A stretch of DNA of 64,000 bases from a bacterium (GTDB lineage: Bacteria > Zhuqueibacterota > Zhuqueibacteria > Residuimicrobiales > Krinioviventaceae), in the NCBI GenBank assembly GCA_963693055.1, contig OY843751.1, forward strand, positions 3,424,001 through 3,488,000, in the 5' to 3' direction. Shown piece after piece: positions 1-64,000 of the stretch; position 1 is the stretch's first letter, and the number at the start of each line of letters is the position of its first letter. A program made the translations under genes and the position numbers. The notes under the pieces are model-generated. The model had not been told where the DNA came from, did no database searches, and worked only from the letters and a program-made list of their open reading frames with translations.

Positions 1-1458
1 TTCACCTTCTCCTGCTTTTTCAGTCTGTCCCTGGGATATCACTGTCAAGTCGGGACTGGTTTTTACGGTCATTTCAAAATCAATAAAATCCTGATTTTGT
101 TGATAACCAAATCCATTGGTACCCATGGCACCAGCTACAGGATACCAGAGATTTTCACGGGTTAGCAAAACATAATCAGGTTTTACGAAACTGTGCTTTT
201 TGCCCAATTTGTACATAGCCAGACTGTTTAGCAATTGTTCCTGCTCTACAGATAAATCAGGATAACAGGCAAAATCCAATGGAGCGCCTGAATAATTGAC
301 TGTTAGCGTTTTGGTATCTCCTGCTGCAATACCGCCTGAATCGGTAATTATTAACAAGTGCTGGTTCTGTTTGAATTCAAGAGATGTATTATCTATAGAA
401 ACCGATTTAACTTTAAATCCGGGGTTCAAGCTGAAAACAAGTTCGGTACTTTTTTTCCCAGTAGTATTCTGAATATTTAATACGGCAGTTGCTTGAATAA
501 TGTTTCCCAGATGTTCAACATTCAGATTGCAATTTTTGACAGATACAATGGGATGGCTTTTATATTGTTCATTCAGGTTTAAAATTTGCGCACGAACATT
601 TTTATGTTGAAAATATTGAGTAACATAACTCACAGAAAAAAATGATGCCAATGCAACAAAAATAACAAAAAACACCATAGACAAACGGTTCATGAAATTC
701 GATTGGGGCAACCGTTTCATAAACGTAACGGTCAAGAATATGAATCCGAGTCCAAAGAAAAGATAAATTGAGCGTTGTAATATGATCTGATGCAGATCAC
801 TAAAACCTACAAAGTCAGAAAAAGCAAGCGGCAGGTAAAACGCAACAAAGTCAAAAATATAATTCACCTTGCTGCCCAGATAAAAAATGGTCAATGCAAC
901 CAGACCAATCATAATCACCCAGGTGACCGGAGGGTTCCGAAAAATTGACATAAAAATAAAAGCGATTCCAATGGCAAATATCATGGTTGGTAAACTGATA
1001 ATTAGAAAATAAACCAAAAAGTTTAATGCCTGAAACGGAACATCAGCAAAAATACCATTGACTATGGCCCCCATCAACAACACGAGTAAATTCAGCGTAA
1101 TAAAAACCGAAATTACACCTATTGTTTTACCAATAACATATTCAGCATTGGAAATAGAGCGCATATAGATAACTTCCACAGTGCTTGCTTTGGTATCTCG
1201 TTTTAAAAAGTCAGAAGCCAGAAAAACACAGAGAATAGCCTGTACCGTATTTAACATCATTAAATTGAAATAAGGTACAGAAGAAGGGATGCCTCGCAGC
1301 AGCCAGGGGACAAATTCACTCACCCCGGTAAAAAAAATAATATTTAAAAAAGTTAATAATCCAACTACAACCAATCCAAAAATCCGAAAAAACCAACTGC
1401 GAAACAACAACTTTTGTTCATAACGCGCTACTACCCAGAGATTATATAAAGAGAACAT
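1..1458 (-). CDS. ABC-2 type permease fused to a large extracytoplasmic (M1 aminopeptidase-like) region; partial, 3' part runs off the left window edge
   Basis: Not in the ORF track; translated by hand. ATG at 1458 with GAGG RBS, N-terminus MFSLYNLWVVARYEQKLLFRSWFFRIFG, internal FLASDFLKRD...EVIYMRSISNAEYVIGK, several TM segments, then LLTRENLWYP. Frame appears to stay open to position 1. Directly downstream of an ABC ATPase. Confidence 0.8.
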   Translation of the reverse strand, partial: MFSLYNLWVVARYEQKLLFRSWFFRIFGLVVVGLLTFLNIIFFTGVSEFVPWLLRGIPSSVPYFNLMMLNTVQAILCVFLASDFLKRDTKASTVEVIYMRSISNAEYVIGKTIGVISVFITLNLLVLLMGAIVNGIFADVPFQALNFLVYFLIISLPTMIFAIGIAFIFMSIFRNPPVTWVIMIGLVALTIFYLGSKVNYIFDFVAFYLPLAFSDFVGFSDLHQIILQRSIYLFFGLGFIFLTVTFMKRLPQSNFMNRLSMVFFVIFVALASFFSVSYVTQYFQHKNVRAQILNLNEQYKSHPIVSVKNCNLNVEHLGNIIQATAVLNIQNTTGKKSTELVFSLNPGFKVKSVSIDNTSLEFKQNQHLLIITDSGGIAAGDTKTLTVNYSGAPLDFACYPDLSVEQEQLLNSLAMYKLGKKHSFVKPDYVLLTRENLWYPVAGAMGTNGFGYQQNQDFIDFEMTVKTSPDLTVISQGQTEKAGEGE

Positions 1459-1472
1459 AGTTTGCCTCAAAA

Positions 1473-2378
1473 TTAAAAAATAATGTGTTCTTTATTTTCA
1501 ACACCAAACTCCATGCGGTAAACATATGCATGTTCAAGATTGGGTTCGATGGGTTTTCCGGGGAAATCGTTCAACTCTTCAGCAACAACCTGAACTTCCC
1601 AGCCATGGTCTGATGGAATTGTTGAAATAACCGGATACTTTTCTTTAATCCCTTCAAGCTCCTGGTCCACAGCTTCAATAGCCCATACATGACCGCGGCA
1701 TTCCTCAATTAACAGCTCGGGTGAATCATTAAAGATAACTTGTCCCTTGTTCAACAAAGCCATATCCGTACAGGTACTGGAAATATCGCCTACAATGTGT
1801 GTAGAGAGAATAATAATAACATCTTGTGTGCTTAATTCAGACAATAAATTCCGAAAACGAATACGTTCCTCAGGATCAAGACCGGTTGTAGGTTCATCGA
1901 CAATGATAATTTTAGGTGTACCAATCAAAGCCTGAGCAATACCCAACCGACGTTTCATACCACCCGAGAGTTTGGTTGCCTGTCTGTCGCGTACCTGAAA
2001 TAAACCAACGCGTTCCAGCATTTCATCAACAGCGTTCATGCGTTCGGCTTTCTTTTTCAAACCGGCAAGGCAACCTACATAATCAAGAAATTCCCAGGTC
2101 CTCAAACGTGAAACCACCTGAAAATCCTGTGGAAGGTAGCCCAGAACCGCACGAATTTCTTTGCGGTTCTTTTGCAGGTCCCAATCATTCACCTTGACGA
2201 CACCCTTACTTGGCTTTAACAAGGTTACCAAAATACGCATTAGAGAAGTTTTGCCCGCCCCATTAGGACCCAATAAACCAAACATCCCGTTATGAATTTC
2301 AAGGTTAACATTGTTTAAAGCCTGGTGTCCATTTTTGTAAATTTGAGCTAGATTTTGGATAGAGATGTGCATAATCAA
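1473..2378 (-). CDS. ABC transporter ATP-binding protein (ABC-2 exporter type)
   Basis: Walker A GPNGAGKT, signature LSGGM, Walker B IIVDEP, H-loop STH. Confidence 0.95.
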   Translation of the reverse strand: MIMHISIQNLAQIYKNGHQALNNVNLEIHNGMFGLLGPNGAGKTSLMRILVTLLKPSKGVVKVNDWDLQKNRKEIRAVLGYLPQDFQVVSRLRTWEFLDYVGCLAGLKKKAERMNAVDEMLERVGLFQVRDRQATKLSGGMKRRLGIAQALIGTPKIIIVDEPTTGLDPEERIRFRNLLSELSTQDVIIILSTHIVGDISSTCTDMALLNKGQVIFNDSPELLIEECRGHVWAIEAVDQELEGIKEKYPVISTIPSDHGWEVQVVAEELNDFPGKPIEPNLEHAYVYRMEFGVENKEHIIF

Positions 2379-2471
2379 GTCTTTATATTAGAGATGATAT
2401 AAAATTACCTGAAAGTTGGAATCCCAAATGGATTTCTGTAAATAATAACGGATTGTTGAAATAAAAGTTCT

Positions 2472-2508
2472 AAAAAAAATAAAAAAATCCCGCTATTGAG
2501 CGGGATTT
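2472..2508 (-). terminator. Rho-independent terminator after the LOG gene
   Basis: Stem AAATCCCGCT-attg-AGCGGGATTT followed by a T-run on the minus strand, just past the stop at 2516. Confidence 0.8.
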
Positions 2509-2515
2509 ATATTTT

Positions 2516-3397
2516 TTACCAATGCCAGTATTTTCGCTTGCCAACAAATTCTTTTTCAAAATGCTTTCGCAGTGTGATAAATGCATCTTCAACATCATCA
2601 ACAAAACTGAAAAGATTCAAATCTTCAGCATTGATGACTCCCCATTCAACAAGCTTGTCAAAGTTAATTATGCTTTTCCAGTAATCAGTACCATAAACAA
2701 TAACATTCAGAGGTTTTTTAACTTTTTCGGTTTGCCTCAAGGTCAGCAATTCAAATAACTCATCAAATGTACCAAATCCACCCGGGAAAACCACCAGCGC
2801 TTTGGCTGTATAAACAAACCAGAACTTGCGCATAAAAAAGTAATGAAAATCAAATGACAAATGTGGAGTAATATAAGGATTCGGATCCTGCTCCATGGGC
2901 AAGCTGATATTAAAACCAACAGTCTTGCCACCAGCTTCAGCAGCGCCACGGTTTGCGGCTTCCATAATACCAGGGCCGCCACCAGAGCACACCATAAATC
3001 GCTGCTTTTCATCAAGATCTAACGACCATTTTGTCAATTGATAAGCAAGCTGCCTGGCGTCTTCATAATAGCGAGACATTTCAAGACCTTGTTTTGCGGT
3101 AAAAAGTTTTTTTTCAATTTCAGCTTTATCCGCGTTACCATTTCCTGCCGCAATCTCTGCTTCAATGGCTTTAAGATCTTTATCAGCATCTGCATGAGAA
3201 GGAATTCTCGCAGAGCCGTAAAATACAACCGTATCTTTGATATCATAATGGCGAAGACGGCTCGCCGGTTCAAGATATTCTGCAAGAATACGTATAGTTC
3301 TGGCATCCGAACTGTTTAAAAATTTTGAATTTTTATAAGCTTTGGAATATTCAAAAGCTTCATTATCATGCATTGCAGAATGATCAGTTTTATCCAT
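2516..3397 (-). CDS. LOG family (TIGR00730 Rossmann-fold) nucleotide phosphoribohydrolase
   Basis: YGSAR, SGGGPGIMEA, FFMRK and PGGFGTFDE motifs. Confidence 0.9.
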   Translation of the reverse strand: MDKTDHSAMHDNEAFEYSKAYKNSKFLNSSDARTIRILAEYLEPASRLRHYDIKDTVVFYGSARIPSHADADKDLKAIEAEIAAGNGNADKAEIEKKLFTAKQGLEMSRYYEDARQLAYQLTKWSLDLDEKQRFMVCSGGGPGIMEAANRGAAEAGGKTVGFNISLPMEQDPNPYITPHLSFDFHYFFMRKFWFVYTAKALVVFPGGFGTFDELFELLTLRQTEKVKKPLNVIVYGTDYWKSIINFDKLVEWGVINAEDLNLFSFVDDVEDAFITLRKHFEKEFVGKRKYWHW

Positions 3398-3416
3398 AAA
3401 AAAACCTTTCTTTCGG

Positions 3417-4178
3417 TTAAAAATTTCTCATCAACCAGATCAATGTCTGGCGTATTGCTTGCCTGCGATGATTTGAGGTTTGAAATGTATGCCCTGCTTC
3501 GGGTATTTCCATAAAATCTGCCGGAGGTATAACAATATCCCTGAATTTATGAAATCCCTCAACAAATACGGGATTATCAGCGGTACCCTGTAATATAAAT
3601 TTGGGTATAGCTATCTCTTTTAACGAGTCTCTCACATCATACGCAAGTGCGTCAAGCATAAAATCTTTATGAATTCTCCACCCATTGTAATCAATCACGG
3701 TGATATCATTATCAACCGCCTTTTGGAATTCAGATGTTTTATCTTTAAAAATCTCCTGCATATCTGGCACCGATGACCACAATACTATTGCCTGAATATC
3801 CAGATCTTTTGCAGTAAGAATAGCGGTTGCCGCGCCCATACTTATTCCCAATACTGCAATTTGAGAATATCCTTTTTGCTTTAAAAATTCAAAAGCATCG
3901 CGCAGATTTTGAATATTGATAGACACACGGGTTTCTTCAAAATCACCCTCACTGTCTCCTGATCCATAAAAGTCAAAACGTAAAACATCACAATGTTGCT
4001 CAGCAAATATTCTTGCAGCTTCTACATATAATCTTTTATTTTCAATTTTACTTCCGGTAAAACCATGACACATAATCAGTGCCTTTTCATGTCCGGCGGT
4101 ATGCATTATACCAACCAGTTGACTATTGTCACTAATGAATGTTACAGGTGTTTCTGTTGTTTTTTTCTTTTTAGCCAT
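3417..4178 (-). CDS. Alpha/beta hydrolase (esterase-like)
   Basis: HGFTG oxyanion motif, RFDFYGSGDSEG, nucleophile elbow GISMG, QGTAD, AGH. Confidence 0.9.
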   Translation of the reverse strand: MAKKKKTTETPVTFISDNSQLVGIMHTAGHEKALIMCHGFTGSKIENKRLYVEAARIFAEQHCDVLRFDFYGSGDSEGDFEETRVSINIQNLRDAFEFLKQKGYSQIAVLGISMGAATAILTAKDLDIQAIVLWSSVPDMQEIFKDKTSEFQKAVDNDITVIDYNGWRIHKDFMLDALAYDVRDSLKEIAIPKFILQGTADNPVFVEGFHKFRDIVIPPADFMEIPEAGHTFQTSNHRRQAIRQTLIWLMRNF

Positions 4179-4193
4179 AAATATACAATCCGA

Positions 4194-5450
4194 TTACTTG
4201 AATTTTTCCGCAACAACCTGGCTGATATGTTTGACCTGTACCGGCATTTTATTTTTTCTGGTACCAAATGCCAACTGCATTACACATGCAGGACAGGCTG
4301 TTACAAGCACATCTGCTTCTGTTGCTTTTACATTGTCCATTTTAATATCAAGGATTTCAAAAGACATTTCAGGATGCGCAATATTATAAGATCCGGCTCC
4401 ACCGCAACACATGTCTGCTTTATCCATTTCAATAAAATCAACATGAGAAAGAGTTTGCAGTATATTACGAGGAGCTTTTCTTTCTTTTAAATGATGCACC
4501 AAATGACAAGGATCGTGATATGTCATTTTGATCATTCTCCCGTTTGTGGGAAATTCAACATCATTAATATTTTCATTAATCCAGTTGGTCATGTCTTTAA
4601 ACTTGGCAGCAACTTTTTCTGCTCTTTTTTTCAAACCAGAATTTTCAGTGATTTCAGCGTAACTTTTAATAAATGAAGAGCAGCTCCCACAATCACTTAT
4701 AATTACATCTGCATCTGTTTTTTCAAGAATTTCAATATTCTTTTCAGCAAACCATTGAACTGAATCCAGATCTCCGTATGCATATGCAGGCAATCCACAG
4801 CAGACATTATCCAAAATCTCTACATCATAACCAAAGTTCTGCATTACTTTGATGCTTGCTTCACCAATATCAGGCTGCGCGTAATTTATACCGCATCCGC
4901 TAAAGTAGGCAATTTTGCCCCTGGCATTGGGAACCGTTATATTTTTTGCTCCCATTCGTTCACGAAGATTTTTAAACGGGATCTTTTCCAACAATTGTTC
5001 AGCATTGGCAAGGTTTCGACCAAACCATCCCAACACTCTAAATACCTGAACAATTTTTGACAAACCGCTGTTTTTACCAACGGATACCAGCTTCAGCAAA
5101 TTAGCCAACTCTTTGGGATGGCGTAATAGATGTTTAAAAATATACTTTTGTAAAGCCGGTTGGCCATATTTTTTAATATATTCATGTCTTGCATGTGCAA
5201 TTACATGATCAGTCTTGACCGATGGAAAACAATTGCTATAACAGGCATTACACATTAAACACTCGAATATCATCTCTTTGGTATCGCGTGTTAATTCGAT
5301 CTTGTTCTCAATAATACCGCGAACCAGCTGGTGCCTGCCCCGTGCTACCTGATGCTCTTTACCTGACACAACAAATGTAGGACAAGTGGGTTGACAAAAG
5401 CCACATTTGCTGCATGATATTACATCATTATATACATTCTCAATCGACAC
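4194..5450 (-). CDS. glcF: Glycolate/lactate oxidase Fe-S subunit (GlcF-like)
   Basis: Two CxxCxxCxxxC ferredoxin motifs and two CCG domains (CCGLP, YHDPCH...CCGGAG, TACPAC); adjacent to GlcD/GlcE homologs. Confidence 0.85.
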   Translation of the reverse strand: MSIENVYNDVISCSKCGFCQPTCPTFVVSGKEHQVARGRHQLVRGIIENKIELTRDTKEMIFECLMCNACYSNCFPSVKTDHVIAHARHEYIKKYGQPALQKYIFKHLLRHPKELANLLKLVSVGKNSGLSKIVQVFRVLGWFGRNLANAEQLLEKIPFKNLRERMGAKNITVPNARGKIAYFSGCGINYAQPDIGEASIKVMQNFGYDVEILDNVCCGLPAYAYGDLDSVQWFAEKNIEILEKTDADVIISDCGSCSSFIKSYAEITENSGLKKRAEKVAAKFKDMTNWINENINDVEFPTNGRMIKMTYHDPCHLVHHLKERKAPRNILQTLSHVDFIEMDKADMCCGGAGSYNIAHPEMSFEILDIKMDNVKATEADVLVTACPACVMQLAFGTRKNKMPVQVKHISQVVAEKFK

Positions 5451-5465
5451 GTTAACTACCTCTTG

Positions 5466-6719
5466 CTATATTCCATCAATAAACCGACCACCTGCAAATA
5501 CACCCTTGGGATCAAACTCCTGTTTCAATTTTCTATGCCAAATAGAATGGTCCGGCTGCACATCCCATGCGTCACATGAGCTCTCTGCAAACTCGGGTCC
5601 ATTAAAACATAAAAGCTTGCCCTCAAGATTATGCGCATGATTACGTAATTCTTGCAGAGTTTCTAATGTAAAACTATCTTTATCAATCCGGGCCAAAACG
5701 ATACCTTTACCCGGATAGCTTTCAATCTGCTTTGCAGAAAAACCAGCATCAGTATGTACTTGCTCCATTACTTCAGAAACTTTAGAAACCGGCACAATCC
5801 ATTTTAACAGTGTTTCTTTTTCAACATCCAATTTTTTTGATTGAAAGGATTCAAGATACTCATTCCATGATAAAGATTTCAGTTTACCAGTACTAAACAT
5901 ACTCTCCAGTTTGTTTTGATAAAATTCTTTCTCATTTGAAATACAGCCACATTCAACAAGCATTGATGTCTTTTGATCTTTTACAACACAGTTAAAAGCC
6001 AATAAAGGCAAGGCACTGGTATTTACCAGTTTTTGCACAGGCAGCATTTCTTTGGGTGAGTTGATATCCATTTCAACAACCAGAACAATCTCCGGGATGG
6101 GTGAAAGTTTTAGCGTCAATTCGGTAACAACTCCCAGAGTGCCCATAGCCCCAATGAATAGTTTAGCCATATCATAACCGGCGACATTTTTCACAGTCTT
6201 GCCGCCAAAGCGGATCTTGCTGCCATTTGCCAGTACCGCGCGACCGCCTAAAACCAGGTCTCGAAAAGTTCCATATCCTTCAATCCAGCTGCCATAAATA
6301 TTTGCCGAAACCAATCCACCAAGTGTCGCGGTTCCAGCACATGGATTTACCGGTAGCAACAATCCTTTTTCCCCGGCAATCTTTTGCAGTTCATCTAATG
6401 TCATTCCGCTACCAACACTGATTGTCAGGTTATCAGGTTCAAACTCGTTAACACCATTCAATAAACGTGTAGACAATGTAATATCATGAGCATTAAGCGG
6501 ATTACCAGGAATTTGATGCTGTCCGCTTCCCCAGATATTTACTACAGATCCTGAATGCGCGCATTCAGAAAGCAGATCGGCCATTTGGTCTACGTTTTCT
6601 GGTTCAATAACAGCAAAGGGAGATTTATTTTTTACTGAAAATTTATTACAGGTTTCCTGATCGAGATATATATGTTTGTGTTGAAATTTTTCAATCAAAG
6701 TTCGGGGATCATCAAGCAT
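5466..6719 (-). CDS. glcE: FAD-binding oxidoreductase (GlcE-like)
   Basis: PCMH FAD domain, GGKTVKNVAGYD, GAMGTLG, C-terminal FDPKG. Confidence 0.8.
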   Translation of the reverse strand: MLDDPRTLIEKFQHKHIYLDQETCNKFSVKNKSPFAVIEPENVDQMADLLSECAHSGSVVNIWGSGQHQIPGNPLNAHDITLSTRLLNGVNEFEPDNLTISVGSGMTLDELQKIAGEKGLLLPVNPCAGTATLGGLVSANIYGSWIEGYGTFRDLVLGGRAVLANGSKIRFGGKTVKNVAGYDMAKLFIGAMGTLGVVTELTLKLSPIPEIVLVVEMDINSPKEMLPVQKLVNTSALPLLAFNCVVKDQKTSMLVECGCISNEKEFYQNKLESMFSTGKLKSLSWNEYLESFQSKKLDVEKETLLKWIVPVSKVSEVMEQVHTDAGFSAKQIESYPGKGIVLARIDKDSFTLETLQELRNHAHNLEGKLLCFNGPEFAESSCDAWDVQPDHSIWHRKLKQEFDPKGVFAGGRFIDGI

Positions 6720-6729
6720 AAAATTGACC

Positions 6730-8118
6730 TTATTCTATCAAACCTTGTACAAATATTTTTCCGGGATTACAGAGTTTGGAAGGATCAAAAACCTGTTTTA
6801 CCTGCTTCATAGCATTCAAGTCCTGATCATTAAACAAATATTGCATTGCTTTACGTTTTTCCATTCCAACACCATGTTCACCGGTAATTGTTCCACCCAG
6901 ATCAACACACAACTGCATGATCTTTTCGCAGCCTTGTATTACTCTGTCGGTTTCTTTTAAATCGCGTTCATCATAAACAATAATAGGATGTATATTGCCA
7001 TCACCTGCATGTAACAATGTGCCGTATTGCAGATCATATTCTTTACAAATCTTGTCAATTTCAATCAAAGCAGTAGGAAGCTGATTACGGGGAACGGTTC
7101 CATCAAACACTACCAGAGATGGATTTAAACGCGTCATAGCACCCAAAGCTCCGCGTCTTCCGGCCCACAAAGCATCACGCTCTTCATCGTTACCTGCTAA
7201 TCGGATTTCTCCCGCATTATTATCCCTGCATATTTGTGTTATTACATCTACCTGTTTTGCCAGATTTTGGACAAAACCATCTACTTCTATAATTAAAATG
7301 GCAGCAGCATCAACCGGATAGTCTACATTCAAAGATTTTACTACAGTTCTGATACACAAATTGTCCATATATTCAAGAGTTGCCGGTATAATTCCACGTG
7401 CAATAATATCTGACACTGCCTGTGCTGCATGCTCAATATCATTAAATGAAACCAGCAGCGTTTCAAGACTTTCTGGTTTGGGTTGAATATGCAAAAACAA
7501 TTTGGTAACAATACCCAGGGTTCCTTCAGAACCATTCATAACACCAACAAAATCATAACCCGATGATTGAAATGTTTTACCACCAAACTGTACGGTTTCA
7601 CCATTGGGCATCACTATTTCTAATCCCAGAACATGGTTAACAGTAACACCATATTTTAAGCAATGAGGTCCACCGGCGTTCATAGCAACGTTACCGGCAA
7701 GTGTAGAAACTTTTTGACTGGCAGGATCAGGAGCAAAGAAAAACCCGTATTTACTCAAAGCATTTTGCAATTCAAGATTAAAAACACCCGGTTCTACAAC
7801 CGCTACCCTGTTTTCAATATCTATCTCGAGTATATTGTTCAACTTTGAGCATTCAATTACAATACCCCCCATTTCTGCAATAGATCCTCCACACAAGTTT
7901 GTGGCAGATCCTCTTGCAATGTAAGGAATTTTCTCAGAAACTGCGAGCTGTACAATTTGCTTAATATGCTCTGTTTCCAAAGGAAAAACAACAACATCCG
8001 GTTTGCCCAGTTCTATACTTGCGTCAAATCCATAAAGAAACAGGTCCAGATCTTTACATAAAACATTTTCCTTGCCGCAAATTGATATTAATCTTTTTAA
8101 GACAGACTTTTCCAGCAT
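6730..8118 (-). CDS. glcD: FAD-linked glycolate/D-lactate oxidase subunit (GlcD-like)
   Basis: PDPASQ, NAGGPHCLKYGVT, GSEGTLG, HAGDGNIHP, GEHGVG; start placed at ATG 8118 (MLEKSV). Confidence 0.9.
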   Translation of the reverse strand: MLEKSVLKRLISICGKENVLCKDLDLFLYGFDASIELGKPDVVVFPLETEHIKQIVQLAVSEKIPYIARGSATNLCGGSIAEMGGIVIECSKLNNILEIDIENRVAVVEPGVFNLELQNALSKYGFFFAPDPASQKVSTLAGNVAMNAGGPHCLKYGVTVNHVLGLEIVMPNGETVQFGGKTFQSSGYDFVGVMNGSEGTLGIVTKLFLHIQPKPESLETLLVSFNDIEHAAQAVSDIIARGIIPATLEYMDNLCIRTVVKSLNVDYPVDAAAILIIEVDGFVQNLAKQVDVITQICRDNNAGEIRLAGNDEERDALWAGRRGALGAMTRLNPSLVVFDGTVPRNQLPTALIEIDKICKEYDLQYGTLLHAGDGNIHPIIVYDERDLKETDRVIQGCEKIMQLCVDLGGTITGEHGVGMEKRKAMQYLFNDQDLNAMKQVKQVFDPSKLCNPGKIFVQGLIE

Positions 8119-8181
8119 TACTTTCTTTCTATTATAATTGACTTGTAAATATAACAAGCATGTGACAGGAAAACAAGCGCT

Positions 8182-8898
8182 TTATAATTTACCAAATAGA
8201 CTCTGGAATTTTAACTTCCAGACCATCCAAATGGCTTCGCGAAGTATTTTTTTAGACATTTTGGAAATACCGGCACGACGATCAAGGAAAATGATAGGAA
8301 TTTCACCCAGTGTAAATCCTTTTTTCCATGCCTTGTAACTCATTTCAATCTGAAATGAATACCCATTAGATGTTACTTTATCGAGATCTAAAGATTCCAA
8401 TACTTTACGATTAAAACATTTAAATCCGCTTGTACAATCATGAAGAGGCAAACCGGTAATAATGCGGGTATATAAACTGGCACCCATACTTAATAAGAGC
8501 CGACTCAATGGCCAGTTAATTACATTAACACCATTCACATAACGTGACCCCATAACCAGATCATAATCTTTTGCAGCATTGATCAGGTTTGGCAATTCTT
8601 TGGGATCATGTGAAAAATCAGCATCCATTTCGATCATGTAATCATAATCACGTTCCAGAGCATATTTGAAGCCGGCAACGTATGCTGTACCTAATCCTTG
8701 TTTGCCTTCCCGGCTCATCAGGTGAATGCGGGAATCATTTTCAGATAAACGGGTAACCAAATCACCTGTACCATCGGGAGAATTGTCATCTACAATGAGG
8801 ATGTCAAGATTTTCAATATTTTGTTCAAATACGGCAGAGACCAGGTTTTCAATATTTTCCCGTTCATTATAGGTTGGAACAATAACCAATGTTTTCAA
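8182..8898 (-). CDS. Polyprenol monophosphomannose synthase (GT2, DPM1/Ppm1-like)
   Basis: PTYNE, VDDNSPDGTG, GLGTAY, MDADFSH, GSRY, GYSFQIE. Confidence 0.9.
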   Translation of the reverse strand: MKTLVIVPTYNERENIENLVSAVFEQNIENLDILIVDDNSPDGTGDLVTRLSENDSRIHLMSREGKQGLGTAYVAGFKYALERDYDYMIEMDADFSHDPKELPNLINAAKDYDLVMGSRYVNGVNVINWPLSRLLLSMGASLYTRIITGLPLHDCTSGFKCFNRKVLESLDLDKVTSNGYSFQIEMSYKAWKKGFTLGEIPIIFLDRRAGISKMSKKILREAIWMVWKLKFQSLFGKL

Positions 8899-8916
8899 AG
8901 GCTACTCCGCGATAAA

Positions 8917-9801
8917 TTAATATGCCATATATTTTTTCAGACCTGTAATTACATCACTGAATTTCATATTCAATTCCGATTCGGCACGTTTTACAATCAA
9001 ACCTGAATTCAAAGGCCTTGGGGCTGCCTGGCCCAATTCTGCAGTTGAAATTGATTGTATTAATGAAGCATCAAGTTTATATAATTCAGCAATTTTAAGT
9101 GCAAATCCGTATCGGTTCACAATTTCACTTCCGGCCGTATTCAATGTACCCGAATATCCGGTTTTTACAACATTCCAAACAGCCGTTGCCAGTTCTTCAG
9201 CAAGCGTTGTATTGCCATATTGATCATTTACTATTCTTACCGTATTGCCGACCTTGAGCTGTCCTACCAGCCAATCGACAAAATTGGGTCTGGTATTCAA
9301 TGTGCGGCCATATAAAACCATGGTTCGTAGAATTGCAAAATCGATGGTAGAGCCCAACAATTCATTTTCAGATGCCAGTTTGCTTCTTCCATAATACCCT
9401 AATGGATTGGGACGTGCATCTTCATCATAGGGTCCGTTTTTACCATCAAATATATAATCGGTCGATATGTGGACAAGTTTAGCTTTGAGCTTGCGTGAAC
9501 AATATACAAGATTACTAACAAGATCCACATTGATCTTCCAGCAAGTTTCTTTATCTGTTTCAGCAGCATCAACATTGGTAAATGCTGCAGCATTAACAAT
9601 CACATTCGGAGATAATTCTTTAATCAATCTCCAGGCAAGGTCTCTATCAGTCAAATTCTTTTGAATATATTGATGATCTTCAAGAGCTACTCCCTTTTCA
9701 TGGACATCTATACCGATTATATTAGAATTATCTGGCTGTGTAAACACTAAATTTTGTCCCAGCAGTCCATTACATCCAGCTATCAATATCTTTTTTTTCA
9801 T
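8917..9801 (-). CDS. rfbD: dTDP-4-dehydrorhamnose reductase (RmlD/RfbD family)
   Basis: GCNGLLG, NAAAFTNVDAAE, HISTDYIFDG, YGRSK, DQYG, APRP; start at ATG 9801. Confidence 0.88.
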   Translation of the reverse strand: MKKKILIAGCNGLLGQNLVFTQPDNSNIIGIDVHEKGVALEDHQYIQKNLTDRDLAWRLIKELSPNVIVNAAAFTNVDAAETDKETCWKINVDLVSNLVYCSRKLKAKLVHISTDYIFDGKNGPYDEDARPNPLGYYGRSKLASENELLGSTIDFAILRTMVLYGRTLNTRPNFVDWLVGQLKVGNTVRIVNDQYGNTTLAEELATAVWNVVKTGYSGTLNTAGSEIVNRYGFALKIAELYKLDASLIQSISTAELGQAAPRPLNSGLIVKRAESELNMKFSDVITGLKKYMAY

Positions 9802-9805
9802 AGAA

Positions 9806-10264
9806 TCAGATCTTGCAGCCTTTATCACGGAACTGTTTCAACTTTACTTTAATACTTTCATTGGTAAGAGAAAGCATTTGTGCTACATAGATAGCAGCAT
9901 TTGCCGCACCGGCTTTACCAATTGCCATAGTAGCTACCGGTACACCTTTGGGCATTTGCACAATAGCATAAAGAGCGTCAACACCATTCAATGCGGAACC
10001 TGCTAGAGGAACACCAATAACCGGAACAGTTGTCATGCTGGCAATTACACCCGGTAAATGAGCTGCCATACCGGCACCTGCAATAATAGCAGAAAAACCA
10101 CGTGCTTCGGCATTTTTTGCAAACTCGGCAGTTTGCTCAGGGGTGCGATGTGCAGATAAAGTAAAAACTTCGCTTTCTATCCCAAAATATTGTAAATATT
10201 CTTTTGCAAGGGCCATTACTTCAGCATCTGAAGTACTTCCCATAACGATTGCTGCTTTTGGCAT
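9806..10264 (-). CDS. purE: N5-carboxyaminoimidazole ribonucleotide mutase
   Basis: MGSTSD, SAHRTP, AGAGMAAHLPG, QMPKGVPVA. Confidence 0.97.
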   Translation of the reverse strand: MPKAAIVMGSTSDAEVMALAKEYLQYFGIESEVFTLSAHRTPEQTAEFAKNAEARGFSAIIAGAGMAAHLPGVIASMTTVPVIGVPLAGSALNGVDALYAIVQMPKGVPVATMAIGKAGAANAAIYVAQMLSLTNESIKVKLKQFRDKGCKI

Positions 10265-10267
10265 TAT

Positions 10268-11326
10268 TTACTCCTGTTGCTTTTCAACTTGACCTTTAGT
10301 TCTAAATGTATGTGCAACGATGTCCAAGTGTCTTAAATAGGGCCATTTTCTTTCATCCGGAGCATAGACAGATCCATCAATTAAATATAAACGCTGATCG
10401 GATTCATTATAAAATCCATAACTCATGAAAGGACCACCGGCCACCAGTGAATCATTCTGCCAGATACCTTCCAGTTTAATGGCATAACGGTCCAGAAAAT
10501 TAACAACATCTTCTCTAACTTTGATATTATCATCTTCATATACTTCATCGCCGCTGTAATATTTTTTTGCCAATCTGGCTCGGGTTTCAAGCATCCATTC
10601 TTTACTCAATATAGAAGGATCTTCAACAGGTTCCCAGTAAACAAACAACTCACGCTGTGGACGCATTCTTCGTATCCAGACAAATCGATCTGAATCATTT
10701 TCCGTAGCAATAAACCATTCCAGGGGTACATCAACAGTCCAGCCATGGTTGTCCATAAGCTGTTTAACAAGTTCTTCCTGAGGTTCTCTAAAATACAACT
10801 GTTTTTTTACACGATAATTGGCATGTTCATCAAATGTATTAAAAATCAGATTATCATCATGTTTCAGGTTTTCAATCAGAGTAGCTTCATCTTTACCAAC
10901 AAGAATACCCAAAATTTGATCACGTGCCCAGGGTTCATCATATTGAAAGAAATATCTTTCATTGTCTTGAACCAGTTTGCGTGCTTCTGAATTTGGAGGC
11001 ATCATTTGGTCGAGCAAATTTTTGGTTTCCCCTTCCATATCCAGGGTACCGACAAACAATATCTGCGCGTAACGTTCCAAACGAGTAAATTCTTGAGGAG
11101 ATAACTGATTTAATGCAAAAATATATTCAGGTTGGGGTGTATAGCGTTCAGGAGAAAGCGCTTTCTTTACCTCGCCTTCAATATCTTGCCATAAAACTGA
11201 ATCAACTACAACGGCAATATTCCGGGTAGTCCCTCGGGACAAACTTTTCTGTTCACAGCCCGCAAAAACAATCAGGGTAAAGATAATCAGGGCTGCACCC
11301 AAATTTGTTAAATAATACTTTTTCAT
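10268..11326 (-). CDS. DUF4837 family lipoprotein
   Basis: Lipobox FAGC; TPQPE, WARDQ, GIWQ..GGPFMSY, VYAP..KW pattern; start at ATG 11326. Confidence 0.75.
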   Translation of the reverse strand: MKKYYLTNLGAALIIFTLIVFAGCEQKSLSRGTTRNIAVVVDSVLWQDIEGEVKKALSPERYTPQPEYIFALNQLSPQEFTRLERYAQILFVGTLDMEGETKNLLDQMMPPNSEARKLVQDNERYFFQYDEPWARDQILGILVGKDEATLIENLKHDDNLIFNTFDEHANYRVKKQLYFREPQEELVKQLMDNHGWTVDVPLEWFIATENDSDRFVWIRRMRPQRELFVYWEPVEDPSILSKEWMLETRARLAKKYYSGDEVYEDDNIKVREDVVNFLDRYAIKLEGIWQNDSLVAGGPFMSYGFYNESDQRLYLIDGSVYAPDERKWPYLRHLDIVAHTFRTKGQVEKQQE

Positions 11327-11339
11327 AAGTAACCCCATT

Positions 11340-12326
11340 TCAATCAATTTCAGGTTTTTTATGTTCCTTACGAAATGCAAAAATAATCCCGCCCGGTATT
11401 GTTGCAATAATACCTACCAGGTAGGCAATAAATTCAAAGGCTACAACTCTGGCTGAAGCAATACCAACCTGGGCAAACAACGTTACACCACTTTGTTCCC
11501 TGACACCAATACCACCCAGAGAAATGGGTAAACTTGCAGCCATTGCCACAATTGGGATAAAAATAAAGAAATAATATCCATCAATATTGACACCCACCGA
11601 ACGAGCAGCAAAAAGGTGAGTAAGTATCCTCAAAGATTGAACACCTATAGCAATTACAAATATTTCAATCAGCATTATCTTGTTATGCCTGAATTCATTC
11701 AAAGCATAATACAATTCTTTGAGTTTACCGGTCAGAAATTTAGGCAGCACTAGCTCGAATAAAAAAGAAAATTTTCTGGCAACATCTTCACGAAATAACA
11801 AATACAATCCTAAAATCCAGACCACAAATACAACACCAATGGTCAACACAGTCAATTGCGATGACAACCGCTGTAACCAGATCAAAGTAACAATCATAGC
11901 CAGAGACGTCAGTGCAAAAAAGCCAACAAACCGATCAAAAAAAACGGTCGAGATTGCACTATTGGTATCTCCGGATAATTTATGTATATCATAGATCCTA
12001 AAAGCGTCACCACCAACATAACCGATTAAAAAATTATTAAAGAACAAACCAACATGATAATATTTAATCGCTTTCCACAGTGAAATGTTCACTTTTTTCG
12101 ATTTCAAAAGTAAAAACCATTGAAAAGCGCCCAAAATATTACTGGTCACAAAAGTTAATATACTTGTTATAATCCAAAATGGATTGGCCGTAGTGATGTG
12201 CATCATCAATTGATGCACACCAATACGCGCCATTAAAAATATTAAAAGAGCTACACTAATACAAACTTTGAGAACAGTAACTAAAACCTGACGAGTGCTC
12301 TGTTTCTTGCTTTGATCTGCTGCCAA
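11340..12326 (-). CDS. Lysylphosphatidylglycerol-synthase-TM / UPF0104 (AglD-like) putative flippase
   Basis: About 8 TM segments, FFNNFL..VGGD, DRFVG, LPISLGGIGVRE; TTG start. Confidence 0.85.
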   Translation of the reverse strand: MAADQSKKQSTRQVLVTVLKVCISVALLIFLMARIGVHQLMMHITTANPFWIITSILTFVTSNILGAFQWFLLLKSKKVNISLWKAIKYYHVGLFFNNFLIGYVGGDAFRIYDIHKLSGDTNSAISTVFFDRFVGFFALTSLAMIVTLIWLQRLSSQLTVLTIGVVFVVWILGLYLLFREDVARKFSFLFELVLPKFLTGKLKELYYALNEFRHNKIMLIEIFVIAIGVQSLRILTHLFAARSVGVNIDGYYFFIFIPIVAMAASLPISLGGIGVREQSGVTLFAQVGIASARVVAFEFIAYLVGIIATIPGGIIFAFRKEHKKPEID

Positions 12327-12348
12327 CCGTTCATTCCTTCATAAAAGG

Positions 12349-15015
12349 TTAGTTTTGAACGGTCGCACTATCAGCACCTGCCGAACTTGCTTCATTCAAC
12401 AACTGTTTTTCTGATTCAAGTTTGCGTTTAGCTTCAGGATCATCAGGATGTTTCACAATCCAATCTTCCAGTAATTCAACCGCTTTGTCATGCATACCTT
12501 CACGACTGTATAGCTGGACCAAAGTACCTACAACATAGGTATTGTCTGGCTCATTTCTTAAAGCCCATTCCGCTTTTTCAACAAATTTATCAGTTTTACC
12601 TGCACGTTCATAGAGCAAGCCAATCTGAATGGGTAATCTTACATCTGGCGGCGGAATAACATCGTCAGGCATTACCGTATCCATTTTTTCCAATACGGTT
12701 AACAGATTTTCATAATCGCGATTGCTGTTATAATATGAAGCCAATTGCAGGAATGCTGCACGATAATTTTGCAGTAAACCTTTGGTATTATCGTTCAGAT
12801 AAACGTCAGGATCATTTAATCCACGGTATTGAAAAGTCTCCAGCATATTTTTATGCAGATTCCTGGCCATTACATCTTCATCCGGTTTTGGTGTTACCTC
12901 AAAACACATACCATCCATTCTCATATATCTATCGAGATTGATCTTGTTCTGATTGGAAACGGTAACCGCAAAATAGACCGGTTTTTGCCATTTGTTGGCA
13001 TATAAAATATTCAGGATCATAAAATCCTGTACACGGATTCCCTGGCCCATTATAGTGGGTTTTACAGTAAATGTAATTTCAGAAGGAATGCTGGTATCAT
13101 CAAATTGCTCCAATTCCTTTACTTCTTTGATATCACTCAGTAAATTCTGACGTTTTTGTTCAGGTACAGGAATAGAAATCGTGCGGTCAGCCCAGGGCAT
13201 TACCTGAAGCGCATCAATTTCCCTGTCTGATAATGTAATAGGTACTTTGGGATCTTCATATTTGAGCTGTTTAATATACCAGGGTGTATTTAGTAAACTT
13301 AGATTTACAACACGCACATCGGTACGGATACCATACACATATTGCAAGAACCACAGTGGAAACGTATCATTATCACCATTAGTAAACAGGATAGCATCTT
13401 TTTCACAGGTTTGTAATATATTATAAGAATAATCATAAGCCACATAATTACCGGTACGATCATGATCCTGGTAATTATTAGCCAGCAAATTGATAGGAGC
13501 AACCAACAACAATACAGCTGCTGTTGCTACCGACAATCCACGCCGCAATACCTGCTTGTCTTTGAAACTTTCCTGAATCATCTCAAGCAGGGCAGTAACG
13601 CCCATTCCTATCCATATCGCAAATATAAAGAACGACCCCACAAAGACATAGTCCCTTTCGCGTGGCTGGGGGTCCTCCTGATTCAAATAAATGACAATAG
13701 CAATACCCGTTAGAATAAAGAACGCAGTTAGAGACATGGCATGCCGCCAATGTCGATAAAAATGATGTATCATCCCCACAAGTCCAAGAAACAACGGCAG
13801 CCCCAATAATCCATTAAAGGATAGAGTTTCGACAATGTATCCATCAGATCCAATGGTGTTCCCCTTGCCAGCAAACTGCCAGAAAAAATAGCGTATGTAC
13901 ATTTTCTTTATTTGATAATTCCACATAAAATCCATTTGCTGTGACCAGTTAAAGGTCTTGTAGCTTTGACGAGGATATTGTTGTTCAAATTGCCATTCTT
14001 GTGGAATTCCGGGGAACCTGCGTGGAAACGTGCTCCAGGTTCCATATTGTTCACGATTCAGATAACTAACCATTTGCTTTGTGGTTTCCGGATCATTTTC
14101 ATCAATTTTGGGATCAAGTCCGGACCGAATATAAATCATAGAATAGGTTGAATATCCCATAATCACTAGTACAGCGGACATGAGTGCAAGACTGGCAATT
14201 TTCATTTTATTTTTAACTACATAAAAGACTGCGGCAAACAAAATCAAAATCAGCGCTAAAACGGCCCAAAGTGAAAACGCACCCGCTAAACGAGGAATGT
14301 ACTGTACAACACCGGGATATATGGCAGCAAAGATACCAACGGTTATGAGGCCAAATATTGCAAAGTTGGTAAAGGTAATTTTTTCATTTCGGCGTTCCAG
14401 GTAGCGAAAATAAACAATCATAAAGACAGCGGGTAATGCTAGAATCATTAACAAATGCACACCAATTGCAAGACCTACCGTATAAGCGATGAACAAAATA
14501 TAACGCTCAGCACCGGGTTCATCAGATTTTTCAAGCCATACCATAATCAACCACAGAATGATTGAAGTAAAAAACATACTGATAGCGTAAACTTCGGCTT
14601 CTACTGCATTGAACCAGAATGTATCAGTAAATGCAAATGCCAGTGCACCAATCAGGCCGCTGGCTACCAGGGTAAAAATATCTTCACCACTCTTGGGTTC
14701 GCCACGCCATTGTTTTACCAGGCGTACAATGATCAAATAGGTAAGCATTACGGTTGCGGCAGATGTTAATGCAGAAATAAAATTAACCCGCAAACCTATA
14801 TCCGTAGCAAAGGGAATCATGCTGAAAATACGTCCCAACAACAGATAAAACGGCGCACCCGGGGGATGAGGAATACCTAAAATATAAGAACAGGTAATAA
14901 ATTCACCACAGTCCCATAGCGACACAGTTGGCGCAATGGTTCTGAGATAAATAATGATTGAAAACAAAAAAGAAACACCGGCGAACACCCGGTTAATCAA
15001 CTTAAAGTTCTTCAT
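12349..15015 (-). CDS. DUF2723 GT-C membrane glycosyltransferase (TMEM260/GT117-like protein O-mannosyltransferase) with TPR-like C-terminus
   Basis: WDCGEF, HPPGAP, WFNAVEAEVY, YLNREQYG, PRERDY, FTNGDNDTFPLW, RVVNLSLL motifs; many TM segments. Confidence 0.88.
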   Translation of the reverse strand: MKNFKLINRVFAGVSFLFSIIIYLRTIAPTVSLWDCGEFITCSYILGIPHPPGAPFYLLLGRIFSMIPFATDIGLRVNFISALTSAATVMLTYLIIVRLVKQWRGEPKSGEDIFTLVASGLIGALAFAFTDTFWFNAVEAEVYAISMFFTSIILWLIMVWLEKSDEPGAERYILFIAYTVGLAIGVHLLMILALPAVFMIVYFRYLERRNEKITFTNFAIFGLITVGIFAAIYPGVVQYIPRLAGAFSLWAVLALILILFAAVFYVVKNKMKIASLALMSAVLVIMGYSTYSMIYIRSGLDPKIDENDPETTKQMVSYLNREQYGTWSTFPRRFPGIPQEWQFEQQYPRQSYKTFNWSQQMDFMWNYQIKKMYIRYFFWQFAGKGNTIGSDGYIVETLSFNGLLGLPLFLGLVGMIHHFYRHWRHAMSLTAFFILTGIAIVIYLNQEDPQPRERDYVFVGSFFIFAIWIGMGVTALLEMIQESFKDKQVLRRGLSVATAAVLLLVAPINLLANNYQDHDRTGNYVAYDYSYNILQTCEKDAILFTNGDNDTFPLWFLQYVYGIRTDVRVVNLSLLNTPWYIKQLKYEDPKVPITLSDREIDALQVMPWADRTISIPVPEQKRQNLLSDIKEVKELEQFDDTSIPSEITFTVKPTIMGQGIRVQDFMILNILYANKWQKPVYFAVTVSNQNKINLDRYMRMDGMCFEVTPKPDEDVMARNLHKNMLETFQYRGLNDPDVYLNDNTKGLLQNYRAAFLQLASYYNSNRDYENLLTVLEKMDTVMPDDVIPPPDVRLPIQIGLLYERAGKTDKFVEKAEWALRNEPDNTYVVGTLVQLYSREGMHDKAVELLEDWIVKHPDDPEAKRKLESEKQLLNEASSAGADSATVQN

Positions 15016-15030
15016 TATGGATCTCCGATA

Positions 15031-16149
15031 CTAATTAATTACATCCTCCATGATTCTCACAGCCGTCTCTGCGGACTGGTCCCAACTAAATTTTTGAACC
15101 CAATGTAAGGAATTTTTTGATAAATTTTGCCTTATTTTTTCATTTTTCAACAGAAAAATCATCTTTTCCTGCAATTTTTCAACATTTCCAAAAGGATACA
15201 GGTATCCGGTTTCGGTATCAACCACAGAATCCCGCAACCCGGGTGAATCTGCTGCAATAACCGGGGTACCACAGGCATTTGCCTCGATAACCGTCAATCC
15301 CCAACCTTCTTTGGGTGATGGATTAACAGCAAACCACATTTTATTCAACCACTCCACTTTTACCTCATGTGGAACAAAACCGGTAAAAGTAATCTTTTCT
15401 GCAACACCCAATTCATTTGCCAAGATCTCTAATTGAGGTTGATAGTCTCCTCCTCCCATTATAACAAAACGGGTTTCAGGAACCGCCTCAATTACCGCGG
15501 GCATTGCTTTTACAAAATGCTCAACCTGCTTGTACTTTTTCAAACGTCCCAGATAACCCACTAGAGGTGTCTGACTTTTTAATATCTCATCATATTTATA
15601 ATCATTCAATTCAACGGCATTATACAGTAGATCTATTTTGCTTTTCACACCGGAATTCAGCAACTCTTGCCGGGTACTTTCCGAAACCACGGCAAAAGGA
15701 GTGTTTCTATATACAAATGGTACAAGTTTCTCTGAATAATAAACATAACTCGCAGGGATAAAAAAAGTTTCCATAAAAATACTTTTGCCAAACAGGTGGT
15801 GCTCAATAGCAAGCAAAGGTTTCTTGACGTAATAGGGAGTATAAAATGGAATCTTGTTAATATCATCTATAACAATATCATAATCATGTTTTTTTAAAAG
15901 CTTTTTGTACATAAACGGTACATAAAAATTGAACAAATTTCGTGAACCCGCACGCACAATTCGGATTCCATCAAGTTCTTCATACTCGGCAGCACCAGGA
16001 TATTTACAACACAACAACGTTACCTTGTGCCCCAAAGCGGCAACACGCTTAAATATCTCATGAAAATGGACTTCTGCTCCCCCGCCAAAGGGATTGGTAA
16101 TATCCTGCCAGTTGATAACCAGTATGTTCAAAGGTTTACTTTTTGTCAA
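15031..16149 (-). CDS. Glycosyltransferase family 4
   Basis: GGAEVH, GRLKKYK, EGWGLTVIEANACG (EX7E). Confidence 0.92.
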   Translation of the reverse strand: MTKSKPLNILVINWQDITNPFGGGAEVHFHEIFKRVAALGHKVTLLCCKYPGAAEYEELDGIRIVRAGSRNLFNFYVPFMYKKLLKKHDYDIVIDDINKIPFYTPYYVKKPLLAIEHHLFGKSIFMETFFIPASYVYYSEKLVPFVYRNTPFAVVSESTRQELLNSGVKSKIDLLYNAVELNDYKYDEILKSQTPLVGYLGRLKKYKQVEHFVKAMPAVIEAVPETRFVIMGGGDYQPQLEILANELGVAEKITFTGFVPHEVKVEWLNKMWFAVNPSPKEGWGLTVIEANACGTPVIAADSPGLRDSVVDTETGYLYPFGNVEKLQEKMIFLLKNEKIRQNLSKNSLHWVQKFSWDQSAETAVRIMEDVIN

Positions 16150-16152
16150 AGA

Positions 16153-16932
16153 TCAAACCTTTTTCTTTTTACCAATGATACCAATGTCCATAAATGTATA
16201 CAAGGCAAAGCGGGTTTTGGCAAACGTCTTTTCGAAAGACTTGACAAGTGGAGATAATACCGGAACCGGTTTGGGATACAAAGGTAGCTGAATACCCACT
16301 TTTTTCATCACTTCACGCAATGAACGATAAAAAAAGCTGGGACGCATCCAGTCTCCATAGGATTTATGGATATCGAAACCCAATCCTTTGAACATTTTAC
16401 CGAGCTGTCCAATTGAAAATTCAGTTTCCCAACCGGCAAACCACTTGTTCATCAAGATGAGTATATGTTTAACAACTGTATATAAATGATATCGTTGTGG
16501 AACGTCTGCCAGTGTATAACCACCGGGTTTTATTACCCTGTGATTTTCTGCCAGAATATCCTGGGGATTGGTAAAATGCTCAAGTAATCCTTGATGATAT
16601 ACCAGATCCAAGGCATCGGTTTTAAACGGCAATTGAAAGGCATCGCCCTGCACCAGAATTACAGGTTTATTAAATTCCTGTGCCAGCTTTTTCAAAACAT
16701 CAAGCGAACTCTGCGCATAATCGAGCAATATGACTTTGGCACCCATATCCACAAGTTTAAATCCATCGCGACCTGAGCCAGCACCAATTTCCATTACCCA
16801 TTTATCTTGCATGGAACCCAATTCCCGAATCTGATTAATAATCCGGTCATTGTTAGAATATACATTATGTATATCTTTTTTATCTTCCCAAAAATCTTCC
16901 CAAACTTGTCTACTGTGTTTTCCCATTTCCAT
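16153..16932 (-). CDS. Class I SAM-dependent methyltransferase
   Basis: EIGAGSG motif I, GDAFQLPF, QGLLEHF, KPGG. Confidence 0.9.
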   Translation of the reverse strand: MEMGKHSRQVWEDFWEDKKDIHNVYSNNDRIINQIRELGSMQDKWVMEIGAGSGRDGFKLVDMGAKVILLDYAQSSLDVLKKLAQEFNKPVILVQGDAFQLPFKTDALDLVYHQGLLEHFTNPQDILAENHRVIKPGGYTLADVPQRYHLYTVVKHILILMNKWFAGWETEFSIGQLGKMFKGLGFDIHKSYGDWMRPSFFYRSLREVMKKVGIQLPLYPKPVPVLSPLVKSFEKTFAKTRFALYTFMDIGIIGKKKKV

Positions 16933-16938
16933 CCAAAT

Positions 16939-17217
16939 CTATTTCTTGTTTTTTTCTGATACGTATATGGTTTGCAGTTCTGTTAACGCATTGGTCAGGA
17001 ACTGTTTCTCTTCTTTTTCCAGATTGTTTTCAGTTTTCATTTTCAGCATTTCAAGTAAATCGATATAGTTTTCAGCCTGCTCAAGGTCTACTGTCATTTC
17101 ATCAGTCATTGGGTTTTCCTGTTGACCCAGATTTTGCAATGCAGCAGTCTGCATGCTGTAAACCAAATTCAGAAACAACATTTTGTAAATCTCGCTTTTA
17201 TCCCGGTTTTTTGACAT
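16939..17217 (-). CDS. DUF1844 family small protein
   Basis: LG..ENP, DLEQA...IDLLEMLK.KT.NNL..EE pattern. Confidence 0.8.
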   Translation of the reverse strand: MSKNRDKSEIYKMLFLNLVYSMQTAALQNLGQQENPMTDEMTVDLEQAENYIDLLEMLKMKTENNLEKEEKQFLTNALTELQTIYVSEKNKK

Positions 17218-17235
17218 TTTAAAACCTCCGTTTTA

Positions 17236-19335
17236 TTATGCTACCCATGCCAGGTCAAATTTTTCATTATAGGTTCTGACAAAATGGTGCCGGGTACCAA
17301 GATCAGTATCCAGTTTCAACTGTGGATCTTTTTGCACCAGTTGAAACGCTTCTTTTCGGGCCTTGTGTAAAAGGTCCATATCTTTAACAATATCTGCAAT
17401 TTTCAATTCAGGGAACCCATGCTGCTTTGTTCCAAAAAACTCACCGGGGCCCCGTAATTCCAAATCGATCTCGGCTATCTTGAATCCATCATTGGTCATG
17501 GCCATAGTATCGAGGCGTTTTCTGGCTTCCGCGGATAATTGTCCATATCCTATCAAAATACACCAGGACTGCTTATCACCGCGTCCAACACGTCCACGCA
17601 ACTGGTGCAGCTGGGTTAAGCCAAAACGTTCTGCATGTTCTATCAACATGATGGTTGCATTGGGGACATTCACACCAACCTCAATCACCGTGGTACTGAT
17701 AAGGATTTGAATATCACCCTTTTTAAAAGCAGCCATTACCGCTTCTTTTTCTTCGCTTTTCATTCGACCGTGCAACAAACCCAATCGATAATCTTTGAAA
17801 AACGTGGTACTCATAATCTCATAACTATCGGTAGCAGCTTTTAAATCCGACTTTTCTGTCTCTTCCACCAATGGAAAGACAATATAAACCTGCGAACCTT
17901 TGGCTACCTGGTCCCGAACAAAATGATACACTTTGGAACGAGACCGTTCCTGCCGCCATTCTGTAACAATGGGCTTTCTTCCTGCAGGCAGTTCATCTAT
18001 AATCGATACATCCAGATCACCATAAACAGTCATGGACAACGTCCGGGGAATTGGAGTTGCCGTCATGACAAGAACATCAGGATTGATTGCTTTTTCCATA
18101 AGCTTTGCACGCTGCAATACACCAAAACGGTGCTGCTCGTCAATGATCACAAGTCCCAGATTCTGAAAATCAACAGTTTCCTGTATCAGTGCATGCGTGC
18201 CAACTATTATATGCGCTTGCTGTGTAGCAATTGCTTCAAGTACTTCCTCGCGAACCGCTTTGCTTTGTCCACCTACCAACAAGACGGCTTTAACTCCGAT
18301 AGAATCCAGCATTTCATGGATTGTAAGGTAATGCTGTTCTGCCAGAATTTCTGTTGGAGCCATAATAGCAGCCTGGTATTGGTTTTCCACAGCAATCAGC
18401 ATGCTGATAATGGCTACCATGGTCTTTCCTGAACCTACATCACCCTGTAATAAACGATTCATGGAACGGGGACTCTTCATATCCGCACGAATCTCGTGGA
18501 TCACACGTTTCTGGGCATCAGTCAGTTCAAAAGGCAGATTGTCAACCAACGTTTTTACCCGGTCTCCAACCTGTGTAAACTGAATACCGCCACGGCCATC
18601 CGAGTAATGGGTTTTCCGTAACGCAACCAGCAGTTCCATAAAGAACAACTCGTCAAACTTTAACCTTTTACTCGCTTCAGCTTTAACCTCATGACTCACA
18701 GGAAAATGGATTTGCTCAAGCGCGTCTGCCAGTCCCATTAACTTTTGGCGTTCAAGAATATCTTGCGGTATAGTCTCTCGTATGCTTTTTTTATAAAGCT
18801 TGATCAGATCAACCATCTGTCGCCGAAAACCACGACTGTCAAATTTGGTCTTTGTCAGGGCATCCGTAGAAGGATAAAGTGGTATAATTTTACCGGTGTG
18901 TATCAACTCTCCTTCCGCCTGATTGCCCAGCATATCAAACTCGGGATGTACCATCTGCATACCGTCAAATCGGGTTACTTTGCCGCTGAATGCATACCAG
19001 TCTCCCGGCTTGAACAATCGCTGCCAGATGGTAAACTTGCTGAACCAGATACATGTCAAGTACGATGTTCCATCAGTCACATACAAATGGAACCGATTCC
19101 GTTTACCACGAACAAGCTCGTATTTCACAACACGTCCAATAATGGTTGCTTCCTGGCCGTTTTTCAACTGGGCAATTTTGCCAATATAAGACCGGTCCAG
19201 ATAACGTCTTGGGAAATAGTAGAAAAAGTCAATGATCTGATAGATACCCACTTTATTCAAAGCAGCTGCACGCTTGGGCCCAATACTGGGTAACTTTTCA
19301 ATGGGCTCGTTTAATATGGATGCAGCCTGGGTCAT
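17236..19335 (-). CDS. recG: ATP-dependent DNA helicase RecG
   Basis: Wedge domain, QGDVGSGKT, DEQHRFG, MTATPIPRT, QLRGRVGRG, DLELRGPGE. Confidence 0.97.
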   Translation of the reverse strand: MTQAASILNEPIEKLPSIGPKRAAALNKVGIYQIIDFFYYFPRRYLDRSYIGKIAQLKNGQEATIIGRVVKYELVRGKRNRFHLYVTDGTSYLTCIWFSKFTIWQRLFKPGDWYAFSGKVTRFDGMQMVHPEFDMLGNQAEGELIHTGKIIPLYPSTDALTKTKFDSRGFRRQMVDLIKLYKKSIRETIPQDILERQKLMGLADALEQIHFPVSHEVKAEASKRLKFDELFFMELLVALRKTHYSDGRGGIQFTQVGDRVKTLVDNLPFELTDAQKRVIHEIRADMKSPRSMNRLLQGDVGSGKTMVAIISMLIAVENQYQAAIMAPTEILAEQHYLTIHEMLDSIGVKAVLLVGGQSKAVREEVLEAIATQQAHIIVGTHALIQETVDFQNLGLVIIDEQHRFGVLQRAKLMEKAINPDVLVMTATPIPRTLSMTVYGDLDVSIIDELPAGRKPIVTEWRQERSRSKVYHFVRDQVAKGSQVYIVFPLVEETEKSDLKAATDSYEIMSTTFFKDYRLGLLHGRMKSEEKEAVMAAFKKGDIQILISTTVIEVGVNVPNATIMLIEHAERFGLTQLHQLRGRVGRGDKQSWCILIGYGQLSAEARKRLDTMAMTNDGFKIAEIDLELRGPGEFFGTKQHGFPELKIADIVKDMDLLHKARKEAFQLVQKDPQLKLDTDLGTRHHFVRTYNEKFDLAWVA

Positions 19336-19346
19336 AATCCTGATAA

Positions 19347-20699
19347 TTATTTAAAAAGAACAGTATATTCAAATTGAGTTTCGCCATTCGATGGCACTTT
19401 GATTTCAAACTCTACCTTGTGCGCTTCTTTTTTAGAAATTTTTGGAGTATCACCAATAAACTCCCAATCACCCCAAAGATTTTCTACAACATAAACAGTT
19501 ACAGCCTCATCCTTGTGGTTACGGAGTTTAATGCGTACCGTTTGCTGCCGACTTTCACGTCCAATTTTCTTGGTATCTACAACAATGCGTTCACCAACAA
19601 TATCAAATGCATCTCCCAGGTAAATGCGCACGGTTTCATCCTTGGGAGTATGGTCAATAGTATCTTCTCCAATAAACTCTTGAGATCCATCAACATCGGT
19701 TTTATACACCCGAATCTTGCCTTTTGGCAGCGGCATACCCAAACCATTATCTTTACTATTTTTCATCTCAAGGGTAACATTGACCTTGTTTTGCCTGTTG
19801 CCGTTAAAAGTATATATCTTTTTTACATCGGCACCGGCCGGGGGAAACAAAGAAAGTTGTTTAATTTGACGATCTTTGATTGTAGCGGGGCGTTGAAGCG
19901 TATATAAATGGTATTCAAAAAAGGATTTTTCTTCAAATTGCGGTTCAGCAGCTGCATATAAAACATCAGCTTTGGCCATACGGTCATAATTACGACGAGA
20001 TTCGGGTTGTTCAATATTCACATCTCCTGCAACCAGTTTTAGCTTGGCATTCTCATAGGTTGCTCCGGAATTGTTTTCAACAGAAACCCAGCCACTCATG
20101 TTTAGTGCGGTATCATCAGTATTTACCACAGCAACATACTCGGCATGCCAGTTGATGCCCCGTGTAAGATAGCTGATCTGAGCATTATAATCACCTGTTT
20201 TGGGGGAATCGAGAAGCCATACCAGTGTTGGCCGGGTTATCAAACCATCAGGTAATGAGGGAAATTCTACACTTTCAAGTGAAGTGGATTTTAATGCTTT
20301 TATCGTTCCATCAGATGTCTGAACGATGATATCACCACCCATTGCACTCAGCAACGTGCCATTTATGGTTCCACCGTCTTTGATGGTTGCAACAATATTC
20401 TGGTCAATATATTTTTCCAGTAATCTGTTTGTACCAACCAGATCATATTCATAATTCTGCTCAAGCATATTTACACTATTATTGCCTGAAACAGCTTTAA
20501 AATGCACAGATGTAGCATCAATTTGTGATGCAACATTGGTAAACCGAAAAGGTTTTACACCTTTTTCAAGAGATACATTACGAGAATCTCTTACAAGTGC
20601 CAAATTATCATTATATATTGTTACTGCCATATCATTAGCAAAAACAACCGCAGTAGACAGCAATAACAGCATAATTATAATTCCTTTTACTGTTTTCAT
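19347..20699 (-). CDS. DUF4139/DUF4140 domain secreted protein
   Basis: Signal peptide; VTIYNDNLALVRD, EQNYEYDL, YLTRGINW.AEY, EYHLYTL, LGMPLPKG. Confidence 0.85.
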   Translation of the reverse strand: MKTVKGIIIMLLLLSTAVVFANDMAVTIYNDNLALVRDSRNVSLEKGVKPFRFTNVASQIDATSVHFKAVSGNNSVNMLEQNYEYDLVGTNRLLEKYIDQNIVATIKDGGTINGTLLSAMGGDIIVQTSDGTIKALKSTSLESVEFPSLPDGLITRPTLVWLLDSPKTGDYNAQISYLTRGINWHAEYVAVVNTDDTALNMSGWVSVENNSGATYENAKLKLVAGDVNIEQPESRRNYDRMAKADVLYAAAEPQFEEKSFFEYHLYTLQRPATIKDRQIKQLSLFPPAGADVKKIYTFNGNRQNKVNVTLEMKNSKDNGLGMPLPKGKIRVYKTDVDGSQEFIGEDTIDHTPKDETVRIYLGDAFDIVGERIVVDTKKIGRESRQQTVRIKLRNHKDEAVTVYVVENLWGDWEFIGDTPKISKKEAHKVEFEIKVPSNGETQFEYTVLFK

Positions 20700-20775
20700 A
20701 TTAAACCCCTCTCCTTTGTTTAATAAACATAACTTGTGTTCCTGTCAGTAAAACAACAGGTTTGCTTTATTAAAC

Positions 20776-23511
20776 CTAATCCTGGAGCAAAAGTTGCAAA
20801 TTCTCTTCCAACTTTTTCAAGCTGGTTTGCCAATTTTCCTGCTTTTCTTTTTCTTTATCAATTACATCCTTGGGTGCTCTGGCAATAAAATCACGATTTG
20901 ACAGTTTTTTACTCAATCCGGCAAGTTGTTTATCAATTCTTTCGATCTCTTTTGAAAGCCTGCTTTTTTCCACTTCAATATCAATCAATTCGGCAAGCGG
21001 AACAACAATATCCATTCCCTGCACAACAGCAGTTGCAGAAAGTTTGGGACGTTCATTGTCAAAGGCAATATGAGATACTCTTGCAAGTTTCTGAATAGAA
21101 TGTGAACTGCTTTTGATCAATGCCTGTTTTGCTTTTGATGCACCCAGAACAATTAAATCCGCTTCTTTGGCCGGGGGAACATTCATTTCACCGCGTATAT
21201 TTCGAATGGCACCTATAATCTGCTGCAACAGTGACATATCTTTTTCTACAGATGCATCAATTCTTTCGGTCTCTGCCTTGGGATATGGCTGGCTCATAAT
21301 GGATTTCACATCACTTTCCTGATGTAATACATCCGGCAGGTTTTGCCACAATTCTTCTGTAATAAAAGGCATAAACGGATGCAGCAAACGTACTATATTA
21401 TCAAGTATATATACAGCTACGGAACGTGCAACCTGTTGTTTTTTCGGATTATTACTATCATATAACCGGCTCTTGATCAGCTCAATGTACCAGTCACAAT
21501 ACTCGGTCCAGATAAAGCTGTAAAGCGCATGAGTAGCATCATTCATTCTAAAATCATGTAATGACTTTTCAATCTCGATAATAGCGCGGTTCAAACGTGA
21601 CAAAATCCACTTGTCTGCCATTTCCAGATTAGATTCAGGAATATCACTCAGTAAAAGTACCGGTTGGTCTTCATCCAGATTCATCAATACAAAACGTGAT
21701 GCATTCCAAAGTTTATTGGTAAACTTTTGACCCAATTCAATCAAGGTGTGGTCAAATTTTATATCTCCACCCAGGGGTGTTAAATAAACCATGGTTAAAC
21801 GGATAGCATCCGCTCCATATGCAGTTACACCTTTTTTATAAGATGGATTCACTTTTGAAAATGCTGTAATATCTTTACCTTCAACTCCATTGATCAGCCA
21901 AAGCGGATCAGGAGAGTTGCCAAGTGATTTTGACATTTTCTTACCTGACAAATCACGGATCATTCCATTGAAATAAACATCTTTGAAGGGTATATCATCC
22001 ATAAATTCAAGTGAAGCCATAATCATACGGGCAACCCAGAAGAAAATAATATCCGGGCCGGTTGCCAGTGTATCTGTTGGGAAAAACTTTTTCAGATCTG
22101 TTGTTTCGTCAGGCCAACCCAGTGTACTGAACGGCCACAACCAGGATGAAAACCAGGTATCCAAAACATCCTGTTCCTGTTCAAGGTTGGTACTGCCACA
22201 TTCAACGCATGCTTTTGGTTCGTCAATGGAAACCGTTACATGTCCGTGTTCACAATACCAGGCAGGAATTCGATGTCCCCACCAGATTTGACGGCTTATA
22301 CACCAGTCACGGATGTTTTCCATCCAATGAAAATAGGTCTCTTCCCAATGTTTGGGATGGAATTTGATCTGACCTTCACGAACGACCTTGATAGCCGGCT
22401 TAGCCAGGGGTTCCATTTTAACAAACCATTGGTCTGAAAGATGCGGCTCTACAATATCTCCGGAACGGTAGCATTTGGGAATTGCAACGATTTTATTACG
22501 CTCACCACGCAACAGTTTCAAATTCTCAAGATCAGCAAGGATCTTTTTACGGGCTTCAAAACGGTCCAAACCGTTATAATGCCCTGCATTTTCATTCATT
22601 TTACCATGTGCGTCAATTACCGAGATCTGTTCCAGATTATGACGTTGGCCTACTTCAAAATCGTTAAAATCATGTGCGGGTGTTATCTTGACTGCTCCAC
22701 TTCCCAATTCAGGATCAGCATGTTCATCACCAACAATGGGGATCTCACGTCCAATCAAAGGTAAACGCACTTTTTTACCAATCATTGCCTTGTAACGTTC
22801 ATCTTCGGGATGTACAGCAACAGCGGTATCACCCAGCATGGTTTCAGGACGTGTAGTAGATACAATGATCTCTCCTGATCCATCAGCTAATGGATATGCC
22901 AGGTCCCAAAACTTGCCTTCGGTTTCTACATTATCTACTTCTTCATCAGCCAGAGCCGTATAACATTTGGGACACCAGTTGATTAAACGGCGTCCTCTAT
23001 ATATCAAACCTTTATCATACAAACTTACAAATACTTTTTTAACCGCAAAACTGAGGTTTTCATCCATGGTAAAGCATTCACGGTCCCAGTCACAAGCAGC
23101 ACCCAGATGACGTAATTGTTTAAATATAATGCCGCCATACTTTTCTTTCCATTCCCACACGCGCTCCAAAAACTTTTCGCGTCCCAGCATGTGGCGGTCC
23201 AAACCTTCTTCTGCGATGGCAGCTTCTACCTTGTTCTGAGTAGCAATACCGGCATGGTCCGTACCCGGCATCCACAAGGTTTCATAGCCCTGCATTTTTT
23301 TCCATCGAATCAACAGATCCTGAATCGTATTATTCAAAATGTGCCCCATGGTCAACATACCGGTCACATTAGGCGGTGGAATTACAATAGAATAATGCTT
23401 TTTCTTGCTTGTTTCATCACCATGAAAAAGCTTGTGCTCTTCCCAATAAGTGTACCATTTATCTTCAACTTTGGTCGGATCGTATACCTTGTCAAGTTCT
23501 TTAAAGCCCAT
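20776..23511 (-). CDS. valS: Valine--tRNA ligase
   Basis: PPPNVTG.LTMGH (HIGH-like), DHAGIATQ, DWCISRQ, KMSKS, C-terminal coiled coil; GAGGAG RBS before ATG 23511. Confidence 0.97.
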   Translation of the reverse strand: MGFKELDKVYDPTKVEDKWYTYWEEHKLFHGDETSKKKHYSIVIPPPNVTGMLTMGHILNNTIQDLLIRWKKMQGYETLWMPGTDHAGIATQNKVEAAIAEEGLDRHMLGREKFLERVWEWKEKYGGIIFKQLRHLGAACDWDRECFTMDENLSFAVKKVFVSLYDKGLIYRGRRLINWCPKCYTALADEEVDNVETEGKFWDLAYPLADGSGEIIVSTTRPETMLGDTAVAVHPEDERYKAMIGKKVRLPLIGREIPIVGDEHADPELGSGAVKITPAHDFNDFEVGQRHNLEQISVIDAHGKMNENAGHYNGLDRFEARKKILADLENLKLLRGERNKIVAIPKCYRSGDIVEPHLSDQWFVKMEPLAKPAIKVVREGQIKFHPKHWEETYFHWMENIRDWCISRQIWWGHRIPAWYCEHGHVTVSIDEPKACVECGSTNLEQEQDVLDTWFSSWLWPFSTLGWPDETTDLKKFFPTDTLATGPDIIFFWVARMIMASLEFMDDIPFKDVYFNGMIRDLSGKKMSKSLGNSPDPLWLINGVEGKDITAFSKVNPSYKKGVTAYGADAIRLTMVYLTPLGGDIKFDHTLIELGQKFTNKLWNASRFVLMNLDEDQPVLLLSDIPESNLEMADKWILSRLNRAIIEIEKSLHDFRMNDATHALYSFIWTEYCDWYIELIKSRLYDSNNPKKQQVARSVAVYILDNIVRLLHPFMPFITEELWQNLPDVLHQESDVKSIMSQPYPKAETERIDASVEKDMSLLQQIIGAIRNIRGEMNVPPAKEADLIVLGASKAKQALIKSSSHSIQKLARVSHIAFDNERPKLSATAVVQGMDIVVPLAELIDIEVEKSRLSKEIERIDKQLAGLSKKLSNRDFIARAPKDVIDKEKEKQENWQTSLKKLEENLQLLLQD

Positions 23512-23584
23512 GAAACTCCTCAATCTCTGTCATCGGTTTGGTTCATTACTGCATAAAAGCAGACCTAAATATATATAGTTTATT

Positions 23585-23613
23585 AATATAGTAAAACCCT
23601 TTACAAGAGTCAA
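23585..23613 (-). promoter_or_regulatory. Sigma70-type promoter upstream of valS
   Basis: Minus strand TTGACT-N17-TATATT, about 75 bp upstream of the valS start. Confidence 0.6.
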
Positions 23614-23717
23614 CGAATTTTGGCTCCTCTCAATAGAGAAAAATCATTTTAAAATGAATATTGAAAACAATTCATCAGTTTTACGTATAAAGATTAAATA
23701 ACAGAAAGGATGAATTC

Positions 23718-23951
23718 ATGCAGATCAAAACCATTATTATCACCGTACTATTAACTCTATTTACTATAATCCTAATCCAGAATACAACAATTGTTACTTT
23801 TCAATTGTTATTCTGGCAGGTATCCACATCATTAATTATTCTAATGATCATTATGCTGTTGATCGGTTATTTAATTGGATTATTTTCAAGAGCATTATTT
23901 AAAAAGCGTAAAAAGCAGGAAAATAAACAAACGGAAACCAGCGAAATTTAA
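23718..23951 (+). CDS. LapA/DUF1049-like small membrane protein
   Basis: Two TM segments with IQNT..V..QLLFW pattern and basic tail; AAGGA RBS. Confidence 0.75.
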   Translation: MQIKTIIITVLLTLFTIILIQNTTIVTFQLLFWQVSTSLIILMIIMLLIGYLIGLFSRALFKKRKKQENKQTETSEI

Positions 23952-24005
23952 AAACTTCCCCACTATCCAATTCAACTTATAATAATTAAATTGAACACTT
24001 TTGCA

Positions 24006-24035
24006 CACAATCTGTACCTGTAGGTACAGATTGTG
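24006..24035. promoter_or_regulatory. Perfect palindrome, probable operator or upstream activating sequence
   Basis: CACAATCTGTACCT-gt-AGGTACAGATTGTG; 14-bp arms, 2-nt spacer, no T-tail; ends about 70 bp upstream of a -24/-12 promoter. Confidence 0.65.
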
Positions 24036-24105
24036 ATTCTCCTGTAAACGGCTAAAACAAACCAATCCCTTGTAAATTATAAACTTGCAAACCAGAAGAT
24101 AATTC

Positions 24106-24120
24106 TGGCATATCCATTGC
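24106..24120 (+). promoter_or_regulatory. Sigma-54 (-24/-12) promoter
   Basis: TGGCATATCCATTGC matches TGGCAC-N5-TTGC with exact GG-N10-GC spacing; RBS CAGGAG and ATG 24168 downstream. Confidence 0.75.
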
Positions 24121-24167
24121 CAAAACAAGGGCAGAAACAAAAACAAACTAACATACAGGAGAACATC

Positions 24168-25037
24168 ATGAAAGTCTTGACCACCAAACGAATCGCATCA
24201 TTCATTTCTACAAGTATTTTGGTATCAATCATTACCTTGACAGGTTGTAGTGAAAACAGTCCTATTGAACCAGAGAGTAACTTTGCATATGATGAAAACG
24301 CAGATGTTGCTGAATCTGTTGCCGGAACCGTTGGTGAAGACACCGGTGGTATGATGGACCAAATGAACGATATGATGGTTCTGGCCGGTGAAGAATCTCT
24401 GGCAAAAACTGAGGGTGACTTTTTTGAATCCAAAGAAAAAAACTGGGATGAAGCCACACAATCGTGGATTATATCAGTTAAACGTGAACGCGGATATGAA
24501 GAAAGCTCTTTTTACGCATTGATTGAAAGAGAATACCAGGTCCAGTTCCTGAATTCAGGCAATGTTCCTCAAAAATTCTGGATAACCAATAATGATACAG
24601 CCACCACAATGACGTTTAAAATTGTAACAGGAGAAGGACGTCATAAAACACTCAAATTATCACAGGAATTGCTAGAACTGGATGGCAGCTTTACTGCAAC
24701 GGGTGTAAATACAGATACTGTAACATTTGTAGGAAATTACTCACGCGCGGCTGTAGATACCATTACTACAGAAAGGTTTACACGCATACATAATCATTCA
24801 ACAGCATTATCCTTTACTTTGGCAGGTCCTCGTATGAGCAGTGCAGACCTGACCCAGCACTATACAGGACAAATTACCGGTACTTATAATGCCGATATAG
24901 AATTCAACGGAGAAAACGGCATGGTAGATCGGTCAATTGAAAAATCATTTACCATTGATGTAGATGAAGGTAACGCAGAAATCATCATCAACAAGCACTT
25001 GTACATGTGCAGTTTAATAACCGGACAGGTTGAATAA
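24168..25037 (+). CDS. Orphan beta-rich lipoprotein
   Basis: RBS AGGAG, ATG 24168, lipobox LTGC, acidic linker, alternating beta-strand pattern. Confidence 0.8.
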   Translation: MKVLTTKRIASFISTSILVSIITLTGCSENSPIEPESNFAYDENADVAESVAGTVGEDTGGMMDQMNDMMVLAGEESLAKTEGDFFESKEKNWDEATQSWIISVKRERGYEESSFYALIEREYQVQFLNSGNVPQKFWITNNDTATTMTFKIVTGEGRHKTLKLSQELLELDGSFTATGVNTDTVTFVGNYSRAAVDTITTERFTRIHNHSTALSFTLAGPRMSSADLTQHYTGQITGTYNADIEFNGENGMVDRSIEKSFTIDVDEGNAEIIINKHLYMCSLITGQVE

Positions 25038-25073
25038 ATATTCTCTCTCTCTCCCCCTCAAACACACTCTTCT

Positions 25074-25107
25074 AAAAACGACAGTCAAAATATGACTGTC
25101 GTTTTTT
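25074..25107 (+). terminator. Rho-independent terminator
   Basis: AAAAACGACAGTCA-aaata-TGACTGTCGTTTTTT after the lipoprotein stop. Confidence 0.85.
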
Positions 25108-25271
25108 AATTATAAATTAAAAAAAATGAGAAAAATCATTGAAAATTAATTTTTTATTTTGAAATTTAAAAATCTTTACTATTTTATAAATGAATATGGA
25201 CATCTAATGTATCTTTATAATTATTTAAAGGTTACATTAACGAACATTTTCTCCACAAAAGGGGAAAATTA

Positions 25272-26831
25272 ATGCAAAATATGCGCGATTTTGACAAACC
25301 CTATATACTCCTGGTTGAAGATAATAAAGACCAGGCATTTGTAGTATCTTATTTTTTAAAAGAAAAAGGCTACCATGTAGACTGGTGTAACACTGCTAAA
25401 TCCGCTGTGCGTAAAGCCTACCAGCATGATTACAATTTAATTTTACTTGATGTAATGTTAAATTCGGACAAGGACGGATTTGAATTGATCCAATTTTTCA
25501 AATCTTCTCCCCCACTCAAGGAAATACCGGTAATTATGCTGACGGCAAGATCAAACAGCAAGGATAAAGTCAATGGTTTAAAACTGGGGGCAGACGATTA
25601 TATTACCAAACCATTTGACAGGGATGAGCTTCTTGCAAGAATTGAAAGTACTATCGAACGCAAGAATAAAGTCAGATACATTGAACAGTTTAAAGATCTT
25701 TTAGAAAACACAGATGATATTGTTTTACTGTTAGACAGCAAAGGGATTATTGATCACGCCAATAAACAGGCCAAGATCATCATTCCTCAATTAAAGAACA
25801 AAGATAAAAAATATAAACTTGTAGACATATTTGATCCCATGTTTTCTTCGGCTATCCTGGCATTTTTTGACAGGGTGCTTCAAGGTATGGAAGTAAAAGG
25901 CACAGATTGGAAATTAAGGCAATCAGCAGAAACAGTCACATCCGTTGATGCCAAATTATTACCCATCTTGCAGGGAGAACGGATCATTGGTGTGGGATGT
26001 ATTTTTCGGGATTCTTCACAACGTATACAGGCAATTCAGGAATTTGAAAAACGGAATCGTGATTTACAGCAGCGAGTCAGACAAACTGATGCCCGTCTGA
26101 ACGAAGTACAGGAAAAGCTAATCATGTCTGAAAAGCTGGCAGTTATGGGAGAACTTGCAGCCGCTATTGCACATGAAATACGAAATCCGTTAAATACAAT
26201 CAGTTCTTCCATATACTTTTTGCAAAGGATATTAAAATCAGAAGAGCCCAAGGCACATGAGCATTTAAATATCATCAGGCAAGAGATACAACGCACCCAG
26301 AATATTATTGTCAATCTTTTAGATTTTTCAAGAAAATCAGGTTCAGACAAAACAGAAACAGAAATTAACCAGCTTGTAAACCAAACCCTGGTTCTGGTTG
26401 AAAAAGAACTATTTATCAACAATATTTCACTAAATAAGGAATTAAACAATGTTGAAAAATGTTTTGTGAATCCAGATGATATGAAGCAAATTTTTTTAAA
26501 CCTGATTCTGAACGCTAGAGATGCTATGCCTAAAGGTGGTGATTTAACCGTAATAACGGAAATGAAAGACGACAAGATACGGGTGACCATATCAGATACA
26601 GGCAAAGGGATCCCAAAACACATTTTAGACAAAATTTTCGATCCATTTTTTTCCACCAAAGAAGAAGGGCAGAATGTAGGTATAGGGTTATCGATAGTAC
26701 AAACTGCTATAGAACGAAACAATGGTACAATTCAGGTTTCTTCCAATGGTAACTCGGGAACGACATTTACAATTTGTCTCCCAGCGATAGATTCTAATCC
26801 CAAGAACCCTTTAAATGAACTAAAAAACTAA
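25272..26831 (+). CDS. Soluble hybrid sensor histidine kinase (REC-PAS-coiled coil-HisKA-HATPase)
   Basis: N-terminal REC (VEDN, LLDVML, GADDYITKPF), PAS-like middle, AHEIRNPL H-box, NLILNARDAM, DTGKG, FDPFFSTK, GIGL; no TM segment. Confidence 0.92.
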   Translation: MQNMRDFDKPYILLVEDNKDQAFVVSYFLKEKGYHVDWCNTAKSAVRKAYQHDYNLILLDVMLNSDKDGFELIQFFKSSPPLKEIPVIMLTARSNSKDKVNGLKLGADDYITKPFDRDELLARIESTIERKNKVRYIEQFKDLLENTDDIVLLLDSKGIIDHANKQAKIIIPQLKNKDKKYKLVDIFDPMFSSAILAFFDRVLQGMEVKGTDWKLRQSAETVTSVDAKLLPILQGERIIGVGCIFRDSSQRIQAIQEFEKRNRDLQQRVRQTDARLNEVQEKLIMSEKLAVMGELAAAIAHEIRNPLNTISSSIYFLQRILKSEEPKAHEHLNIIRQEIQRTQNIIVNLLDFSRKSGSDKTETEINQLVNQTLVLVEKELFINNISLNKELNNVEKCFVNPDDMKQIFLNLILNARDAMPKGGDLTVITEMKDDKIRVTISDTGKGIPKHILDKIFDPFFSTKEEGQNVGIGLSIVQTAIERNNGTIQVSSNGNSGTTFTICLPAIDSNPKNPLNELKN

Positions 26832-26857
26832 CAAATTCATTCAAGCAGGATTGTATT

Positions 26858-28192
26858 ATGCAAGACTATGAACCAACAATTTTACTGGTAGACGATGAAG
26901 ACAATTGCTTACGGGTCATTAGTGATGTATTCGAACTTGAGGGAATTGAATGCATTACAGCAAATTCGGGGGAAAAGGCCCTGGAGATATTCGAACTCAA
27001 TGATATTGATATTGTTGTGACGGATATCAAAATGCCGGGGGTCTCCGGATTGGATTTGTTAAAAGAGGTTAAGGCCAGAAAGCCCGAAACTGTAGTAATT
27101 ATGATGACTGGTTATGGTTCTATAGGAAACGCTATAGAATCAATCAAGCAAGGAGCATATCAGTACATTATAAAACCCATTGTTATGGACGATTTCCTTG
27201 CACAAATCAGAGACATTATGAGCCAGGTCCAAAATGGTAAACCTACTAATGTCTACAAACCAGATAGCAATTATTTTAACAATAATCTCCAAGGAACAGC
27301 ATTCCGTATCCAAAACATTAACAAGATTATTGGTCTGGTTTCAAAATCTGATTTACCTTTACTCATAACAGGTGAAAGTGGAACCGGAAAAGAATTGGCC
27401 GCTTTACAAATCCACAAATCTGGTGATCGTGCTGACCAGAACTTTGTAACACTCAATTGTACAACATGCAAAGATGTACATCTTGAAAATGACCTGTTTG
27501 GCTCCAAATCCGGCTCAAAACCATCCGAGATAGAAAAAGCTAATGGCGGCACTTTTTATCTGGAAGAAATTGGAAATCTCAAATCATCGTTACAAACCAA
27601 ATTATTAGAAGTAATTAAAACCGGAGAAATTAAATATGCCGGTAATCCGGAGCCGGTCAAAGTAGATGTAAGATTCATAGCATCTACAAGCCACAATCTT
27701 GAACAGGAAGTTGAAGAAGGCGTTTTTGATTTCGAACTGTTCCATGTTTTCAATTCAATTACCATCAGAATGCCGGCACTTCGCGAAATCACAAATGACA
27801 TTCCTGCACTTGCACAGCACTTTGCTAATGAGTACAATTCCAAATCCACCAAAAAGATCAAGATCAACAAAGAAACGCTGACAACCTTGCAAAACTATTC
27901 CTGGCCGGGTAATGTTAGGGAGCTTATCAATGTTATTCGCAGCGCAGTATCTATATGCGAAAGCAATGAGATTATGAAATTTGATCTCCCTGCCCATTTA
28001 ACCAATGGTAAAGCTAAAGAAAAACCCGGGAAAAAAGAAAAACGTTCTTCATTACTTTTAGCAGATGTTGAGCAGGATCATATTATGGGTGTACTTGATA
28101 TGGCCAAAGGTAACAAGAGTATGGCTGCAACCATGCTGGGTATACACAGGGATACGTTATTGAGGAAATTGAAAAAATACGGTGTAGATTAA
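26858..28192 (+). CDS. NtrC-family response regulator (REC-AAA+-Fis HTH) with degenerate AAA+ domain lacking GAFTGA
   Basis: DDE, TDIKMP, GESGTGKE, WPGNVREL and HTH MAATMLGIHRDTL present; GAFTGA absent (LFGSKSGSKPSEIEKANGG). Confidence 0.9.
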   Translation: MQDYEPTILLVDDEDNCLRVISDVFELEGIECITANSGEKALEIFELNDIDIVVTDIKMPGVSGLDLLKEVKARKPETVVIMMTGYGSIGNAIESIKQGAYQYIIKPIVMDDFLAQIRDIMSQVQNGKPTNVYKPDSNYFNNNLQGTAFRIQNINKIIGLVSKSDLPLLITGESGTGKELAALQIHKSGDRADQNFVTLNCTTCKDVHLENDLFGSKSGSKPSEIEKANGGTFYLEEIGNLKSSLQTKLLEVIKTGEIKYAGNPEPVKVDVRFIASTSHNLEQEVEEGVFDFELFHVFNSITIRMPALREITNDIPALAQHFANEYNSKSTKKIKINKETLTTLQNYSWPGNVRELINVIRSAVSICESNEIMKFDLPAHLTNGKAKEKPGKKEKRSSLLLADVEQDHIMGVLDMAKGNKSMAATMLGIHRDTLLRKLKKYGVD

Positions 28193-28223
28193 AAAAAAGC
28201 CCCTTATTTAGGGGCTTTTTTTT
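28191..28223. terminator. Bidirectional Rho-independent terminator
   Basis: AAAAAAAAGCCCCT-tattt-AGGGGCTTTTTTT between convergent genes. Confidence 0.9.
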
Positions 28224-28233
28224 ATTTAAAGCT

Positions 28234-29661
28234 TTAATTGACTTTGCCATTTGTTAAATATTCATGTATAGATTTTGCTGCTTTTCGTCCGGCTCCCATT
28301 GCCAGAATAACCGTAGCGCCACCCGTTACAACATCACCACCTGCATAAACACCTTTTTTACATGTTGCACCTGTTTCTTCATCCACAACAATGGTTCCGC
28401 GTTTTGAGCATTCAAGATCCGGTGTTGTCTGTTGGATCAATGGATTCGATCCATTACCAATTGCAATAATGGCTAAATCAATATCAATTACATATTCTGA
28501 TCCTTCCATAGGAACAGGTCTGCGGCGACCGGAAGCATCGGGTTCACCCAACTCCATTTTAATGCATTTCACACCATTCAACCAACCTTTACCATTATCC
28601 AAAAATTCTAATGGACTGGTAAGCATTTTAAATTCAATGCCCTCTTCTTTGGCATGATGAATTTCTTCATTACGCGCTGGCATTTCAACCTCTGAACGAC
28701 GATACAGAATATAAGCATTTTTAGCACCCAAACGTTTAGCGGTACGTACAGAGTCCATTGCGGTGTTTCCACCACCTATAACTGCTACATTCTTGTCTTT
28801 TACACTGATTACCGGTGAATCATATTCCGGGAAACGATATGCTTTCATCAGGTTTACGCGGGTTAAAAATTCATTGGCAGAATATACGCCAATCAGATCT
28901 TCACCGGGAAGGTCCATAAACCAGGGTAATCCTGCACCTGATGCTACAAAAACAGCATCATAACCATCGCTCAACAACTCGTCAATAGTATCTACACGAC
29001 CAATAACAGCATTAGGCTCAAATTCCACACCCATTTTACTGAGATTATTAATTTCCTGCTTTACAATATCTTTTGGCAGACGAAATTCAGGAATACCGTA
29101 AACCAATACACCACCAAGTTCATGAAAAGCTTCAAAAACGGTTACGCCATAACCCATCTGCACCAAATCACCGGCACATGACAAACCGGCAGGGCCGCTG
29201 CCAACAACTGCTACTTTTTTATCGGATTTCCGTTCAGCTGCTTTAACTTCAAGAGGTTGGTTTGTTCGCTCGTAATCGGCTACAAAGCGTTCCAGGTTAC
29301 CAATAGCAACGGGATCGCCTTTCTTTCCGACAATACACAGATTTTCGCACTGTTCTTCCTGGGGACATACACGTCCGCAGATAGCTGGCAGCATATTATC
29401 TTCTTTAATAGACTGACTGGCAGCCGCAAAGTCACCTTCTACGATATAATTGATGAATCTGGGTATATTGATATTAACAGGACAACCTGACACACAAACC
29501 GGTTTTTTACATTGCAAACACCGAAGGGCTTCTTTTTGGGCCATTTCAACGGTATAACCCAAATTAACCTCTTTAAAATTCGTAACCCTCTGCATGGGAT
29601 CCTGTTCGGGCATCTTTTGCCGCGGTATTTGTCGTCTTTCTTTGGCTGAAAGTTCATTCAT
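28234..29661 (-). CDS. nfnB: NfnB/SudA (GltD-like large subunit of electron-bifurcating NADH-dependent ferredoxin:NADP+ oxidoreductase)
   Basis: CLQCKKPVC..GCP, CGRVCPQEEQC, GSGPAG, YGIPEFRLP, GGGNTAMD, GGATVILAMGAG; paired with NfnA. Confidence 0.88.
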   Translation of the reverse strand: MNELSAKERRQIPRQKMPEQDPMQRVTNFKEVNLGYTVEMAQKEALRCLQCKKPVCVSGCPVNINIPRFINYIVEGDFAAASQSIKEDNMLPAICGRVCPQEEQCENLCIVGKKGDPVAIGNLERFVADYERTNQPLEVKAAERKSDKKVAVVGSGPAGLSCAGDLVQMGYGVTVFEAFHELGGVLVYGIPEFRLPKDIVKQEINNLSKMGVEFEPNAVIGRVDTIDELLSDGYDAVFVASGAGLPWFMDLPGEDLIGVYSANEFLTRVNLMKAYRFPEYDSPVISVKDKNVAVIGGGNTAMDSVRTAKRLGAKNAYILYRRSEVEMPARNEEIHHAKEEGIEFKMLTSPLEFLDNGKGWLNGVKCIKMELGEPDASGRRRPVPMEGSEYVIDIDLAIIAIGNGSNPLIQQTTPDLECSKRGTIVVDEETGATCKKGVYAGGDVVTGGATVILAMGAGRKAAKSIHEYLTNGKVN

Positions 29662-29690
29662 AGGGTTGATCCTTTTACATTCTATAGTTA

Positions 29691-30563
29691 TTACTCTAAT
29701 TCTTTAACAGCAGCATCAAGTCTGCATCCATCCTCGCCATGATCATGACCAATAGATTCAAGCGATGCTTTTTCCTGATTAGCATAAGCAGTATTACGGT
29801 TCAATAAACTCTGAAAATCTACCTGATGTGCATCAAATTCCGGTCCGTCTACACATACAAATTGTACCGAATCACCGATATTTACACGACAACCACCGCA
29901 CATACCAGTGCCATCTACCATAACCGGGTTCAAGCTAACCATGGTTTTTATACCGTATTCGCGAGTAATATCCGCAACACTTTTCATCATCATGATAGGT
30001 CCAATTGCCAGAACAAAATCGGGTTTATTGCCGCTATCAATCAGTTCTTTCAACTTGCCGGTCACAAAGCCGTGATATCCGTAACTGCCGTCATCGGTAG
30101 TGACATAGGTTTCATCACAAAATTCCTGCATTTCTTTTTCAAGAATGACCAGATCTTTGTTCTTGGCGCCAATAATAGAAATAACATGGTTATCGGCTTG
30201 CTTTAACGCCTTTGCTGTTGGAAAAGCAATAGCAGTACCTACACCACCACCAATTACACATGCTTTACCAAATTTTTCAATTTCTGAGGGTTTTCCCAAT
30301 GGACCTACAATATCCATTACCTCATCACCGGTATTGAACCGGTTCAATAACTTTGTAGTCTTACCGATACCCTGTACAATGATAGTTACACTCCCTTCAA
30401 CCGGATCAGAATCCGCAATGGTCAGCGGAATACGCTCACCTTTGTCATGCACACGCACAATCACAAACTGACCGGCCTGACGTTTTTTACTGATCTTGGG
30501 TGCTTCAATTCGGAATAATTTGATATCTTTTGCCAGGAATTCAGCATGCAGTATCTTCGGCAT
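29691..30563 (-). CDS. nfnA: NfnA/SudB (PyrK-like FAD/[2Fe-2S] small subunit)
   Basis: GERIPLTIAD, GPLG, GGGVG, DGTGMCGGC...CVDGPEF. Confidence 0.88.
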   Translation of the reverse strand: MPKILHAEFLAKDIKLFRIEAPKISKKRQAGQFVIVRVHDKGERIPLTIADSDPVEGSVTIIVQGIGKTTKLLNRFNTGDEVMDIVGPLGKPSEIEKFGKACVIGGGVGTAIAFPTAKALKQADNHVISIIGAKNKDLVILEKEMQEFCDETYVTTDDGSYGYHGFVTGKLKELIDSGNKPDFVLAIGPIMMMKSVADITREYGIKTMVSLNPVMVDGTGMCGGCRVNIGDSVQFVCVDGPEFDAHQVDFQSLLNRNTAYANQEKASLESIGHDHGEDGCRLDAAVKELE

Positions 30564-30697
30564 CTATCTTCCTTTCATCTCTAATATTTTGTTCAAAACT
30601 ACATTTACAGAATACAAGTTAGGAAATTTTTCACAAAAATGGAATGAATTTTTTGCAGAAATACAAAAAGAGGAAATAAATATGTTACAAAATATGT

Positions 30698-30728
30698 TCA
30701 TTCCGGCAGTTTAATTCTGCCGGAATGA
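30698..30728 (-). terminator. Stem-loop downstream of the GH2 gene (probable terminator)
   Basis: TCATTCCGGCAG-tttaatt-CTGCCGGAATGA perfect 12-bp stem, about 10 bp after the stop; weak U-tract. Confidence 0.6.
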
Positions 30729-30737
30729 TACAAATGC

Positions 30738-32987
30738 CTAACGAGATATTATTTCACAACTGCCTTTTAACGCTTTTGCTTTGGCAGTAACTGTAATGTT
30801 GCCAGATTTGCCAGTGGATTGTACGAGTACCACTGCACTTCCATCTGCACTTTCAGCAGATTTTGCCCCGCCAATACCTATAATTTTACCGCCATTTGTT
30901 GATTCGAATGCAATCTCTACTCCATTAACGTGAACAGGATTACCATCAGCATCCACCAGTTGCGCGGTAACGGGAATTGCGTCGTATCCATCTGCAAACA
31001 TTTCATTGCTCAAAGCCGTCAATTGGATAGCTGCAGGATCACCTGGTGTGATCAATACATGCTCAACCTGCTCTCTGCCCTGCTTTGCAACCGCTTTTAG
31101 CTTGCCGGGTTCAAAAGGAACATTCCATTCACATTCTTTTTCTTTAGAGGATTGGATCTTTTTTCCATTTAAATACAGATCCACTTTATCACCATTGTGC
31201 CATACATTAACATTAACAGGTTCACCCGGGGATTTATCATTATCCCAGGTACCGGCTATATGCACAAAAGGCTCTTTACTCCAGCGCGCTTTTATATACC
31301 AAGCCGGTTCCTTGTAACGACGGTAATAATCTACAACACCTGAGGTTTGTATGGGCCATACTGGCTTGTACTCGCTGCCATAATCATGGAATCCCCAAAT
31401 ACATGCACCGGGCAAATAGCTTTTACTTTCTATCAAGTCTAAATCTTGCTTTACACTTGCAAAAGATTTCATTTCACTGGTATAATCGCCAATATATGTT
31501 TTATCAGGATTGGTACATTCGGAACTGATGAGTATAAGCTCGGGATAATTCTTGTGCAGTTCATCATACGCTTCAATTTTGTAATTGAGAGCCAAAATAT
31601 CGGGTATAAACGCCGTACCTTGTTCAAGTGCTTCTTTGATATGATTTTCAGCATAACAAGTGGGACGCGTAGAATCCAAACGATCCGCAGTGGCTTGCAG
31701 CAACTTGAACATTTCAGCAGAACGTCCTTCATTCATTAATCCCCAGAGAATGATGGATGGGTGATTGCGGTCCCTTCGCAACATGGCATCGAACATATAG
31801 TCCATATTTTCCATAAACTCTCTACCGCCAATATGCTGCCACGACACCGGCTCTTCATAAACCAGGATTCCCAAACTGTCGCATGCGTTTAAAAAATCAG
31901 GATGCTGGGGATAATGCGAACAGCGTACAAAGTTAACTCCCAAATCCTTTAGTATCACTGCATCCTGGACCTGTAGGCGCTTGGGTACTGCGTTTGCCAA
32001 TCCCGGATAACACTGATGTCTGTTAATTCCTTTGGTTTTCAAAGGTTTTCCATTGAACAAGAGACCCTTATTAGCAGTAAACTCGAATGAACGAAATCCG
32101 ATCTTTGTTTTCAATTGATCAATTAATTGATTGTTTTCAAACAATTCAACGTTGAGTAAATACAAGTTGGGTTGATCAGGCGACCATAACTTGACATTTT
32201 TTACAATACTTTCAAGATTAGAGACAGCCCGTGTGAGCTCCGGTGGTATGGTAATGGATTGTTCAGAAACCGATTTTTCCTGCGCACCATCTAACACGGT
32301 TGTGCGTACAAGAATGGTACGATACTCCTGGGAGGTATTACTCACTTTAACGGCAGTATTAATAACAGATTCTTTTTCGTTTACCACCGGTGTGGTTGCA
32401 AACAGATCATATTTTTCAAGATAAACATCAGACAGGCTCTCAATCGTCACTTCGCGATAGATTCCACCATATACATTGTAATCCATGCGCCAGCGCCCGG
32501 GTGGAATTTCGTCATTATGGATATTGTTTACCCGCACGGAGATCAGGTTTTCACTGTCCCAGTTTAAAACATCAGTCACATCAATCTCAATGGGCGTAAA
32601 ACCGCTGTTGAACTTGCCCATATACTGCTCATTCACCCAAATCTCGGACTGATTACTTATTGCGCCAAAACAAATAAAAATTCTTCTACCCTTGTGTTCA
32701 GCAGGTACCGTAAAATGTTTCCGATACCATGCATATCCACGATAATACCATCGAACATTATCAAATGAATCATCCGCATTATAGGAATGCGGAGTTTGGA
32801 TTTTGATCCAGTGCGAATCCTTCCAGTCCCAATGACTGGCATTGTTTAACCCAACCCAGTCATCCTGTTCAAACAACCAGTCGTGATTAAAATCCATAAT
32901 AATCCGGCCGTTATCCTGCTCCGCCAGGAGAGTACCGGTTAACAACAGTACAACAAACAGCAACTGCAAAATCACTAATCTTTTCAC
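30738..32987 (-). CDS. Secreted glycoside hydrolase family 2 (beta-galactosidase-like)
   Basis: Signal peptide, WYRKHF, GGIYR, GINRHQ, RCSHYP, DRNHPSII.W..MNE acid/base, ISSE nucleophile region. Confidence 0.92.
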   Translation of the reverse strand: MKRLVILQLLFVVLLLTGTLLAEQDNGRIIMDFNHDWLFEQDDWVGLNNASHWDWKDSHWIKIQTPHSYNADDSFDNVRWYYRGYAWYRKHFTVPAEHKGRRIFICFGAISNQSEIWVNEQYMGKFNSGFTPIEIDVTDVLNWDSENLISVRVNNIHNDEIPPGRWRMDYNVYGGIYREVTIESLSDVYLEKYDLFATTPVVNEKESVINTAVKVSNTSQEYRTILVRTTVLDGAQEKSVSEQSITIPPELTRAVSNLESIVKNVKLWSPDQPNLYLLNVELFENNQLIDQLKTKIGFRSFEFTANKGLLFNGKPLKTKGINRHQCYPGLANAVPKRLQVQDAVILKDLGVNFVRCSHYPQHPDFLNACDSLGILVYEEPVSWQHIGGREFMENMDYMFDAMLRRDRNHPSIILWGLMNEGRSAEMFKLLQATADRLDSTRPTCYAENHIKEALEQGTAFIPDILALNYKIEAYDELHKNYPELILISSECTNPDKTYIGDYTSEMKSFASVKQDLDLIESKSYLPGACIWGFHDYGSEYKPVWPIQTSGVVDYYRRYKEPAWYIKARWSKEPFVHIAGTWDNDKSPGEPVNVNVWHNGDKVDLYLNGKKIQSSKEKECEWNVPFEPGKLKAVAKQGREQVEHVLITPGDPAAIQLTALSNEMFADGYDAIPVTAQLVDADGNPVHVNGVEIAFESTNGGKIIGIGGAKSAESADGSAVVLVQSTGKSGNITVTAKAKALKGSCEIISR

Positions 32988-33069
32988 GCCGCACCTCGGG
33001 TTTTATAAACAAAAAGTATAATGAAATATAGAATAATAATCTTGTAATTCAATACTTAAAATATAGATC

Positions 33070-34053
33070 TTATTCTTTCACCAAACGAACAGACAGGCCG
33101 AATCCATTTTCATCATAGCTTCGTATAATATCATCATTCAAATAAGATAATTCACGCGTAAAAGCACTAACATTTGTGACTACATGTGTTGATGTCCAAT
33201 ATCTTGCTCCATAGTTCATTGAATAAAAGGCACCGTTAGCATCATATCGATACCCACCCCCACGGGCTCTAAAGCCACTTTCATTCGTGGCAGAAGTATT
33301 GGGCGTATTCCAATGCGATGTACCTTCTTCTTTTAATTTACCACCGTCATCGCAACGGCTGGCACCGGAACTATTTGCTTCTGCAGATGTCAGGCCTATA
33401 CTCATTTCAAGAACTTTATAATCATAGTCAGAAGGTACTCGCCAGCCTTCCGGTGCAAGATTACGCGGATCCACAACAGCATACCAGTTGTACATGGCGC
33501 CATAAACAGCAGCATTGTCGCTGTCATTATTATAATAACAATAAGCACCTGTACTGAGTGCTGACCACTCTGCATTATCTGTTACATGGGGAATTGGATC
33601 ACCATTACGATAGGTAGTAACTCGCAGATCTTCAGCCATCCACCATTTTTCACCAATCTTAACAGTTGCATATACATTACCATCCTGATCGGTCATGGTA
33701 CCGGTTTCGAGATAGTCCTGGGCAGTTACGCGTACCATAAAATTGCTGCCGGATATTCCGGGATTATCAGCATAAAAATCCCATACAATGTGTTTATTAG
33801 TACCTTTGCTGATAGCACTTCCCACATCTCCGCTTACACTGCTGCAATTCAGGTCCCAGGTTGAGCCACCATCATCAGACGCGGTCAGCGTTATATTCAT
33901 CAGATTCATATCATCTACATCATAATAGACATCCACAATCAAACTACCATCTGTTCGCTGTGAAAAACTAACATTCGAAATCACTGGTGCCTGCGCATAA
34001 AGCAGACCTGAACAAAAAACAAAAAGTAATATTATAATCTTTTTCATCATCAT
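33070..34053 (-). CDS. FISUMP (Fib_succ_major) domain secreted protein
   Basis: Signal peptide, DQDGNVYATVKIG..WWMAEDL, YGAMYNWYA, PEGWRVPS, GLSVRLVK. Confidence 0.9.
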   Translation of the reverse strand: MMMKKIIILLFVFCSGLLYAQAPVISNVSFSQRTDGSLIVDVYYDVDDMNLMNITLTASDDGGSTWDLNCSSVSGDVGSAISKGTNKHIVWDFYADNPGISGSNFMVRVTAQDYLETGTMTDQDGNVYATVKIGEKWWMAEDLRVTTYRNGDPIPHVTDNAEWSALSTGAYCYYNNDSDNAAVYGAMYNWYAVVDPRNLAPEGWRVPSDYDYKVLEMSIGLTSAEANSSGASRCDDGGKLKEEGTSHWNTPNTSATNESGFRARGGGYRYDANGAFYSMNYGARYWTSTHVVTNVSAFTRELSYLNDDIIRSYDENGFGLSVRLVKE

Positions 34054-34075
34054 TCCCTTTTTCTTTCATACCATA

Positions 34076-35068
34076 CTACTTAATCAAGAAGGCCTTTTGT
34101 GTTAACATTTGATTATTTGCTTTTAATATCACAAGGTACATTCCTGAAGGAAGCGAATTCCCTGCATCATCTTTACTGTCCCATTGAACATTATAACTTG
34201 AAGCGGATTGGGTACAATTTGACAATTCCCGTACTTTTCTTCCGTTTATATCATATACACTCAATTCAACCTGTGCTTGTTCGGCGAGTGTATAGCGTAT
34301 ATGGGTTTGTGGATTAAAGGGATTCGGATACAAGGGCAAAAGTTCTGTTGTTTCAGGTATCTCTGCAACTGTACTGCAAACAGTGCCGCATACATGCAGA
34401 TCACCGGAATAACTGACATCGGAAAGACGGTAAAACCAGGTTGTACCGGGTTGAGCGGACGTATCTCGAAAAGTATACTCTTTGGGACTGTCGATTGTTC
34501 CCCGCCCGGCAAGTTCAGAATGTGTTTCATAGGAAACAACAACCTGCCAATCAGGATTTGTAATATTCCTTGTACGCTCAAGAATAAATCCCAGGTTATT
34601 GGATTCTGTTTCAGTTCTCCACGAAACAACAATGGAACCTTGCTCCCGTGTTGCAGAAAAAGAAATCAGCTCTACCGGTAATGATGTATCAAAAGTAAAA
34701 TCCCATGTGTCGGAATAAGCACCGGTTCCGGCTACATTTACAGCACAAACCCGCCAATAGTAATTATTACTTGTGACCAATTCACCGGCATCATAGGTGG
34801 ATTCGTTTAAACCGGACTCGTTCACAACATATGAATCAAAATTAGATGCTAATGATACTTGCAGTATATAGCTTGAAGCATGATCAAGATCATTCCAGTC
34901 CAGAACGGATAAAGCGGTTCCGCTATGATTGGCCGGGGTGGATAAAACCGGTTGTGCCGGTGGTAATGATGTCAGAGAACCAGTCCCGGAATTACCATAA
35001 CCGGTATCTGCCAATACATTAATACCAGACAAAAAGACTAAAAATGCAAAATAAAACCATTTTGGCAT
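34076..35068 (-). CDS. Secreted FN3/Ig-domain protein with C-terminal T9SS-A/FlgD-Ig type sorting tail
   Basis: GGGAGG RBS, ATG 35068, YYWRV FN3-like domain, LPVELISFSA, YPNPFNP...VYDING...WDSKD..G..LPSGMY. Confidence 0.85.
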   Translation of the reverse strand: MPKWFYFAFLVFLSGINVLADTGYGNSGTGSLTSLPPAQPVLSTPANHSGTALSVLDWNDLDHASSYILQVSLASNFDSYVVNESGLNESTYDAGELVTSNNYYWRVCAVNVAGTGAYSDTWDFTFDTSLPVELISFSATREQGSIVVSWRTETESNNLGFILERTRNITNPDWQVVVSYETHSELAGRGTIDSPKEYTFRDTSAQPGTTWFYRLSDVSYSGDLHVCGTVCSTVAEIPETTELLPLYPNPFNPQTHIRYTLAEQAQVELSVYDINGRKVRELSNCTQSASSYNVQWDSKDDAGNSLPSGMYLVILKANNQMLTQKAFLIK

Positions 35069-35445
35069 AGTGCCTCCCAATAAAATAAAAAAAGTAAAAA
35101 GATATAAAAAAATATTAATAATTTTTTTGCTACCCATAATCTTTGACAAATTAACCAAATTTAATCAAAAAAACAAAAATTATTATTTTCCAGTCACAAC
35201 TGAAAAAGATTCATTATAAAGATTCTGAATTGATTAAAGCACGGTGGGATATTTATAACTACTGACATCAACAAAGATTTTATTGGCTTATAAAAACCCC
35301 AAATTACAAGATATGAATAAAGAATAGTGATGCATTAAGAGCAAACACCCAGGCCTGTCCAAAGGCATTGCAGATTAGATGATACTGTGAAAATAATTGG
35401 GTATATTGTAAATTAAAAATTGGGATATTAATTATGAATTAAATC

Positions 35446-35538
35446 TTAATTTGTGATAAAATATAATCCCAGCTGGCTGAAAACATACCCTTTTAACCGG
35501 ATGGACCGCTTGTGATGGATTTTCGAATTGTAATTCAT
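35446..35538 (-). pseudogene. Truncated REP-associated tyrosine (Y1) transposase remnant (RAYT)
   Basis: Hand translation MNYNSKIHHKRSIRLKGYVFSQLGLYFITN* with GGGGGG RBS; matches the RAYT N-terminal pattern HHRRSIRLKGYDYS..G.YFIT. Confidence 0.75.
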
Positions 35539-35605
35539 AATTCCCCCCTGATTACCATTTAAACCATTTTAAAATTATCCCCTAAAAGCATCATATTTGA
35601 TTTAT

Positions 35606-36760
35606 TTATTTCCACTGTTCATTTTGCTCTTTAACAATATCCATCACCTCCTGATATATCATCGATGGATCTTTTTGTAACAATTCATCAATTTTATCAG
35701 CGATATCTTTTGTACAGCTTTCTTTTAACACCAGTAATTTATCATATACATCTAAATTTTCTTTCGCATTGCTGGCCAGTGACCATTCAGCCGTACCTGC
35801 TGCTAAAAAAAGCGTCAATGCCTTTCGTTCCTCCAGATATTCAAGGTTTTGAACTACCATATTTAAATAAAAAGGATCACCGCTTGCTTTAAATGCACCC
35901 CAACACATGTCGTTCTGCTGGGGAGAGATATCCTGCGCTTTCAAAACTTCTTTGGGATTATCAGATATGTATATTATAGTTTCAACAAAATCAACAACCG
36001 TTGAATCGCAGCCATCACTTGTAGATTTCCATTCGGCTATCATCTCCTTATTCTGATAAAAACATTCTCCAAAGAAAAATAATAACGGGGGAATTGCACT
36101 TTCTTTGTTCAATGTTCCATTTTTGATGATATATAACAGGGCATCATCCACCATATCCGGATTCGGATTATTATAATATTCGCTGGTAAACCGATCGAAC
36201 CACTCGTCATTTTTTTCCTGGATGGATTTATGCGTCTGTATGCTTTCGGTTGGTGGATCGCCTTCAATCACCTCAAATGCCAGGTTCAAAGGAACATCAA
36301 TCCCCTTGTTTTTTTCATGGATTACAGCATTAACTTTATAGGCCCCAAACGGATCGTCTTCCTCGATCCTTATCACTATCTGTTGATCCATTAAATGCAT
36401 TTCGCTTGCGGGATTATCTTTCCAGACCAACAGGTCTTTGAAATCGCCATAAATCGAACCATCCGGTTTCAGAATTTGAATATCATAAGTCAGATATGCA
36501 TTGCCATTATCATCTTTGCTATCCGTTCCAAAAATAATAACGGGAAAGATATGGCCACCACGCTGAATTTTATCAGCACTGCTGACAACTGGTGGTTCTG
36601 GCTTTTGCCAATCCTCAAAAAACTGTTCATTGTCTATTAGGGCAAAAAATAGAAATAATCCATCTTTATCATAGGTCACATTAGAACGAGTTACAACATC
36701 TGTCACTGCATACAGATACGAAGTAAATAAAAATACAACACAAAACAATCTATTGAACAT
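35606..36760 (-). CDS. Hypothetical secreted two-domain protein
   Basis: GGGGAG RBS, signal peptide, N-terminal beta-sandwich-like part, helical C-terminal part with DMCWGAF.ASGD and AEWSL.SNA. Confidence 0.75.
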   Translation of the reverse strand: MFNRLFCVVFLFTSYLYAVTDVVTRSNVTYDKDGLFLFFALIDNEQFFEDWQKPEPPVVSSADKIQRGGHIFPVIIFGTDSKDDNGNAYLTYDIQILKPDGSIYGDFKDLLVWKDNPASEMHLMDQQIVIRIEEDDPFGAYKVNAVIHEKNKGIDVPLNLAFEVIEGDPPTESIQTHKSIQEKNDEWFDRFTSEYYNNPNPDMVDDALLYIIKNGTLNKESAIPPLLFFFGECFYQNKEMIAEWKSTSDGCDSTVVDFVETIIYISDNPKEVLKAQDISPQQNDMCWGAFKASGDPFYLNMVVQNLEYLEERKALTLFLAAGTAEWSLASNAKENLDVYDKLLVLKESCTKDIADKIDELLQKDPSMIYQEVMDIVKEQNEQWK

Positions 36761-36900
36761 ATCTTTCTCCCCTGGGCAGAATATATTTATTAGTATTTAC
36801 CCATTTGTGTATAGTAACTCCTCTCCCCTTGTTCAGAGGAGACCCAACAAAATCAATTTGCCTTAAATATGCAAGACAATATTACAGATTAGAAGTAAAT

Positions 36901-36930
36901 GTAAGGGTAGACTCGAAAGTCTCCCCCAAC
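36901..36930. repeat. Degenerate GTAG-type REP-like hairpin
   Basis: GTAAGGGTAGAC-TCGAAA-GTCTCCCCC; may also act as the terminator of the upstream operon. Confidence 0.4.
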
Positions 36931-36937
36931 ATACACA

Positions 36938-38776
36938 TTACTTTAACTCTTTTATCATCACATTGCGGTAATCCACGCCGGTACCATGGGATTGCATGCC
37001 GATATGCCCTTTGCGGGGACGCTCACTGAGCGGCAGATAGTCACCGTTAGCGATGGTGACCTCGTCCATGTTGGCAGAATTGATCTGTACGCCATTGAGC
37101 ATGATGGTTACTTGCGGGCCGTTGCAGGTGATCTCGTACACATTCCATTCGCTGGGAGGATTTGTATGTCCTTTCTCCGCGGCCACCTGGTAATAGATGC
37201 CGCCGGTATATTGCGCGGGTTTGAGATCATTGTATTTTTCCGCATTATCGTCCAACACCTGAATCTCCATACCCACATGCGCGGGATCACCTTTTTCAGG
37301 GTAACGGATACCTACACCACTGTTGCCTCCTTCGGGTATGCGCCATTCCAGGTGCAGCACAAAATTATCATATTCTTTTTTGGTAGTAAGCCAACCGCCT
37401 TTTTCCGCAATACAGGATAAAACTCCATTCTCATACTTCCAGGATTCGATCTTGCCATCCTTGGCATACCAGCCGGACAGGTCCTTGCCATTGAACAATG
37501 ATACAAAATCATCATCAGGTACCGGACTGCTGCTGACCAGATTTTCCGCTTCGTTCATATAAATCTCGGCGGTATTTTCTCCCAGGCTGGTGCGGGTGAT
37601 ATAATTATAGCGTTCAAAACTGTTAAAATCCACTTTGGCAATCATGTATCCAAAAGCGTCGTTGGTAAGTCCAAACAGCAACGGCTGTTTGGTATTCATG
37701 TGGCGTTTTACATAAAATCCCACATTGGGCAGGGCCTCACCGGGTATAGTAAGTACCTGTGCCGTACCAATATTCACCAGGTTCAGTGTTGTACTGATGG
37801 ATTTATCCTCAGACAATGCATACCCCAGCGGAGAGATTTGCAGTATCATTTGCATCATTTTCGACTCTATAGGAAAACGAATGGTTTTGGATGTACAATA
37901 CAATCCGGGATCATTTTGTACAGGTGCATTTTCCACAATGCGCAAAGCTTCGTCCGCCATGAGGTTACCAATGCGGATACATTCTTCCCAGGTATTGTTC
38001 TCTTTGCCGTCATCTCTACGAACATCCGCGGTTACCATGCCTCCCTGTGCACTGTTCATAAACAGGGCAATACCGCCGCCCTCTGCCTCAATGCGGTCAT
38101 ACATGGGTCCGCACAGATCGGGTGAAAGAATACCTCGTTCTGAGCCCAGCACCTCCGGGTGTGTGGCATAATTGATCAGCGTTGCAATGGGTTTGCCTGC
38201 GTTTGCGCCGTCTTTAGCAATGGCCTGTATCACACCCATACGGGGATCATAAAGCCGGGGTGCATATGCGTTAAAAGCAATTTTACCTTTGGCGTCATCA
38301 ACAGCAATTTTTAGAGATGCGGGTTCCAGATTGTTCACCGCCTCATTCACTGCATCTGCAATCTGCTTCACACACCAGTCCAGATACTCGAGGTCCGCAT
38401 GGTGCTGACCATTCTGGTCCGGAAATCCATACGCATCGGGAGCACTATGGGTATGTGTCACACCAATGATCACATTCTCCGGCGCAATATCTTTGATCAG
38501 TGCCCGGGATTTATCTCCCAATTTTGCGGGCCAGCCGAGATTATCAATGCTGACTATAGCAATCCGGGTTGTGCCGTCATCCAGCACCAACGCACGGGCA
38601 AACAAGTCTCCCTTTTTTTCAGTCACAGGATTAGGCGTACCTACACCACCGGAAACCGGCAGCAAAGGGTCAGGGGTTATGACACGCAAAGCCGCACCCG
38701 CCTTGAATGCTCCCGCCCAAACAGATGTTGACATTGCAAAAACGCAAAAGATGAATATGATTATAGATTTTTTCAT
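36938..38776 (-). CDS. Neutral/alkaline ceramidase-fold amidohydrolase fused to C-terminal DUF1080 (3-keto-glycoside hydratase-like) domain
   Basis: Signal peptide; THTHSAPD, NYATHPE, IPGE, LTND.FGY; C-terminal SLFNGKDLSGW, GNSGV, EIQVLD, GHIGMQSHG; start ATG 38776. Confidence 0.82.
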   Translation of the reverse strand: MKKSIIIFIFCVFAMSTSVWAGAFKAGAALRVITPDPLLPVSGGVGTPNPVTEKKGDLFARALVLDDGTTRIAIVSIDNLGWPAKLGDKSRALIKDIAPENVIIGVTHTHSAPDAYGFPDQNGQHHADLEYLDWCVKQIADAVNEAVNNLEPASLKIAVDDAKGKIAFNAYAPRLYDPRMGVIQAIAKDGANAGKPIATLINYATHPEVLGSERGILSPDLCGPMYDRIEAEGGGIALFMNSAQGGMVTADVRRDDGKENNTWEECIRIGNLMADEALRIVENAPVQNDPGLYCTSKTIRFPIESKMMQMILQISPLGYALSEDKSISTTLNLVNIGTAQVLTIPGEALPNVGFYVKRHMNTKQPLLFGLTNDAFGYMIAKVDFNSFERYNYITRTSLGENTAEIYMNEAENLVSSSPVPDDDFVSLFNGKDLSGWYAKDGKIESWKYENGVLSCIAEKGGWLTTKKEYDNFVLHLEWRIPEGGNSGVGIRYPEKGDPAHVGMEIQVLDDNAEKYNDLKPAQYTGGIYYQVAAEKGHTNPPSEWNVYEITCNGPQVTIMLNGVQINSANMDEVTIANGDYLPLSERPRKGHIGMQSHGTGVDYRNVMIKELK

Positions 38777-38791
38777 AAGATATACTCCCAA

Positions 38792-41773
38792 CTACTTTTT
38801 AAACTCTACTTTTTTCATGGCAATGATTTTGACAGGGCCCAACAATCCGGACGCCGGCAATGGGCTAAATCCATATTCCTGTACAGTGTCAGTCAGTGCA
38901 TTACCAAAACGCTTCTGTAGTTCCTGAGGAACCGGTGGAGATTTTTCCCACGTGGAAACTTTGTTTATGTTGGTATTGGTAACAAGAAATGTAAGATGGT
39001 TCTTTCCATTTTTCAAGAGACCTGTCACATCCAACTGCATCCCAGTCATCCAACAGGTTCCGGCATCCTTATCATTGACTTTTATGTCGGCTATGCTCCC
39101 CACCTTGCCAGTATCAAGGATTAAAACAACATCCTTTTGCAGGTACGTATCGGGTAAGGTAAAATCAATATCATACCTGCCGGTCCCGCTGAAATGACAG
39201 GTCAGGGAGTCATCAGTCCAGGATTTTAATACCGGCAGGTTCTGTTCTACTCGCTCGAAATCACTGCTTTCAAGTACCAGCTTCCATTCGCCGGAAATCA
39301 TAAATGGAGAAGGTACACTGTCTATTTCTTTTTTAACAAATTTCTGTCCACTGTTTTCAACTTTGGCGTAAAACATACCATTTTCTTTAGCAAGTGCAGA
39401 GACTGAATTTTTATCAACTGATACAATTTCATCAAAATTGGTTTCACTAACAAAAGATACGCCTTTATCGGGACCGAACACCAGTACAATAGATTCCCAG
39501 GGGGATAATTTCAGCGGAACTTTGATACCGTCTCGAGTTTCACTAAACTGGAAATAACGTTGTACAGAGCCGGTAAAAGGGTCCCAATCAAACACATCTT
39601 TATTATGGGTACGGAATGTTATAGGCACAGAACTGGGGGTGTTTTGCGTATTGGTGACAAAATAAACATCACAATCATCCACTTTGCGGTGGATAAATCC
39701 CAATCCATTATTCCGACGCAGTCCCTCTTGAGCGAAATCAATTCCAAAATCCGGTGCAATATGCGAACGGATGGTATTTACAAAAGGATCAAGCGGACTA
39801 CTGCGAAGGTCCCACCAGATCTTTCGATCAATGACATTTTTAATAAAATAGGCTTTACCTTTGCCATAATCTACTGTTCCCACCTCATCCCTGCGAAAAG
39901 GTTCTTTAAACATTTCAGAAATTATCTGCTGCACCTTTGCATCGTTTACCTCGTAATTGGTAAATCCGGTTGAACTGTCAGGTACACGATCACAGGCAAT
40001 CACCACACCACCACTTTTAACATAATCCTGAATACGTAAAAGTGTCTGTAATGGCAATGCTTTAATATTAGGTAACAGTAACACTTTGTATTTCATATTT
40101 CGAACACGAATCTGTCCGTTTTCAAATTTAGCGAAATTCTGCAGAGCGTCATCATTGATCAAATCAAAATCATATCCGTTTGAGACCAATAAAAATCCCA
40201 ATTCATCCCAGTCAAATTCACGTGTCCATTTACGGGGATTCAAAGCGTCCAAAGTCCATTGATTTGCCAGAGGCGAATACACTGCAATATCCGGGCTGAA
40301 ATCACCCTGTCTCAGCAGAAACGAGCAGCGTGCAATGTACTGAGAAAGTAGTGGATAATAGGGCCACATGAGATTAGACGGATTGAGCTGAACGGCCCAG
40401 CCTGTACGTCGTGAAGGCGCCAGGTTGCGGTCAGGTGAATAACAAAAGCCATGATTATAGAATTTTGTTGCTCCGGCACGTAAAAATCCGTCAGTAGCAA
40501 TTTTCAATTCTTCCAAAGTGGCACGATACCGTTCCCAATGCAGAAAAGTATAGGCCTCCAACGAAATGACATCCCGCCCATACAAGTGAGCACCAGAGGA
40601 AACATATTTTTTGGGTCCAATCCTATTATCGAACCAGCCCTGCGAATCCTTTTCACCAGGAGTAATTTCCATTTCCGGAATATGTGTTGCACCTGCTGCC
40701 TGCAGATTGTCTGTAGCAAAGCCATAGGTCTGCACCCGTCCTTTGATGCCATTATTCTCACACCAGGTCATAAAGGTTTCGAAAAACGTCTCCATCCCTA
40801 CATGATGCAAAAACTCATTCACATCATAACGGATCTTGGGTGAAATATCACCAACCTGCCACCATACAGCCGGTAAATACGGAACCAGATCGTAACCCTT
40901 GAATTCCTCAAATTTGCTCAACAGATTATCAGACCAGTATAAACCACTTGCCAGATTAGGCAGCTCAAAGCTGTCTGCAAAAAATGAATCTACTGTTTTT
41001 CCAAATTCATCACCAAATGCCTCTTTGAAACGATTACCCAGATCGTCACAATAGCGTTGCATTGCATCTTTGTTAAAATGATCTACCGCATTGGCATGAC
41101 CATTCTTTGCCAGCCAGAAGCACATAATCCGCCATCTTCCATCAGGAACCTGCCAGATCAGTTTGCCGTCTTTAACGTTATCTGTTATGACTGTCAGTGT
41201 GGGTTCCTGAATCACACTTTCTACAACTTTAGCGGCAACAACTGCAAGCAATTTTTCGGAACCGTTCAAATTGGTTTCGTACAATTCCCAGGAACGCTTG
41301 GTTTTCATCAAGGTATCGGGTAATACATCATTAAATTTAACAGGCCCCACAACATCTACAAATGTGGGTATAAGATCTTTGGAGTTATCATCCTCGGGGA
41401 CCCATTCACCACCAATAATCCATCCGGGACCGCCAAAATTGAACGATATTTCCATTCCTAACCGTTTGGCCTCCATAACAGCATGCCTTGCCATTTCCAG
41501 AAATTCCTCAGACATGTAGGGAATGTTGCCCTTTTCATAATAAGGCTGCATGGTAATCTGCTCCACACCCCGGATGCCTACACCGCGCATCTGTTCCAAC
41601 TCCCAGGTTATTTCTTTTTTGGTAACTGCATTTCCGGGCCACCACCAGCGCGTATGCGGCCAGCAATCCATGGGTGGATTCTTGAACTGCTCTTCTAACG
41701 CTTGCAGAGGTCTTGCCTCTATTGTTCCGGAAAGTATCCATAATACAACAAGCATAAAAATTGAGCGTTTCAT
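38792..41773 (-). CDS. Glycoside hydrolase family 106 (alpha-L-rhamnosidase-like)
   Basis: P..RWWWPGN, GIRGVE, FFADSFE, SSGAHLYG...LEAYT, C-terminal FSGTGRY...SGLLGPV. Confidence 0.85.
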   Translation of the reverse strand: MKRSIFMLVVLWILSGTIEARPLQALEEQFKNPPMDCWPHTRWWWPGNAVTKKEITWELEQMRGVGIRGVEQITMQPYYEKGNIPYMSEEFLEMARHAVMEAKRLGMEISFNFGGPGWIIGGEWVPEDDNSKDLIPTFVDVVGPVKFNDVLPDTLMKTKRSWELYETNLNGSEKLLAVVAAKVVESVIQEPTLTVITDNVKDGKLIWQVPDGRWRIMCFWLAKNGHANAVDHFNKDAMQRYCDDLGNRFKEAFGDEFGKTVDSFFADSFELPNLASGLYWSDNLLSKFEEFKGYDLVPYLPAVWWQVGDISPKIRYDVNEFLHHVGMETFFETFMTWCENNGIKGRVQTYGFATDNLQAAGATHIPEMEITPGEKDSQGWFDNRIGPKKYVSSGAHLYGRDVISLEAYTFLHWERYRATLEELKIATDGFLRAGATKFYNHGFCYSPDRNLAPSRRTGWAVQLNPSNLMWPYYPLLSQYIARCSFLLRQGDFSPDIAVYSPLANQWTLDALNPRKWTREFDWDELGFLLVSNGYDFDLINDDALQNFAKFENGQIRVRNMKYKVLLLPNIKALPLQTLLRIQDYVKSGGVVIACDRVPDSSTGFTNYEVNDAKVQQIISEMFKEPFRRDEVGTVDYGKGKAYFIKNVIDRKIWWDLRSSPLDPFVNTIRSHIAPDFGIDFAQEGLRRNNGLGFIHRKVDDCDVYFVTNTQNTPSSVPITFRTHNKDVFDWDPFTGSVQRYFQFSETRDGIKVPLKLSPWESIVLVFGPDKGVSFVSETNFDEIVSVDKNSVSALAKENGMFYAKVENSGQKFVKKEIDSVPSPFMISGEWKLVLESSDFERVEQNLPVLKSWTDDSLTCHFSGTGRYDIDFTLPDTYLQKDVVLILDTGKVGSIADIKVNDKDAGTCWMTGMQLDVTGLLKNGKNHLTFLVTNTNINKVSTWEKSPPVPQELQKRFGNALTDTVQEYGFSPLPASGLLGPVKIIAMKKVEFKK

Positions 41774-41788
41774 GGTAGTAATGCTCCT

Positions 41789-43501
41789 TTAATAGATTTC
41801 AACATTATCAAGCGGTGAACCATCATCACGGGTTATTCGGAGATACAATCCCCAGTTCAATTCTGAATTACATACTTTGATCAACACCTTGTTCTCGCCC
41901 TTGTTCAAGCGGACAGACAGAATATCAGAATCCGGGGCGGCAGAACGTTCAATATTCTTAGCAAACAACTTTTGACCGTTAAACCACAATGTTGCCGTAT
42001 CATTGGTACCCAGTCGTATCTGAGCATCCTGTTCAATTGTGCTGTTCACAGATATGTACGCATAAGCACAAACCCATTCGGTAGGTTGAAAATGTTTTCT
42101 AAAATCAAGATATCCACTGACCGGGTCAACCTTGCATTGCTGCCATTTCAATGCTTTATCTTTTACCGTATATTCCGCATGGATATCTGTTTTTGTTTCT
42201 GGTGGAAATTCAGTATCAAAATTATTACAGGATTCACATCCAAAGGGACCCACAATATGGAATTCTGATACAAATCCCAATTCCGCATTAAACGCATCAA
42301 CTTGACGGGTTTTTGCAAGCTCGACAAGATTTTGAATTGCAGGAGTAGAGATCCATTTTTCTTTAACAACATTGAGGTATTGATCAAATTGGGGGTCCAA
42401 AGGCAATACGGAATTACCCACCTTGCCATATTTTTCAACATCTGCCTGATCAAACTGCCACCAGGTGGCACCATGCCCATAGATCCAGCAATATTTTTTA
42501 CTGCCCAGTAGAATACCTGCATACTGATTTTTAAAATCCTCAACGGAAAAACGACTGCTCTTGTCCGCATAAGAGCCAACCAAAGAATCACCAAAGGTCT
42601 CTTTTTTACCGGACCACCCTAAAAACTCGCCATCTTTATCAACGATCTCGCGGTAATAGCCTAGCGGCCAGCCCGCCAAAGAAACACCACACGTTTTCAT
42701 CCAGTAATCCTGAGCTTTGGGGCTAATCGCATCCAAAATTTTTGATTCCAGTTCGAATGCATAATGTAAAAGTCCAAAGGTGCTGACCATGTCATAAGAC
42801 AATTCAGTCAAAACAAACAACCCACCGGGAGCCTGTTGTTCTGCCATTGCCTCAAGCCAACCGGTAAACAGTGCCTTTGCTATAGGGCCATAAAAGGTAA
42901 TACTTTCCGGAAGGGTGAGATAAACCATATCCGGATATTCTTTCAACATGGCGTTGACCATTTCATATCCGCGTTTGTTAGCGGCAGTTATCAAGTCTTG
43001 TTGAGAATATCCTTTATAATCATACCCCTGCCAATTAAACTGATATTGCTCGTTAACATATTCAATATCCAGGGATATCCCTTTACAGCCGGATAGTTTT
43101 GCAAAGCGAGCAGCCTCGGCAAAATTCTTTATAATTCCTTCCCATGCAGCATTATCGGTCCAAAGGGGTACATGTTTATAAAAAGCGATTTTGATAAAAT
43201 TATCGGTAATACCTGCCTTTCGACACATATCGTTACAGTTTTTTATCCGCTGAAATGTAGCATCAGATTCATTTCGACTCGATGGATCACCATCCTGTGC
43301 CCAGATATCATCACCCCAGTTGGCCATGATCCCGGACAACAAGAACCCATCAAATCCATTCTGCTTCCATTCAACCGCTGTGTCAGCCAGATATTCAGGT
43401 GAAATAGGACTAAACAGCAGGGTTTTGGGTAAATCCTGCTGTTTATTGTTTGTACAACATAAAAACATGGATACTGCGATGAAAACAAAAAGCTTTTTCA
43501 T
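41789..43501 (-). CDS. Lipoprotein with putative TIM-barrel glycoside hydrolase-like domain and C-terminal PA14-like beta domain
   Basis: Lipobox FLCC; KGISLDIEY acidic motif; C-terminal VGPF..CAYAY..GTND...WFNG..GENKVLIKV. Confidence 0.6.
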   Translation of the reverse strand: MKKLFVFIAVSMFLCCTNNKQQDLPKTLLFSPISPEYLADTAVEWKQNGFDGFLLSGIMANWGDDIWAQDGDPSSRNESDATFQRIKNCNDMCRKAGITDNFIKIAFYKHVPLWTDNAAWEGIIKNFAEAARFAKLSGCKGISLDIEYVNEQYQFNWQGYDYKGYSQQDLITAANKRGYEMVNAMLKEYPDMVYLTLPESITFYGPIAKALFTGWLEAMAEQQAPGGLFVLTELSYDMVSTFGLLHYAFELESKILDAISPKAQDYWMKTCGVSLAGWPLGYYREIVDKDGEFLGWSGKKETFGDSLVGSYADKSSRFSVEDFKNQYAGILLGSKKYCWIYGHGATWWQFDQADVEKYGKVGNSVLPLDPQFDQYLNVVKEKWISTPAIQNLVELAKTRQVDAFNAELGFVSEFHIVGPFGCESCNNFDTEFPPETKTDIHAEYTVKDKALKWQQCKVDPVSGYLDFRKHFQPTEWVCAYAYISVNSTIEQDAQIRLGTNDTATLWFNGQKLFAKNIERSAAPDSDILSVRLNKGENKVLIKVCNSELNWGLYLRITRDDGSPLDNVEIY

Positions 43502-43535
43502 TTCTCAATCCTGTTTTAATAATTTATTTGTTTAT

Positions 43536-43934
43536 TTATTTATTCAACCACTGCACAAACTCGAGCACATTATTGTCCGGATCTGTTATATACAGCCAGG
43601 TTACCATATCTGGAATCAGCATGGGGCCTTTAAGGATATCTATTTGAGCAGATTTCAACTTTTCCACCAGTGCTTCCAGATTATCCGTCCCAATGGCCAT
43701 ATGCGGACTGTACGGCGGTTTAATTTCATTTTCAGGCGCCGGTATGGGGTTATTTTTCTCGTCCAGCAGTTGCAATAACTCAATGTTGCATCCATCGAGT
43801 TTTAAAAAAGCAAATGCCTCGTGGTGCTCCTCATCCACGGTTTTGGACATGAGCTCCAGTCCCAGTTTTTCCTGATAAAATTTTATCGAAACATCCAGAT
43901 CAGAGACCTGAAACGCGAAATGATCAGCAAACAT
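43536..43934 (-). CDS. VOC family protein (glyoxalase/epimerase fold)
   Basis: DHFAFQV.DL, IELL, HMAI, DPDNNVLE metal-ligand pattern. Confidence 0.88.
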   Translation of the reverse strand: MFADHFAFQVSDLDVSIKFYQEKLGLELMSKTVDEEHHEAFAFLKLDGCNIELLQLLDEKNNPIPAPENEIKPPYSPHMAIGTDNLEALVEKLKSAQIDILKGPMLIPDMVTWLYITDPDNNVLEFVQWLNK

Positions 43935-43950
43935 TACGTTCCTCCAGTTC

Positions 43951-46515
43951 TTATTCTATACTGTCCATAAGATCATGAAATTCTTTACTACGCAATTGAT
44001 GGCGTTCAGCATAATGGGTTATACCTTCCCGTTCAACAATTTCACAAAAACGGGCATAGCTTCCATCATGTTTTGATTGTTGTGGAAAATATAAACATTT
44101 GAGATACAATATTGGTAACCGGGCCACTTCTACACGTTCCAAAACATCCTGGTTGTCTGCAATTCTTTCAGCACGATCGAAAATTTCACCGGCTTGGATG
44201 ATAAAAGATTCCGTAAATATCTTGTCTTCCGGTTTCATAAATAAATGGATATGCGTTAAAGGTGTTACAAGCCCCTGCAGTAAATCAAAATATTCACGAA
44301 TATACTGTCCACTGCGCCCATAATAACCATAGATAAAGTCATTTACCACTGTTTCCACATCACAATCGGGGTTCCAAAGTAATTTAGAGATTAAATAGGC
44401 TCTTAGCTCGGCAAACTCACCGCCGCGACTTTGATATGCCGCCTGTTCCATAATCCCTATTGCGTTATTCTCTTGAAAAGTCTTTATATTTTCCTGCAAT
44501 ACTCCAAAGTTGGGATACGGCATAATATAATGACCAAAATTCACAACATAATCCCAAATATACATATGCGGCGCAATAGCAGACCAGCCTTGCAGATCAT
44601 CAATAAAAGACTGGTTTAACGGACAGGATTTAAAATCATGTGAAAAACAACATTCAATACTGCAAAGACGGATAACCACATTTTCCCGCGGCTTTATATT
44701 TTTACAGGGCTTGCGGGTATATTGATATGCAAGTGTACCTACATATTTATCTGGAAATTCTTTTTCAATCTCTTTTGCAATCTTGTTCACAAACCAGATT
44801 AACGGCCCGGCTTCACTTTCTTCTTTCCGTGCGATTTTCTGGCAATTTTCACATTGACATGGATTTTGCCAGTCGTTCTGTGACACGGAATAAATTAAAC
44901 AATCGGGATTGTCAAGCATGGCCTGTTTGAGGCGCTTTGTAACAATCTTGAAGACATCAGGATTAGTGAGACACAGCTGCGCATGATCATGAACACGTTT
45001 GCCATCAATCAAACTGTAATATTCCGGGTGCTCGTCATAAAATTCTGTTGGCGGCATAAAGCGGTAAAAAGTATGTACGGCCCAGTATCCTTCCACTCCA
45101 CCAGGTTGTTTACGGCTGTTCATGGCCCCGTTCACACGGTTCCGGGCCGCCCAAACCGGATCAAAGGCTTCATAATAAAAATCGTTACGTACACGTATGC
45201 CCGGGGATTCATGGTTATAAAAATAAGTGAATTCAAATTTATCTTTTTCAGGAACATTTGTTACCTGCGGGGTATACCAGCGGAGCCCAAGCTCATTTTC
45301 CAGAAAATCAAATACTCCGTACATAGTACCCCGTTGACTGCCGCCCCAAATTAAAATATGATTACCAATATTTTTATAGGTAAAGGCTTCTGACATTGCA
45401 TCTGGTTTGTGTATATCATTCGGAAACATCTCCAACACATCCGGATGACATCCAACAATGATGGACGGGATTGACTCTTTAAACTGATTTACAATAGGGA
45501 AAAAAGCACCACTGACTTTGTTGAGCCAATGCTGAAGATCACGTGCAGCCCATTGCTCGGACTCTGACGCGTTAACATCCACAACAATAGCATACTTTGA
45601 TTTGCGGTTGTTGAAAAGCTCAAAAATCTGACGATTACCCGCACTAAATAAATGGAATTCCTGGAATGACTGACCATCTATAAACTTTGCCGTAATTGAC
45701 AAATCGAATTCTCCGTATCGTTCTGTCGGCACAGAAAGGGCCAGATCCTGTTCGGTCCCTAATTTGCCTTGCCATATAATTGAATCCGGAGCAAATTTGG
45801 GAGTAATTGTAACAAGATTTTCCTTAAACAATGAGGCTAAATTGCGTTTATCATATTTAAAATGCAGAACCGGTTTAGCATCCAAAGTCAAAACAGTAAA
45901 AAAAGAACCCGCCCCTAAATCCGAATCAAAAGATAGAAATCGGGTACAAAAAGCCCATACATTGCCCAACTCTTCAATCTTGAGTAGTAAAGTATTTCTC
46001 CCCTTTTTTATAACCACTGGGACCAGACCTTCATCAGGATTGAGTCCACCGGGTCTTGCTTCGTCCCAAACCAACATACCGTTAAACCAGACCCTTCCGC
46101 CATCATTACAGGCAACGGACAAATAGCATATCTGGTCCTTTTCCGCAATGATTTCTCTAAACGCATAAGCGCAAACATTTTCATCAGTAGAAACAAAATC
46201 ATCCAGAACAATGACAGAATCCGGCGCAGCAATCTCTTTAAAAACCAGCTTTTCTCCATTTACAGAGATCATTGTCCCCGCTGTTAAAACAGGATTTTCT
46301 TCTCCTCCGATACCTGCGAGGTAATCGGTTTCAAATCCAGGGATGTGCTGTTGGTCAAGTTCATTATCTTTGGGAGACTCTAAATGAATAGGCCCGCAAA
46401 CAGTCCATTCTTTCATCCACTCTCCCATTTCAAACTCGTATTCGGTAGCAAAAAGATTAACTGATAAAAATACAAATAATATTAATATCAGAAAATTGGG
46501 TTTCGATCTCATCAT
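43951..46515 (-). CDS. DUF4838 domain protein (GH-like), paralog 1
   Basis: Signal peptide, N-terminal PA14-like domain, RGTMYGV..FLE..LG.RWY, HTF, HPEYY, QLCLTNP, SQND...CQC..C, LAYQY, IWDY; start near 46515/46512. Confidence 0.82.
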   Translation of the reverse strand: MMRSKPNFLILILFVFLSVNLFATEYEFEMGEWMKEWTVCGPIHLESPKDNELDQQHIPGFETDYLAGIGGEENPVLTAGTMISVNGEKLVFKEIAAPDSVIVLDDFVSTDENVCAYAFREIIAEKDQICYLSVACNDGGRVWFNGMLVWDEARPGGLNPDEGLVPVVIKKGRNTLLLKIEELGNVWAFCTRFLSFDSDLGAGSFFTVLTLDAKPVLHFKYDKRNLASLFKENLVTITPKFAPDSIIWQGKLGTEQDLALSVPTERYGEFDLSITAKFIDGQSFQEFHLFSAGNRQIFELFNNRKSKYAIVVDVNASESEQWAARDLQHWLNKVSGAFFPIVNQFKESIPSIIVGCHPDVLEMFPNDIHKPDAMSEAFTYKNIGNHILIWGGSQRGTMYGVFDFLENELGLRWYTPQVTNVPEKDKFEFTYFYNHESPGIRVRNDFYYEAFDPVWAARNRVNGAMNSRKQPGGVEGYWAVHTFYRFMPPTEFYDEHPEYYSLIDGKRVHDHAQLCLTNPDVFKIVTKRLKQAMLDNPDCLIYSVSQNDWQNPCQCENCQKIARKEESEAGPLIWFVNKIAKEIEKEFPDKYVGTLAYQYTRKPCKNIKPRENVVIRLCSIECCFSHDFKSCPLNQSFIDDLQGWSAIAPHMYIWDYVVNFGHYIMPYPNFGVLQENIKTFQENNAIGIMEQAAYQSRGGEFAELRAYLISKLLWNPDCDVETVVNDFIYGYYGRSGQYIREYFDLLQGLVTPLTHIHLFMKPEDKIFTESFIIQAGEIFDRAERIADNQDVLERVEVARLPILYLKCLYFPQQSKHDGSYARFCEIVEREGITHYAERHQLRSKEFHDLMDSIE

Positions 46516-46569
46516 CACTCCAAAAAAATTTATAATTTTCACTTTTAATATTGAGATTATTAATTGGAC

Positions 46570-49122
46570 CTATTTAGCATATTCCATAAATTGATGAAAT
46601 GCATTTTTATGTTCCAAACCATGTTCAGCGTAATGCGTAATACCCTCCCTTTCCGTTATCTCACAAAAACGGGAATATGTCCCATCCTGTTTAGATTGCA
46701 GGGGGTATCGCAAACATTTCAAATACATTAACGGCAGTCTGGCCACCTCTACACGCTGCAGTATTTCCTGATCATCTGCAACGGCCTCCGCACGATCAAA
46801 AATATCACTAGCCTTATATATAAAAGAATCAGGAAAAATCTTGTCTTCGGGAGTAAGGCCCAAATGGATATGGGTATTTGGTTTTACAAGGTCATGAAGT
46901 AAATTAAAATAATCATGAACAAACTTTCCACTACGTCCATAATATCCATACATAAAGTCATCAATTACATCATCCACATCACAATCGGGATTCCACAAGA
47001 GTTTCGAGATTACATAGGCACGTAATTCAGCAAACTCGCCTCCACGACTCTGATAAGCAGCCTGTTCCATAATACCTATGGCATTGTTTTCACGGAATGT
47101 TTTAATATTCTCTTGTAAAACACCAAAATTGGGATACGGCATTATGTAGTGGCTAAAATTCACTACATAATCCCATATATACATATGCGGAGCAATTGCT
47201 GACCAGCCTTGTAGATCATCCATAAAGGATTGATTTTCAGGACAGGATTTAAAATCATGCGCAAAGCAACATTCAATGCTGCACAAGCGGATAACGACAT
47301 TTTCTCTCGGCTTGATATTTTTACAGGGCTTGCGGGTATACTGATATGCAAGTGTGCCCACATATTTATCTGGAAATTCTTTTTCAATATCTTTGGCTAC
47401 CTTGTTAACAAACCAAATCAATGGTCCTGCTTCAGTCTCTTCTTCCTTTGCAATTTTCTGACATTTTTCGCATTGGCAGGGATTATAATAGTCATTTTGT
47501 GATACAGAAAAAATCAAGCAATCTGGATTTTCACGCATCGCTTGTTTTAGGCGTTTTGTGATAATCTTGAACACATCTGGATTAGTAAGACAGAGTTGAG
47601 CGCGCTCATGAATACGTTTGCCATCAATCAAGCTATAGTATTCGGGGTGCTCATCATAAAATTCTGTTGGAGGCATAAACCGATAAAAGGTATGCACAGC
47701 CCAGTAACCTTCTACACCGCCGGGTTGTTCACGGCTATTCATTGCACCATTTACACGGTTTCTCGCCGCCCAAACCGGATCAAAGGCTTCATAATAAAAA
47801 TCATTGCGCACCCGAATTCCTGGTGCCTCTTTATGATTCAAATAGTCAAAGACATATTCGTCTTTTTGCGGCGCTGATGTAACCTGTGGCGTATACCAGC
47901 GTAAACCCAGTTCATTTTCCAAAAAGCTGAGCACACCATACATGGTACCACGTTGAGGATCACCCCATATATATATATGTTGTCCTATAGTTTCATAAAT
48001 AAAAGATTCTGACAAAATATCAGATTTCTTCAAGATTTCAGGGCTTACAAACGGATTAAAGCCAATAACTATTGAAGGCTTTTTAGGATGGAATCTATTC
48101 ACTATTGGAAAAAACGCACCGCTAACCTCGTTTAACCAGTGCTGCAACTCTTTTGCAGCCCATTGTTCAGAATCTGAAGCCTTGTCATCAACCACAATAA
48201 CATATGGGGTTTTGCGGTTTTTAAACAGGGTATATTCTTTTCGCTCCCCTACACCAAACGTATGGGTTTCTCTCCATTGCTGTCCATCTGCAAATTGTGC
48301 GGTAAAAGTCAATTGATACATTTGATAAATTTTTGACTCAACAGGTAGAATATTCTCTTTCACAGGGTCCAGTGTTCCCTTCCAGATAACGGTTTCCGGA
48401 GAGTCTAACAATGACACCTGGATAATTGTATCTTTGAATAATGACTTTAATACACCGTCATCATACTTGAAACGCATGACAGCATGATTATTCTGATTCA
48501 ACATTTTAAAATATGAAACGGGACGAATTTTTGATTCTATTGGTAAAAAACGGGCACAAAACGCCCACACATTGGCTCGTTCTTCAACTTTGAAAAGCAG
48601 TGTATTTTTCCCTTTTTTCAACAAAACAGGTAATAAAATATCATCTGCGGTTACTCCCCTTGGTTCAGGACGGTCCCAGATTTGGGTCCCGTTTAACCAT
48701 ACACGACCTCCGTCATTACATCCCAGAGACAAAAAGCAAACCTGATCATTAGGAGAATTAATTTCCCGGTACATATAGGCACAGACAATATCTTCTTTAC
48801 TTATAAAATCATCCAGACTAATAACAGAATCAGTTGCAACAATATCTTTAAATATCAAAGTATTGCCATTTACAGATATTGATTGACCGTTTACAATGTT
48901 AGGATTTCTCTCTCCGCCTATAGATACAAGATAATCGGTCTCAAATCCGGGAATATGCTCCTGAGTAAGATCGGAATGATTGCCAGGTTGAAGCTGAATA
49001 GGACCACTAACGGTCCATTCTTTCATCCATTGGCCCATTTTTAAATCTGCGCTAAATGCACACATATTTACAAGCAGTAAAAACAACAATACGACTAAAA
49101 GGGTGCGGTGTATTGCTCGCAT
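46570..49122 (-). CDS. DUF4838 domain protein (GH-like), paralog 2
   Basis: Same motifs as the neighbour with a near-identical C-terminal half; GGAG RBS, ATG 49122. Confidence 0.82.
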   Translation of the reverse strand: MRAIHRTLLVVLLFLLLVNMCAFSADLKMGQWMKEWTVSGPIQLQPGNHSDLTQEHIPGFETDYLVSIGGERNPNIVNGQSISVNGNTLIFKDIVATDSVISLDDFISKEDIVCAYMYREINSPNDQVCFLSLGCNDGGRVWLNGTQIWDRPEPRGVTADDILLPVLLKKGKNTLLFKVEERANVWAFCARFLPIESKIRPVSYFKMLNQNNHAVMRFKYDDGVLKSLFKDTIIQVSLLDSPETVIWKGTLDPVKENILPVESKIYQMYQLTFTAQFADGQQWRETHTFGVGERKEYTLFKNRKTPYVIVVDDKASDSEQWAAKELQHWLNEVSGAFFPIVNRFHPKKPSIVIGFNPFVSPEILKKSDILSESFIYETIGQHIYIWGDPQRGTMYGVLSFLENELGLRWYTPQVTSAPQKDEYVFDYLNHKEAPGIRVRNDFYYEAFDPVWAARNRVNGAMNSREQPGGVEGYWAVHTFYRFMPPTEFYDEHPEYYSLIDGKRIHERAQLCLTNPDVFKIITKRLKQAMRENPDCLIFSVSQNDYYNPCQCEKCQKIAKEEETEAGPLIWFVNKVAKDIEKEFPDKYVGTLAYQYTRKPCKNIKPRENVVIRLCSIECCFAHDFKSCPENQSFMDDLQGWSAIAPHMYIWDYVVNFSHYIMPYPNFGVLQENIKTFRENNAIGIMEQAAYQSRGGEFAELRAYVISKLLWNPDCDVDDVIDDFMYGYYGRSGKFVHDYFNLLHDLVKPNTHIHLGLTPEDKIFPDSFIYKASDIFDRAEAVADDQEILQRVEVARLPLMYLKCLRYPLQSKQDGTYSRFCEITEREGITHYAEHGLEHKNAFHQFMEYAK

Positions 49123-49145
49123 TTTGACTCCGGTGTTTGGGTAAA

Positions 49146-49177
49146 AGCCGGGACAGGGGTAGAACATAGTCCCGGCT
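49146..49177 (-). other. Intergenic stem-loop inside the operon
   Basis: AGCCGGGAC-N14-GTCCCGGCT between the DUF1080 stop and the DUF4838 RBS. Confidence 0.5.
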
Positions 49178-49185
49178 GGGTAATA

Positions 49186-49779
49186 TTATTTGCTTAAATC
49201 ACGACAATAGAGATCTTTGGCTTCAATGGTCATACCGGGATTATGTCCCTGAATTGCAAAATGACCTTTGGTGTATTCTGCATCTTGCCAATCTGTCATC
49301 AATTGATCATTGATCCAGATCTGAATGTGGCTGCCAACAGCTTTAACTTTCATGGTAAACCATTCTTCATCTTTGGTAATCAGTTCTTTGGCCTTGCCGG
49401 TGGGGGTACCGGGTTTCCACAGCCAACCGGTAAAAGCATCGCCCCTATTGGTGATTTGTGCTTCATAACCACGGGGAAAACCATCCGGATTGTCTTCAGG
49501 GGGATTAGCGCGGAAATAAAATCCGCTGTTTCCATTTGCACTGACTTTGAACGTACCTTTTACTTCAAGATCGGTTAAAACGGGATCCGCGTAAATATGG
49601 CCCATTCCACCTTCTCCAACCAATACACCATCAACCACTTTCCATTCTGCTTTACCTCGCACGGTCCATCCGTCAAGATTTTCACCGTTAAACAAAGATA
49701 CCCATTCAGGCTCTTTTTCAACCGCACATGACATGAACATAGCTGCAAGCAGTACAGTCAACAACATGATTTTTTTCAT
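49186..49779 (-). CDS. DUF1080 (3-keto-disaccharide hydrolase/hydratase-like) lipoprotein
   Basis: Lipobox FMSC, SLFNGENLDGW, GNSGFYFR, GYEAQI, GHFAIQGH. Confidence 0.88.
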   Translation of the reverse strand: MKKIMLLTVLLAAMFMSCAVEKEPEWVSLFNGENLDGWTVRGKAEWKVVDGVLVGEGGMGHIYADPVLTDLEVKGTFKVSANGNSGFYFRANPPEDNPDGFPRGYEAQITNRGDAFTGWLWKPGTPTGKAKELITKDEEWFTMKVKAVGSHIQIWINDQLMTDWQDAEYTKGHFAIQGHNPGMTIEAKDLYCRDLSK

Positions 49780-49818
49780 TGTCCTTCTCCTTGTAAAAAG
49801 TAATGTAACAGGTTATTA

Positions 49819-50895
49819 TTAATTATATCTTTTTGAAATTGCTTTACACGTATTAATAAAAAATAAAATTCTATCATCAGGCGTACCCGCTTCTATATCA
49901 GCGGCTACAATATCACATGGACCGTAATCCGTTGCAATTCTTTCCAGGTCTGCCAGGATTTCCTGATACGATTTATTCGCAAGGTCCATAGGCGTATACA
50001 TGATAGCACGACGTGCCTGGGGAAACAACTCTTTTGATTTGACCAAATCAGAATGCAGTCCCATATCAATATATCCTACATTGGGGATTTCAGCATAACT
50101 TTCAAGATAGGGATCAGCCGTCCATGCGCAATTGTGAATACCAATACATCCAAATTCTTCCGCAAGTCGTTTATCAAATGGCAGCACAAATTCTCGATAT
50201 AGATCCGCAGACAACATATTAACCAGACAATTACTGATGGTAAAAAATGACACCTTGAAACCGGCATCCGCCTGAACTTTGTAGAGGCGCTTTGCCGCAT
50301 CTGTCATGGTTTTATAAACACATTCAAACAAATGCTTAACCAACTCGGGACGTTCATACATGTCCATGAATAGTTGCTGGCCCCGCAAACGCTGGGCATT
50401 GTTCAAGATACCCTGCCAGTTGATAAAACCGGTTACGCTCCCTTGCATCGTTTTGATTTGTACAACCTGCTCCAGCAGTGCATTGAAAAATGGATTGCTA
50501 TCCAAATCAGGAGGAACAAGCTCTGACATTTGCTCATCCGTAAAATAATTTGATTCATAGGCTGGCCAATTCTGTTTTTCGTATCGGATGGGTATTCCAT
50601 AAATCCCGGCAATTGTACAAGCACCATGTGTACCTGTCAATAAATCCAGGGGTAAATCCGTATTGCCGAAATGCGTATCAGGAAACCGTTGATTTAATAT
50701 CCGTCGCATATCAAGAACAGATTCTTTGCGATAGACAGGATCAGTATGCCAACGTTCACCAAAATCAATATCCAGATATTGACGATACCATGCCGGTGTA
50801 AATCCGATTTCAGGGCGCAGATAGGGTAATTCTCCATCAACCGGACGACGTGTTGCCGGTGCTGCAGGTGCAATATAACTAGAGAGTTGGTTCAA
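49819..50895 (-). CDS. Uroporphyrinogen decarboxylase / MtaA-like TIM-barrel protein
   Basis: LRGQQLFMDMY..PE, MLS..LYREFVLPF, IHNC (HxC), terminal IEAGTPDD. Confidence 0.7.
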   Translation of the reverse strand: MNQLSSYIAPAAPATRRPVDGELPYLRPEIGFTPAWYRQYLDIDFGERWHTDPVYRKESVLDMRRILNQRFPDTHFGNTDLPLDLLTGTHGACTIAGIYGIPIRYEKQNWPAYESNYFTDEQMSELVPPDLDSNPFFNALLEQVVQIKTMQGSVTGFINWQGILNNAQRLRGQQLFMDMYERPELVKHLFECVYKTMTDAAKRLYKVQADAGFKVSFFTISNCLVNMLSADLYREFVLPFDKRLAEEFGCIGIHNCAWTADPYLESYAEIPNVGYIDMGLHSDLVKSKELFPQARRAIMYTPMDLANKSYQEILADLERIATDYGPCDIVAADIEAGTPDDRILFFINTCKAISKRYN

Positions 50896-50898
50896 AAA

Positions 50899-51816
50899 TC
50901 ATTTTCCTTTGATGTCAAGGCTGGTGATTAAATCAATAACACGATTGATCAACAAATCAGCAGTTTTTTCATGGATTGTATCAAAAGTCAGAATTGGTTC
51001 TCTGACGTTTGAGGTTGTGTATATTCCCTGCTTGTATAGCAGTCGTTTAAAAAAGTGTATGGATATATCCAAATGTTGATTAGCAAATGCAAGAACGGGC
51101 AAAAGTTTGTAAAACAGGGATTTTGCCTGTTCAATTTTATTCTCTTTATATAATCTGTAAATTTCACAATAAATCTCGTGCATACCGGTGGGCATGAATG
51201 CATGCACACCCCGATCCAATCCTTCTATCATTTGCTGAACCGCCCAACCTCCGGAAACGTTCAGTCTGTCCTGGGTTGCGGCTAGTATCTCGCTGTATTT
51301 TACTCCTGCGGGCACGACTTCAATTTTCAAGCACCTGAATGCATCCACCGTATCAAACAAATCGCAGATCAAGGGGACAGGTAAACCATACCCGCCAAAA
51401 TCCCAGTCCTGCAGCATGATCATATCAACATCCATTTCTGCAATGCGATACAGATCAGAGCGATACTGATTTTCATCCTGAAATGGTATTTGCAGCAGAA
51501 TATTTTTACAACCCGTTTGAATCAGATCCTGAACAATCTGAATGCGCTTTTCAACATCCAGTTCGCCCGCACCGCCAATGACCGGCACCCTGTTATCGAC
51601 CTGTTCCAGCACTGTGGAAACAATGTCTCTGCGTTCCTTACGGGATAATTTATATACTTCGGATGCCATTGCCGGTACCAGAAAGCCACCAACACCGGCC
51701 TGGATAGCATTTTCCACATTTCGTTTTAATCCGGAAAAATCTATCCGATCCTCTCTAGTAAAAGGAGTATTGAGTACCGTAACAATCCCAAACAATGGGT
51801 ATAATTCTTTTATCAT
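50899..51816 (-). CDS. DHDPS/NAL family enzyme, AraD (2-keto-3-deoxy acid dehydratase)-like
   Basis: TPF...IDF, AMASE in place of GTTGE, IMLQD in place of the catalytic Tyr, Schiff-base LKIE, FMP. Confidence 0.78.
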   Translation of the reverse strand: MIKELYPLFGIVTVLNTPFTREDRIDFSGLKRNVENAIQAGVGGFLVPAMASEVYKLSRKERRDIVSTVLEQVDNRVPVIGGAGELDVEKRIQIVQDLIQTGCKNILLQIPFQDENQYRSDLYRIAEMDVDMIMLQDWDFGGYGLPVPLICDLFDTVDAFRCLKIEVVPAGVKYSEILAATQDRLNVSGGWAVQQMIEGLDRGVHAFMPTGMHEIYCEIYRLYKENKIEQAKSLFYKLLPVLAFANQHLDISIHFFKRLLYKQGIYTTSNVREPILTFDTIHEKTADLLINRVIDLITSLDIKGK

Positions 51817-51825
51817 TTCATCGAT

Positions 51826-54153
51826 TTATTGTTTAATTAACCAGACATCAGAAATATGAGACCACTGGCGCCAGTTCAATTCCAATTCTTCCGTTTTCCG
51901 GTCAAAGGTTAATTTAATGGTTCCGTCACTAACAGCAGATTGCGGGACAGTAAATTCTTTAAATGTTTCCATCTCTTTATTATACATTGTATAGGTAATA
52001 CGCTCACCGTCAATACGGGGAAAAGCCTCACCAAATCCCGAAATCCGTAATATATACGATGCTTCAGGATCAAGATCATGATATTCCAACACCGGAGAAT
52101 ACTGGAACACCTGAGAAGACAAACGGGCACGGCTTTTACCTTCATCCCACCAGGCAAAATGGGGTGCTACGTCCGAACAGAATACAGTATGTAGCGACTG
52201 GGCTACACTGCCAATGTTATCATAATAACTACCGGGAGTAGGCTTTTCCCAATCGGCCAGCACTTTGATGCGGGCCAACTTTTCTTTATCTGTAGATAAG
52301 TTGCTAATCTTTTCAAACTCATCCGCTAGCCACCACCGATTATTGAGAGGATAATCAACAAAATCAAGAACGCAACCGCGTTCCGGATTTTTAGCCTGGT
52401 ATTTGGGTACACTGGTTTGCAATCCAATGGACTGATACAAATTTTCGCACAGATCCACAATCCGCTGCCGTAAATCCGGCGCAACACAATGATTATCAGC
52501 CTGTTTCAACAACGCCAAAGCGGATTGCATAGCAGTACCGCTAGCGATATCTCCCGCCTTAGCCAGGATCCGGTTGGCTTTGATTTCAAGATCATTTTCG
52601 TATAAAAATCGACGGCGCTGATAAGCATCATAATTGGCTCGCAGCAGGCACAACTGCCAACGCCAGTTGCCGGCAAGCTGTGGGTACTCTTGTTCCAGAT
52701 CCTTCCAGTAAGCAAGCGTAGCCTCTATACCGCCATTCTGACGGATGGGGCCCACCCAGTTACCTTCAAGAGCAAGAATTCCATAAGCGGCTTTTTCAGC
52801 AACCTGATCATTGAAAAACAACCGGCAATAATCGGTAACAATTTTTTGTACATCCTGTTCCGGGTCCCAGGCAAGTTGAGACCAAAGGGCCTTGTTCACA
52901 TCATCATGCACACCATCGGAATAGGCCAGAAATCCGTCTGTAAAAGGAGCAGTCTGTTGAAATATTTTAGCGTAATAATAGGGCTGGGGATTCGAAGCTT
53001 CACGTCCCAGCGTAAGGGCAAAAGCCTGATCCCACCATTCCACAGGGTACTGACAGGTCATATTGTGGGTAATATCAGGATAATGACGGTGTTTATATTG
53101 CTTTGGTAAACGGTAACGGGTCTCGGACATGGACGGGCTGCCCGGTCCGGATACTACACCCTCAAGCCAATCCGGCTTTTCACGCTCTAGATAATCAAAA
53201 AAATAATCCACTTTTTCAGCATTGAACCCCTGTAACGAGATCCACATACCAGCAGTTGGGTGAGATTGTTTTAATAGTTTTGTCAGTTCTTTTAGATACG
53301 GCATCACATCTCGGGGGTGATTGTGGCCAGGATCGCCGCCCGGAAAGAATACATTATCAAGCCGGGGACAAGTTTTGAAAAATTGTTCATGTTCTTCAAG
53401 AGCTGCCACACGCTTTTCAGTATCGGTCAGATCAAACTGTGCAGGCATCCAGCACCAGTAATCCATATCATATTTAATGCAAATCTCACTGATCTTTTTA
53501 TTCATCTCTTCACGAGGCAGTTTGAAATGCGGACTGGGGCTATCCTGCATGGGGATATTTTCAATACAATTGGCGCCAAAAAGTGCCAGCTCACGGATGT
53601 ACTGATCAAACTGCTGAGGGGTCCATGCGTCCCACGAGTTGGCAGTATTACGGTACCCCAACTGATGTCCACGGATCTGATATTGTGGGCCTGAATATAT
53701 ATCTAATTCATCAGGAATCGTTATCGATCCTTTTTGCAAATCCATTAAAATTAAAAGTCGCCCCACACCATACAACGTACCGCGACGATGTGCTCCCAAA
53801 ATCCACAACTGGGGCTGGCTGTTTTCATGGATTAAAGAGAGATAAAATGCATCCTGCTCATGAAAAGGTCTGTTTAGGGATTCAGGGATCTTTTTAGCAT
53901 ATTTTTTATTGTTACTTTTATGGATCGCAATTACCGGTTTATCAGATGGCCAGGAATGGACCACGGGGAGTTTTATTCCGGTACGTTTTTCGATCTCTTC
54001 CGCAAGCACCTCTGCCGAGACCTGCACAATATGCTCTGAATCATCGCTGATAACAATAACCGCATCATTCAGATTGATTTCACCGGCAAACGCTGAAACG
54101 TGCAAAGTCAAAAAAGTAGAAATCAGTATGAAAATATATTTTCTATTTCTCAT
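51826..54153 (-). CDS. Secreted uncharacterised GH-like protein (GH20/GH67-type N-terminal domain plus putative barrel)
   Basis: Signal peptide, EEIEKRTG, RGTLYGVGRLL, HQLGYR..ANSWDAW, FFPGGDPG, YPDITH, YSDGVHDD. Confidence 0.65.
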   Translation of the reverse strand: MRNRKYIFILISTFLTLHVSAFAGEINLNDAVIVISDDSEHIVQVSAEVLAEEIEKRTGIKLPVVHSWPSDKPVIAIHKSNNKKYAKKIPESLNRPFHEQDAFYLSLIHENSQPQLWILGAHRRGTLYGVGRLLILMDLQKGSITIPDELDIYSGPQYQIRGHQLGYRNTANSWDAWTPQQFDQYIRELALFGANCIENIPMQDSPSPHFKLPREEMNKKISEICIKYDMDYWCWMPAQFDLTDTEKRVAALEEHEQFFKTCPRLDNVFFPGGDPGHNHPRDVMPYLKELTKLLKQSHPTAGMWISLQGFNAEKVDYFFDYLEREKPDWLEGVVSGPGSPSMSETRYRLPKQYKHRHYPDITHNMTCQYPVEWWDQAFALTLGREASNPQPYYYAKIFQQTAPFTDGFLAYSDGVHDDVNKALWSQLAWDPEQDVQKIVTDYCRLFFNDQVAEKAAYGILALEGNWVGPIRQNGGIEATLAYWKDLEQEYPQLAGNWRWQLCLLRANYDAYQRRRFLYENDLEIKANRILAKAGDIASGTAMQSALALLKQADNHCVAPDLRQRIVDLCENLYQSIGLQTSVPKYQAKNPERGCVLDFVDYPLNNRWWLADEFEKISNLSTDKEKLARIKVLADWEKPTPGSYYDNIGSVAQSLHTVFCSDVAPHFAWWDEGKSRARLSSQVFQYSPVLEYHDLDPEASYILRISGFGEAFPRIDGERITYTMYNKEMETFKEFTVPQSAVSDGTIKLTFDRKTEELELNWRQWSHISDVWLIKQ

Positions 54154-54162
54154 TTTCTTGAT

Positions 54163-54990
54163 CTATTCCACCTTTTGAACAATGGGAACGCCAATTTGTG
54201 GTAATTTATATTGAATTTTATCTTTGGCAGCAAGAACAAAATCATTGATATCCACAGTATTAATGGTAAACATGTTGTAATGCATGGGAATTGTAGTTTT
54301 GGCATTGATAGCAGTAGCAAAATCAATTGCTTCTTCTATGGAAAAATTGGGTTCAAGATTATATTCTGGTGATTTTTGCCCATTGATTGGTAAAAAAGCA
54401 ATATCAATATCAAAAGGTTTAATATAATCCAATTGTTCTACATATGGCACAGTATCCCCAGCAAAAAACAGCGTTATTTTACCCAGGCGTACAATAAAGC
54501 TGAGATACGGATATCCATAATCATGATTATAATCCAGATCAGAATGTGCAGCAGGTATTGCATAAACACTGATTTGTTGAAATACTTTGGAATCCAAGCC
54601 TCTCAACAGTCCCAGTTGGGTTGGATTAACATATAATCCCTCCAAACGTTTTCTGGCCGCCTCCGGGGCAATAAAAACCGCATCAGGATTACGCTGGGCA
54701 ACGATAGGTATAGTAAAGGGATCAATGTGGTCTACATGATCATGGCTGCACAATACATAATCAATACCCTGAATATCTTTAGGTTCTATGGGTATTGCAC
54801 TCATACGAACATGCTGATTTGGGGTACCCGCAGTCCATTGTTCAGCAAAATCAGACAAATACGGATCAAACAATAAATTCAAAGACTGATAACGGATTAA
54901 AAATCCATTTTGACCCAGCCATACAAATGCCAGTTCCTGCTCAGAGAGTTCAAGATTTTCCAATTTTTCTAGAATAATATGCTTTGTCAT
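54163..54990 (-). CDS. MBL-fold metallo-hydrolase (UlaG-like sugar lactonase)
   Basis: WLGQ.GF, DPYLS, SHDHVDH (HxHxDH), PAAH, AGDT, PING, PMHY. Confidence 0.85.
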   Translation of the reverse strand: MTKHIILEKLENLELSEQELAFVWLGQNGFLIRYQSLNLLFDPYLSDFAEQWTAGTPNQHVRMSAIPIEPKDIQGIDYVLCSHDHVDHIDPFTIPIVAQRNPDAVFIAPEAARKRLEGLYVNPTQLGLLRGLDSKVFQQISVYAIPAAHSDLDYNHDYGYPYLSFIVRLGKITLFFAGDTVPYVEQLDYIKPFDIDIAFLPINGQKSPEYNLEPNFSIEEAIDFATAINAKTTIPMHYNMFTINTVDINDFVLAAKDKIQYKLPQIGVPIVQKVE

Positions 54991-55790
54991 GCTATCTCCT
55001 GTTTTACTGAAAACAGTTGCTTTTGTGCGGATTCATTAATATGTCCAATATTCATCCAGTTTAATCCCAGCAACTCTGCCGCTATTCGATCTATAGTTAT
55101 AGGGTCTGTACCTGCAATCAATTGATTTACATGGGGACTACATTCACGTCCACCCAGGTGAAAATCAGCCAGTCCTATGCTTGCATCCATCAATGTCATA
55201 TCCGGTGCACGATAGCAATTGAGATCAACAATTGCCTGATGCATCATATGATGAAACACTGCTTTTTTCCATGAGCCAAACCTTCCCGAATAATATTTAG
55301 GGGGCGCAATACCCATCATATTCTTGAGGGTCCCTGTTATTTGAGCCAGGGAATGTGCTTTTAACACCGGCACTGATATCAGATAATGCGAAAAAACAAT
55401 TTCAGGTAAATACATTTCAGGAAAAACATTACAGTCAGATCTTTTTATTTTTACGAGTGGTGTATGGTTCAAATCAACCAATTTAATATTATATTGTGAT
55501 GCAATTTGATCATAACCCAAAATCCGGAAAACCTCGTCCGTTTCCATGCTCATGTCACCACATCCTTCTGCAATGACAATCTCTGCATTAGAGCAACCCT
55601 GAATATACTCTACAATTGCAGCACTATTTGCCGGAGAGGTTGTTATGGGATGTTTAGATGCCATAATCAGATTGGGCTTTATAAGAATATGGGTCTGTTC
55701 AGCAAATATTTCTGCTGCACCAATTTTATTTAAAATTTCAAAAACTGAAGTCTTGAAAGATTTAAAATTAACAACTGCTGTACTACTCAT
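54987..55790 (-). CDS. DUF362 family protein
   Basis: ILIKPN, ITTSP, IAEGCG, ISVPVLKAH...ITGTLKNMMG, DP..ID..AA; start ATG 55790 with GTAGG RBS. Confidence 0.85.
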   Translation of the reverse strand: MSSTAVVNFKSFKTSVFEILNKIGAAEIFAEQTHILIKPNLIMASKHPITTSPANSAAIVEYIQGCSNAEIVIAEGCGDMSMETDEVFRILGYDQIASQYNIKLVDLNHTPLVKIKRSDCNVFPEMYLPEIVFSHYLISVPVLKAHSLAQITGTLKNMMGIAPPKYYSGRFGSWKKAVFHHMMHQAIVDLNCYRAPDMTLMDASIGLADFHLGGRECSPHVNQLIAGTDPITIDRIAAELLGLNWMNIGHINESAQKQLFSVKQEIA

Positions 55791-55806
55791 ACTACCTACC
55801 TCTTTT

Positions 55807-56571
55807 TTATAGATCAGGACGACTAGCGCAAAATCCCAATGTAAGACCACCATCAACTGTAAAAGAAGAACCTGTAATATAATTTGCTTCTTCTGAAGCC
55901 AGGAACAACACCATGTTTGCAATTTCACGTTTAGATCCTACGCGTCCTGCAGGTACGGCTGTTAAAAACTGTTTCTGCCTGTCAGGATCGGTTAAACGTG
56001 TTGCTATCGCTCCCGGAGCAACCTGATTAACCTGAATATTATACTCTGCCAATTCAAGCGCCATATTTTTAGTTAGCATAACCAAACCACCTTTTGCAGA
56101 GCTGTAATGCGAAAAATTACGCTTGGTCTGGTATTCATGTACAGAACCAATATTAATAATCTTTCCCCCGCCCTGTTCAATCATCATTTTTGCAGCAAGC
56201 TGTCCGCAAAGAAATGGCGCTTTTAAATTCACCGCCATGATCCGGTCCCAGTCTTCTTCCGGCATATCAATAAAGGGAACATTGTTCTGTGTTGCTGCAT
56301 TATTTACCAATACGTCAAGCCGGCCGAAATGGGAATTAATTTTTTTAAACAGTTTACGAATTGCCTCTGGCTCTTCCAGATTACAAACCAGGCTAATGGA
56401 TTCAGGACTGTGGGGAATGACTTGTTCCAAAGCCGATGTAATTTCTGTATTATAATCCGGGCCATGAACAATCACTTTGGCGCCTTCACGCGCAAAACAG
56501 ACAGCAGTCTCTTTACCAATACCTGACACCGAACCGGTTACAAGAACAATTTTACCATCAAATCTTTTCAT
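55807..56571 (-). CDS. SDR family oxidoreductase (sugar dehydrogenase-like)
   Basis: TGSVSGIG, NNAA, YSSAK, VAPG, VDGG. Confidence 0.92.
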   Translation of the reverse strand: MKRFDGKIVLVTGSVSGIGKETAVCFAREGAKVIVHGPDYNTEITSALEQVIPHSPESISLVCNLEEPEAIRKLFKKINSHFGRLDVLVNNAATQNNVPFIDMPEEDWDRIMAVNLKAPFLCGQLAAKMMIEQGGGKIINIGSVHEYQTKRNFSHYSSAKGGLVMLTKNMALELAEYNIQVNQVAPGAIATRLTDPDRQKQFLTAVPAGRVGSKREIANMVLFLASEEANYITGSSFTVDGGLTLGFCASRPDL

Positions 56572-56577
56572 GTTTCC

Positions 56578-57657
56578 TCAATCCGCTTTCCACGGTTCAA
56601 AAACAACTTTGAATGCAGCTTTGGGTTGTTGTAATAACAATTCAAACGCTTGCTCAAATTCATCCAGAGGGAATGTATGGGTTATCCATTTACTTACATC
56701 CAGTTTACCGGTATTGAGTAATTGATAAGCTCTAACCAGATCAGAATTAAACGCATTGGACGATGTGGTCAATGTTCGTTCCGAACCAAGAGCCATGGCA
56801 TTCATGTTTACCGGTGTATCATGTACTGCCATATTAACCCAGGTACCTCCTTCCTCAAGCAAGGGTAAAAGATTTTGAATCATTTCACCGGAACCAACCG
56901 AATCAAATATCGCGGCAAACTTTATATTTTTCTCAAGCAGATATTCGTTTAGATCAACTGTTGCAGGATCAATCACTGTAAACTGTGGATAATTTGCCAA
57001 AACGTTTTGAGCAATGGGTGACGGATCAGAAATATAGACGGGAACATTGCTCAACGTTTCAACAACCTGAGCAATACCCAAACCAGCAGGGCCTCCTCCT
57101 ATGCACAAAACGTTCGCGCCGTCATAAATCCGGACCCGTTCAGAAACATGTACCGCAACGCACAAAATATCTGCCATTGCAGCCGATGCAAAATCCAGGT
57201 CATCGTCCAATGGATGCAAGAGATCAGCCCAACCCAAACAATACTCGGCATATCCACCGGGGAAATATTCCATATCTCCCCACCCCTGGGCATGGCCAAT
57301 ATGGATCATATCCCGGCATAAATTCTCACGACCGGTTGTACAAAAGTTACATTTACCGCACACCCGATAAGACTGAACGCCAACCCGTTTTCCAAGCAAA
57401 TGTTCATATTCTGACGAATTAACAGCCTCAACAACTCCTGAAAATTCATGTCCCATCACCATATTGGGAGGATTGTCTACATGTTTACCCAGTGTATGCA
57501 GTGCCCATGGATTTTCTCCCGCCCAGTAACGCAGGTCACTTCCACAGATACCACAAGCTTCCACCCGGATCAGAACATGGTTCTTTTCTGTCATAACCGG
57601 TTTGGGAATATCCAATAGTTGGAGTGTTTTAGGTTTTGTTAATACAACTGCTTGCAT
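56578..57657 (-). CDS. Zn-dependent (MDR) sugar/polyol dehydrogenase
   Basis: CGICGSD, GHE, CxxCxxC(7)C structural Zn site, GGGPAG; start ATG 57657 with AAGGA RBS. Confidence 0.9.
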   Translation of the reverse strand: MQAVVLTKPKTLQLLDIPKPVMTEKNHVLIRVEACGICGSDLRYWAGENPWALHTLGKHVDNPPNMVMGHEFSGVVEAVNSSEYEHLLGKRVGVQSYRVCGKCNFCTTGRENLCRDMIHIGHAQGWGDMEYFPGGYAEYCLGWADLLHPLDDDLDFASAAMADILCVAVHVSERVRIYDGANVLCIGGGPAGLGIAQVVETLSNVPVYISDPSPIAQNVLANYPQFTVIDPATVDLNEYLLEKNIKFAAIFDSVGSGEMIQNLLPLLEEGGTWVNMAVHDTPVNMNAMALGSERTLTTSSNAFNSDLVRAYQLLNTGKLDVSKWITHTFPLDEFEQAFELLLQQPKAAFKVVFEPWKAD

Positions 57658-57665
57658 ATTATCCT

Positions 57666-60098
57666 TTATTCTGTTACAGCGGCATCTATAAAGCCATGAT
57701 AACGTCCCATCCAATATGCCAATAACCAGGATGCACCATCATCTTCGTTTTTACCACTTTTGCCACTGTCAGGGTAATAGGGATTTTTGTTCCATTTATT
57801 AAAATTCGTTTCATCCGCCGGGAGTACAGTAATTAACTGTGGTCGGTCAAACCGGTCCTTACGGGGATTCAAAATTACATCAGCACGGTTACTGTTGATC
57901 ATTTCCCACTGGCGTCTATCAGTGGGGATCTGTCTCAAATTGGTAACCGCACTTTTTATGTCAACAAAATCAAGATCAATTGTAGCTGCAGCAAAATAGA
58001 AAAAAGCGGAACCATCGGTCCACAAGGTTTTATAATGTCTACGCACAGCGCGTTGTAATGCGTTTCTCGCTTTATCCCCATGCTCTAACTGAAGTATGGG
58101 GTACAGGGCACAAAATCCCAATTGATTATCTGAATGATTATTCTCATCAGGAAAGACTTTTTTCTCCAAAAGCACATTACCCAGATAACCATGTTCCTTA
58201 ATCAATTTATCATAATGTTCCTTGTACTTGAGATCACCGGTAATATAATAGGTTACTTTGAGAAACGACAAGATTTGCGCGGCATTTAAACCATTTTCAA
58301 TATAATGATCCGGATCATCATTCAGGTTTTCGGGATTCCAGAATCCCCAGCGGGTTCGTTCACCATCCCAGTCAATCAACTGGTAATTATGGTCCACAAT
58401 ATAATCCATAAGGATTGATATTTGCTCTATTATCAATTCCCGTTCTTCCGGAATGAACCGTGCAATATGTTCCCAATAGGCATAAAAAGCAAAGAAATGA
58501 CCATCAATTTCATCACTGGACGTATCACTTTTCCAGATCATTTTACCGTCTGGTGTTACCCGCCATTGCGGGCTTTTGTTTTTCTTTTCAGAAACAGGCA
58601 GCACACTGCGTGCAACCAAACCGGGTATACCGGAAGCATTCTGCAGCATGATCATAGCATGCATGCTCTTTTTTGCAGATTCAAGATAATCGATCCGGTC
58701 AGTTACCGCATATGCCATAGACATGGCAACTACATGATAAGATGTCCATAAACCATCATTATCATTATCAATGATAACATGTCTAGTAGGATTCTCAGCA
58801 TCATCAAATGTACAAGCGGCTACAAGTCCCAGGCGGCGATGATATTTGTTCAATCGTTTTTCAATAATCTCTGCTTTTTGTTCCAATGTTCGTTCAACAG
58901 CACCCAGTTTACTGATTCCTTTGGATGTTTTAAAATAGACCGGCATTCCATTAGGTGGTATAGCAATATCGTTAACAATATTATCTATTAAATAACGCTT
59001 GCCGGCACGATAATACCATTGACGATCCGAAACATAAGGTTTGTACAGAATAGCGCCTTCCGATGTACCGATCCAGATTTGGTCACTCTTATCAATAGCC
59101 AGGCAATTTACAGATTCAACCGGCAAACCCTGTTTCCCCCGGATTATCGACCAGGTACCATCAGCATCCAACCGTCCCAGGCCCGCTCGTGTTCCAACCC
59201 ACAATGTTCCCTTAGAGTCAAAAGCTAGATCTGAAATAAAAGAAGCCGGGGGACCGTCAATACCATAGCTGTTATGACGAACTGCCGTTTTAGAACCAGC
59301 CTTAACAAAATATAACCCCATAGTGGTACCAAACCAGGTAATATCTCCGTTTTGCGCAACAGATGTAATCTGGTTATTTTCCACAGGTGGATCAAAAGTA
59401 AACTTTTGAACATTCTGCATTTGCTGAAACAGCTTTTCGGCTAGTTTGTATTCGTCTTTGTCCAGAGATTGGCGGACATGCTGTACAAAAGGTGTATCTT
59501 TAACAGGGATGTATTCTGTTGCATAGGTCAAAAGCTCAAGATCATCTTCATAATCCAGGGCTGGTACGAGATTAGGTAATATATAATCACCATCAATTTC
59601 AAAAGGTTGACGAATCCATGCTTCATTGACAATAACGTGCTTCATTCCTTTATCTGTATTATAAATCAGGTTAATTTTTTTATCAACGGTTTGTAACAGT
59701 GAATAGAACGCATTACAGCCTTCCGGTTCCAACTCGCGATATAGCGGCCACGACTTTCCGCCATTGGGTGAAAACCACAAGCTCAACTGGTCCTTTCCGG
59801 TAAAACTACCGGAATTTATTGCCATAACAACATTACCAGATTCCAGTTTTATGATATCCCATGCAGCGCCTGCTATCACTTTACGCTGTAATCCCATATA
59901 TTCATCATAATCCGGAGACTTTTCGACAGCACCCAGATTAATCTTGACCAGAGAGCCGTCAGACATTTCTACAAGAACAGGAGTTTGGTCTTGATTCACA
60001 TTAACCATATTAACTTTATAATACGGCTGCGCCAGTGATACCAGCGCACCCGATATTATCATATAAAATAGTAAATAAAAACGAACGAACCTGAACAT
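57666..60098 (-). CDS. Secreted chimeric protein: BNR fragment, Reg_prop-type propeller repeats and putative (alpha/alpha)6 catalytic barrel
   Basis: Signal peptide; SPNGGKSW Asp-box; DSKGTLWVGT and DKSDQIWIGT repeats; DNDNDGLWTS, WKSDTSSDE, TRWGFW, YWMGRY. Confidence 0.65.
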   Translation of the reverse strand: MFRFVRFYLLFYMIISGALVSLAQPYYKVNMVNVNQDQTPVLVEMSDGSLVKINLGAVEKSPDYDEYMGLQRKVIAGAAWDIIKLESGNVVMAINSGSFTGKDQLSLWFSPNGGKSWPLYRELEPEGCNAFYSLLQTVDKKINLIYNTDKGMKHVIVNEAWIRQPFEIDGDYILPNLVPALDYEDDLELLTYATEYIPVKDTPFVQHVRQSLDKDEYKLAEKLFQQMQNVQKFTFDPPVENNQITSVAQNGDITWFGTTMGLYFVKAGSKTAVRHNSYGIDGPPASFISDLAFDSKGTLWVGTRAGLGRLDADGTWSIIRGKQGLPVESVNCLAIDKSDQIWIGTSEGAILYKPYVSDRQWYYRAGKRYLIDNIVNDIAIPPNGMPVYFKTSKGISKLGAVERTLEQKAEIIEKRLNKYHRRLGLVAACTFDDAENPTRHVIIDNDNDGLWTSYHVVAMSMAYAVTDRIDYLESAKKSMHAMIMLQNASGIPGLVARSVLPVSEKKNKSPQWRVTPDGKMIWKSDTSSDEIDGHFFAFYAYWEHIARFIPEERELIIEQISILMDYIVDHNYQLIDWDGERTRWGFWNPENLNDDPDHYIENGLNAAQILSFLKVTYYITGDLKYKEHYDKLIKEHGYLGNVLLEKKVFPDENNHSDNQLGFCALYPILQLEHGDKARNALQRAVRRHYKTLWTDGSAFFYFAAATIDLDFVDIKSAVTNLRQIPTDRRQWEMINSNRADVILNPRKDRFDRPQLITVLPADETNFNKWNKNPYYPDSGKSGKNEDDGASWLLAYWMGRYHGFIDAAVTE

Positions 60099-60108
60099 CT
60101 AGCTACCA

Positions 60109-63054
60109 TTATTTATTTTCAACTGATAATTTAAAATCCTGAAACTCTACCCAATAGGGTACCTTGTCACAGGAACCGCCGGCAAGCCCAATATCGATGG
60201 TTTCTTTCAAACCGGGCAGATCATTGGTATTGCGTTCACGGGTCCATGTTTTGCCATCCAGACTGACATAACCGGTAAAACTGTTGCCATGACGAATTAG
60301 CTTCAACCATACCGGGTATTTCACATCTTCGGGAAGATTGGCACTGCTCGCCTTGTGCATACAACCATCACCAAACTCGTCATAATTAATACCGGCACGC
60401 CCCGGCGTGGTAAACATGAGTACAGATCCTTTACTTCCCGGTTCAGTATCAAAACTTTTTGATATATCATTACGCGCGAACAATCCGGTTCTAAACCATT
60501 CATGGGTACGGTTGCCAAAGCCATTCACCTTGACTGTTGCAACAAAGTTACCTTTAACACCTTTAATATAGGCAGAAGCATATGAATCTTCAGCATGATA
60601 AAAATCCGATCCACTTGCTTCTATTTTAACCTTGTTTCCCTTTTTGTCTATATCCACTTTATAGGGAAAAGCCGTGCCTGAGCAATAAACCTTGAAATCC
60701 GATTTTTTAATCTTTACTGGTTGATGAGCAAAAACAGAGAGTTTCTTTTGAGGGCTGTTGCCAATTTGAACAGTATAATCCCCGGCCTTGGGTTCAAGTT
60801 CAAACTGCACAGAAACCGAGCTGTTTGCCTTTATATCAATCTGTTTTTCCTGCGCAGATTTACCATTCATTAACAAAACAGCTTTAACAGACTGATTCGT
60901 CCCGGTTTGATTAAATGCAGTTGAAGAAACAGTAATGATCTCTCCTTCAGGTATCAAATCATGATCAAGTGTCAGTTCTTTATAAACAACCGGTACATAA
61001 TCTCCCTGAACGTTGACAGATTGATACGGAGTATCTCCAATAGCAACACGATGTTCACCCGGTTCAAACAGACGTAATCCAAATTCTATAGTGCGTGTAT
61101 TGTTTTGTATTACCGGTATGGATTGCGTTTCATATACTTTTCCATCCAGATAAAGCTGTACAGGCATGATTCCAGTGGCTCCGGAATTGTGTACCTCCGC
61201 AGTGATTGTCAAAAAAGTTCCGGTTTCAATCGTACCTGACAGTTTGCTACCATTGGCTTGAATTAAAAGACCCTCTATATTGAATTCAGGTTCGCCTTCA
61301 ATAATTCCCTGTGGAGTGATTTCAGGAGCATCAATTACAAAATTATTACGATAAATATTATCAACCAAATTGGCTGCACAGAGTTTCATTTCACCTTGCT
61401 GTAAATTATAGAAAATATTCTCTTCCGATATCCAACCGGATGACATGTTATCAAACCAGAAACCTACATTGTCATTAAAGTAACCGGCAATTACATCGTG
61501 CACCAAATTTCTGCGAACTATTGAATCATAGGTCAAGCCGGTGGTTTTGATAGCCCCCGAATCATCCGCGTCTTTCTGTACCTGGTATAAATGATTATAC
61601 TCTACACGATATCCGCATTCAATAGATTCTTCAAGATTTCGCCAACCACCAACGGCAATTGCGTAACGACCGCGAGTATAACTGAGTTCATTATGGGATA
61701 TAGTAGTAAACTGTGTATTATTGGCAACAATATTTACACCACCACAATTGGTAATCACATTACGGGAAATGGTCGTTTCCCGGATTATGTCCCGCCAATC
61801 CATGGGGTGTGGATTTCCAATCACATGAATTACACCATTATCAATCATTTCAAATGAATTGTCCAGAATCTTTGTCAGGTAACAACCATCACCCAGAAAA
61901 ACTCCGGTTCCGGCAATTGCACTCAAACGGGATCCTACAAGTTCGCAGGAATGAGCATATTCAATAGAGACCGCCTTGCCCTTTTCAAGAGTAGATTCAA
62001 AGGTCAGGCCATAAATGCGCAAATTGCGAACAGGCTTGTCCGGTGTTCCTTTTATCACAAACAGTTCTTGGAGTTCGGGGACGACAAGGTGTGTCTGGTT
62101 CGGATTTACGCCATTTTCCGGGATATAACTGAGCTCATCTTGCTCTTTATCATAAAACCATTCTCCCGGAGCATTCAACAGTTCTTTGACATTTTCAACA
62201 TAAAAACGGGGCGGTACAATTACAATACCCGGTTGAGGTTTTTCGAGGGTGGCTACACCCTTTTTTACATCAATGCTTTTAATGGAATTTAATCCGGCAT
62301 GCCAACGCAGCAAGAGTTTGATACGGTTACCTTCCAGACCTTCCCAATCATCAAGATCACCTTTGCGGAAATAAAGCTCAGTATCTGTTTTGGAAATAAC
62401 GGGGGGGGTAAAATATTCTTTATCCGGTGTGCGGGCCAGTATTTGTTTGCGTCCGTCTGCAACAAGCATGTTTACAGAACCGTCTACTTTGGCTGTCCAT
62501 TGATCGCCTTTTTTACTCCAACCGGAAACCGGTTTACCGCCGGAAATAACAGGTTTTTCACCGGGATACGCAGCCCAGGTCACATAATGGTCTTTGAGTT
62601 TGTGATATTCAAATGCCCCTGTAGGAAGGTTTGTCTCAACTCTCTCTCCACCATCAAGAGGGCCGAAAACAACAGGGGCATTTAAAGTGTAAAATCCTTC
62701 ACGGATCAATACGAGTATGTCTTTGCCTTTTCCCAATTCATGAGGTGAACCAATCCAGCGTTTCTCCACAGGTTCATCTTTGGGAAAATAGACTTGCTTT
62801 TTTAAATCTCTTACAGCCTGCTGTGCGCGATTAATCGTTGCAAATGGGCCATCTGTTTTATTTGCATTAGGTTCTGCAAGTGTGCCGGACCAGGTATCGT
62901 TACCATCCGGAGATACATAAAAGTCTGCTGAGGTTTCGGTGTTGGAATACTGCTGCCATTTTTCACCACGTAGCAATTTACCATCTGCCAATGTTATAGA
63001 TGATAAACAAAAGAAAAGAAAAATCCAAACAATTTTAATTTGATTCCGTGTCAT
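60109..63054 (-). CDS. Right-handed beta-helix protein (GH141-like) with Ig/CARDB domains and ConA-like C-terminus
   Basis: FYVSPDGND.WSG...DGPFAT..RAQ, YPGEKPVISGG, PGEWFYD, DDSGAIK, FWFDN; C-terminal WLKLIRHGNSFTGYVS.DG. Confidence 0.75.
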   Translation of the reverse strand: MTRNQIKIVWIFLFFCLSSITLADGKLLRGEKWQQYSNTETSADFYVSPDGNDTWSGTLAEPNANKTDGPFATINRAQQAVRDLKKQVYFPKDEPVEKRWIGSPHELGKGKDILVLIREGFYTLNAPVVFGPLDGGERVETNLPTGAFEYHKLKDHYVTWAAYPGEKPVISGGKPVSGWSKKGDQWTAKVDGSVNMLVADGRKQILARTPDKEYFTPPVISKTDTELYFRKGDLDDWEGLEGNRIKLLLRWHAGLNSIKSIDVKKGVATLEKPQPGIVIVPPRFYVENVKELLNAPGEWFYDKEQDELSYIPENGVNPNQTHLVVPELQELFVIKGTPDKPVRNLRIYGLTFESTLEKGKAVSIEYAHSCELVGSRLSAIAGTGVFLGDGCYLTKILDNSFEMIDNGVIHVIGNPHPMDWRDIIRETTISRNVITNCGGVNIVANNTQFTTISHNELSYTRGRYAIAVGGWRNLEESIECGYRVEYNHLYQVQKDADDSGAIKTTGLTYDSIVRRNLVHDVIAGYFNDNVGFWFDNMSSGWISEENIFYNLQQGEMKLCAANLVDNIYRNNFVIDAPEITPQGIIEGEPEFNIEGLLIQANGSKLSGTIETGTFLTITAEVHNSGATGIMPVQLYLDGKVYETQSIPVIQNNTRTIEFGLRLFEPGEHRVAIGDTPYQSVNVQGDYVPVVYKELTLDHDLIPEGEIITVSSTAFNQTGTNQSVKAVLLMNGKSAQEKQIDIKANSSVSVQFELEPKAGDYTVQIGNSPQKKLSVFAHQPVKIKKSDFKVYCSGTAFPYKVDIDKKGNKVKIEASGSDFYHAEDSYASAYIKGVKGNFVATVKVNGFGNRTHEWFRTGLFARNDISKSFDTEPGSKGSVLMFTTPGRAGINYDEFGDGCMHKASSANLPEDVKYPVWLKLIRHGNSFTGYVSLDGKTWTRERNTNDLPGLKETIDIGLAGGSCDKVPYWVEFQDFKLSVENK

Positions 63055-63071
63055 TTTACACTCTCCAGATC

Positions 63072-64000
63072 TTAGTATTCATTTTTCACCCAACCTTCTG
63101 TGAACGTGACATGTTTAATTGTTTTTACATCATGGCTATACGTTGCATGTAACATTTCGTCCCGACTCTGAATCAATGCGGGGTAATCATAACGCCCTTT
63201 ATCCGATTTTTCAATTTGTTTTTTCCATTTCCAGGTACGCCCCTCATCATCAGACAGAGAGACCACCAGAGAATTTCTTTCTTCATCTGTATTGTCATTA
63301 TAGATCAACATTATATTGCCACTATTCAGGCGCAAAACCTGAATACCTGCTCCCGGATTCGGAAAATCAGTTTCTGTCACCGGTCCCCAGGTCAGGCCCA
63401 TATCTTTAGACTCGCTTTTACGAATACGGTCAATGCCCGAAGAATCCCGAAACCAGGCTACCAATGTTCCATCACGACGTTCCAATACGGTGGGTTGTTC
63501 AATCCCATATCCCAATGCAGGTTTTGAGAATTCCCAGGTATGTCCAGCATCCGAGGTCAATGCCATTGCTGCCAATCCAAATATTTCAGACGCCATGGGC
63601 AGCAATAACTTGCCATTAGACAACCTGACAGGGCTCGTACGGGTAGTCCACCCCAGTCGACGGGCAAGCTGGCTTTCTAATTTAGGTTGGGCTTTTTTAC
63701 GCATTTTTTGAAATTGTTGATTACTCTTGTTCTGTTCACACAACAGTTCAATGGTTTCATCTAAAGCATTAGGTATTATCGGCAAATCTTTTTGAACATA
63801 CCAGGTTATGGGGATACTAAGATAATCCGATGAAATTTTATACCGCAAAAAAGCAGTATCCCAGGGTTCCTCAGGTGCGCCCAAAAGTGTATAATAAAAT
63901 AACCACAAGCGTTCCTGCTCATCTATATACAAACATGGATTATTATCAGATAGCATCGGGGTATCGGCTAAAAGAAATGTTTCTGACCAATCAATTTCTC
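63072..64000 (-). CDS. BNR_2 (sialidase-like) propeller protein; partial, start lies beyond the right window edge
   Basis: Frame open past ATG 63956 (WSETFLLADTP..SDNNP); Asp-boxes SDAGHTW, SKDMGLTW, SDDEGRTW; EQP, YDYP. Confidence 0.85.
   Translation of the reverse strand, partial: EIDWSETFLLADTPMLSDNNPCLYIDEQERLWLFYYTLLGAPEEPWDTAFLRYKISSDYLSIPITWYVQKDLPIIPNALDETIELLCEQNKSNQQFQKMRKKAQPKLESQLARRLGWTTRTSPVRLSNGKLLLPMASEIFGLAAMALTSDAGHTWEFSKPALGYGIEQPTVLERRDGTLVAWFRDSSGIDRIRKSESKDMGLTWGPVTETDFPNPGAGIQVLRLNSGNIMLIYNDNTDEERNSLVVSLSDDEGRTWKWKKQIEKSDKGRYDYPALIQSRDEMLHATYSHDVKTIKHVTFTEGWVKNEY

What the first reader, a model, noticed from the sequence alone, without database searches (positions are those of the whole stretch)
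8182..16932. Candidate complete protein O-mannosylation/O-glycan cassette built around a TMEM260-like DUF2723 enzyme
Seen, in transcription order: SAM methyltransferase, GT4, DUF2723 GT-C enzyme (acidic WDCGEF loop, TPR-like tail), UPF0104/AglD-like flippase-like protein, DUF4837 lipoprotein, purE, RmlD and polyprenol-P-mannose synthase. Known: human TMEM260 (DUF2723, GT117) transfers mannose from Dol-P-Man to proteins; DPM1-like enzymes make the lipid-P-Man donor; Bacteroidota O-glycans start with Man and often carry O-methylated sugars and rhamnose. Inference: donor synthase, flippase, transferase, extender GT and methylase lie together as one pathway in a poorly studied lineage. It also suggests a role for DUF4837 as a periplasmic partner.
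Basis: partly seen in the sequence, partly recalled or inferred. Interest (0 to 1): 0.72.

Follow-up and report, generated by a model that had tools for sequence, protein, structure and literature searches.

The report
TMEM260-like glycosylation module with swappable partners
An uncultured KSB1 bacterium carries an intact relative of the human sugar-transfer enzyme TMEM260 beside an exchangeable sugar-transferase and methylase pair, and its exported proteins show a strong bias in the Bacteroidota glycosylation motif, so this is likely the still-unidentified first step of a widespread bacterial protein O-glycosylation pathway.

Summary
All eight genes are real, but they are not a closed cassette. 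They lie inside a 17-gene run whose housekeeping genes (valS, recG, purE) are just as syntenic across KSB1.

The 888-aa protein is TMEM260-like and keeps D35, H50 and D548 (human D52, H67 and the catalytic base D441).

The best-supported unit is smaller: methyltransferase–GT4–TMEM260-like. Other KSB1 genomes carry an unrelated GT2, often with a different methylase. The two types exclude each other genome-wide (GT4 in 0 of 38; GT2 in 0 of 42), and one genome gained the three genes together.

The Bacteroidota motif D-S/T-hydrophobic is over- and under-used only in exported proteins (dispersion 1.81, against 0.98 in cytoplasmic proteins), which favours a protein acceptor.

GT4 and the methylase look cytoplasmic, so they probably build the glycan on the lipid before transfer. 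DUF4837 looks like a substrate, UPF0104 is dispensable, and the rhamnose link is weak. No activity is shown.

I found no paper assigning this function. The scan noted this family and operon before on other DNA.

The parts
16153..16932 (-). SAM methyltransferase (Methyltransf_11), predicted cytoplasmic; part of the exchangeable three-gene module
   Evidence: beside GT4 in 41 of 42 type-A loci and 0 of 35 type-B loci; moves with GT4 and the transferase in G021
15031..16149 (-). GT4 glycosyltransferase, predicted cytoplasmic; defines locus type A; donor sugar unknown
   Evidence: orthologue in 9 of 9 type-A controls (396-491 bits) and 0 of 38 type-B genomes (best 92 bits)
12349..15015 (-). TMEM260-like (GT117, DUF2723) GT-C enzyme, 888 aa, 11 predicted TM segments, soluble lobe and TPR tail; single copy in the genome
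14911..14913 (-). D35 of WDCGEF, equivalent to human D52 (donor binding)
   Evidence: aligned to 9RQL; 99 of 99 rows
14866..14868 (-). H50 of HPPG, equivalent to human H67
   Evidence: 99 of 99 rows
13372..13374 (-). D548 of NGDND, equivalent to human D441, the catalytic base
   Evidence: 99 of 99 rows; role of D441 from preprint 10.64898/2026.03.17.711096
11340..12326 (-). UPF0104/PplT membrane protein; candidate but non-obligatory flippase
   Evidence: in 41 of 41 type-A and 15 of 36 type-B loci; orthologue not found in 20 type-B genomes
10268..11326 (-). DUF4837 lipoprotein; likely a glycosylation substrate (conserved D-S-V at 11195-11203)
   Evidence: sequons 112 observed against 44 expected in 60 orthologues, this site in 37 of 60
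9806..10264 (-). purE, purine synthesis; a bystander
   Evidence: TIGR01162 over cut-off; in 56 of 74 loci
8917..9828 (-). RmlD-like NDP-sugar reductase; role in this pathway unproven
8182..8898 (-). DPM1-like GT2, predicted polyprenyl-phosphate-mannose synthase; likely donor synthase
   Evidence: in 62 of 68 loci; single-copy orthologue in 21 of 23 further genomes, not found in E. coli

Best explanation
The locus encodes a TMEM260-like GT-C enzyme with its catalytic residues intact, which likely starts Bacteroidota-type O-glycosylation of exported proteins at D-S/T-hydrophobic sites, using a small lipid-linked glycan that would be built by the neighbouring synthase, GT4 and methyltransferase. 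Proposed steps: (1) the DPM-like GT2 makes polyprenyl-P-mannose on the cytoplasmic face (inferred from homology); (2) the GT4 adds a second sugar and the methyltransferase O-methylates it while the glycan is still on the lipid (inferred from their cytoplasmic location and tight linkage; sugar unknown); (3) the lipid is flipped, possibly by UPF0104 in type-A genomes (weakly inferred); (4) in the periplasm D548 activates the Ser/Thr hydroxyl while D35 and H50 hold the donor, and the glycan is transferred with inversion (residues shown, chemistry inferred from human TMEM260). Shown directly: the methylase-GT4 pair is interchangeable across KSB1 with an unrelated GT2, often joined by a different methylase. 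DUF4837 is a likely substrate and purE a bystander.
For: Enzyme: the only non-TPR solved relative by sequence is human TMEM260 (E 1.8e-32); D35, H50 and D548 are present in 99 of 99 rows; GT-C fold at pLDDT 93.7. Distribution: PF11028 in 144 of 151 genomes of the phylum, and in 1 of 14 control genomes, B. thetaiotaomicron. Acceptor: D[ST][AILVMT] ranks 1 of 20 first residues in lipoproteins (O/E 1.35, z 5.4) and 20 of 20 in soluble signal-peptide proteins (0.86), and is neutral in cytoplasmic proteins (1.02). Its per-protein dispersion in exported proteins is 1.81 (n 1072), against 0.92-1.09 for control motifs and 0.98 in cytoplasmic proteins. The same measure gives 1.57 in a Flavobacteriaceae sample, 2.46 in a type-B KSB1 sample and 0.80 in E. 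coli, and 1.73 in non-paralogous proteins against a shuffle null of 0.93 +/- 0.09. Module: mutual exclusion; in G021 the methylase, GT4 and transferase group with family f6 while dpm, UPF0104, DUF4837, DUF4139 and RecG stay with its home families (AU p 1.7e-4). The type-B GT2 has full-length orthologues in Flavobacteriaceae and Balneola. Literature: the B. fragilis core is alpha-2-O-Me-Rha-alpha-Man-O-Ser/Thr (PMC8698959), and its flippase, OTase and ligase are undiscovered (PMC12871550).
Against: No activity or glycopeptide is shown. The sequon bias shows that a system exists, not which enzyme runs it; pooled over all exported proteins there is no net enrichment (1.03); export classes come from my own heuristic; controls are partial genomes (E. 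coli n 54, type B n 35). Synteny is weak evidence here: recG is in 69 of 75 loci and DUF4139 in 61 of 72, against dpm in 62 of 68. The fold does not decide the acceptor: STT3 Z 23.2, lipid A-modifying ArnT 21.2, ALG12 20.8, Pmt 20.8. Human R264, Y267 and R355 could not be mapped. The transferase shows almost no type-specific residue (one column, contradicted by G021), so it may have hitchhiked in the swap. Independent swaps are few: 4 on the RecG tree, but only about 2 are secure. Outside KSB1 the rule fails: 5 of 5 GT4-negative Ignavibacteria-class genomes also lack the GT2, and GT4 lay beside the transferase in 2 of 6 genomes checked. Human TMEM260 transfers one unextended mannose.
Confidence: 0.5

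Rival explanations
1. The enzyme starts D-S/T-hydrophobic O-glycosylation but transfers a single mannose from polyprenyl-P-mannose, as human TMEM260 does. The GT4 or GT2 and the methylases serve a separate lipid-linked glycan and travel with it only because they are adjacent.
For: Active-site columns are invariant across types A, B and non-KSB1 sequences. Any recombination between the flanking genes would carry the transferase along. dpm is co-distributed with PF11028 more widely than either GT. The human enzyme is a single-mannose transferase.
Against: All 80 sampled KSB1 genomes have one of the two GTs and none has both, nearly always touching the transferase. GT4 and the methylase also flank it in an Ignavibacteriales locus in a different order (L063). 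In Bacteroidota mutants the residual glycan is a disaccharide, which supports transfer of a preassembled core (PMC8729774).
Confidence: 0.22
2. The GT-C enzyme decorates a lipid or polysaccharide in the envelope (ArnT-like or GtrII-like), and the sequon bias is caused by another, unlinked enzyme.
For: ArnT scores within about 2 Z of STT3. A GT2 donor synthase, a flippase-like protein and a GT-C form the usual three-part lipid-modification layout (established knowledge). UPF0104/PplT is described as a phospholipid translocase domain (10.1101/2022.03.11.483950).
Against: Sequence homology points to TMEM260, including the base D441 in the soluble lobe, and a TPR tail is present. In TMEM260 the TPR region binds the acceptor peptide. 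Foldseek ranks protein oligosaccharyltransferases first (ranks 1-16). The family is near-universal in the phylum, mostly single-copy.
Confidence: 0.13
3. One reading: the eight genes form one dedicated pathway with UPF0104 as the flippase, GT4 extending the protein-bound mannose, RmlD supplying rhamnose and DUF4837 as a periplasmic partner.
For: Gene order is kept across the phylum. UPF0104 is present in 41 of 41 type-A loci. The RmlD-like gene stays next to dpm even when both are separated from the transferase. The genome has rmlB and rmlC.
Against: No operon boundary, and housekeeping genes are equally syntenic. GT4 and the methylase are predicted cytoplasmic. The UPF0104 orthologue was not found in 20 type-B genomes. 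RmlC was not found in 9 of 40 type-A and 21 of 35 type-B genomes. DUF4837 is absent from family f3 loci and is sequon-rich. Of 56 non-KSB1-type loci only 2 keep the methylase or GT4.
Confidence: 0.1

Closest known systems
Human TMEM260 (CAZy GT117; PF11028; PDB 9RQL/9RQM/9RQN; PMC10214176; preprint 10.64898/2026.03.17.711096)
   Same: PF11028 domain, 11 predicted TM segments, soluble lobe and TPR tail; D52, H67 and D441 equivalents kept.
   Different: Bacterial and 888 aa; R264, Y267 and R355 not mapped; the TPR part is poorly conserved (2 of 153 columns at 90%); the human IPT sequon is found in 0 of 4462 ORFs; linked to a GT and methylase, whereas the human mannose stays unextended.
Bacteroidota general protein O-glycosylation (D-S/T-A/I/L/V/M/T; core Me-Rha-Man; LFG locus for the outer glycan; review PMC12871550)
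   Same: The same motif is biased in exported proteins only; a mannose-type donor synthase and a methylase are present; the type-B GT2 has orthologues in Flavobacteriaceae.
   Different: A different phylum (KSB1); this genome has a GT4 in place of the Bacteroidota-like GT2, so its core may differ; no glycan is known; in Bacteroidota the DUF2723 gene has unrelated neighbours.
Pyrococcus furiosus Dol-P-Man synthase (PDB 5MLZ) and DPM1-like polyprenyl-P-mannose synthases
   Same: Full-length match of the catalytic GT2 domain (residues 1-229, E 2.4e-33).
   Different: No TM domain in the window protein; sugar specificity untested.
STT3/PglB/AglB oligosaccharyltransferases and ArnT (GT-C fold)
   Same: Shared GT-C fold (VIA Z 23.2, rmsd 4.6, 435 aligned for STT3; Z 21.2, rmsd 4.7, 444 aligned for ArnT).
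   Different: About 11% identity; not matched by the sequence searches; different acceptors.

Membership tests
TMEM260 / GT117 | PF11028 domain above the curated cut-off | tested here: met
   225 bits against 24.2
TMEM260 / GT117 | Donor-binding D52 and H67, catalytic base D441 | tested here: met
   D35, H50, D548 align to 9RQL; 99 of 99 rows
TMEM260 / GT117 | 11 TM helices, soluble lobe, TPR fingers | tested here: met
   11 hydropathy segments; model with beta-alpha lobe and helical tail; TPR_14
TMEM260 / GT117 | R264 and Y267 of the donor-loading loop, and R355 | tested here: inconclusive
   This region did not align to 9RQL; invariant R297, R452 and R454 are positional candidates only; 9RQL was not listed in the fold searches
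TMEM260 / GT117 | IPT-domain acceptor sequon P-x5-P-x3-G-P-x2-G/A-G-G-x2-T/S | tested here: not met
   0 strict matches in 4462 ORFs
TMEM260 / GT117 | Transfers mannose from a lipid-phosphate to Ser/Thr | not testable with these tools
   needs an enzyme assay
Bacteroidota general O-glycosylation | D-S/T-hydrophobic motif under selection in exported proteins only | tested here: met
   a statistical signature with heuristic export classes; no net enrichment when pooled
Bacteroidota general O-glycosylation | Glycopeptides at those sites | not testable with these tools
   needs glycoproteomics
Bacteroidota general O-glycosylation | Core of methyl-rhamnose on mannose | tested here: inconclusive
   rmlB, rmlC and an RmlD-like gene are in this genome, but RmlC was found in only 45 of 75 genomes and the Bacteroidota-like GT2 is missing here
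Bacteroidota general O-glycosylation | LFG-type locus (metG, wzx, GTs) for the outer glycan | not tested
   not searched
Polyprenyl-P-mannose synthase (DPM1-like) | GT2 whose closest characterised relative is a Dol-P-Man synthase | tested here: met
   5MLZ E 2.4e-33, next ArnC 7.6e-11
Polyprenyl-P-mannose synthase (DPM1-like) | GDP-mannose specificity | not testable with these tools
   needs an assay
RmlD (TIGR01214) | Score above the equivalog cut-off | tested here: not met
   212.8 against 224.05; still the best RmlD-like hit in the genome
UPF0104 / PplT / TIGR00374 flippase-like | Profile match above cut-off | tested here: met
   PF03706 120 bits, TIGR00374 65.4 bits; flipping activity untested
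Dedicated, self-contained glycosylation cassette | Own boundaries and co-inheritance of all members beyond background synteny | tested here: not met
   gaps of 24 bp or less on both sides; recG 69 of 75 against dpm 62 of 68; only three genes moved together in G021

The most novel reading that the evidence does not exclude
DUF2723/TMEM260-like proteins are the missing O-oligosaccharyltransferase of the Bacteroidota system, and the system extends to KSB1 and other related phyla. The enzyme transfers a preassembled methylated disaccharide from a polyprenyl monophosphate. KSB1 keeps the ancestral core-glycan genes in one place: the type-B GT2, with orthologues in Flavobacteriaceae, would be the unknown core sugar transferase, and the methylase-GT4 pair of this window would make a second, undescribed core. 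Human TMEM260 would then be a single-sugar descendant of a bacterial general glycosylation enzyme.
Probability: 0.35. Interest if true: 0.85.

Novelty: new variant of a known kind. Interest (0 to 1): 0.62.

Why it matters
A 2025 review (PMC12871550) states that the core-glycan machinery, flippase and transferase of Bacteroidota O-glycosylation are unknown and suggests looking for homologues of eukaryotic O-mannosylation. In Bacteroidota the TMEM260-like gene has uninformative neighbours. In KSB1 it sits with candidate partners, which names genes to test in culturable Bacteroidota: the DUF2723 gene, the DPM-like synthase and the type-B GT2. It also gives the residue to mutate (D548) and sequon-rich substrates. 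The motif signature suggests the system reaches beyond Bacteroidota, and the GT4/GT2 swap suggests two alternative core glycans.

Tried and rejected
GDP-6-deoxyhexose (D-rhamnose or fucose) as GT4 donor: suggested by a gmd gene between the methylase and GT4 in one Ignavibacteriales locus. Rejected because gmd was not found in the complete window genome and was found in only 11 of 40 type-A and 12 of 35 type-B genomes.

Type-B GT2 as a dTDP-L-rhamnose transferase: weakened, RmlC found in only 14 of 35 type-B genomes. A bifunctional RmlD-like epimerase-reductase could explain this (recalled, untested).

Human-type IPT substrate: 0 strict matches.

Type-specific residues in the transferase: one column only, contradicted by G021.

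Mapping R264, Y267 and R355 with a regional profile: no hit on TMEM260. TMEM260 was not listed in either fold search.

Extending 'exactly one of two GTs' beyond KSB1: failed.

Promoter and terminator scan: 69 promoter-like sites against 55.8 +/- 7.7 expected, and 11 terminator-like sites against 13.5; uninformative.

The motif test on fetched loci alone was not used, because orthologues repeat there. The internal-repeat filter flagged 0 proteins and may not have worked.

PDB searches gave no specific function for GT4 or the methylase. The protein atlas was not obtained for GT4. No complex prediction, large protein-database search or read mapping was run.
Full report
Observation. The eight ORFs are present as described, on the minus strand, and Pfam and NCBIfam confirm the labels. 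The RmlD-like protein is just under the TIGR01214 cut-off. DUF4837 is a lipoprotein from the ATG at 11326. The span is not delimited: gaps from DUF4139 down to the LOG-family gene are 24 bp or less. The genome is one 6.5-Mb contig with a single PF11028 gene. Most named close relatives are titled candidate division KSB1, so I infer KSB1; some close records carry other titles.

The transferase. Human TMEM260 (9RQL) is the only non-TPR solved relative by sequence (E 1.9e-18 single; 1.8e-32 profile). The TMEM260 structure preprint (10.64898/2026.03.17.711096; I read parts 1-3 of 6 of the main text; its supplements are closed and hold the cross-species alignment) reports D441 as catalytic base, D52, H67, R264 and Y267 as essential, and R355A at about 20% activity. 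D35, H50 and D548 align with D52, H67 and D441 and are invariant in 99 of 99 rows. R264, Y267 and R355 could not be mapped. The model is confident (pLDDT 93.7). It matches GT-C enzymes, with oligosaccharyltransferases first, but STT3, ArnT, ALG12 and Pmt lie within about 2.5 Z, so the fold does not name the acceptor. The TPR part is weakly conserved and the human IPT sequon is absent from 4462 ORFs.

Distribution and synteny. PF11028 is in 144 of 151 genomes of the phylum and in 1 of 14 controls. I fetched about 20 kb around it from 80 of the 143 other positive genomes, chosen for long contigs and family spread. The order valS, DUF4139, recG, DUF1844, transferase, UPF0104, DUF4837, purE, rmlD, dpm is kept across the phylum. 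Counting only loci with enough flank or with the gene present, recG is in 69 of 75, DUF4139 61 of 72, valS 58 of 73, dpm 62 of 68, rmlD 51 of 63, DUF4837 59 of 74 and purE 56 of 74. Co-location therefore says little by itself. Among 56 other loci (Ignavibacteria, Kapaibacterium, Balneola, Flavobacteriaceae and others) the usual neighbours are a ROK kinase, a rhomboid, rpsD, a polysaccharide deacetylase or YbeY; only L063 and L085 keep the methylase or GT4.

The exchangeable module. Two layouts occur. Type A (42 loci, like the window) has methylase and GT4 upstream. Type B (38 loci) has a 350-aa GT2 downstream in 36 of 37, followed by a different methylase in 24 of 35. Whole-genome searches found the GT4 orthologue in 9 of 9 type-A controls and 0 of 38 type-B genomes. 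They found the GT2 orthologue in 9 of 9 type-B controls and 0 of 42 type-A genomes; it is also missing from the window genome. Kin are not independent. The type label needs 4 changes on a RecG tree (67 rows, at least 3 forced) and 2 on the transferase tree (96 rows). Holding all type-B rows together is rejected for RecG (p 2e-59) and not for the transferase (p 0.18). However, one clade for the four type-B families of the window's class is not rejected on RecG (p 0.21), so only about two swaps are secure. In G021 the methylase, GT4 and transferase group with family f6, while dpm, UPF0104, DUF4837, DUF4139 and RecG stay with its home families, purE weakly so (AU p 1.7e-4). The moved unit is thus three genes. 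The transferase has almost no type-specific residue, so hitchhiking is not excluded. Outside KSB1 the GT4 orthologue is in 60 of 121 Ignavibacteria-class genomes and 8 of 12 of another phylum, and lay beside the transferase in 2 of 6 checked. The GT2 has reciprocal full-length orthologues in two Flavobacteriaceae and one Balneola genome, 3 of 5 tested, but was not found in 10 of 10 Ignavibacteria-class genomes, with or without GT4.

Other members. The dpm gene's best solved relative is a Dol-P-Man synthase. A single-copy orthologue is in 17 of 18 further KSB1 genomes and 4 of 4 other PF11028 genomes, and was not found in E. coli. UPF0104 is in every type-A locus with enough flank, but its orthologue (226 bits or more in 4 controls) was not found in 20 type-B genomes, which have only distant paralogues, nor in 4 non-KSB1 genomes. 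The RmlD-like gene is the best of its kind in the genome, with rmlB and rmlC elsewhere. Yet RmlC was found in only 45 of 75 genomes, and the RmlD-like gene persists beside dpm without it. The methylase, GT4, RmlD-like protein and dpm have no TM segment or signal peptide. Nucleotide sugars and SAM are cytoplasmic (established knowledge), so these enzymes cannot extend a periplasmic protein-bound mannose and would act on the lipid-linked stage.

The acceptor. I classed ORFs by a heuristic of my own. D[ST][AILVMT] is enriched in lipoproteins (332 against 247 expected, rank 1 of 20), depleted in soluble signal-peptide proteins (703 against 822, rank 20 of 20) and barrel-like proteins (0.69), and neutral in cytoplasmic proteins. 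Pooled over all exported proteins the ratio is 1.03, so the signal is one of spread. Dispersion is 1.81 in 1072 exported proteins, against 0.92-1.09 for control motifs and 0.98 in cytoplasmic proteins. It is 1.57 in 800 kb of Paucihalobacter (n 119; assumed positive by family), 2.46 in 400 kb of a type-B genome (n 35) and 0.80 in 800 kb of E. coli K-12 (n 54). It holds in 383 non-paralogous proteins (1.73; shuffles 0.93 +/- 0.09, maximum 1.15), where the next motifs, K[ST]h and G[ST]h, reach 1.28. DUF4837 orthologues carry 112 sites against 44 expected, one of them in 37 of 60, which fits a substrate. DUF4139 avoids the motif (20 against 74). This indicates an active Bacteroidota-type system in KSB1 but does not tie it to this enzyme.

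Literature. PMC12871550 (parts 1-3 of 4 read) says the core flippase, OTase and ligase are undiscovered and suggests looking for homologues of eukaryotic O-mannosylation. PMC8698959 (passages) gives the B. fragilis core as alpha-2-O-Me-Rha on alpha-Man. PMC8729774 (passages) supports transfer of a disaccharide core first. PMC10214176 (passages) mentions only distant bacterial homologues. PMC10897501 and PMC12645811 (passages) add the motif range. The PplT preprint (passages) calls the flippase evidence partly indirect. Searches for DUF2723, TMEM260 with bacteria, GT117, TMEM260 with cryo-EM, Bacteroidota O-glycosylation terms and KSB1 with glycosylation (listings only unless named above) found no paper assigning a bacterial function. 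The library lacks most subscription papers. Earlier scan notes propose the same candidate and describe this operon in other genomes; they are not independent evidence.

Verdict. I put protein O-glycosylation at D-S/T-hydrophobic sites by this enzyme at about 0.7, and the fuller model, with a lipid-linked glycan built by dpm, GT4 and the methylase, at 0.5. It is an uncharacterised bacterial variant of GT117 with an exchangeable partner module, and it makes a stated open question directly testable. Interest 0.62.

Noticed in passing
G000:C1:3819206-3821281 (outside the window); L137:17136-19265; L301: A 690-aa fusion of GT2, CoA_binding_3 and Bac_transf domains precedes accA. It follows dpm directly in many KSB1 loci and in an Ignavibacterium locus, but is detached in this genome. 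It is another candidate member of the pathway.
   Followed up: partly
window 4194-8157: Three glcDEF-like oxidase genes sit after dpm in this genome and only three close relatives (G097, G085, G093); a recent insertion into the run.
   Followed up: partly
L151, L156, L159-L162, L164-L166, L168, L175, L182, L183, L186-L188, L190: Tandem duplicates of the TMEM260-like gene arose in several KSB1 families, in both locus types.
   Followed up: partly
window 19347-20699: The DUF4139 protein family strongly avoids the D-S/T-hydrophobic motif (20 observed, 74 expected in 61 orthologues).
   Followed up: no
G000:C1, ORFs starting near 3102162, 6387673, 6356744 and 2512477: Exported proteins packed with D-S/T-hydrophobic sites; good glycoproteomics targets.
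   Followed up: no
window 34076-35158 and genome-wide: 249 proteins carry a FlgD/T9SS-like C-terminal domain, and DSL is their most enriched Ser/Thr-centred tripeptide (2.37-fold).
   Followed up: no
L063:2164-7878: An Ignavibacteriales locus reads transferase, methylase, GDP-mannose 4,6-dehydratase, GT4.
   Followed up: yes
L137:13138-15461 and similar loci: A xanthine/uracil permease and a PfkB kinase lie between purE and rmlD in many KSB1 loci, more housekeeping genes inside the supposed cassette.
   Followed up: no
window 15031-16932: From recall only, the GT4 and methylase pair resembles the mycobacterial Rv0225/Rv0224c pair. A Corynebacterium paper shows a putative GT and the methylase MtrP near AftD (passages). 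Homology was not tested.
   Followed up: partly
L040, L042, L033, L037: Records titled Calditrichota, Actinomycetota or Cytophagia carry the KSB1-type locus at 64-72% identity, so their titles are probably wrong.
   Followed up: no

Follow-up and report, generated by a model that had tools for sequence, protein, structure and literature searches.

A probable 20-gene enzyme operon of an uncultured, likely KSB1 bacterium, probably the degradative part of a split polysaccharide-utilization system

What does a long, one-directional run of glycosidase-like genes degrade, and how would its substrate be taken up if no transporter gene lies among them? The window analyzed here (the whole 64,000-nucleotide stretch of DNA) holds 17 minus-strand ORFs between position 36938 and its edge at 64000, with gaps of −122 to +39 bp between the longest ORFs; three large overlaps disappear with likelier starts for g12, g14, and g17, read from the translations (Table 1). 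Beyond the edge lie three further genes, for an 808-aa protein, a second BNR_2 protein, and a secreted amidohydrolase, and the full run comprises 20 genes in 32.9 kb, with a CNNM gene 206 bp beyond it. The initial annotation had described at least 17 closely spaced minus-strand genes with seven cytoplasmic enzymes and no SusC/SusD, other transporter, sulfatase, kinase, or regulator, a description that extends to all 20 genes: Pfam and domain searches found none of these functions, the Pfam domains were as it had named them, and our heuristic predicts no signal peptide for seven proteins once the g12 start is corrected, leaving 13 predicted to be secreted (periplasmic or lipoprotein). A look beyond 64 kb for transporters and regulators had been proposed; the flanking sequence supplied three more enzymes, and transporters and regulator are probably encoded in trans (see below).

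With runs defined as same-strand genes separated by gaps of up to 100 bp among 4972 predicted ORFs, this run ranks first genome-wide both by length and by signal-peptide proteins called with a hydrophobicity heuristic (14, one of them an artefact, vs. eight in the runner-up), which is more than chance. Two neighbors were rejected as members: g0 (35606-36760), which is separated by 177 bp and missing in the congener (genome G001), and a GH2 gene at 30738-32987, which has a different distribution among genomes. An ortholog of this GH2 gene lies on the same contig as the g15 ortholog in genome G087. Scans for sigma-70 promoters and terminators across 34000-50000 gave matches at chance level. SusD had no match anywhere in the genome, and the missing SusC/D pair is thus not a special trait of the locus.

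Table 1. Genes of the run and the palindrome preceding it, numbered in the window frame.
Feature	Position	Strand	Description	Evidence
g1	36938..38791	-	secreted; ceramidase-like N-terminal domain + DUF1080 (3-keto-disaccharide hydrolase)	PF04734 below cut-off, PF06439 E 7e-49
g2	38792..41773	-	GH106 alpha-L-rhamnosidase-like; E270, E406 at catalytic positions	PF17132 E 2e-75; alignment to BT0986 5MQM/5MWK
g3	41789..43501	-	lipoprotein; unclassified N-terminal domain + accessory domain common to g5, g6, g20	
g4	43536..43934	-	cytoplasmic VOC/glyoxalase-fold protein	PF00903
g5	43951..46542	-	secreted; DUF4838 (GH163/GH185 superfamily); in tandem with its duplicate g6 (67%)	PF16126 full length
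g6	46570..49167	-	secreted DUF4838 protein	PF16126 E 9e-108
g7	49186..49779	-	lipoprotein DUF1080	PF06439
g8	49819..50895	-	cytoplasmic URO-D/MtaA-fold protein	PF01208 E 1e-9
g9	50899..51816	-	DHDPS-family Schiff-base enzyme with L-2-keto-3-deoxyarabinonate dehydratase residues Q136/K164/E166	
g10	51826..54153	-	secreted unclassified protein; GH115-like architecture	predicted model, Foldseek
g11	54163..54990	-	metallo-beta-lactamase-fold hydrolase, UlaG-like (candidate lactonase)	
g12	54987..55790	-	DUF362 protein; likelier start 55790	PF04015; 267-aa match in congener
g13	55807..56571	-	SDR dehydrogenase; travels with g14	
g14	56578..57657	-	zinc-dependent dehydrogenase; likelier start 57657	
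g15	57666..60098	-	BNR remnant, Reg_prop repeats, unclassified (alpha/alpha)6 barrel	
g16	60109..63054	-	GH141-type beta-helix with D498/D535; CARDB + DUF1349-like domains	
g17	63072..64000 (ORF to 64262; likelier start 64226)	-	secreted BNR_2 sialidase-like propeller; crosses window edge	
g18	64228-66654	-	secreted GH67-like unclassified protein, 808 aa	
g19	66667-67833	-	second BNR_2 protein	
g20	67860-69791	-	secreted Amidohydro_2 protein with accessory domain of g3/g5/g6; first gene of run	
LacI-type palindrome	69818-69837		26 nt before g20	

GH106 had been taken as the only confidently classified carbohydrate-active enzyme, a view that proved too narrow, as g16, g5/g6, and the DUF1080 domains also map to described families (DUF1080 includes characterized members). 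By alignment, g2 is a GH106 alpha-L-rhamnosidase-like protein with full-length homology and intact catalytic residues: E270 stands opposite the position that carries a Gln mutation in 5MWK and E406 opposite the Glu of QAEGFT, positions that we take to correspond to the catalytic E461 and E593. The g16 beta-helix is homologous to 5MQP and 9RX2 and, judged from the alignments, keeps the GH141 catalytic aspartates (D523/D564); D498 aligns directly, and for D535 the alignment is exact with 9RX2 and based on the motif with 5MQP, if a chain offset of +5 is assumed. It thus resembles GH141 enzymes (BT1002 and the endo-fucanases in the available text of PMC12786026) in beta-helix homology and both catalytic Asp motifs, but differs in its low identity and extra C-terminal domains; as GH141 is multifunctional, the substrate of g16 cannot be read from its family. 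Both g5 and g6 span DUF4838 positions 1-324/325 of 325 (357–361 bits); g6 had no match in a single-sequence PDB search. PMC10570127 assigns catalysis in GH163/GH185 to the DUF4838 domain and shows that this domain divides into many clusters; by homology, g5 and g6 belong to this superfamily, sharing the full domain with GH163 (BT1035) and GH185 (Sp_0475) but carrying an additional N-terminal domain. The two BNR_2 proteins, g17 and g19, have three Asp boxes each, and their translations hold a His-rich motif in place of the N-terminal FRIP arginine motif, which we assume to be the hallmark of GH33 sialidases.

Four proteins (g3, g10, g15, and g18) are probable glycosidases of no catalogued family, in the sense that they are absent from Pfam, NCBIfam, and PDB. 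In its predicted model (pLDDT 84), g10 shares the domain architecture and fold of GH115 alpha-glucuronidases (Foldseek E 2.5e-20 to 4C91; Z 20.4 to 4ZMH at 11% identity), but identity is only 10–16%, the catalytic domain has no GH115 Pfam match at E up to 1, and the Z scores of GH20/GH84 barrels differ from those of GH115 by no more than about 1. The invariant acids D274, D360, E385, and D417 of g10 are candidate active-site residues. A 26-sequence g10 profile retrieved no GH115 chain, other chains being matched by the N-terminal domain only, and a single-sequence PDB search gave no match. The related g18 (HHalign 96.8% to g10) resembles GH67 alpha-glucuronidases: its family profile matches 1GQI (E 1.2e-13) over the N-terminal and barrel regions, with the invariant D363 opposite the Asp of the GPIDFQ motif and a second acid, D389, that is not conserved in relatives; it differs in a catalytic domain without a match to the GH67 middle or C-terminal Pfam families. 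For g15, which has at least 3412 barrel homologues and seven other family genes in this genome, the modeled (alpha/alpha)6 barrel is that of six-hairpin enzymes (GH76, AGE epimerases, GH9, GH88/105), with Z 18.9 to 7TEM and 18.2 to GH76 4V1R, but at identities of at most 14% and an rmsd of about 4 Å no match is clearly best, and hydrolase, lyase, and epimerase are not distinguishable. Neither Pfam nor profile searches matched GH76, and single-sequence PDB matches covered only the propeller and BNR parts. Its homologues, many of which fuse BNR to the barrel, have an invariant Asn447-Asp448 in a motif preceding an early helix; the catalytic hallmark of GH76 is an adjacent Asp-Asp pair. Candidate active-site residues of the barrel are the invariant acids D448, E530, E601, and D657. 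Searches of Pfam and NCBIfam with g3 gave no match; in the Atlas, both g3 (score 0.95-0.97) and the g15 barrel fell in unnamed clusters only, with DUF4434 (0.84) as a weak lead for g3. A literature search that left out most subscription journals found no relevant description of the g15 family.

Among the cytoplasmic enzymes, g9 is closest in the PDB to the L-2-keto-3-deoxyarabinonate (L-KDA) dehydratase of Azospirillum, at an E of only 4e-11. All 12 aligned sequences have the equivalents of Gln143, Lys171, and Glu173, but the second base, Glu200, has no counterpart in the GGWA segment of g9 in either register, and the operon lacks the IlvD/EDD or aldehyde dehydrogenase partners of the Weimberg pathway as given in the available text of PMC9795676. 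A role for g9 as aldolase or NeuAc lyase was rejected, Gln replacing the Tyr of those enzymes. O-demethylation by g8 (27 bits vs. the MtaA cut-off of 235) was likewise rejected, since none of the genome's seven B12-binding matches lies inside the locus to provide a corrinoid partner. A rhamnose-isomerase-like gene and RhaT are located elsewhere in the genome.

The palindrome upstream of g20 is identical in the congener. Its core 12-mer, with one variable base, has 10 matches in a genome that is 8.6% intergenic, six of them between genes; 419 control palindromes average 0.13 intergenic matches and one reaches six, a comparison made with a motif chosen after the site was seen. One of the six is the site upstream of g20; the others stand before a LacI gene (genome 2453946) at the head of a TonB-receptor operon, before two further receptor operons, of which one has two sites, and before a nagB-family (glucosamine-6-phosphate deaminase) gene. 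The congener has six exact sites, at the orthologous places. Conserved palindromes before regulator and target operons are the arrangement of a LacI regulon, and the operon is likely controlled by a LacI repressor through this predicted site, which also precedes distant uptake genes. Elsewhere, G097, from another order, has one palindrome before its LacI ortholog (48%), its other copy and the single copy in G012 lying at or in unrelated genes. Among 42 loci scanned, four of them this genome's own, the palindrome was matched outside genes only in the congener's; no LacI-type palindrome precedes g18 in G004 or the second KdsB-like gene here. G040 has no exact copy, and the LacI gene heading its g18-g17-g2 cluster best matches 2453946 (43%, E 8e-97) among the eight LacI genes of our genome. 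Orthologs of receptor-operon genes (43–62%) adjoin operon-gene orthologs in G087, G097, and G098. Because the palindrome recurs before the LacI gene, the receptor operons, and nagB and is kept in the congener, uptake and control are probably supplied in trans, from sites 0.66–2.9 Mb away linked to the operon by the common palindrome only.

Conservation of the cluster, which the initial annotation had proposed to look for in other lineages, is complete in the congener alone; in other genomes the genes form small modules in shuffled order. Recurring neighbors in other genera are g18-g17(-g2), g20-g2, g19-g7-g6, g14-g13(-g11), g9-g2, g9-g8, and g4-g2, the last within a RhaT-UROD-g4-g2 order in G080, where the g4 ortholog adjoins GH106. 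Orthologs are mostly apart in G040 and G097 and on different contigs in the fragmented G076, G080, and G027. Across genomes, g2, g6, g16, and g18 co-occur (Jaccard 0.55–0.85 vs. 0.08–0.20 for two outside glycosidases), whereas g15, g14, g10, g3, and g20 show weak or no co-distribution (0–0.47 with g2). This mixed picture bears on a rival reading that we consider unlikely, a genus-specific mosaic island in which modules for unrelated glycans share one promoter under a general carbon/amino-sugar LacI, with no single substrate. It would explain why the whole order is confined to the congener, why g15 and g14 have orthologs in just four of 125 and eight of 167 genomes, and why relatives of g9 and g14 in other phyla sit with other gene sets (AraA or UxuA-like genes), and it suits a genome with many genes of this kind, among them 43 sulfatase matches and the g15 family. 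Against it stand the co-distribution of g2, g6, g16, and g18, missing in the control glycosidases, the repeated pairwise linkage in other genera, and the number of intergenic sites, six, where a global regulator should have more.

Drawing on gene order, domains, two modeled folds, conserved catalytic residues, and the palindrome with its recurrences, we consider it probable that the run is the enzyme operon of a split polysaccharide-utilization system, with uptake and control by the distant LacI gene and the palindrome-bearing TonB-receptor operons. An inducer would release the LacI protein, and the TonB receptors (genome 0.58, 2.455, and 2.83 Mb) would take in oligomers. Of the presumed exo-acting enzymes, g2 may remove rhamnose, g5/g6 cut off N-acylhexosamine, g10 and g18 remove uronic acids, g16, g15, g3, and g17/g19 remove other residues, and g1 and g20 remove N-acyl groups. 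The released sugar would be oxidized by g14/g13, its lactone opened by g11, and a 2-keto-3-deoxy sugar acid dehydrated by g9 in a non-phosphorylative route, which is incomplete as proposed because the operon has no recognizable sugar-acid dehydratase or semialdehyde dehydrogenase. Polysaccharide-utilization loci and CAZyme gene clusters of Bacteroidota combine periplasmic glycosidases, cytoplasmic catabolic enzymes, TonB receptors, and a regulator that senses sugars. The operon resembles them in the co-located enzymes and the predicted receptors and regulator, but has no susC/susD pair in the locus, in a genome without SusD, and its receptors and regulator are distant.

As substrate class we tentatively put first a microbial surface glycan containing rhamnose, amino sugars (N-acylhexosamine), and uronate. 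The earlier proposal of a rhamnose-containing, possibly acylated or methylated glycan is strengthened as to rhamnose by the intact GH106 residues and the gene order in G080; acylation is suggested by two amidohydrolase-type folds only, and methylation by nothing more than a URO-D-fold gene that has no corrinoid partner in the locus. It is very unlikely that the operon instead serves a plant or algal pectin-like polymer (rhamnogalacturonan I/II type) as the counterpart of loci described in Bacteroides. GH106, GH141, and BNR are families that we take to make up the B. theta RG-II locus (5MQM and 5MQP matches), GH138 is among the g10 fold matches, and g9 resembles an arabinose-pathway enzyme, but domains of GH28, GH105, GH78, GH2 (catalytic), and pectate lyases are missing from all 20 genes, the BT4145 model gives g2 a score of 321 where its cut-off is 1300, GH138 was not retrieved by the g10 or g18 profiles, and DUF4838 and nagB indicate amino sugars. 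A system for glycans of ulosonic acids (Kdo, sialic acids), in which the BNR proteins would be sialidases and g9 the lyase, is scarcely credible, since the two BNR_2 genes, the BNR-barrel fusions, and a second KdsB-like gene near g6, g18, or g14 orthologs in G004, G027, G040, G076, and G087 are countered by the missing FRIP arginine in g17/g19 and the Gln at the aldolase Tyr position of g9.

The preferred split system extends to a further reading that we hold to be doubtful, in which a SusD-free, regulon-wired KSB1 system recycles microbial surface polysaccharides, g3, g10, g18, and the g15 barrel found four new glycosidase families, and g14, g13, g11, and g9 form a new non-phosphorylative sugar-acid pathway. 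The available portions of a KSB1 genome survey (PMC9012183) do not treat glycan uptake or degradation without SusD, and a search leaving out most subscription journals found no relevant published KSB1 glycan clusters. The expectation of new enzyme families held up: the genes do not all fall in known families, real candidates remain in g10, g15, and g18, and the operon is a good source of such families. A list of genes from an uncultured phylum becomes a testable system in which regulator, operator, and receptors can be named, and four large families outside any classification gain a predicted fold or distant homologues together with candidates for active-site residues. Few enzymes act on the rare linkages found in microbial or algal heteroglycans, and such enzymes are useful.

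The minus-strand gene run outlined by the initial annotation was recovered by ORF and Pfam analysis with the 17 genes and the domains named there, and beyond the 64-kb edge three further genes extend it, up to a gap of 206 bp that is followed by a CNNM gene unrelated to the run. The complete 20-gene run (g1 to g20, g20 being the first gene) spans 32.9 kb and is the longest among same-strand runs with gaps ≤100 bp in this 6.535-Mb, single-contig genome (G000, with the window at C1:3424001-3488000); by a heuristic count it likewise ranks first in signal-peptide proteins. Thirteen of its proteins are predicted to be exported and seven to be cytoplasmic, and no T9SS tail occurred among Pfam hits of the 13. 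One accessory domain is common to g3, g5, g6, and g20, which represent four of the eight G000 proteins carrying it according to a profile built from these four themselves. The phylum is probably KSB1, since an ORF of G087, a genome of the same class, is identical to protein P0015, labelled at source as 'candidate division KSB1 bacterium'. The organism is a glycan specialist, with 43 sulfatase, 20 sodium:solute symporter, and 11 URO-D-family matches genome-wide, and SusD gave zero matches across the genome in a search that detected the B. theta control. We consider it fairly likely that the run is the enzyme operon of a split utilisation system, predicted to be LacI-wired.

Locations of the gene run and of additional features in G000, its congener G001, related genomes (G), and genomic or metagenome loci (L)
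Feature	Location	Observation
Gene run within window	window 36938-64000	minus strand
Secreted ORF	window 35606-36760	384 aa; no family hit, no paralogue; absent at this place in G001
Plus-strand ORF	window 24117-25037	306 aa; no Pfam hit; precedes hybrid kinase and sigma-54 regulator
PKD proteins	L001:9160-19906; L002 (window-frame 71160-83577)	four tandem 1000-aa paralogues, FlgD/T9SS-like tail; directly upstream of CNNM gene
BNR remnant	window 59600-60098	truncated propeller at g15 start; domain complete there in many homologues, including that of G087
Second KdsB-like cytidylyltransferase	G000:C1:3701686-3705088; L134, L130-L131, L112, L194, L200	recurs in glycan-catabolic clusters near g6, g18, or g14 orthologs; usual partner a 394-396-aa protein without Pfam match (70% identity across genera); housekeeping-type copy elsewhere, ahead of pyrG-like and kdsA-like genes
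g10-family/g15-family set	G000:C1:266199-273444 (L291); L044, L046, L064	g15-family gene plus one or two g10-family genes in convergent orientation; separate from the run; conserved in G000, G001, G076, G080
Aldolase-like genes	G000:C1:2153132-2157446; L104, L276	DHDPS- or HpcH-type; repeatedly adjoin g15- or g10-family genes
g14 relatives	L165, L171	adjoin L-arabinose isomerase or UxuA-like dehydratase (metagenome)
URO-D-family genes		at least two of the G000 matches in glycan clusters, only one near a B12-binding match

GH106 had been named as the only confidently classified CAZyme. That assignment held for g2, which has Glu at both catalytic positions, but PDB matches and the cited papers make g16, g5/g6, the DUF1080 domains, and g9 placeable as well. 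The g16 protein is homologous to BT1002 and 9RX2, with both Asp motifs retained; a GH141 study names D523/D564 as essential and shows the family to be multifunctional (PMC12786026). Published work assigns DUF4838 the catalytic role in both GH163 and GH185 (PMC10570127) and places characterised 3-ketoglycoside hydrolases among DUF1080 members (PMC9007349); no Gfo/Idh/MocA or LacA-type oxidase gene was found in the operon. The best PDB hits of g9 are L-2-keto-3-deoxyarabonate dehydratases, whose key residues are given in one report as Gln143, Lys171, Glu173, and Glu200, Glu173 being called unique within the superfamily (PMC9795676). Because equivalents of the first three are invariant in g9 and 11 relatives while that of Glu200 is missing, g9 is a related Schiff-base dehydratase-type enzyme, probably with another substrate; such dehydratases are described as highly specific (PMC13398020).

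Four proteins without an assigned family, g3, g10, g15, and g18, are candidates for the new enzyme families expected. The C-terminal 411 residues of g15 matched no Pfam family above noise, yet at least 3412 of 7998 candidates scored are homologues, often fused to a BNR propeller. This region is modeled as an (alpha/alpha)6 barrel (pLDDT 89) with 7TEM as best structural match (Z 18.9, rmsd 4.1, 310 aligned) and GH76 at Z 18.2, all best matches being ≤14% identical. The g10 model (pLDDT 84) resembles GH115 in Foldseek (E 2.5e-20) and in structural alignment (Z 20.4, rmsd 4.1, 525 aligned, 11% identity), with GH20/GH84 barrels trailing by only ∼1 Z unit. A common fold does not by itself establish activity. 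A g18 profile of 20 sequences matches GH67 at E 1e-13 and the g10 profile at 96.8% probability. The lipoprotein g3 had zero hits in Pfam and NCBIfam, and in the Atlas falls in unnamed clusters only, one with 1686 members.

All 20 genes are present in the congener G001, with gene order unchanged and identities of 78-96%. Among 125 class genomes (G000 included; set thresholds, top 6-12 candidates per genome scored), matches occurred in at least 15 for g2, 19 each for g6, g16, and g20, 17 for g18, 23 for g10, 33 for g3 (many through the accessory domain only), and 4 for g15; g14 matched in at least 8 of 167 phylum genomes, G000 included, and the g9 search covered 41 genomes. Co-occurrence was compared after dropping G000 and G001, using closer matches selected by hand (g6 ≥65%, g18 42%, g20 and g10 about 50%, g3 E ≤2e-117). 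The genomes holding g2, g6, g16, and g18 overlap at Jaccard 0.55-0.85, kin genomes not being independent, vs. 0.08-0.20 for the same four against two glycosidases outside the operon, a small control set; g2 and g18 are present in the same 7 of 17 genera. Overlap with g2 was lower for g20, g3, g10, and g14 (0.36-0.47) and absent for g15.

Conservation of the cluster as such was seen in part: small linked modules recur, but orthologs are scattered in G076, G080, G027, and largely G040. The g18-g17-g2 genes adjoin in G039, G040, and G073, and g18-g17 lies close to g6 in G004. Linkage extends to g20-g2 in G097 and G098 (g16 ∼20 kb off), g19-g7-g6 and g19-g16-g15-like in G003, g9-g2 in G002 and G012, g9-g8 in G010 and G021, and RhaT-UROD-g4-g2 in G080. 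Five class genomes keep the g14-g13 pair linked; of 43 metagenome loci, many of them short and one matching the G087 locus, the 32 closest include 7 with the pair, and g11 joins in three. Next to the split utilisation system, a mosaic island without one single substrate appears rather unlikely.

Putative regulatory sites bear on the proposed split, LacI-wired system. A palindrome with 8-bp arms around a core that is LacI-type by family resemblance lies in the gap before g20, 26 nt ahead of its start, and is identical in G001. G000 contains 10 copies of the 12-bp core, six of them intergenic, vs. a mean of 0.13 intergenic for control palindromes (1 of 419 reaches six), the motif having been picked post hoc, after the site was seen. 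Of the other five intergenic sites, two lie ahead of a GWxTD + receptor operon at 2.83 Mb, and one each ahead of a LacI gene heading a TonB-receptor operon, of a receptor-like operon at 0.58 Mb, and of a gene of the glucosamine-6-phosphate deaminase family; a weaker site faces two metallophosphoesterase genes and one GDPD gene. In G001, a close relative, six exact copies lie at the corresponding genes. In genomes more distant than G001 the palindrome was not found before operon orthologs; G097 has one site ahead of its LacI ortholog, and in G040 a variant precedes a LacI gene that heads the g18-g17-g2 cluster and has as its best G000 match the LacI gene carrying its own site. In G087, G097, and G098, orthologs from the receptor operons and from the enzyme run lie side by side.

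The system would resemble a polysaccharide utilisation locus in its working, although it is not a SusC/D locus. Its substrate may include rhamnose (hinted at by g2), an N-acylhexosamine (g5/g6, nagB, two amidohydrolase folds), and a uronate (g10, g18). Because of these hints and the phosphoesterase, GH38, GH29, and GH20 genes nearby in relatives, our guess is that a microbial surface glycan fits better than pectin. The value of the locus lies in its four families without classification, the unusual dehydratase subfamily of g9, and a predicted regulon that is directly testable.

Follow-up and report, generated by a model that had tools for sequence, protein, structure and literature searches.

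A glycan-utilisation operon that joins two gene modules and encodes a candidate corrinoid-dependent O-demethylase for methylated sugar acids

The genes described here are best explained, at a confidence that we put near even, as a glycan-utilisation operon joining two modules, in which a UroD-fold protein would demethylate a methylated sugar acid as a corrinoid (B12)-dependent O-demethylase, working with partners from other parts of the genome, so that no aldonate dehydratase would be needed. The case is built on the separate distribution of the two modules in relatives, on the motif, fold and profile matches of the UroD-fold protein, and on its gene neighbours and a predicted complex with a corrinoid protein.

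Gene order and content

The window, a stretch of DNA of 64,000 nucleotides, covers a 21-gene same-strand run (G000:C1:3493791-3459606) except for its first three genes, which lie beyond the window end (Table 1). Nineteen of the 20 junctions within the run measure -35 to +39 bp, and the last measures 177 bp. A promoter scan of the region gave about as many matches as chance would (60 vs 53 +/- 7), and none of the predicted terminators was interpretable.

Table 1. Features of the operon, with positions in the window.
Feature	Position	Strand	Basis
Upstream of the 396-aa BNR gene: second BNR gene, 808-aa unknown, secreted amidohydrolase			
BNR/sialidase-like propeller, 396 aa, start beyond window	63072..64000	-	Pfam BNR
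Secreted beta-helix/GH141-like protein, module 2	60109..63054	-	weak GH141_M and DUF1349 matches
Secreted 810-aa propeller-containing protein, BNR-like N-terminus, module 2	57666..60098	-	weak BLAST match
MDR, Zn-dependent medium-chain dehydrogenase, module 1	56578..57657	-	Pfam ADH_N
SDR, short-chain dehydrogenase, module 1	55807..56571	-	above NCBIfam NF005559 cut-off
DUF362 protein, LarA N-terminal fold, putative genus-specific insertion	54987..55790	-	Pfam, Foldseek
MBL, metallo-beta-lactamase-fold hydrolase, module 1	54163..54990	-	Pfam
Secreted protein, GH20b/GH67N-like N-terminus, module 2	51826..54153	-	weak Pfam matches
AraD-like Schiff-base lyase (predicted), DHDPS family, module 2	50899..51816	-	PDB matches 7c0c/3fkk
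UroD/MtaA-fold protein (URO-D family), module 2	49819..50895	-	motif, profile, fold, neighbours
DUF1080, 3-keto-disaccharide hydrolase family, lipoprotein-like N-terminus	49186..49779	-	Pfam
Two tandem DUF4838 proteins, 67% identical to each other	43951..49167	-	
Operon tail: VOC, 570-aa secreted protein, GH106, ceramidase-N/DUF1080 fusion, 384-aa unknown	35606..43934	-	
VOC enzyme	43536..43934	-	

All genes listed in an earlier note on this DNA are there, on the minus strand and in the order that it gave, and its statement that no canonical dehydratase or kinase is visible holds across the full operon, including the three genes beyond the window: in Pfam scans, none of the 21 genes matched an enolase, an IlvD/Edd or UxuA dehydratase, a kinase or an aldehyde dehydrogenase. 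A non-phosphorylative pathway of the Weimberg or Dahms type would have an aldonate dehydratase and a terminal dehydrogenase or aldolase encoded with the dehydrogenase and lactonase; these are missing from the 21 genes and the set is not conserved. The DUF1080 gene directly after the UroD-fold gene had been overlooked, as had three BNR/sialidase-like propellers upstream, namely the two Pfam BNR genes and the N-terminal part of the 810-aa protein. In the PDB, the second BNR gene matches sialidases only weakly, and a PDB sequence search with the GH20b-like secreted protein gave no match. A VOC gene is found near none of the relatives' loci except that of the sister genome.

Distribution of the two modules in relatives

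Among 167 genomes of the phylum, 15 have the UroD-fold protein, 8 the lyase, 8 MDR, 5 MBL and 3 the DUF362 protein, and all five are found together only in the source genome (G000) and its sister (G085). When these two are omitted, the UroD-fold gene is present in 5 of 6 lyase genomes vs 8 of 159 others (Fisher p = 8e-6, for kin that are not independent), and MDR shows no link (p = 0.39). The lyase/UroD-fold pairing is conserved, and in relatives MDR-SDR-MBL and lyase/UroD-fold are two separate modules, joined only in the source genus. The earlier reading of six enzymes as one conserved pathway with a gap is not supported by this comparison.

The neighbourhoods agree. We counted 79 UroD-fold loci (80 minus L003, that of the sister genome), and, barring one MBL at 36% identity and one distant MDR, none has DUF362 or MDR/MBL orthologues near the UroD-fold gene. 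A DHDPS-family gene is present in 24, a GH20b-like gene in 13, homologues of the 810-aa protein in 13 and a beta-helix/GH141-like gene in 7; BNR-type genes occur in 20-22, a raw count from CAZyme-rich genomes. Co-occurrence elsewhere, which the earlier note had set beforehand as a point on which its proposal could fall, is largely lacking for DUF362 (and for MDR and MBL) and found for the UroD-fold protein with the DHDPS enzyme. In a second branch (L208, L212, L213), a BT1020-like protein, which matches 5MQR residues 23-611 at E 1e-136, lies with BNR, HpcH aldolase and FAH genes upstream of the lyase-UroD pair, and no aldonate dehydratase is present among the genes scanned. One locus (L207) has the lyase orthologue beside an aminotransferase, without the UroD-fold gene. 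The UroD-fold family spans many phyla at 48-62% identity, and the glycan loci that hold it come from Planctomycetota, Bacteroidales, KSB1, Acidobacteriota and others.

The description of the DHDPS-family enzyme as AraD-like is borne out by its best PDB matches (7c0c/3fkk, E about 4-6e-11, with weak overall similarity) and by Q136, K164 and E166, the equivalents of AraD Gln143, Lys171 and Glu173, which are kept in 14 of 14 aligned sequences. AraD Glu200, the base for the C5 proton (residue roles from PMC9795676), aligns instead with Gln195, and this position is Gln in 17 of 18 readable homologues and Thr in one; the enzyme is therefore not AraD proper. The Weimberg-pathway context of AraD, an L-2-keto-3-deoxyarabinonate dehydratase, is also absent around the operon lyase. 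As judged from these residues, the enzyme is an AraD-like Schiff-base lyase for a predicted 2-keto-3-deoxy acid.

In the other module, the MDR zinc ligands (C38, H70, D163) are invariant in 30 of 30 orthologues and SDR S143, Y156 and K160 in 13 of 13. The SDR adjoins the MDR in 13 of 37 MDR loci, a count that omits L153-L163 (24-34% identity) and the fragment L152, and MBL follows MDR-SDR in five (L097, L123, L126, L129, L171), with a DUF1080 domain 70% identical to the operon's after the trio in L097 and L123. The MBL protein is likely a lactonase or esterase; the name 'MBL lactonase' is only a family-level label, its best matches being weak and of UPF0173/UlaG type.

DUF362 bears on the idea of a single non-phosphorylative pathway, assembled in the source genus from the dehydrogenase, the lactonase, a new aldonate dehydratase supplied by DUF362 or URO-D, and the AraD-like enzyme. 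Its model (pLDDT 90.5) finds lactate/malate racemases as top Foldseek matches (TMq 0.50-0.63), and it has the N-terminal domain fold of LarA (E 1.7e-6 to 5huq, TMq 0.57) without the C-terminal domain, which agrees with the placement of DUF362 in the LarA superfamily, clan CL0471 (PMC11770544). This 2-hydroxy-acid racemase fold, with conserved cysteines, would suit such a pathway. The link to LarA is seen by fold search only: profile comparison with the genome's three LarA-like proteins, from shallow alignments, is uninformative (probability 0.6%), and a PDB sequence search found no meaningful match. Invariant His146 and Lys156 are spaced as LarA His174 and Lys184, to which they may correspond. 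Against a role in the pathway, the window copy carries Asn at a position that is Cys in 116 of 120 homologues, and of LarC and LarE, for the nickel-pincer cofactor, the genome lacks the former (PF01969) and has only below-cut-off matches to the latter (TIGR00268). DUF362 follows MDR-SDR in none of the 11 loci whose next gene is visible, and its subfamily occurs in 2 of 79 UroD-fold genomes; these neighbourhood and genome counts rule it out as a conserved pathway member.

A single pathway would account for the tight operon in two genomes, for an MBL orthologue 4.7 kb from DUF362 in G084, and for module 1 being present somewhere in 3 of the 50 UroD-fold genomes searched (L054-L082 lay outside this genome-level MDR search). 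More distant MDR homologues (49-54%) in L144 and L146 have a UxuA-type dehydratase next, and the source genome has no UxuA. With no aldehyde dehydrogenase in the operon and DUF362 so sparsely shared, we consider this reading quite improbable. DUF362 is conserved beside neither module, and within our best explanation it is, on comparative grounds, a putative passenger or genus-specific add-on. The proposal that DUF362 or URO-D is the missing dehydratase is accordingly not upheld for the former, and for the latter the features point to methyl transfer.

Alternatively, the operon could be an ordinary patchwork, in which the MDR-SDR-MBL aldonate is handled by a canonical dehydratase elsewhere in the genome and the UroD-fold protein has an unrelated role. 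The genome does encode a 427-aa enolase-superfamily protein (C1:3231893) and a UxaA-type gene (C1:1734224), but neither has a link with the operon, the genome's one IlvD gene has ilv/leu-like neighbours, and the conserved lyase/UroD pair is left unexplained; we give this account very little credence. For module 1 taken by itself, it is compatible with our best explanation.

The UroD-fold protein and its predicted corrinoid link

Residues C223, H254-N-C256 and D333 are invariant in the UroD-fold protein (H254 and C256 in 81 of 81), as are, or nearly so, seven arginines. Its profile aligns with the genome's MtaA-like paralogues at an hhalign probability of 93%, His-x-Cys on their motif, vs 0.7% for the genome's own HemE. 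The source genome has 11 URO-D family matches, with HemE at another site, and the haem-pathway role is ruled out by this separate gene and the profile mismatch. In fold searches with the model (pLDDT 95.4), true UroD (Z 21.9) and MtaA (4ay8, Z 21.8, rmsd 3.8, 304 aligned) tie, and MetE is matched at Z 14.5. The protein scores 27.4 bits against TIGR01463 (MtaA/CmuA), far below the cut-off of 235.4; a PDB sequence search found no meaningful match for the family, and its clusters in the ESM Atlas are all labelled 'URO-D family' or hypothetical. Fold and His-x-Cys are shared with the MtaA/CmuA and Mlp methyltransferases (TIGR01463; PMC10418091), from which the protein differs by its additional invariant Cys223. 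Demethylation was among the options that the earlier note listed for this protein, and its features point to methyl transfer rather than dehydration. By our reading of the motif, Ala332/Asp333 presumably occupy the position of MtaA's third Cys ligand.

His-x-Cys zinc sites usually activate thiol acceptors, which fits a direction opposite to demethylation. The protein might then be an acceptor-type corrinoid methyltransferase, like MtaA or core MetE, that methylates a thiol such as homocysteine with methyl released elsewhere; the MtaA- and MetE-like fold suits this, and the complex model described below is silent on the direction of transfer. However, a homocysteine S-methyltransferase is already present in 6 of the 7 corrinoid loci, and the neighbours of the UroD-fold gene encode sugar-acid lyases, transporters and glycosidases, not proteins of sulfur metabolism, so that we hold the acceptor-type role to be improbable.

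Corrinoid-system genes occur in 7 of 79 UroD-fold loci, in three arrangements (0.2-0.7 expected by chance; P(>=3) 0.001-0.03), and RACo in 4 of 79 related loci. Five of the seven are one inherited cluster, which may represent a housekeeping split methionine synthase. The other 72 loci, many on short contigs, have no corrinoid-system gene, nor does the source operon. Outside the operon, the source genome encodes a corrinoid protein (C1:1909587), an S-methyltransferase (C1:2023919) and a MetH-like protein (C1:1579519); for an activator it has no PF14574 (RACo), only a MetH-activation-domain gene. Because a corrinoid protein is present in 146 of the 167 phylum genomes, genome-level co-occurrence cannot discriminate.

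A complex was predicted for the UroD-fold/corrinoid pair of L068, homologues 54% and 48% identical to the source proteins. It scores 0.78 vs 0.00 for the best of three controls, none of them a true UroD, and passes a mark reached by 116 of 157 solved pairs and 2 of 215 mismatched pairs, though its resemblance to methyltransferase-corrinoid complexes already solved may be what lets it pass. The runs agree in at least 90% of contacts, with partner pLDDT at least 79. In the model a conserved hydrophobic surface of the UroD-fold protein docks the corrinoid cap motif; both the window protein and the corrinoid protein of the source genome retain the residues of this interface.

The same data bear on a B12-independent metal lyase, decarboxylase or hydrolase that would work alongside the AraD-like enzyme on an ulosonic or aldaric acid. 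The tightest link is to DHDPS-family genes rather than to corrinoid genes (24 vs 7 of 79), the arginines could bind a polyanion, and true UroD is a decarboxylase; the predicted docking surface, the three corrinoid-linked arrangements and the poor HemE match argue against it, and we regard it as unlikely.

Corrinoid-dependent demethylation, the reading we prefer, has precedents in the superfamily. It includes the O-demethylases MtvB, OdmB and VdmB (PMC13222342, PMC10418091). With these and MtoB (methyltransferase I; PMC13222342) the UroD-fold protein has in common a UroD-type barrel, in its relatives a linked corrinoid protein, activator and second methyltransferase, and, in the model of the homologue pair, a predicted docking to the corrinoid protein. 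Those enzymes are known from acetogens and methanogens, where their substrates are methoxylated aromatics, whereas the present family sits in glycan loci.

A possible route for O-methylated sugar acids

In the proposed route, secreted BNR/Dha-hydrolase-like glycosidases would release 2-keto-3-deoxy (ulosonic) acids, some O-methylated. Since such sialidase-like and Dha-hydrolase-like companions would deliver ready-made 2-keto-3-deoxy acids, a dehydratase may be needless. The UroD-fold protein would hand the methyl to the cob(I)alamin of the corrinoid protein from C1:1909587, and from there it would reach homocysteine via the S-methyltransferase or the MetH-like protein. The AraD-like lyase would bind the keto acid as a Schiff base and eliminate at C4, before or after demethylation. 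MDR-SDR-MBL probably serves a different sugar from this glycan, or a product formed later on. Candidate substrates are 5-O-methyl-Kdo and 8-O-methyl sialic acid.

A methyl ether stands in the way of normal sugar catabolism. Marine Bacteroidetes remove that of 6-O-methyl-galactose by aerobic P450 demethylation, a reaction that consumes oxygen and sets formaldehyde free, whereas the present proposal is for an anaerobic route that would keep the methyl group. To our knowledge, the demethylases known for sugars need oxygen. In the open-access literature we found corrinoid O-demethylases for aromatics and halides and none for sugars. The glycan degrader B. thetaiotaomicron has the 'Mta' genes BT_0340/0342/0343, in what we take to be a sugar context. 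These corrinoid and methyltransferase-like genes, annotated as methylamine methyltransferase proteins (PMC8941943), are likened to ours by annotation, not sequence. We rejected PMC8121099 as a link of BT0340-BT0343 to a methylated sugar, the tags being absent from its main text.

We tentatively suggest, as a possibility short of an even chance, a widespread, anaerobic and B12-dependent way of using O-methylated ulosonic acids, for example the 5-O-methyl-Kdo in the scales of green algae or the 8-O-methyl sialic acids of echinoderms, comprising glycosidase release, demethylation onto a corrinoid protein by a new UroD-fold family, entry of the methyl group into methionine and a new AraD-like lyase, with Gln for Glu200, acting on the backbone. 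If this is true, a function would be found for one 'URO-D family' gene out of the many that lack an assignment in glycan loci, and a conserved family would tie algal or animal glycan breakdown in anoxic settings to B12 one-carbon metabolism.

Operon content and its division into two modules

All seven genes listed in the earlier note were found on the minus strand in the order it gave, within a run of 21 genes whose start lies about 6 kb past the window end. Since 19 of its 20 junctions measure -35 to +39 bp, this run reads as one operon. The note had overlooked BNR/sialidase-like propellers at the operon head and a DUF1080 gene directly after the URO-D-like gene. The gap it described is real at the operon level, as Pfam scans of the 21 genes found no kinase, no enolase, IlvD or UxuA dehydratase and no aldehyde dehydrogenase. 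Elsewhere, the complete source genome (G000) has a single IlvD among ilv/leu-like genes, one UxaA-type gene, and two enolase-superfamily genes (one MenC-like, one of 427 aa); UxuA is absent from it. Just upstream of the operon lie at least four tandem secreted paralogues of ~1000 aa with repeated C-terminal domains. The window also holds two tandem DUF4838 genes, 67% identical, whose N-terminal module recurs in a 570-aa protein and an upstream amidohydrolase.

We considered whether these genes form one conserved pathway, as the earlier note had proposed. Queried with the URO-D-like protein, the species genomes yielded 87 relatives, from which 80 loci were kept at 48-62% identity, plus 91% for the sister genome. 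The whole gene block is present in the sister genome only; the other 79 loci hold no orthologue of the Zn-dehydrogenase (MDR) or the metallo-beta-lactamase-fold hydrolase (MBL), and offer only a single 36% MBL, a distant MDR and two SDRs of generic type. Searching with the MDR yielded 37 orthologue loci (six genome regions and 31 metagenome contigs), leaving out 11 loci at 24-34% identity and one fragment. The SDR adjoins the MDR in 13 of the 37 and is followed by the MBL in 4 of these, with one further case in genome G190. Among 167 phylum genomes, the MDR is found in 8, the MBL in 5, DUF362 in 3, the DHDPS-family enzyme in 8 and the URO-D-like protein in 15. All five occur only in the source genome and its sister; G118 has four, spread over three contigs. 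With the two sister genomes left out, the URO-D-like protein is present in 5 of 6 genomes with the DHDPS-family enzyme versus 8 of 159 others, and the two genes are often adjacent. The MDR shows no link to the URO-D-like protein (p = 0.39) and occurs elsewhere in the genome in 3 of the 50 searched genomes that carry a URO-D-like gene. The strong link within one pair and the lack of one for the MDR thus identify two modules, MDR-SDR-MBL and DHDPS-family enzyme plus URO-D-like protein, that are fused in this genus. The observation behind the single-pathway reading holds; the reading itself is only partly supported, and its conserved pathway gives way to modules that are separate elsewhere.

The catalytic residues of the MDR and SDR are intact. 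In relatives the two enzymes have differing companions: DUF1080, a cytidylyltransferase and BNR in loci L097 and L123, a UxuA-type dehydratase in L144 and L146, AraA in L138 and a GHMP kinase in L136. The substrates of DUF1080 proteins are described as 3-keto-glycosides (PMC8121099). We regard this first module as a probable redox-plus-lactonase unit that serves a different sugar of the same glycan. Elsewhere on the chromosome, a KdsB-like cytidylyltransferase is paired with a 396-aa protein without a Pfam match; a 66-70% identical copy of the pair follows MDR-SDR-MBL-DUF1080 in L097 and L123.

Coordinates of the features discussed (C1, chromosome of the source genome)
Feature	Window or locus	C1
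URO-D-like gene	window 49819-50895 (-)	
Tandem DUF4838 genes	window 43951-49167	
Tandem ~1000-aa secreted paralogues	L001:8161-19999	
KdsB-like gene and 396-aa protein	L219:4687-6619	3701686-3703618
LarA-family gene		2929525-2930799
LarA-family gene		182982-184271
LarA-family gene		4413271-4414530
114-aa gene and 410-aa protein in corrinoid run	L068:5923-8415	
Stand-alone corrinoid protein		1909587-1910252
FGE-sulfatase-like/BNR fusion (relative)	L013:7100-9115	
FGE-sulfatase-like/BNR fusion (source genome)		3695128-3697281
~360-aa protein	L013:4803-5897	
Pyruvate-kinase-family/URO-D-like/4Fe-4S genes	L214:8335-11779	
Second glycan locus	L218:5600-12506	3683599-3690505

The URO-D-like and DUF362 proteins

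Residue conservation and structural models indicate that the URO-D-like protein is probably a corrinoid methyltransferase. Cys223, His254, Asn255 and Cys256 are invariant in 81/81, and Asp333 in 79/79. Profile alignment places it motif on motif with MtaA-like paralogues of the source genome at 93% probability, versus 0.7% with HemE from the same genome, and its model (pLDDT 95.4) adopts the UroD/MtaA/MetE fold, UroD and MtaA scoring equally at Z ~22. In five relatives the gene closes a run ordered corrinoid protein, RACo, activation-domain-like gene, homocysteine S-methyltransferase, 114-aa gene, URO-D-like gene; this run is intact in L068 and L069 and broken, spaced or cut in L059, L061 and L063. 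Two further corrinoid-linked arrangements occur in L033 and L080, and three independent links are observed against 0.2-0.7 expected by chance. The unannotated 114-aa gene always stands between the S-methyltransferase and URO-D-like genes of these runs, and their 410-aa protein has an N-half like an activation domain fused to a C-half rich in Cys.

The predicted complex of the L068 homologue with its corrinoid protein scores 0.78, versus a best value of 0.00 among three controls. Of 157 solved complexes, 116 attain that mark, as do 2 of 215 mismatched pairs. At least 90% of contacts recur between runs, and the partner's pLDDT is at least 79; resemblance to complexes already solved may account for the pass. 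Predicted contact residues are kept in the window protein (e.g. Phe176, Met179, Leu224, Met227, Pro262, Met303) and in the source genome's own corrinoid protein, which is encoded alone; an S-methyltransferase and an activation-domain gene also lie outside the operon, and no RACo was found in this genome.

The superfamily is described as one with O-, S- as well as halogen-demethylases among its members (PMC10418091, PMC13222342). Because the linked clusters already hold the acceptor-side enzyme and the URO-D-like gene lies among sugar-acid genes, a donor-side (demethylase) role is the most economical. Among the roles offered in the earlier note, demethylation is therefore favoured, although we give sugar O-demethylation in particular only an even chance; a new aldonate dehydratase, in this protein or in DUF362, is improbable. 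We found no sugar-acting corrinoid demethylase in the open-access literature searched.

In a fold search, the DUF362 model resembles lactate and malate racemases in their N-terminal domain, as expected from its clan, CL0471 (PMC11770544, PMC7955657). The subfamily keeps His146, Lys156 and five common cysteines; the window protein has Asn at one cysteine position, where 116 of 120 have Cys. The co-occurrence by which its role was to be judged did not emerge: DUF362 is in none of the 79 other URO-D-like loci, follows the SDR in 0 of 11 loci where the next gene is visible, and its subfamily is in 2 of 79 URO-D-like genomes, at unrelated places. The sole hint of a link comes from genome G084, in which 4.7 kb separate it from an MBL orthologue. 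DUF362 may act as an epimerase in this genus, a role that the comparisons across genomes do not support. The source genome lacks LarC and has no LarE above cut-off; despite this, two of its three LarA-family genes have apparently complete motifs.

The lyase, its neighbours and candidate substrates

The best solved-structure matches of the DHDPS-family enzyme are AraD structures, which bears out its AraD-like label. Its Gln136, Lys164 and Glu166 correspond to AraD Gln143, Lys171 and Glu173 and are invariant in 14/14. AraD is reported to require Glu200 to take the C5 proton (PMC9795676); in contrast, the lyase has Gln195 at this position, and Gln stands there in 17 of 18 readable homologues. From these residues we infer a Schiff-base lyase that would carry out C4 elimination on a 2-keto-3-deoxy acid other than the AraD substrate, L-2-keto-3-deoxyarabinonate. 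As a counter-example to the pairing, the lyase of L207 lies beside an aminotransferase, without a URO-D-like gene.

By raw counts, DHDPS-family genes occur in 24 of the 79 loci (12 of the window lyase type and 13 of the canonical aldolase type, both types occurring together in one locus), BNR-type genes in 20-22, GH20b-like genes in 13, sulfatases in 11 and sodium symporters in 9. Rarer are fucose-isomerase-like genes (3), YhcH (2), AGE epimerase (2) and sialate esterase (1). In a distant branch (L208, L212, L213; 41-43%), BT1020-like, BNR, HpcH aldolase and FAH genes precede the lyase/URO-D-like pair, with a split transketolase and symporter behind it in two of three loci. The BT1020-like protein aligns with residues 23-611 of 5MQR (E 1e-136), the half that we take to be the Dha hydrolase GH143. 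These neighbours suggest that the sugars handled are 2-keto-3-deoxy acids from the outset (Kdo, Dha, sialic acids), which would account in a simple way for the absence of an aldonate dehydratase.

Several other arrangements were seen. An FGE-sulfatase-like domain/BNR propeller fusion, in L013, 12 other loci and the source genome, is one of the commonest neighbours of the URO-D-like gene. L007, L013, L015 and L025 share a second conserved protein of ~360 aa nearby, without a Pfam match and with a weak BLAST match to another URO-D paralogue. In L073, L214 and L217 the URO-D-like gene is flanked by a barrel-only pyruvate-kinase-family gene on one side and a 4Fe-4S protein on the other, and of the archaeal (Hadarchaeota) copies L078, L079 and L082, two have an OPT transporter and a PfkB kinase nearby. 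A second glycan locus in the source genome has a GH141-like gene, GH31 in two overlapping frames, a sodium symporter and a 357-aa protein without a Pfam match that resembles, by eye, another UroD-type barrel.

We tentatively suggest, as one possibility among others, that the URO-D-like protein acts on an ulosonate bearing a methyl group, or on the product of its cleavage; the methylated neutral sugars found in RG-II are another candidate. 5-O-methyl-Kdo is described, alongside Kdo and Dha, from the sulfated wall polysaccharides of prasinophytes (PMC3355719, PMC10762512), and echinoderms are described as having 8-O-methyl or 8-O-sulfo sialic acids (PMC6994554); both groups of acids are in keeping with the observed combination of BNR genes, sulfatases and DHDPS enzymes. 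From the carbon numbering, the products of aldol cleavage would be 2-O-methyl-arabinose, which the fucose-isomerase-like neighbours would suit, or 5-O-methyl-ManNAc, and both products would be blocked for normal catabolism.
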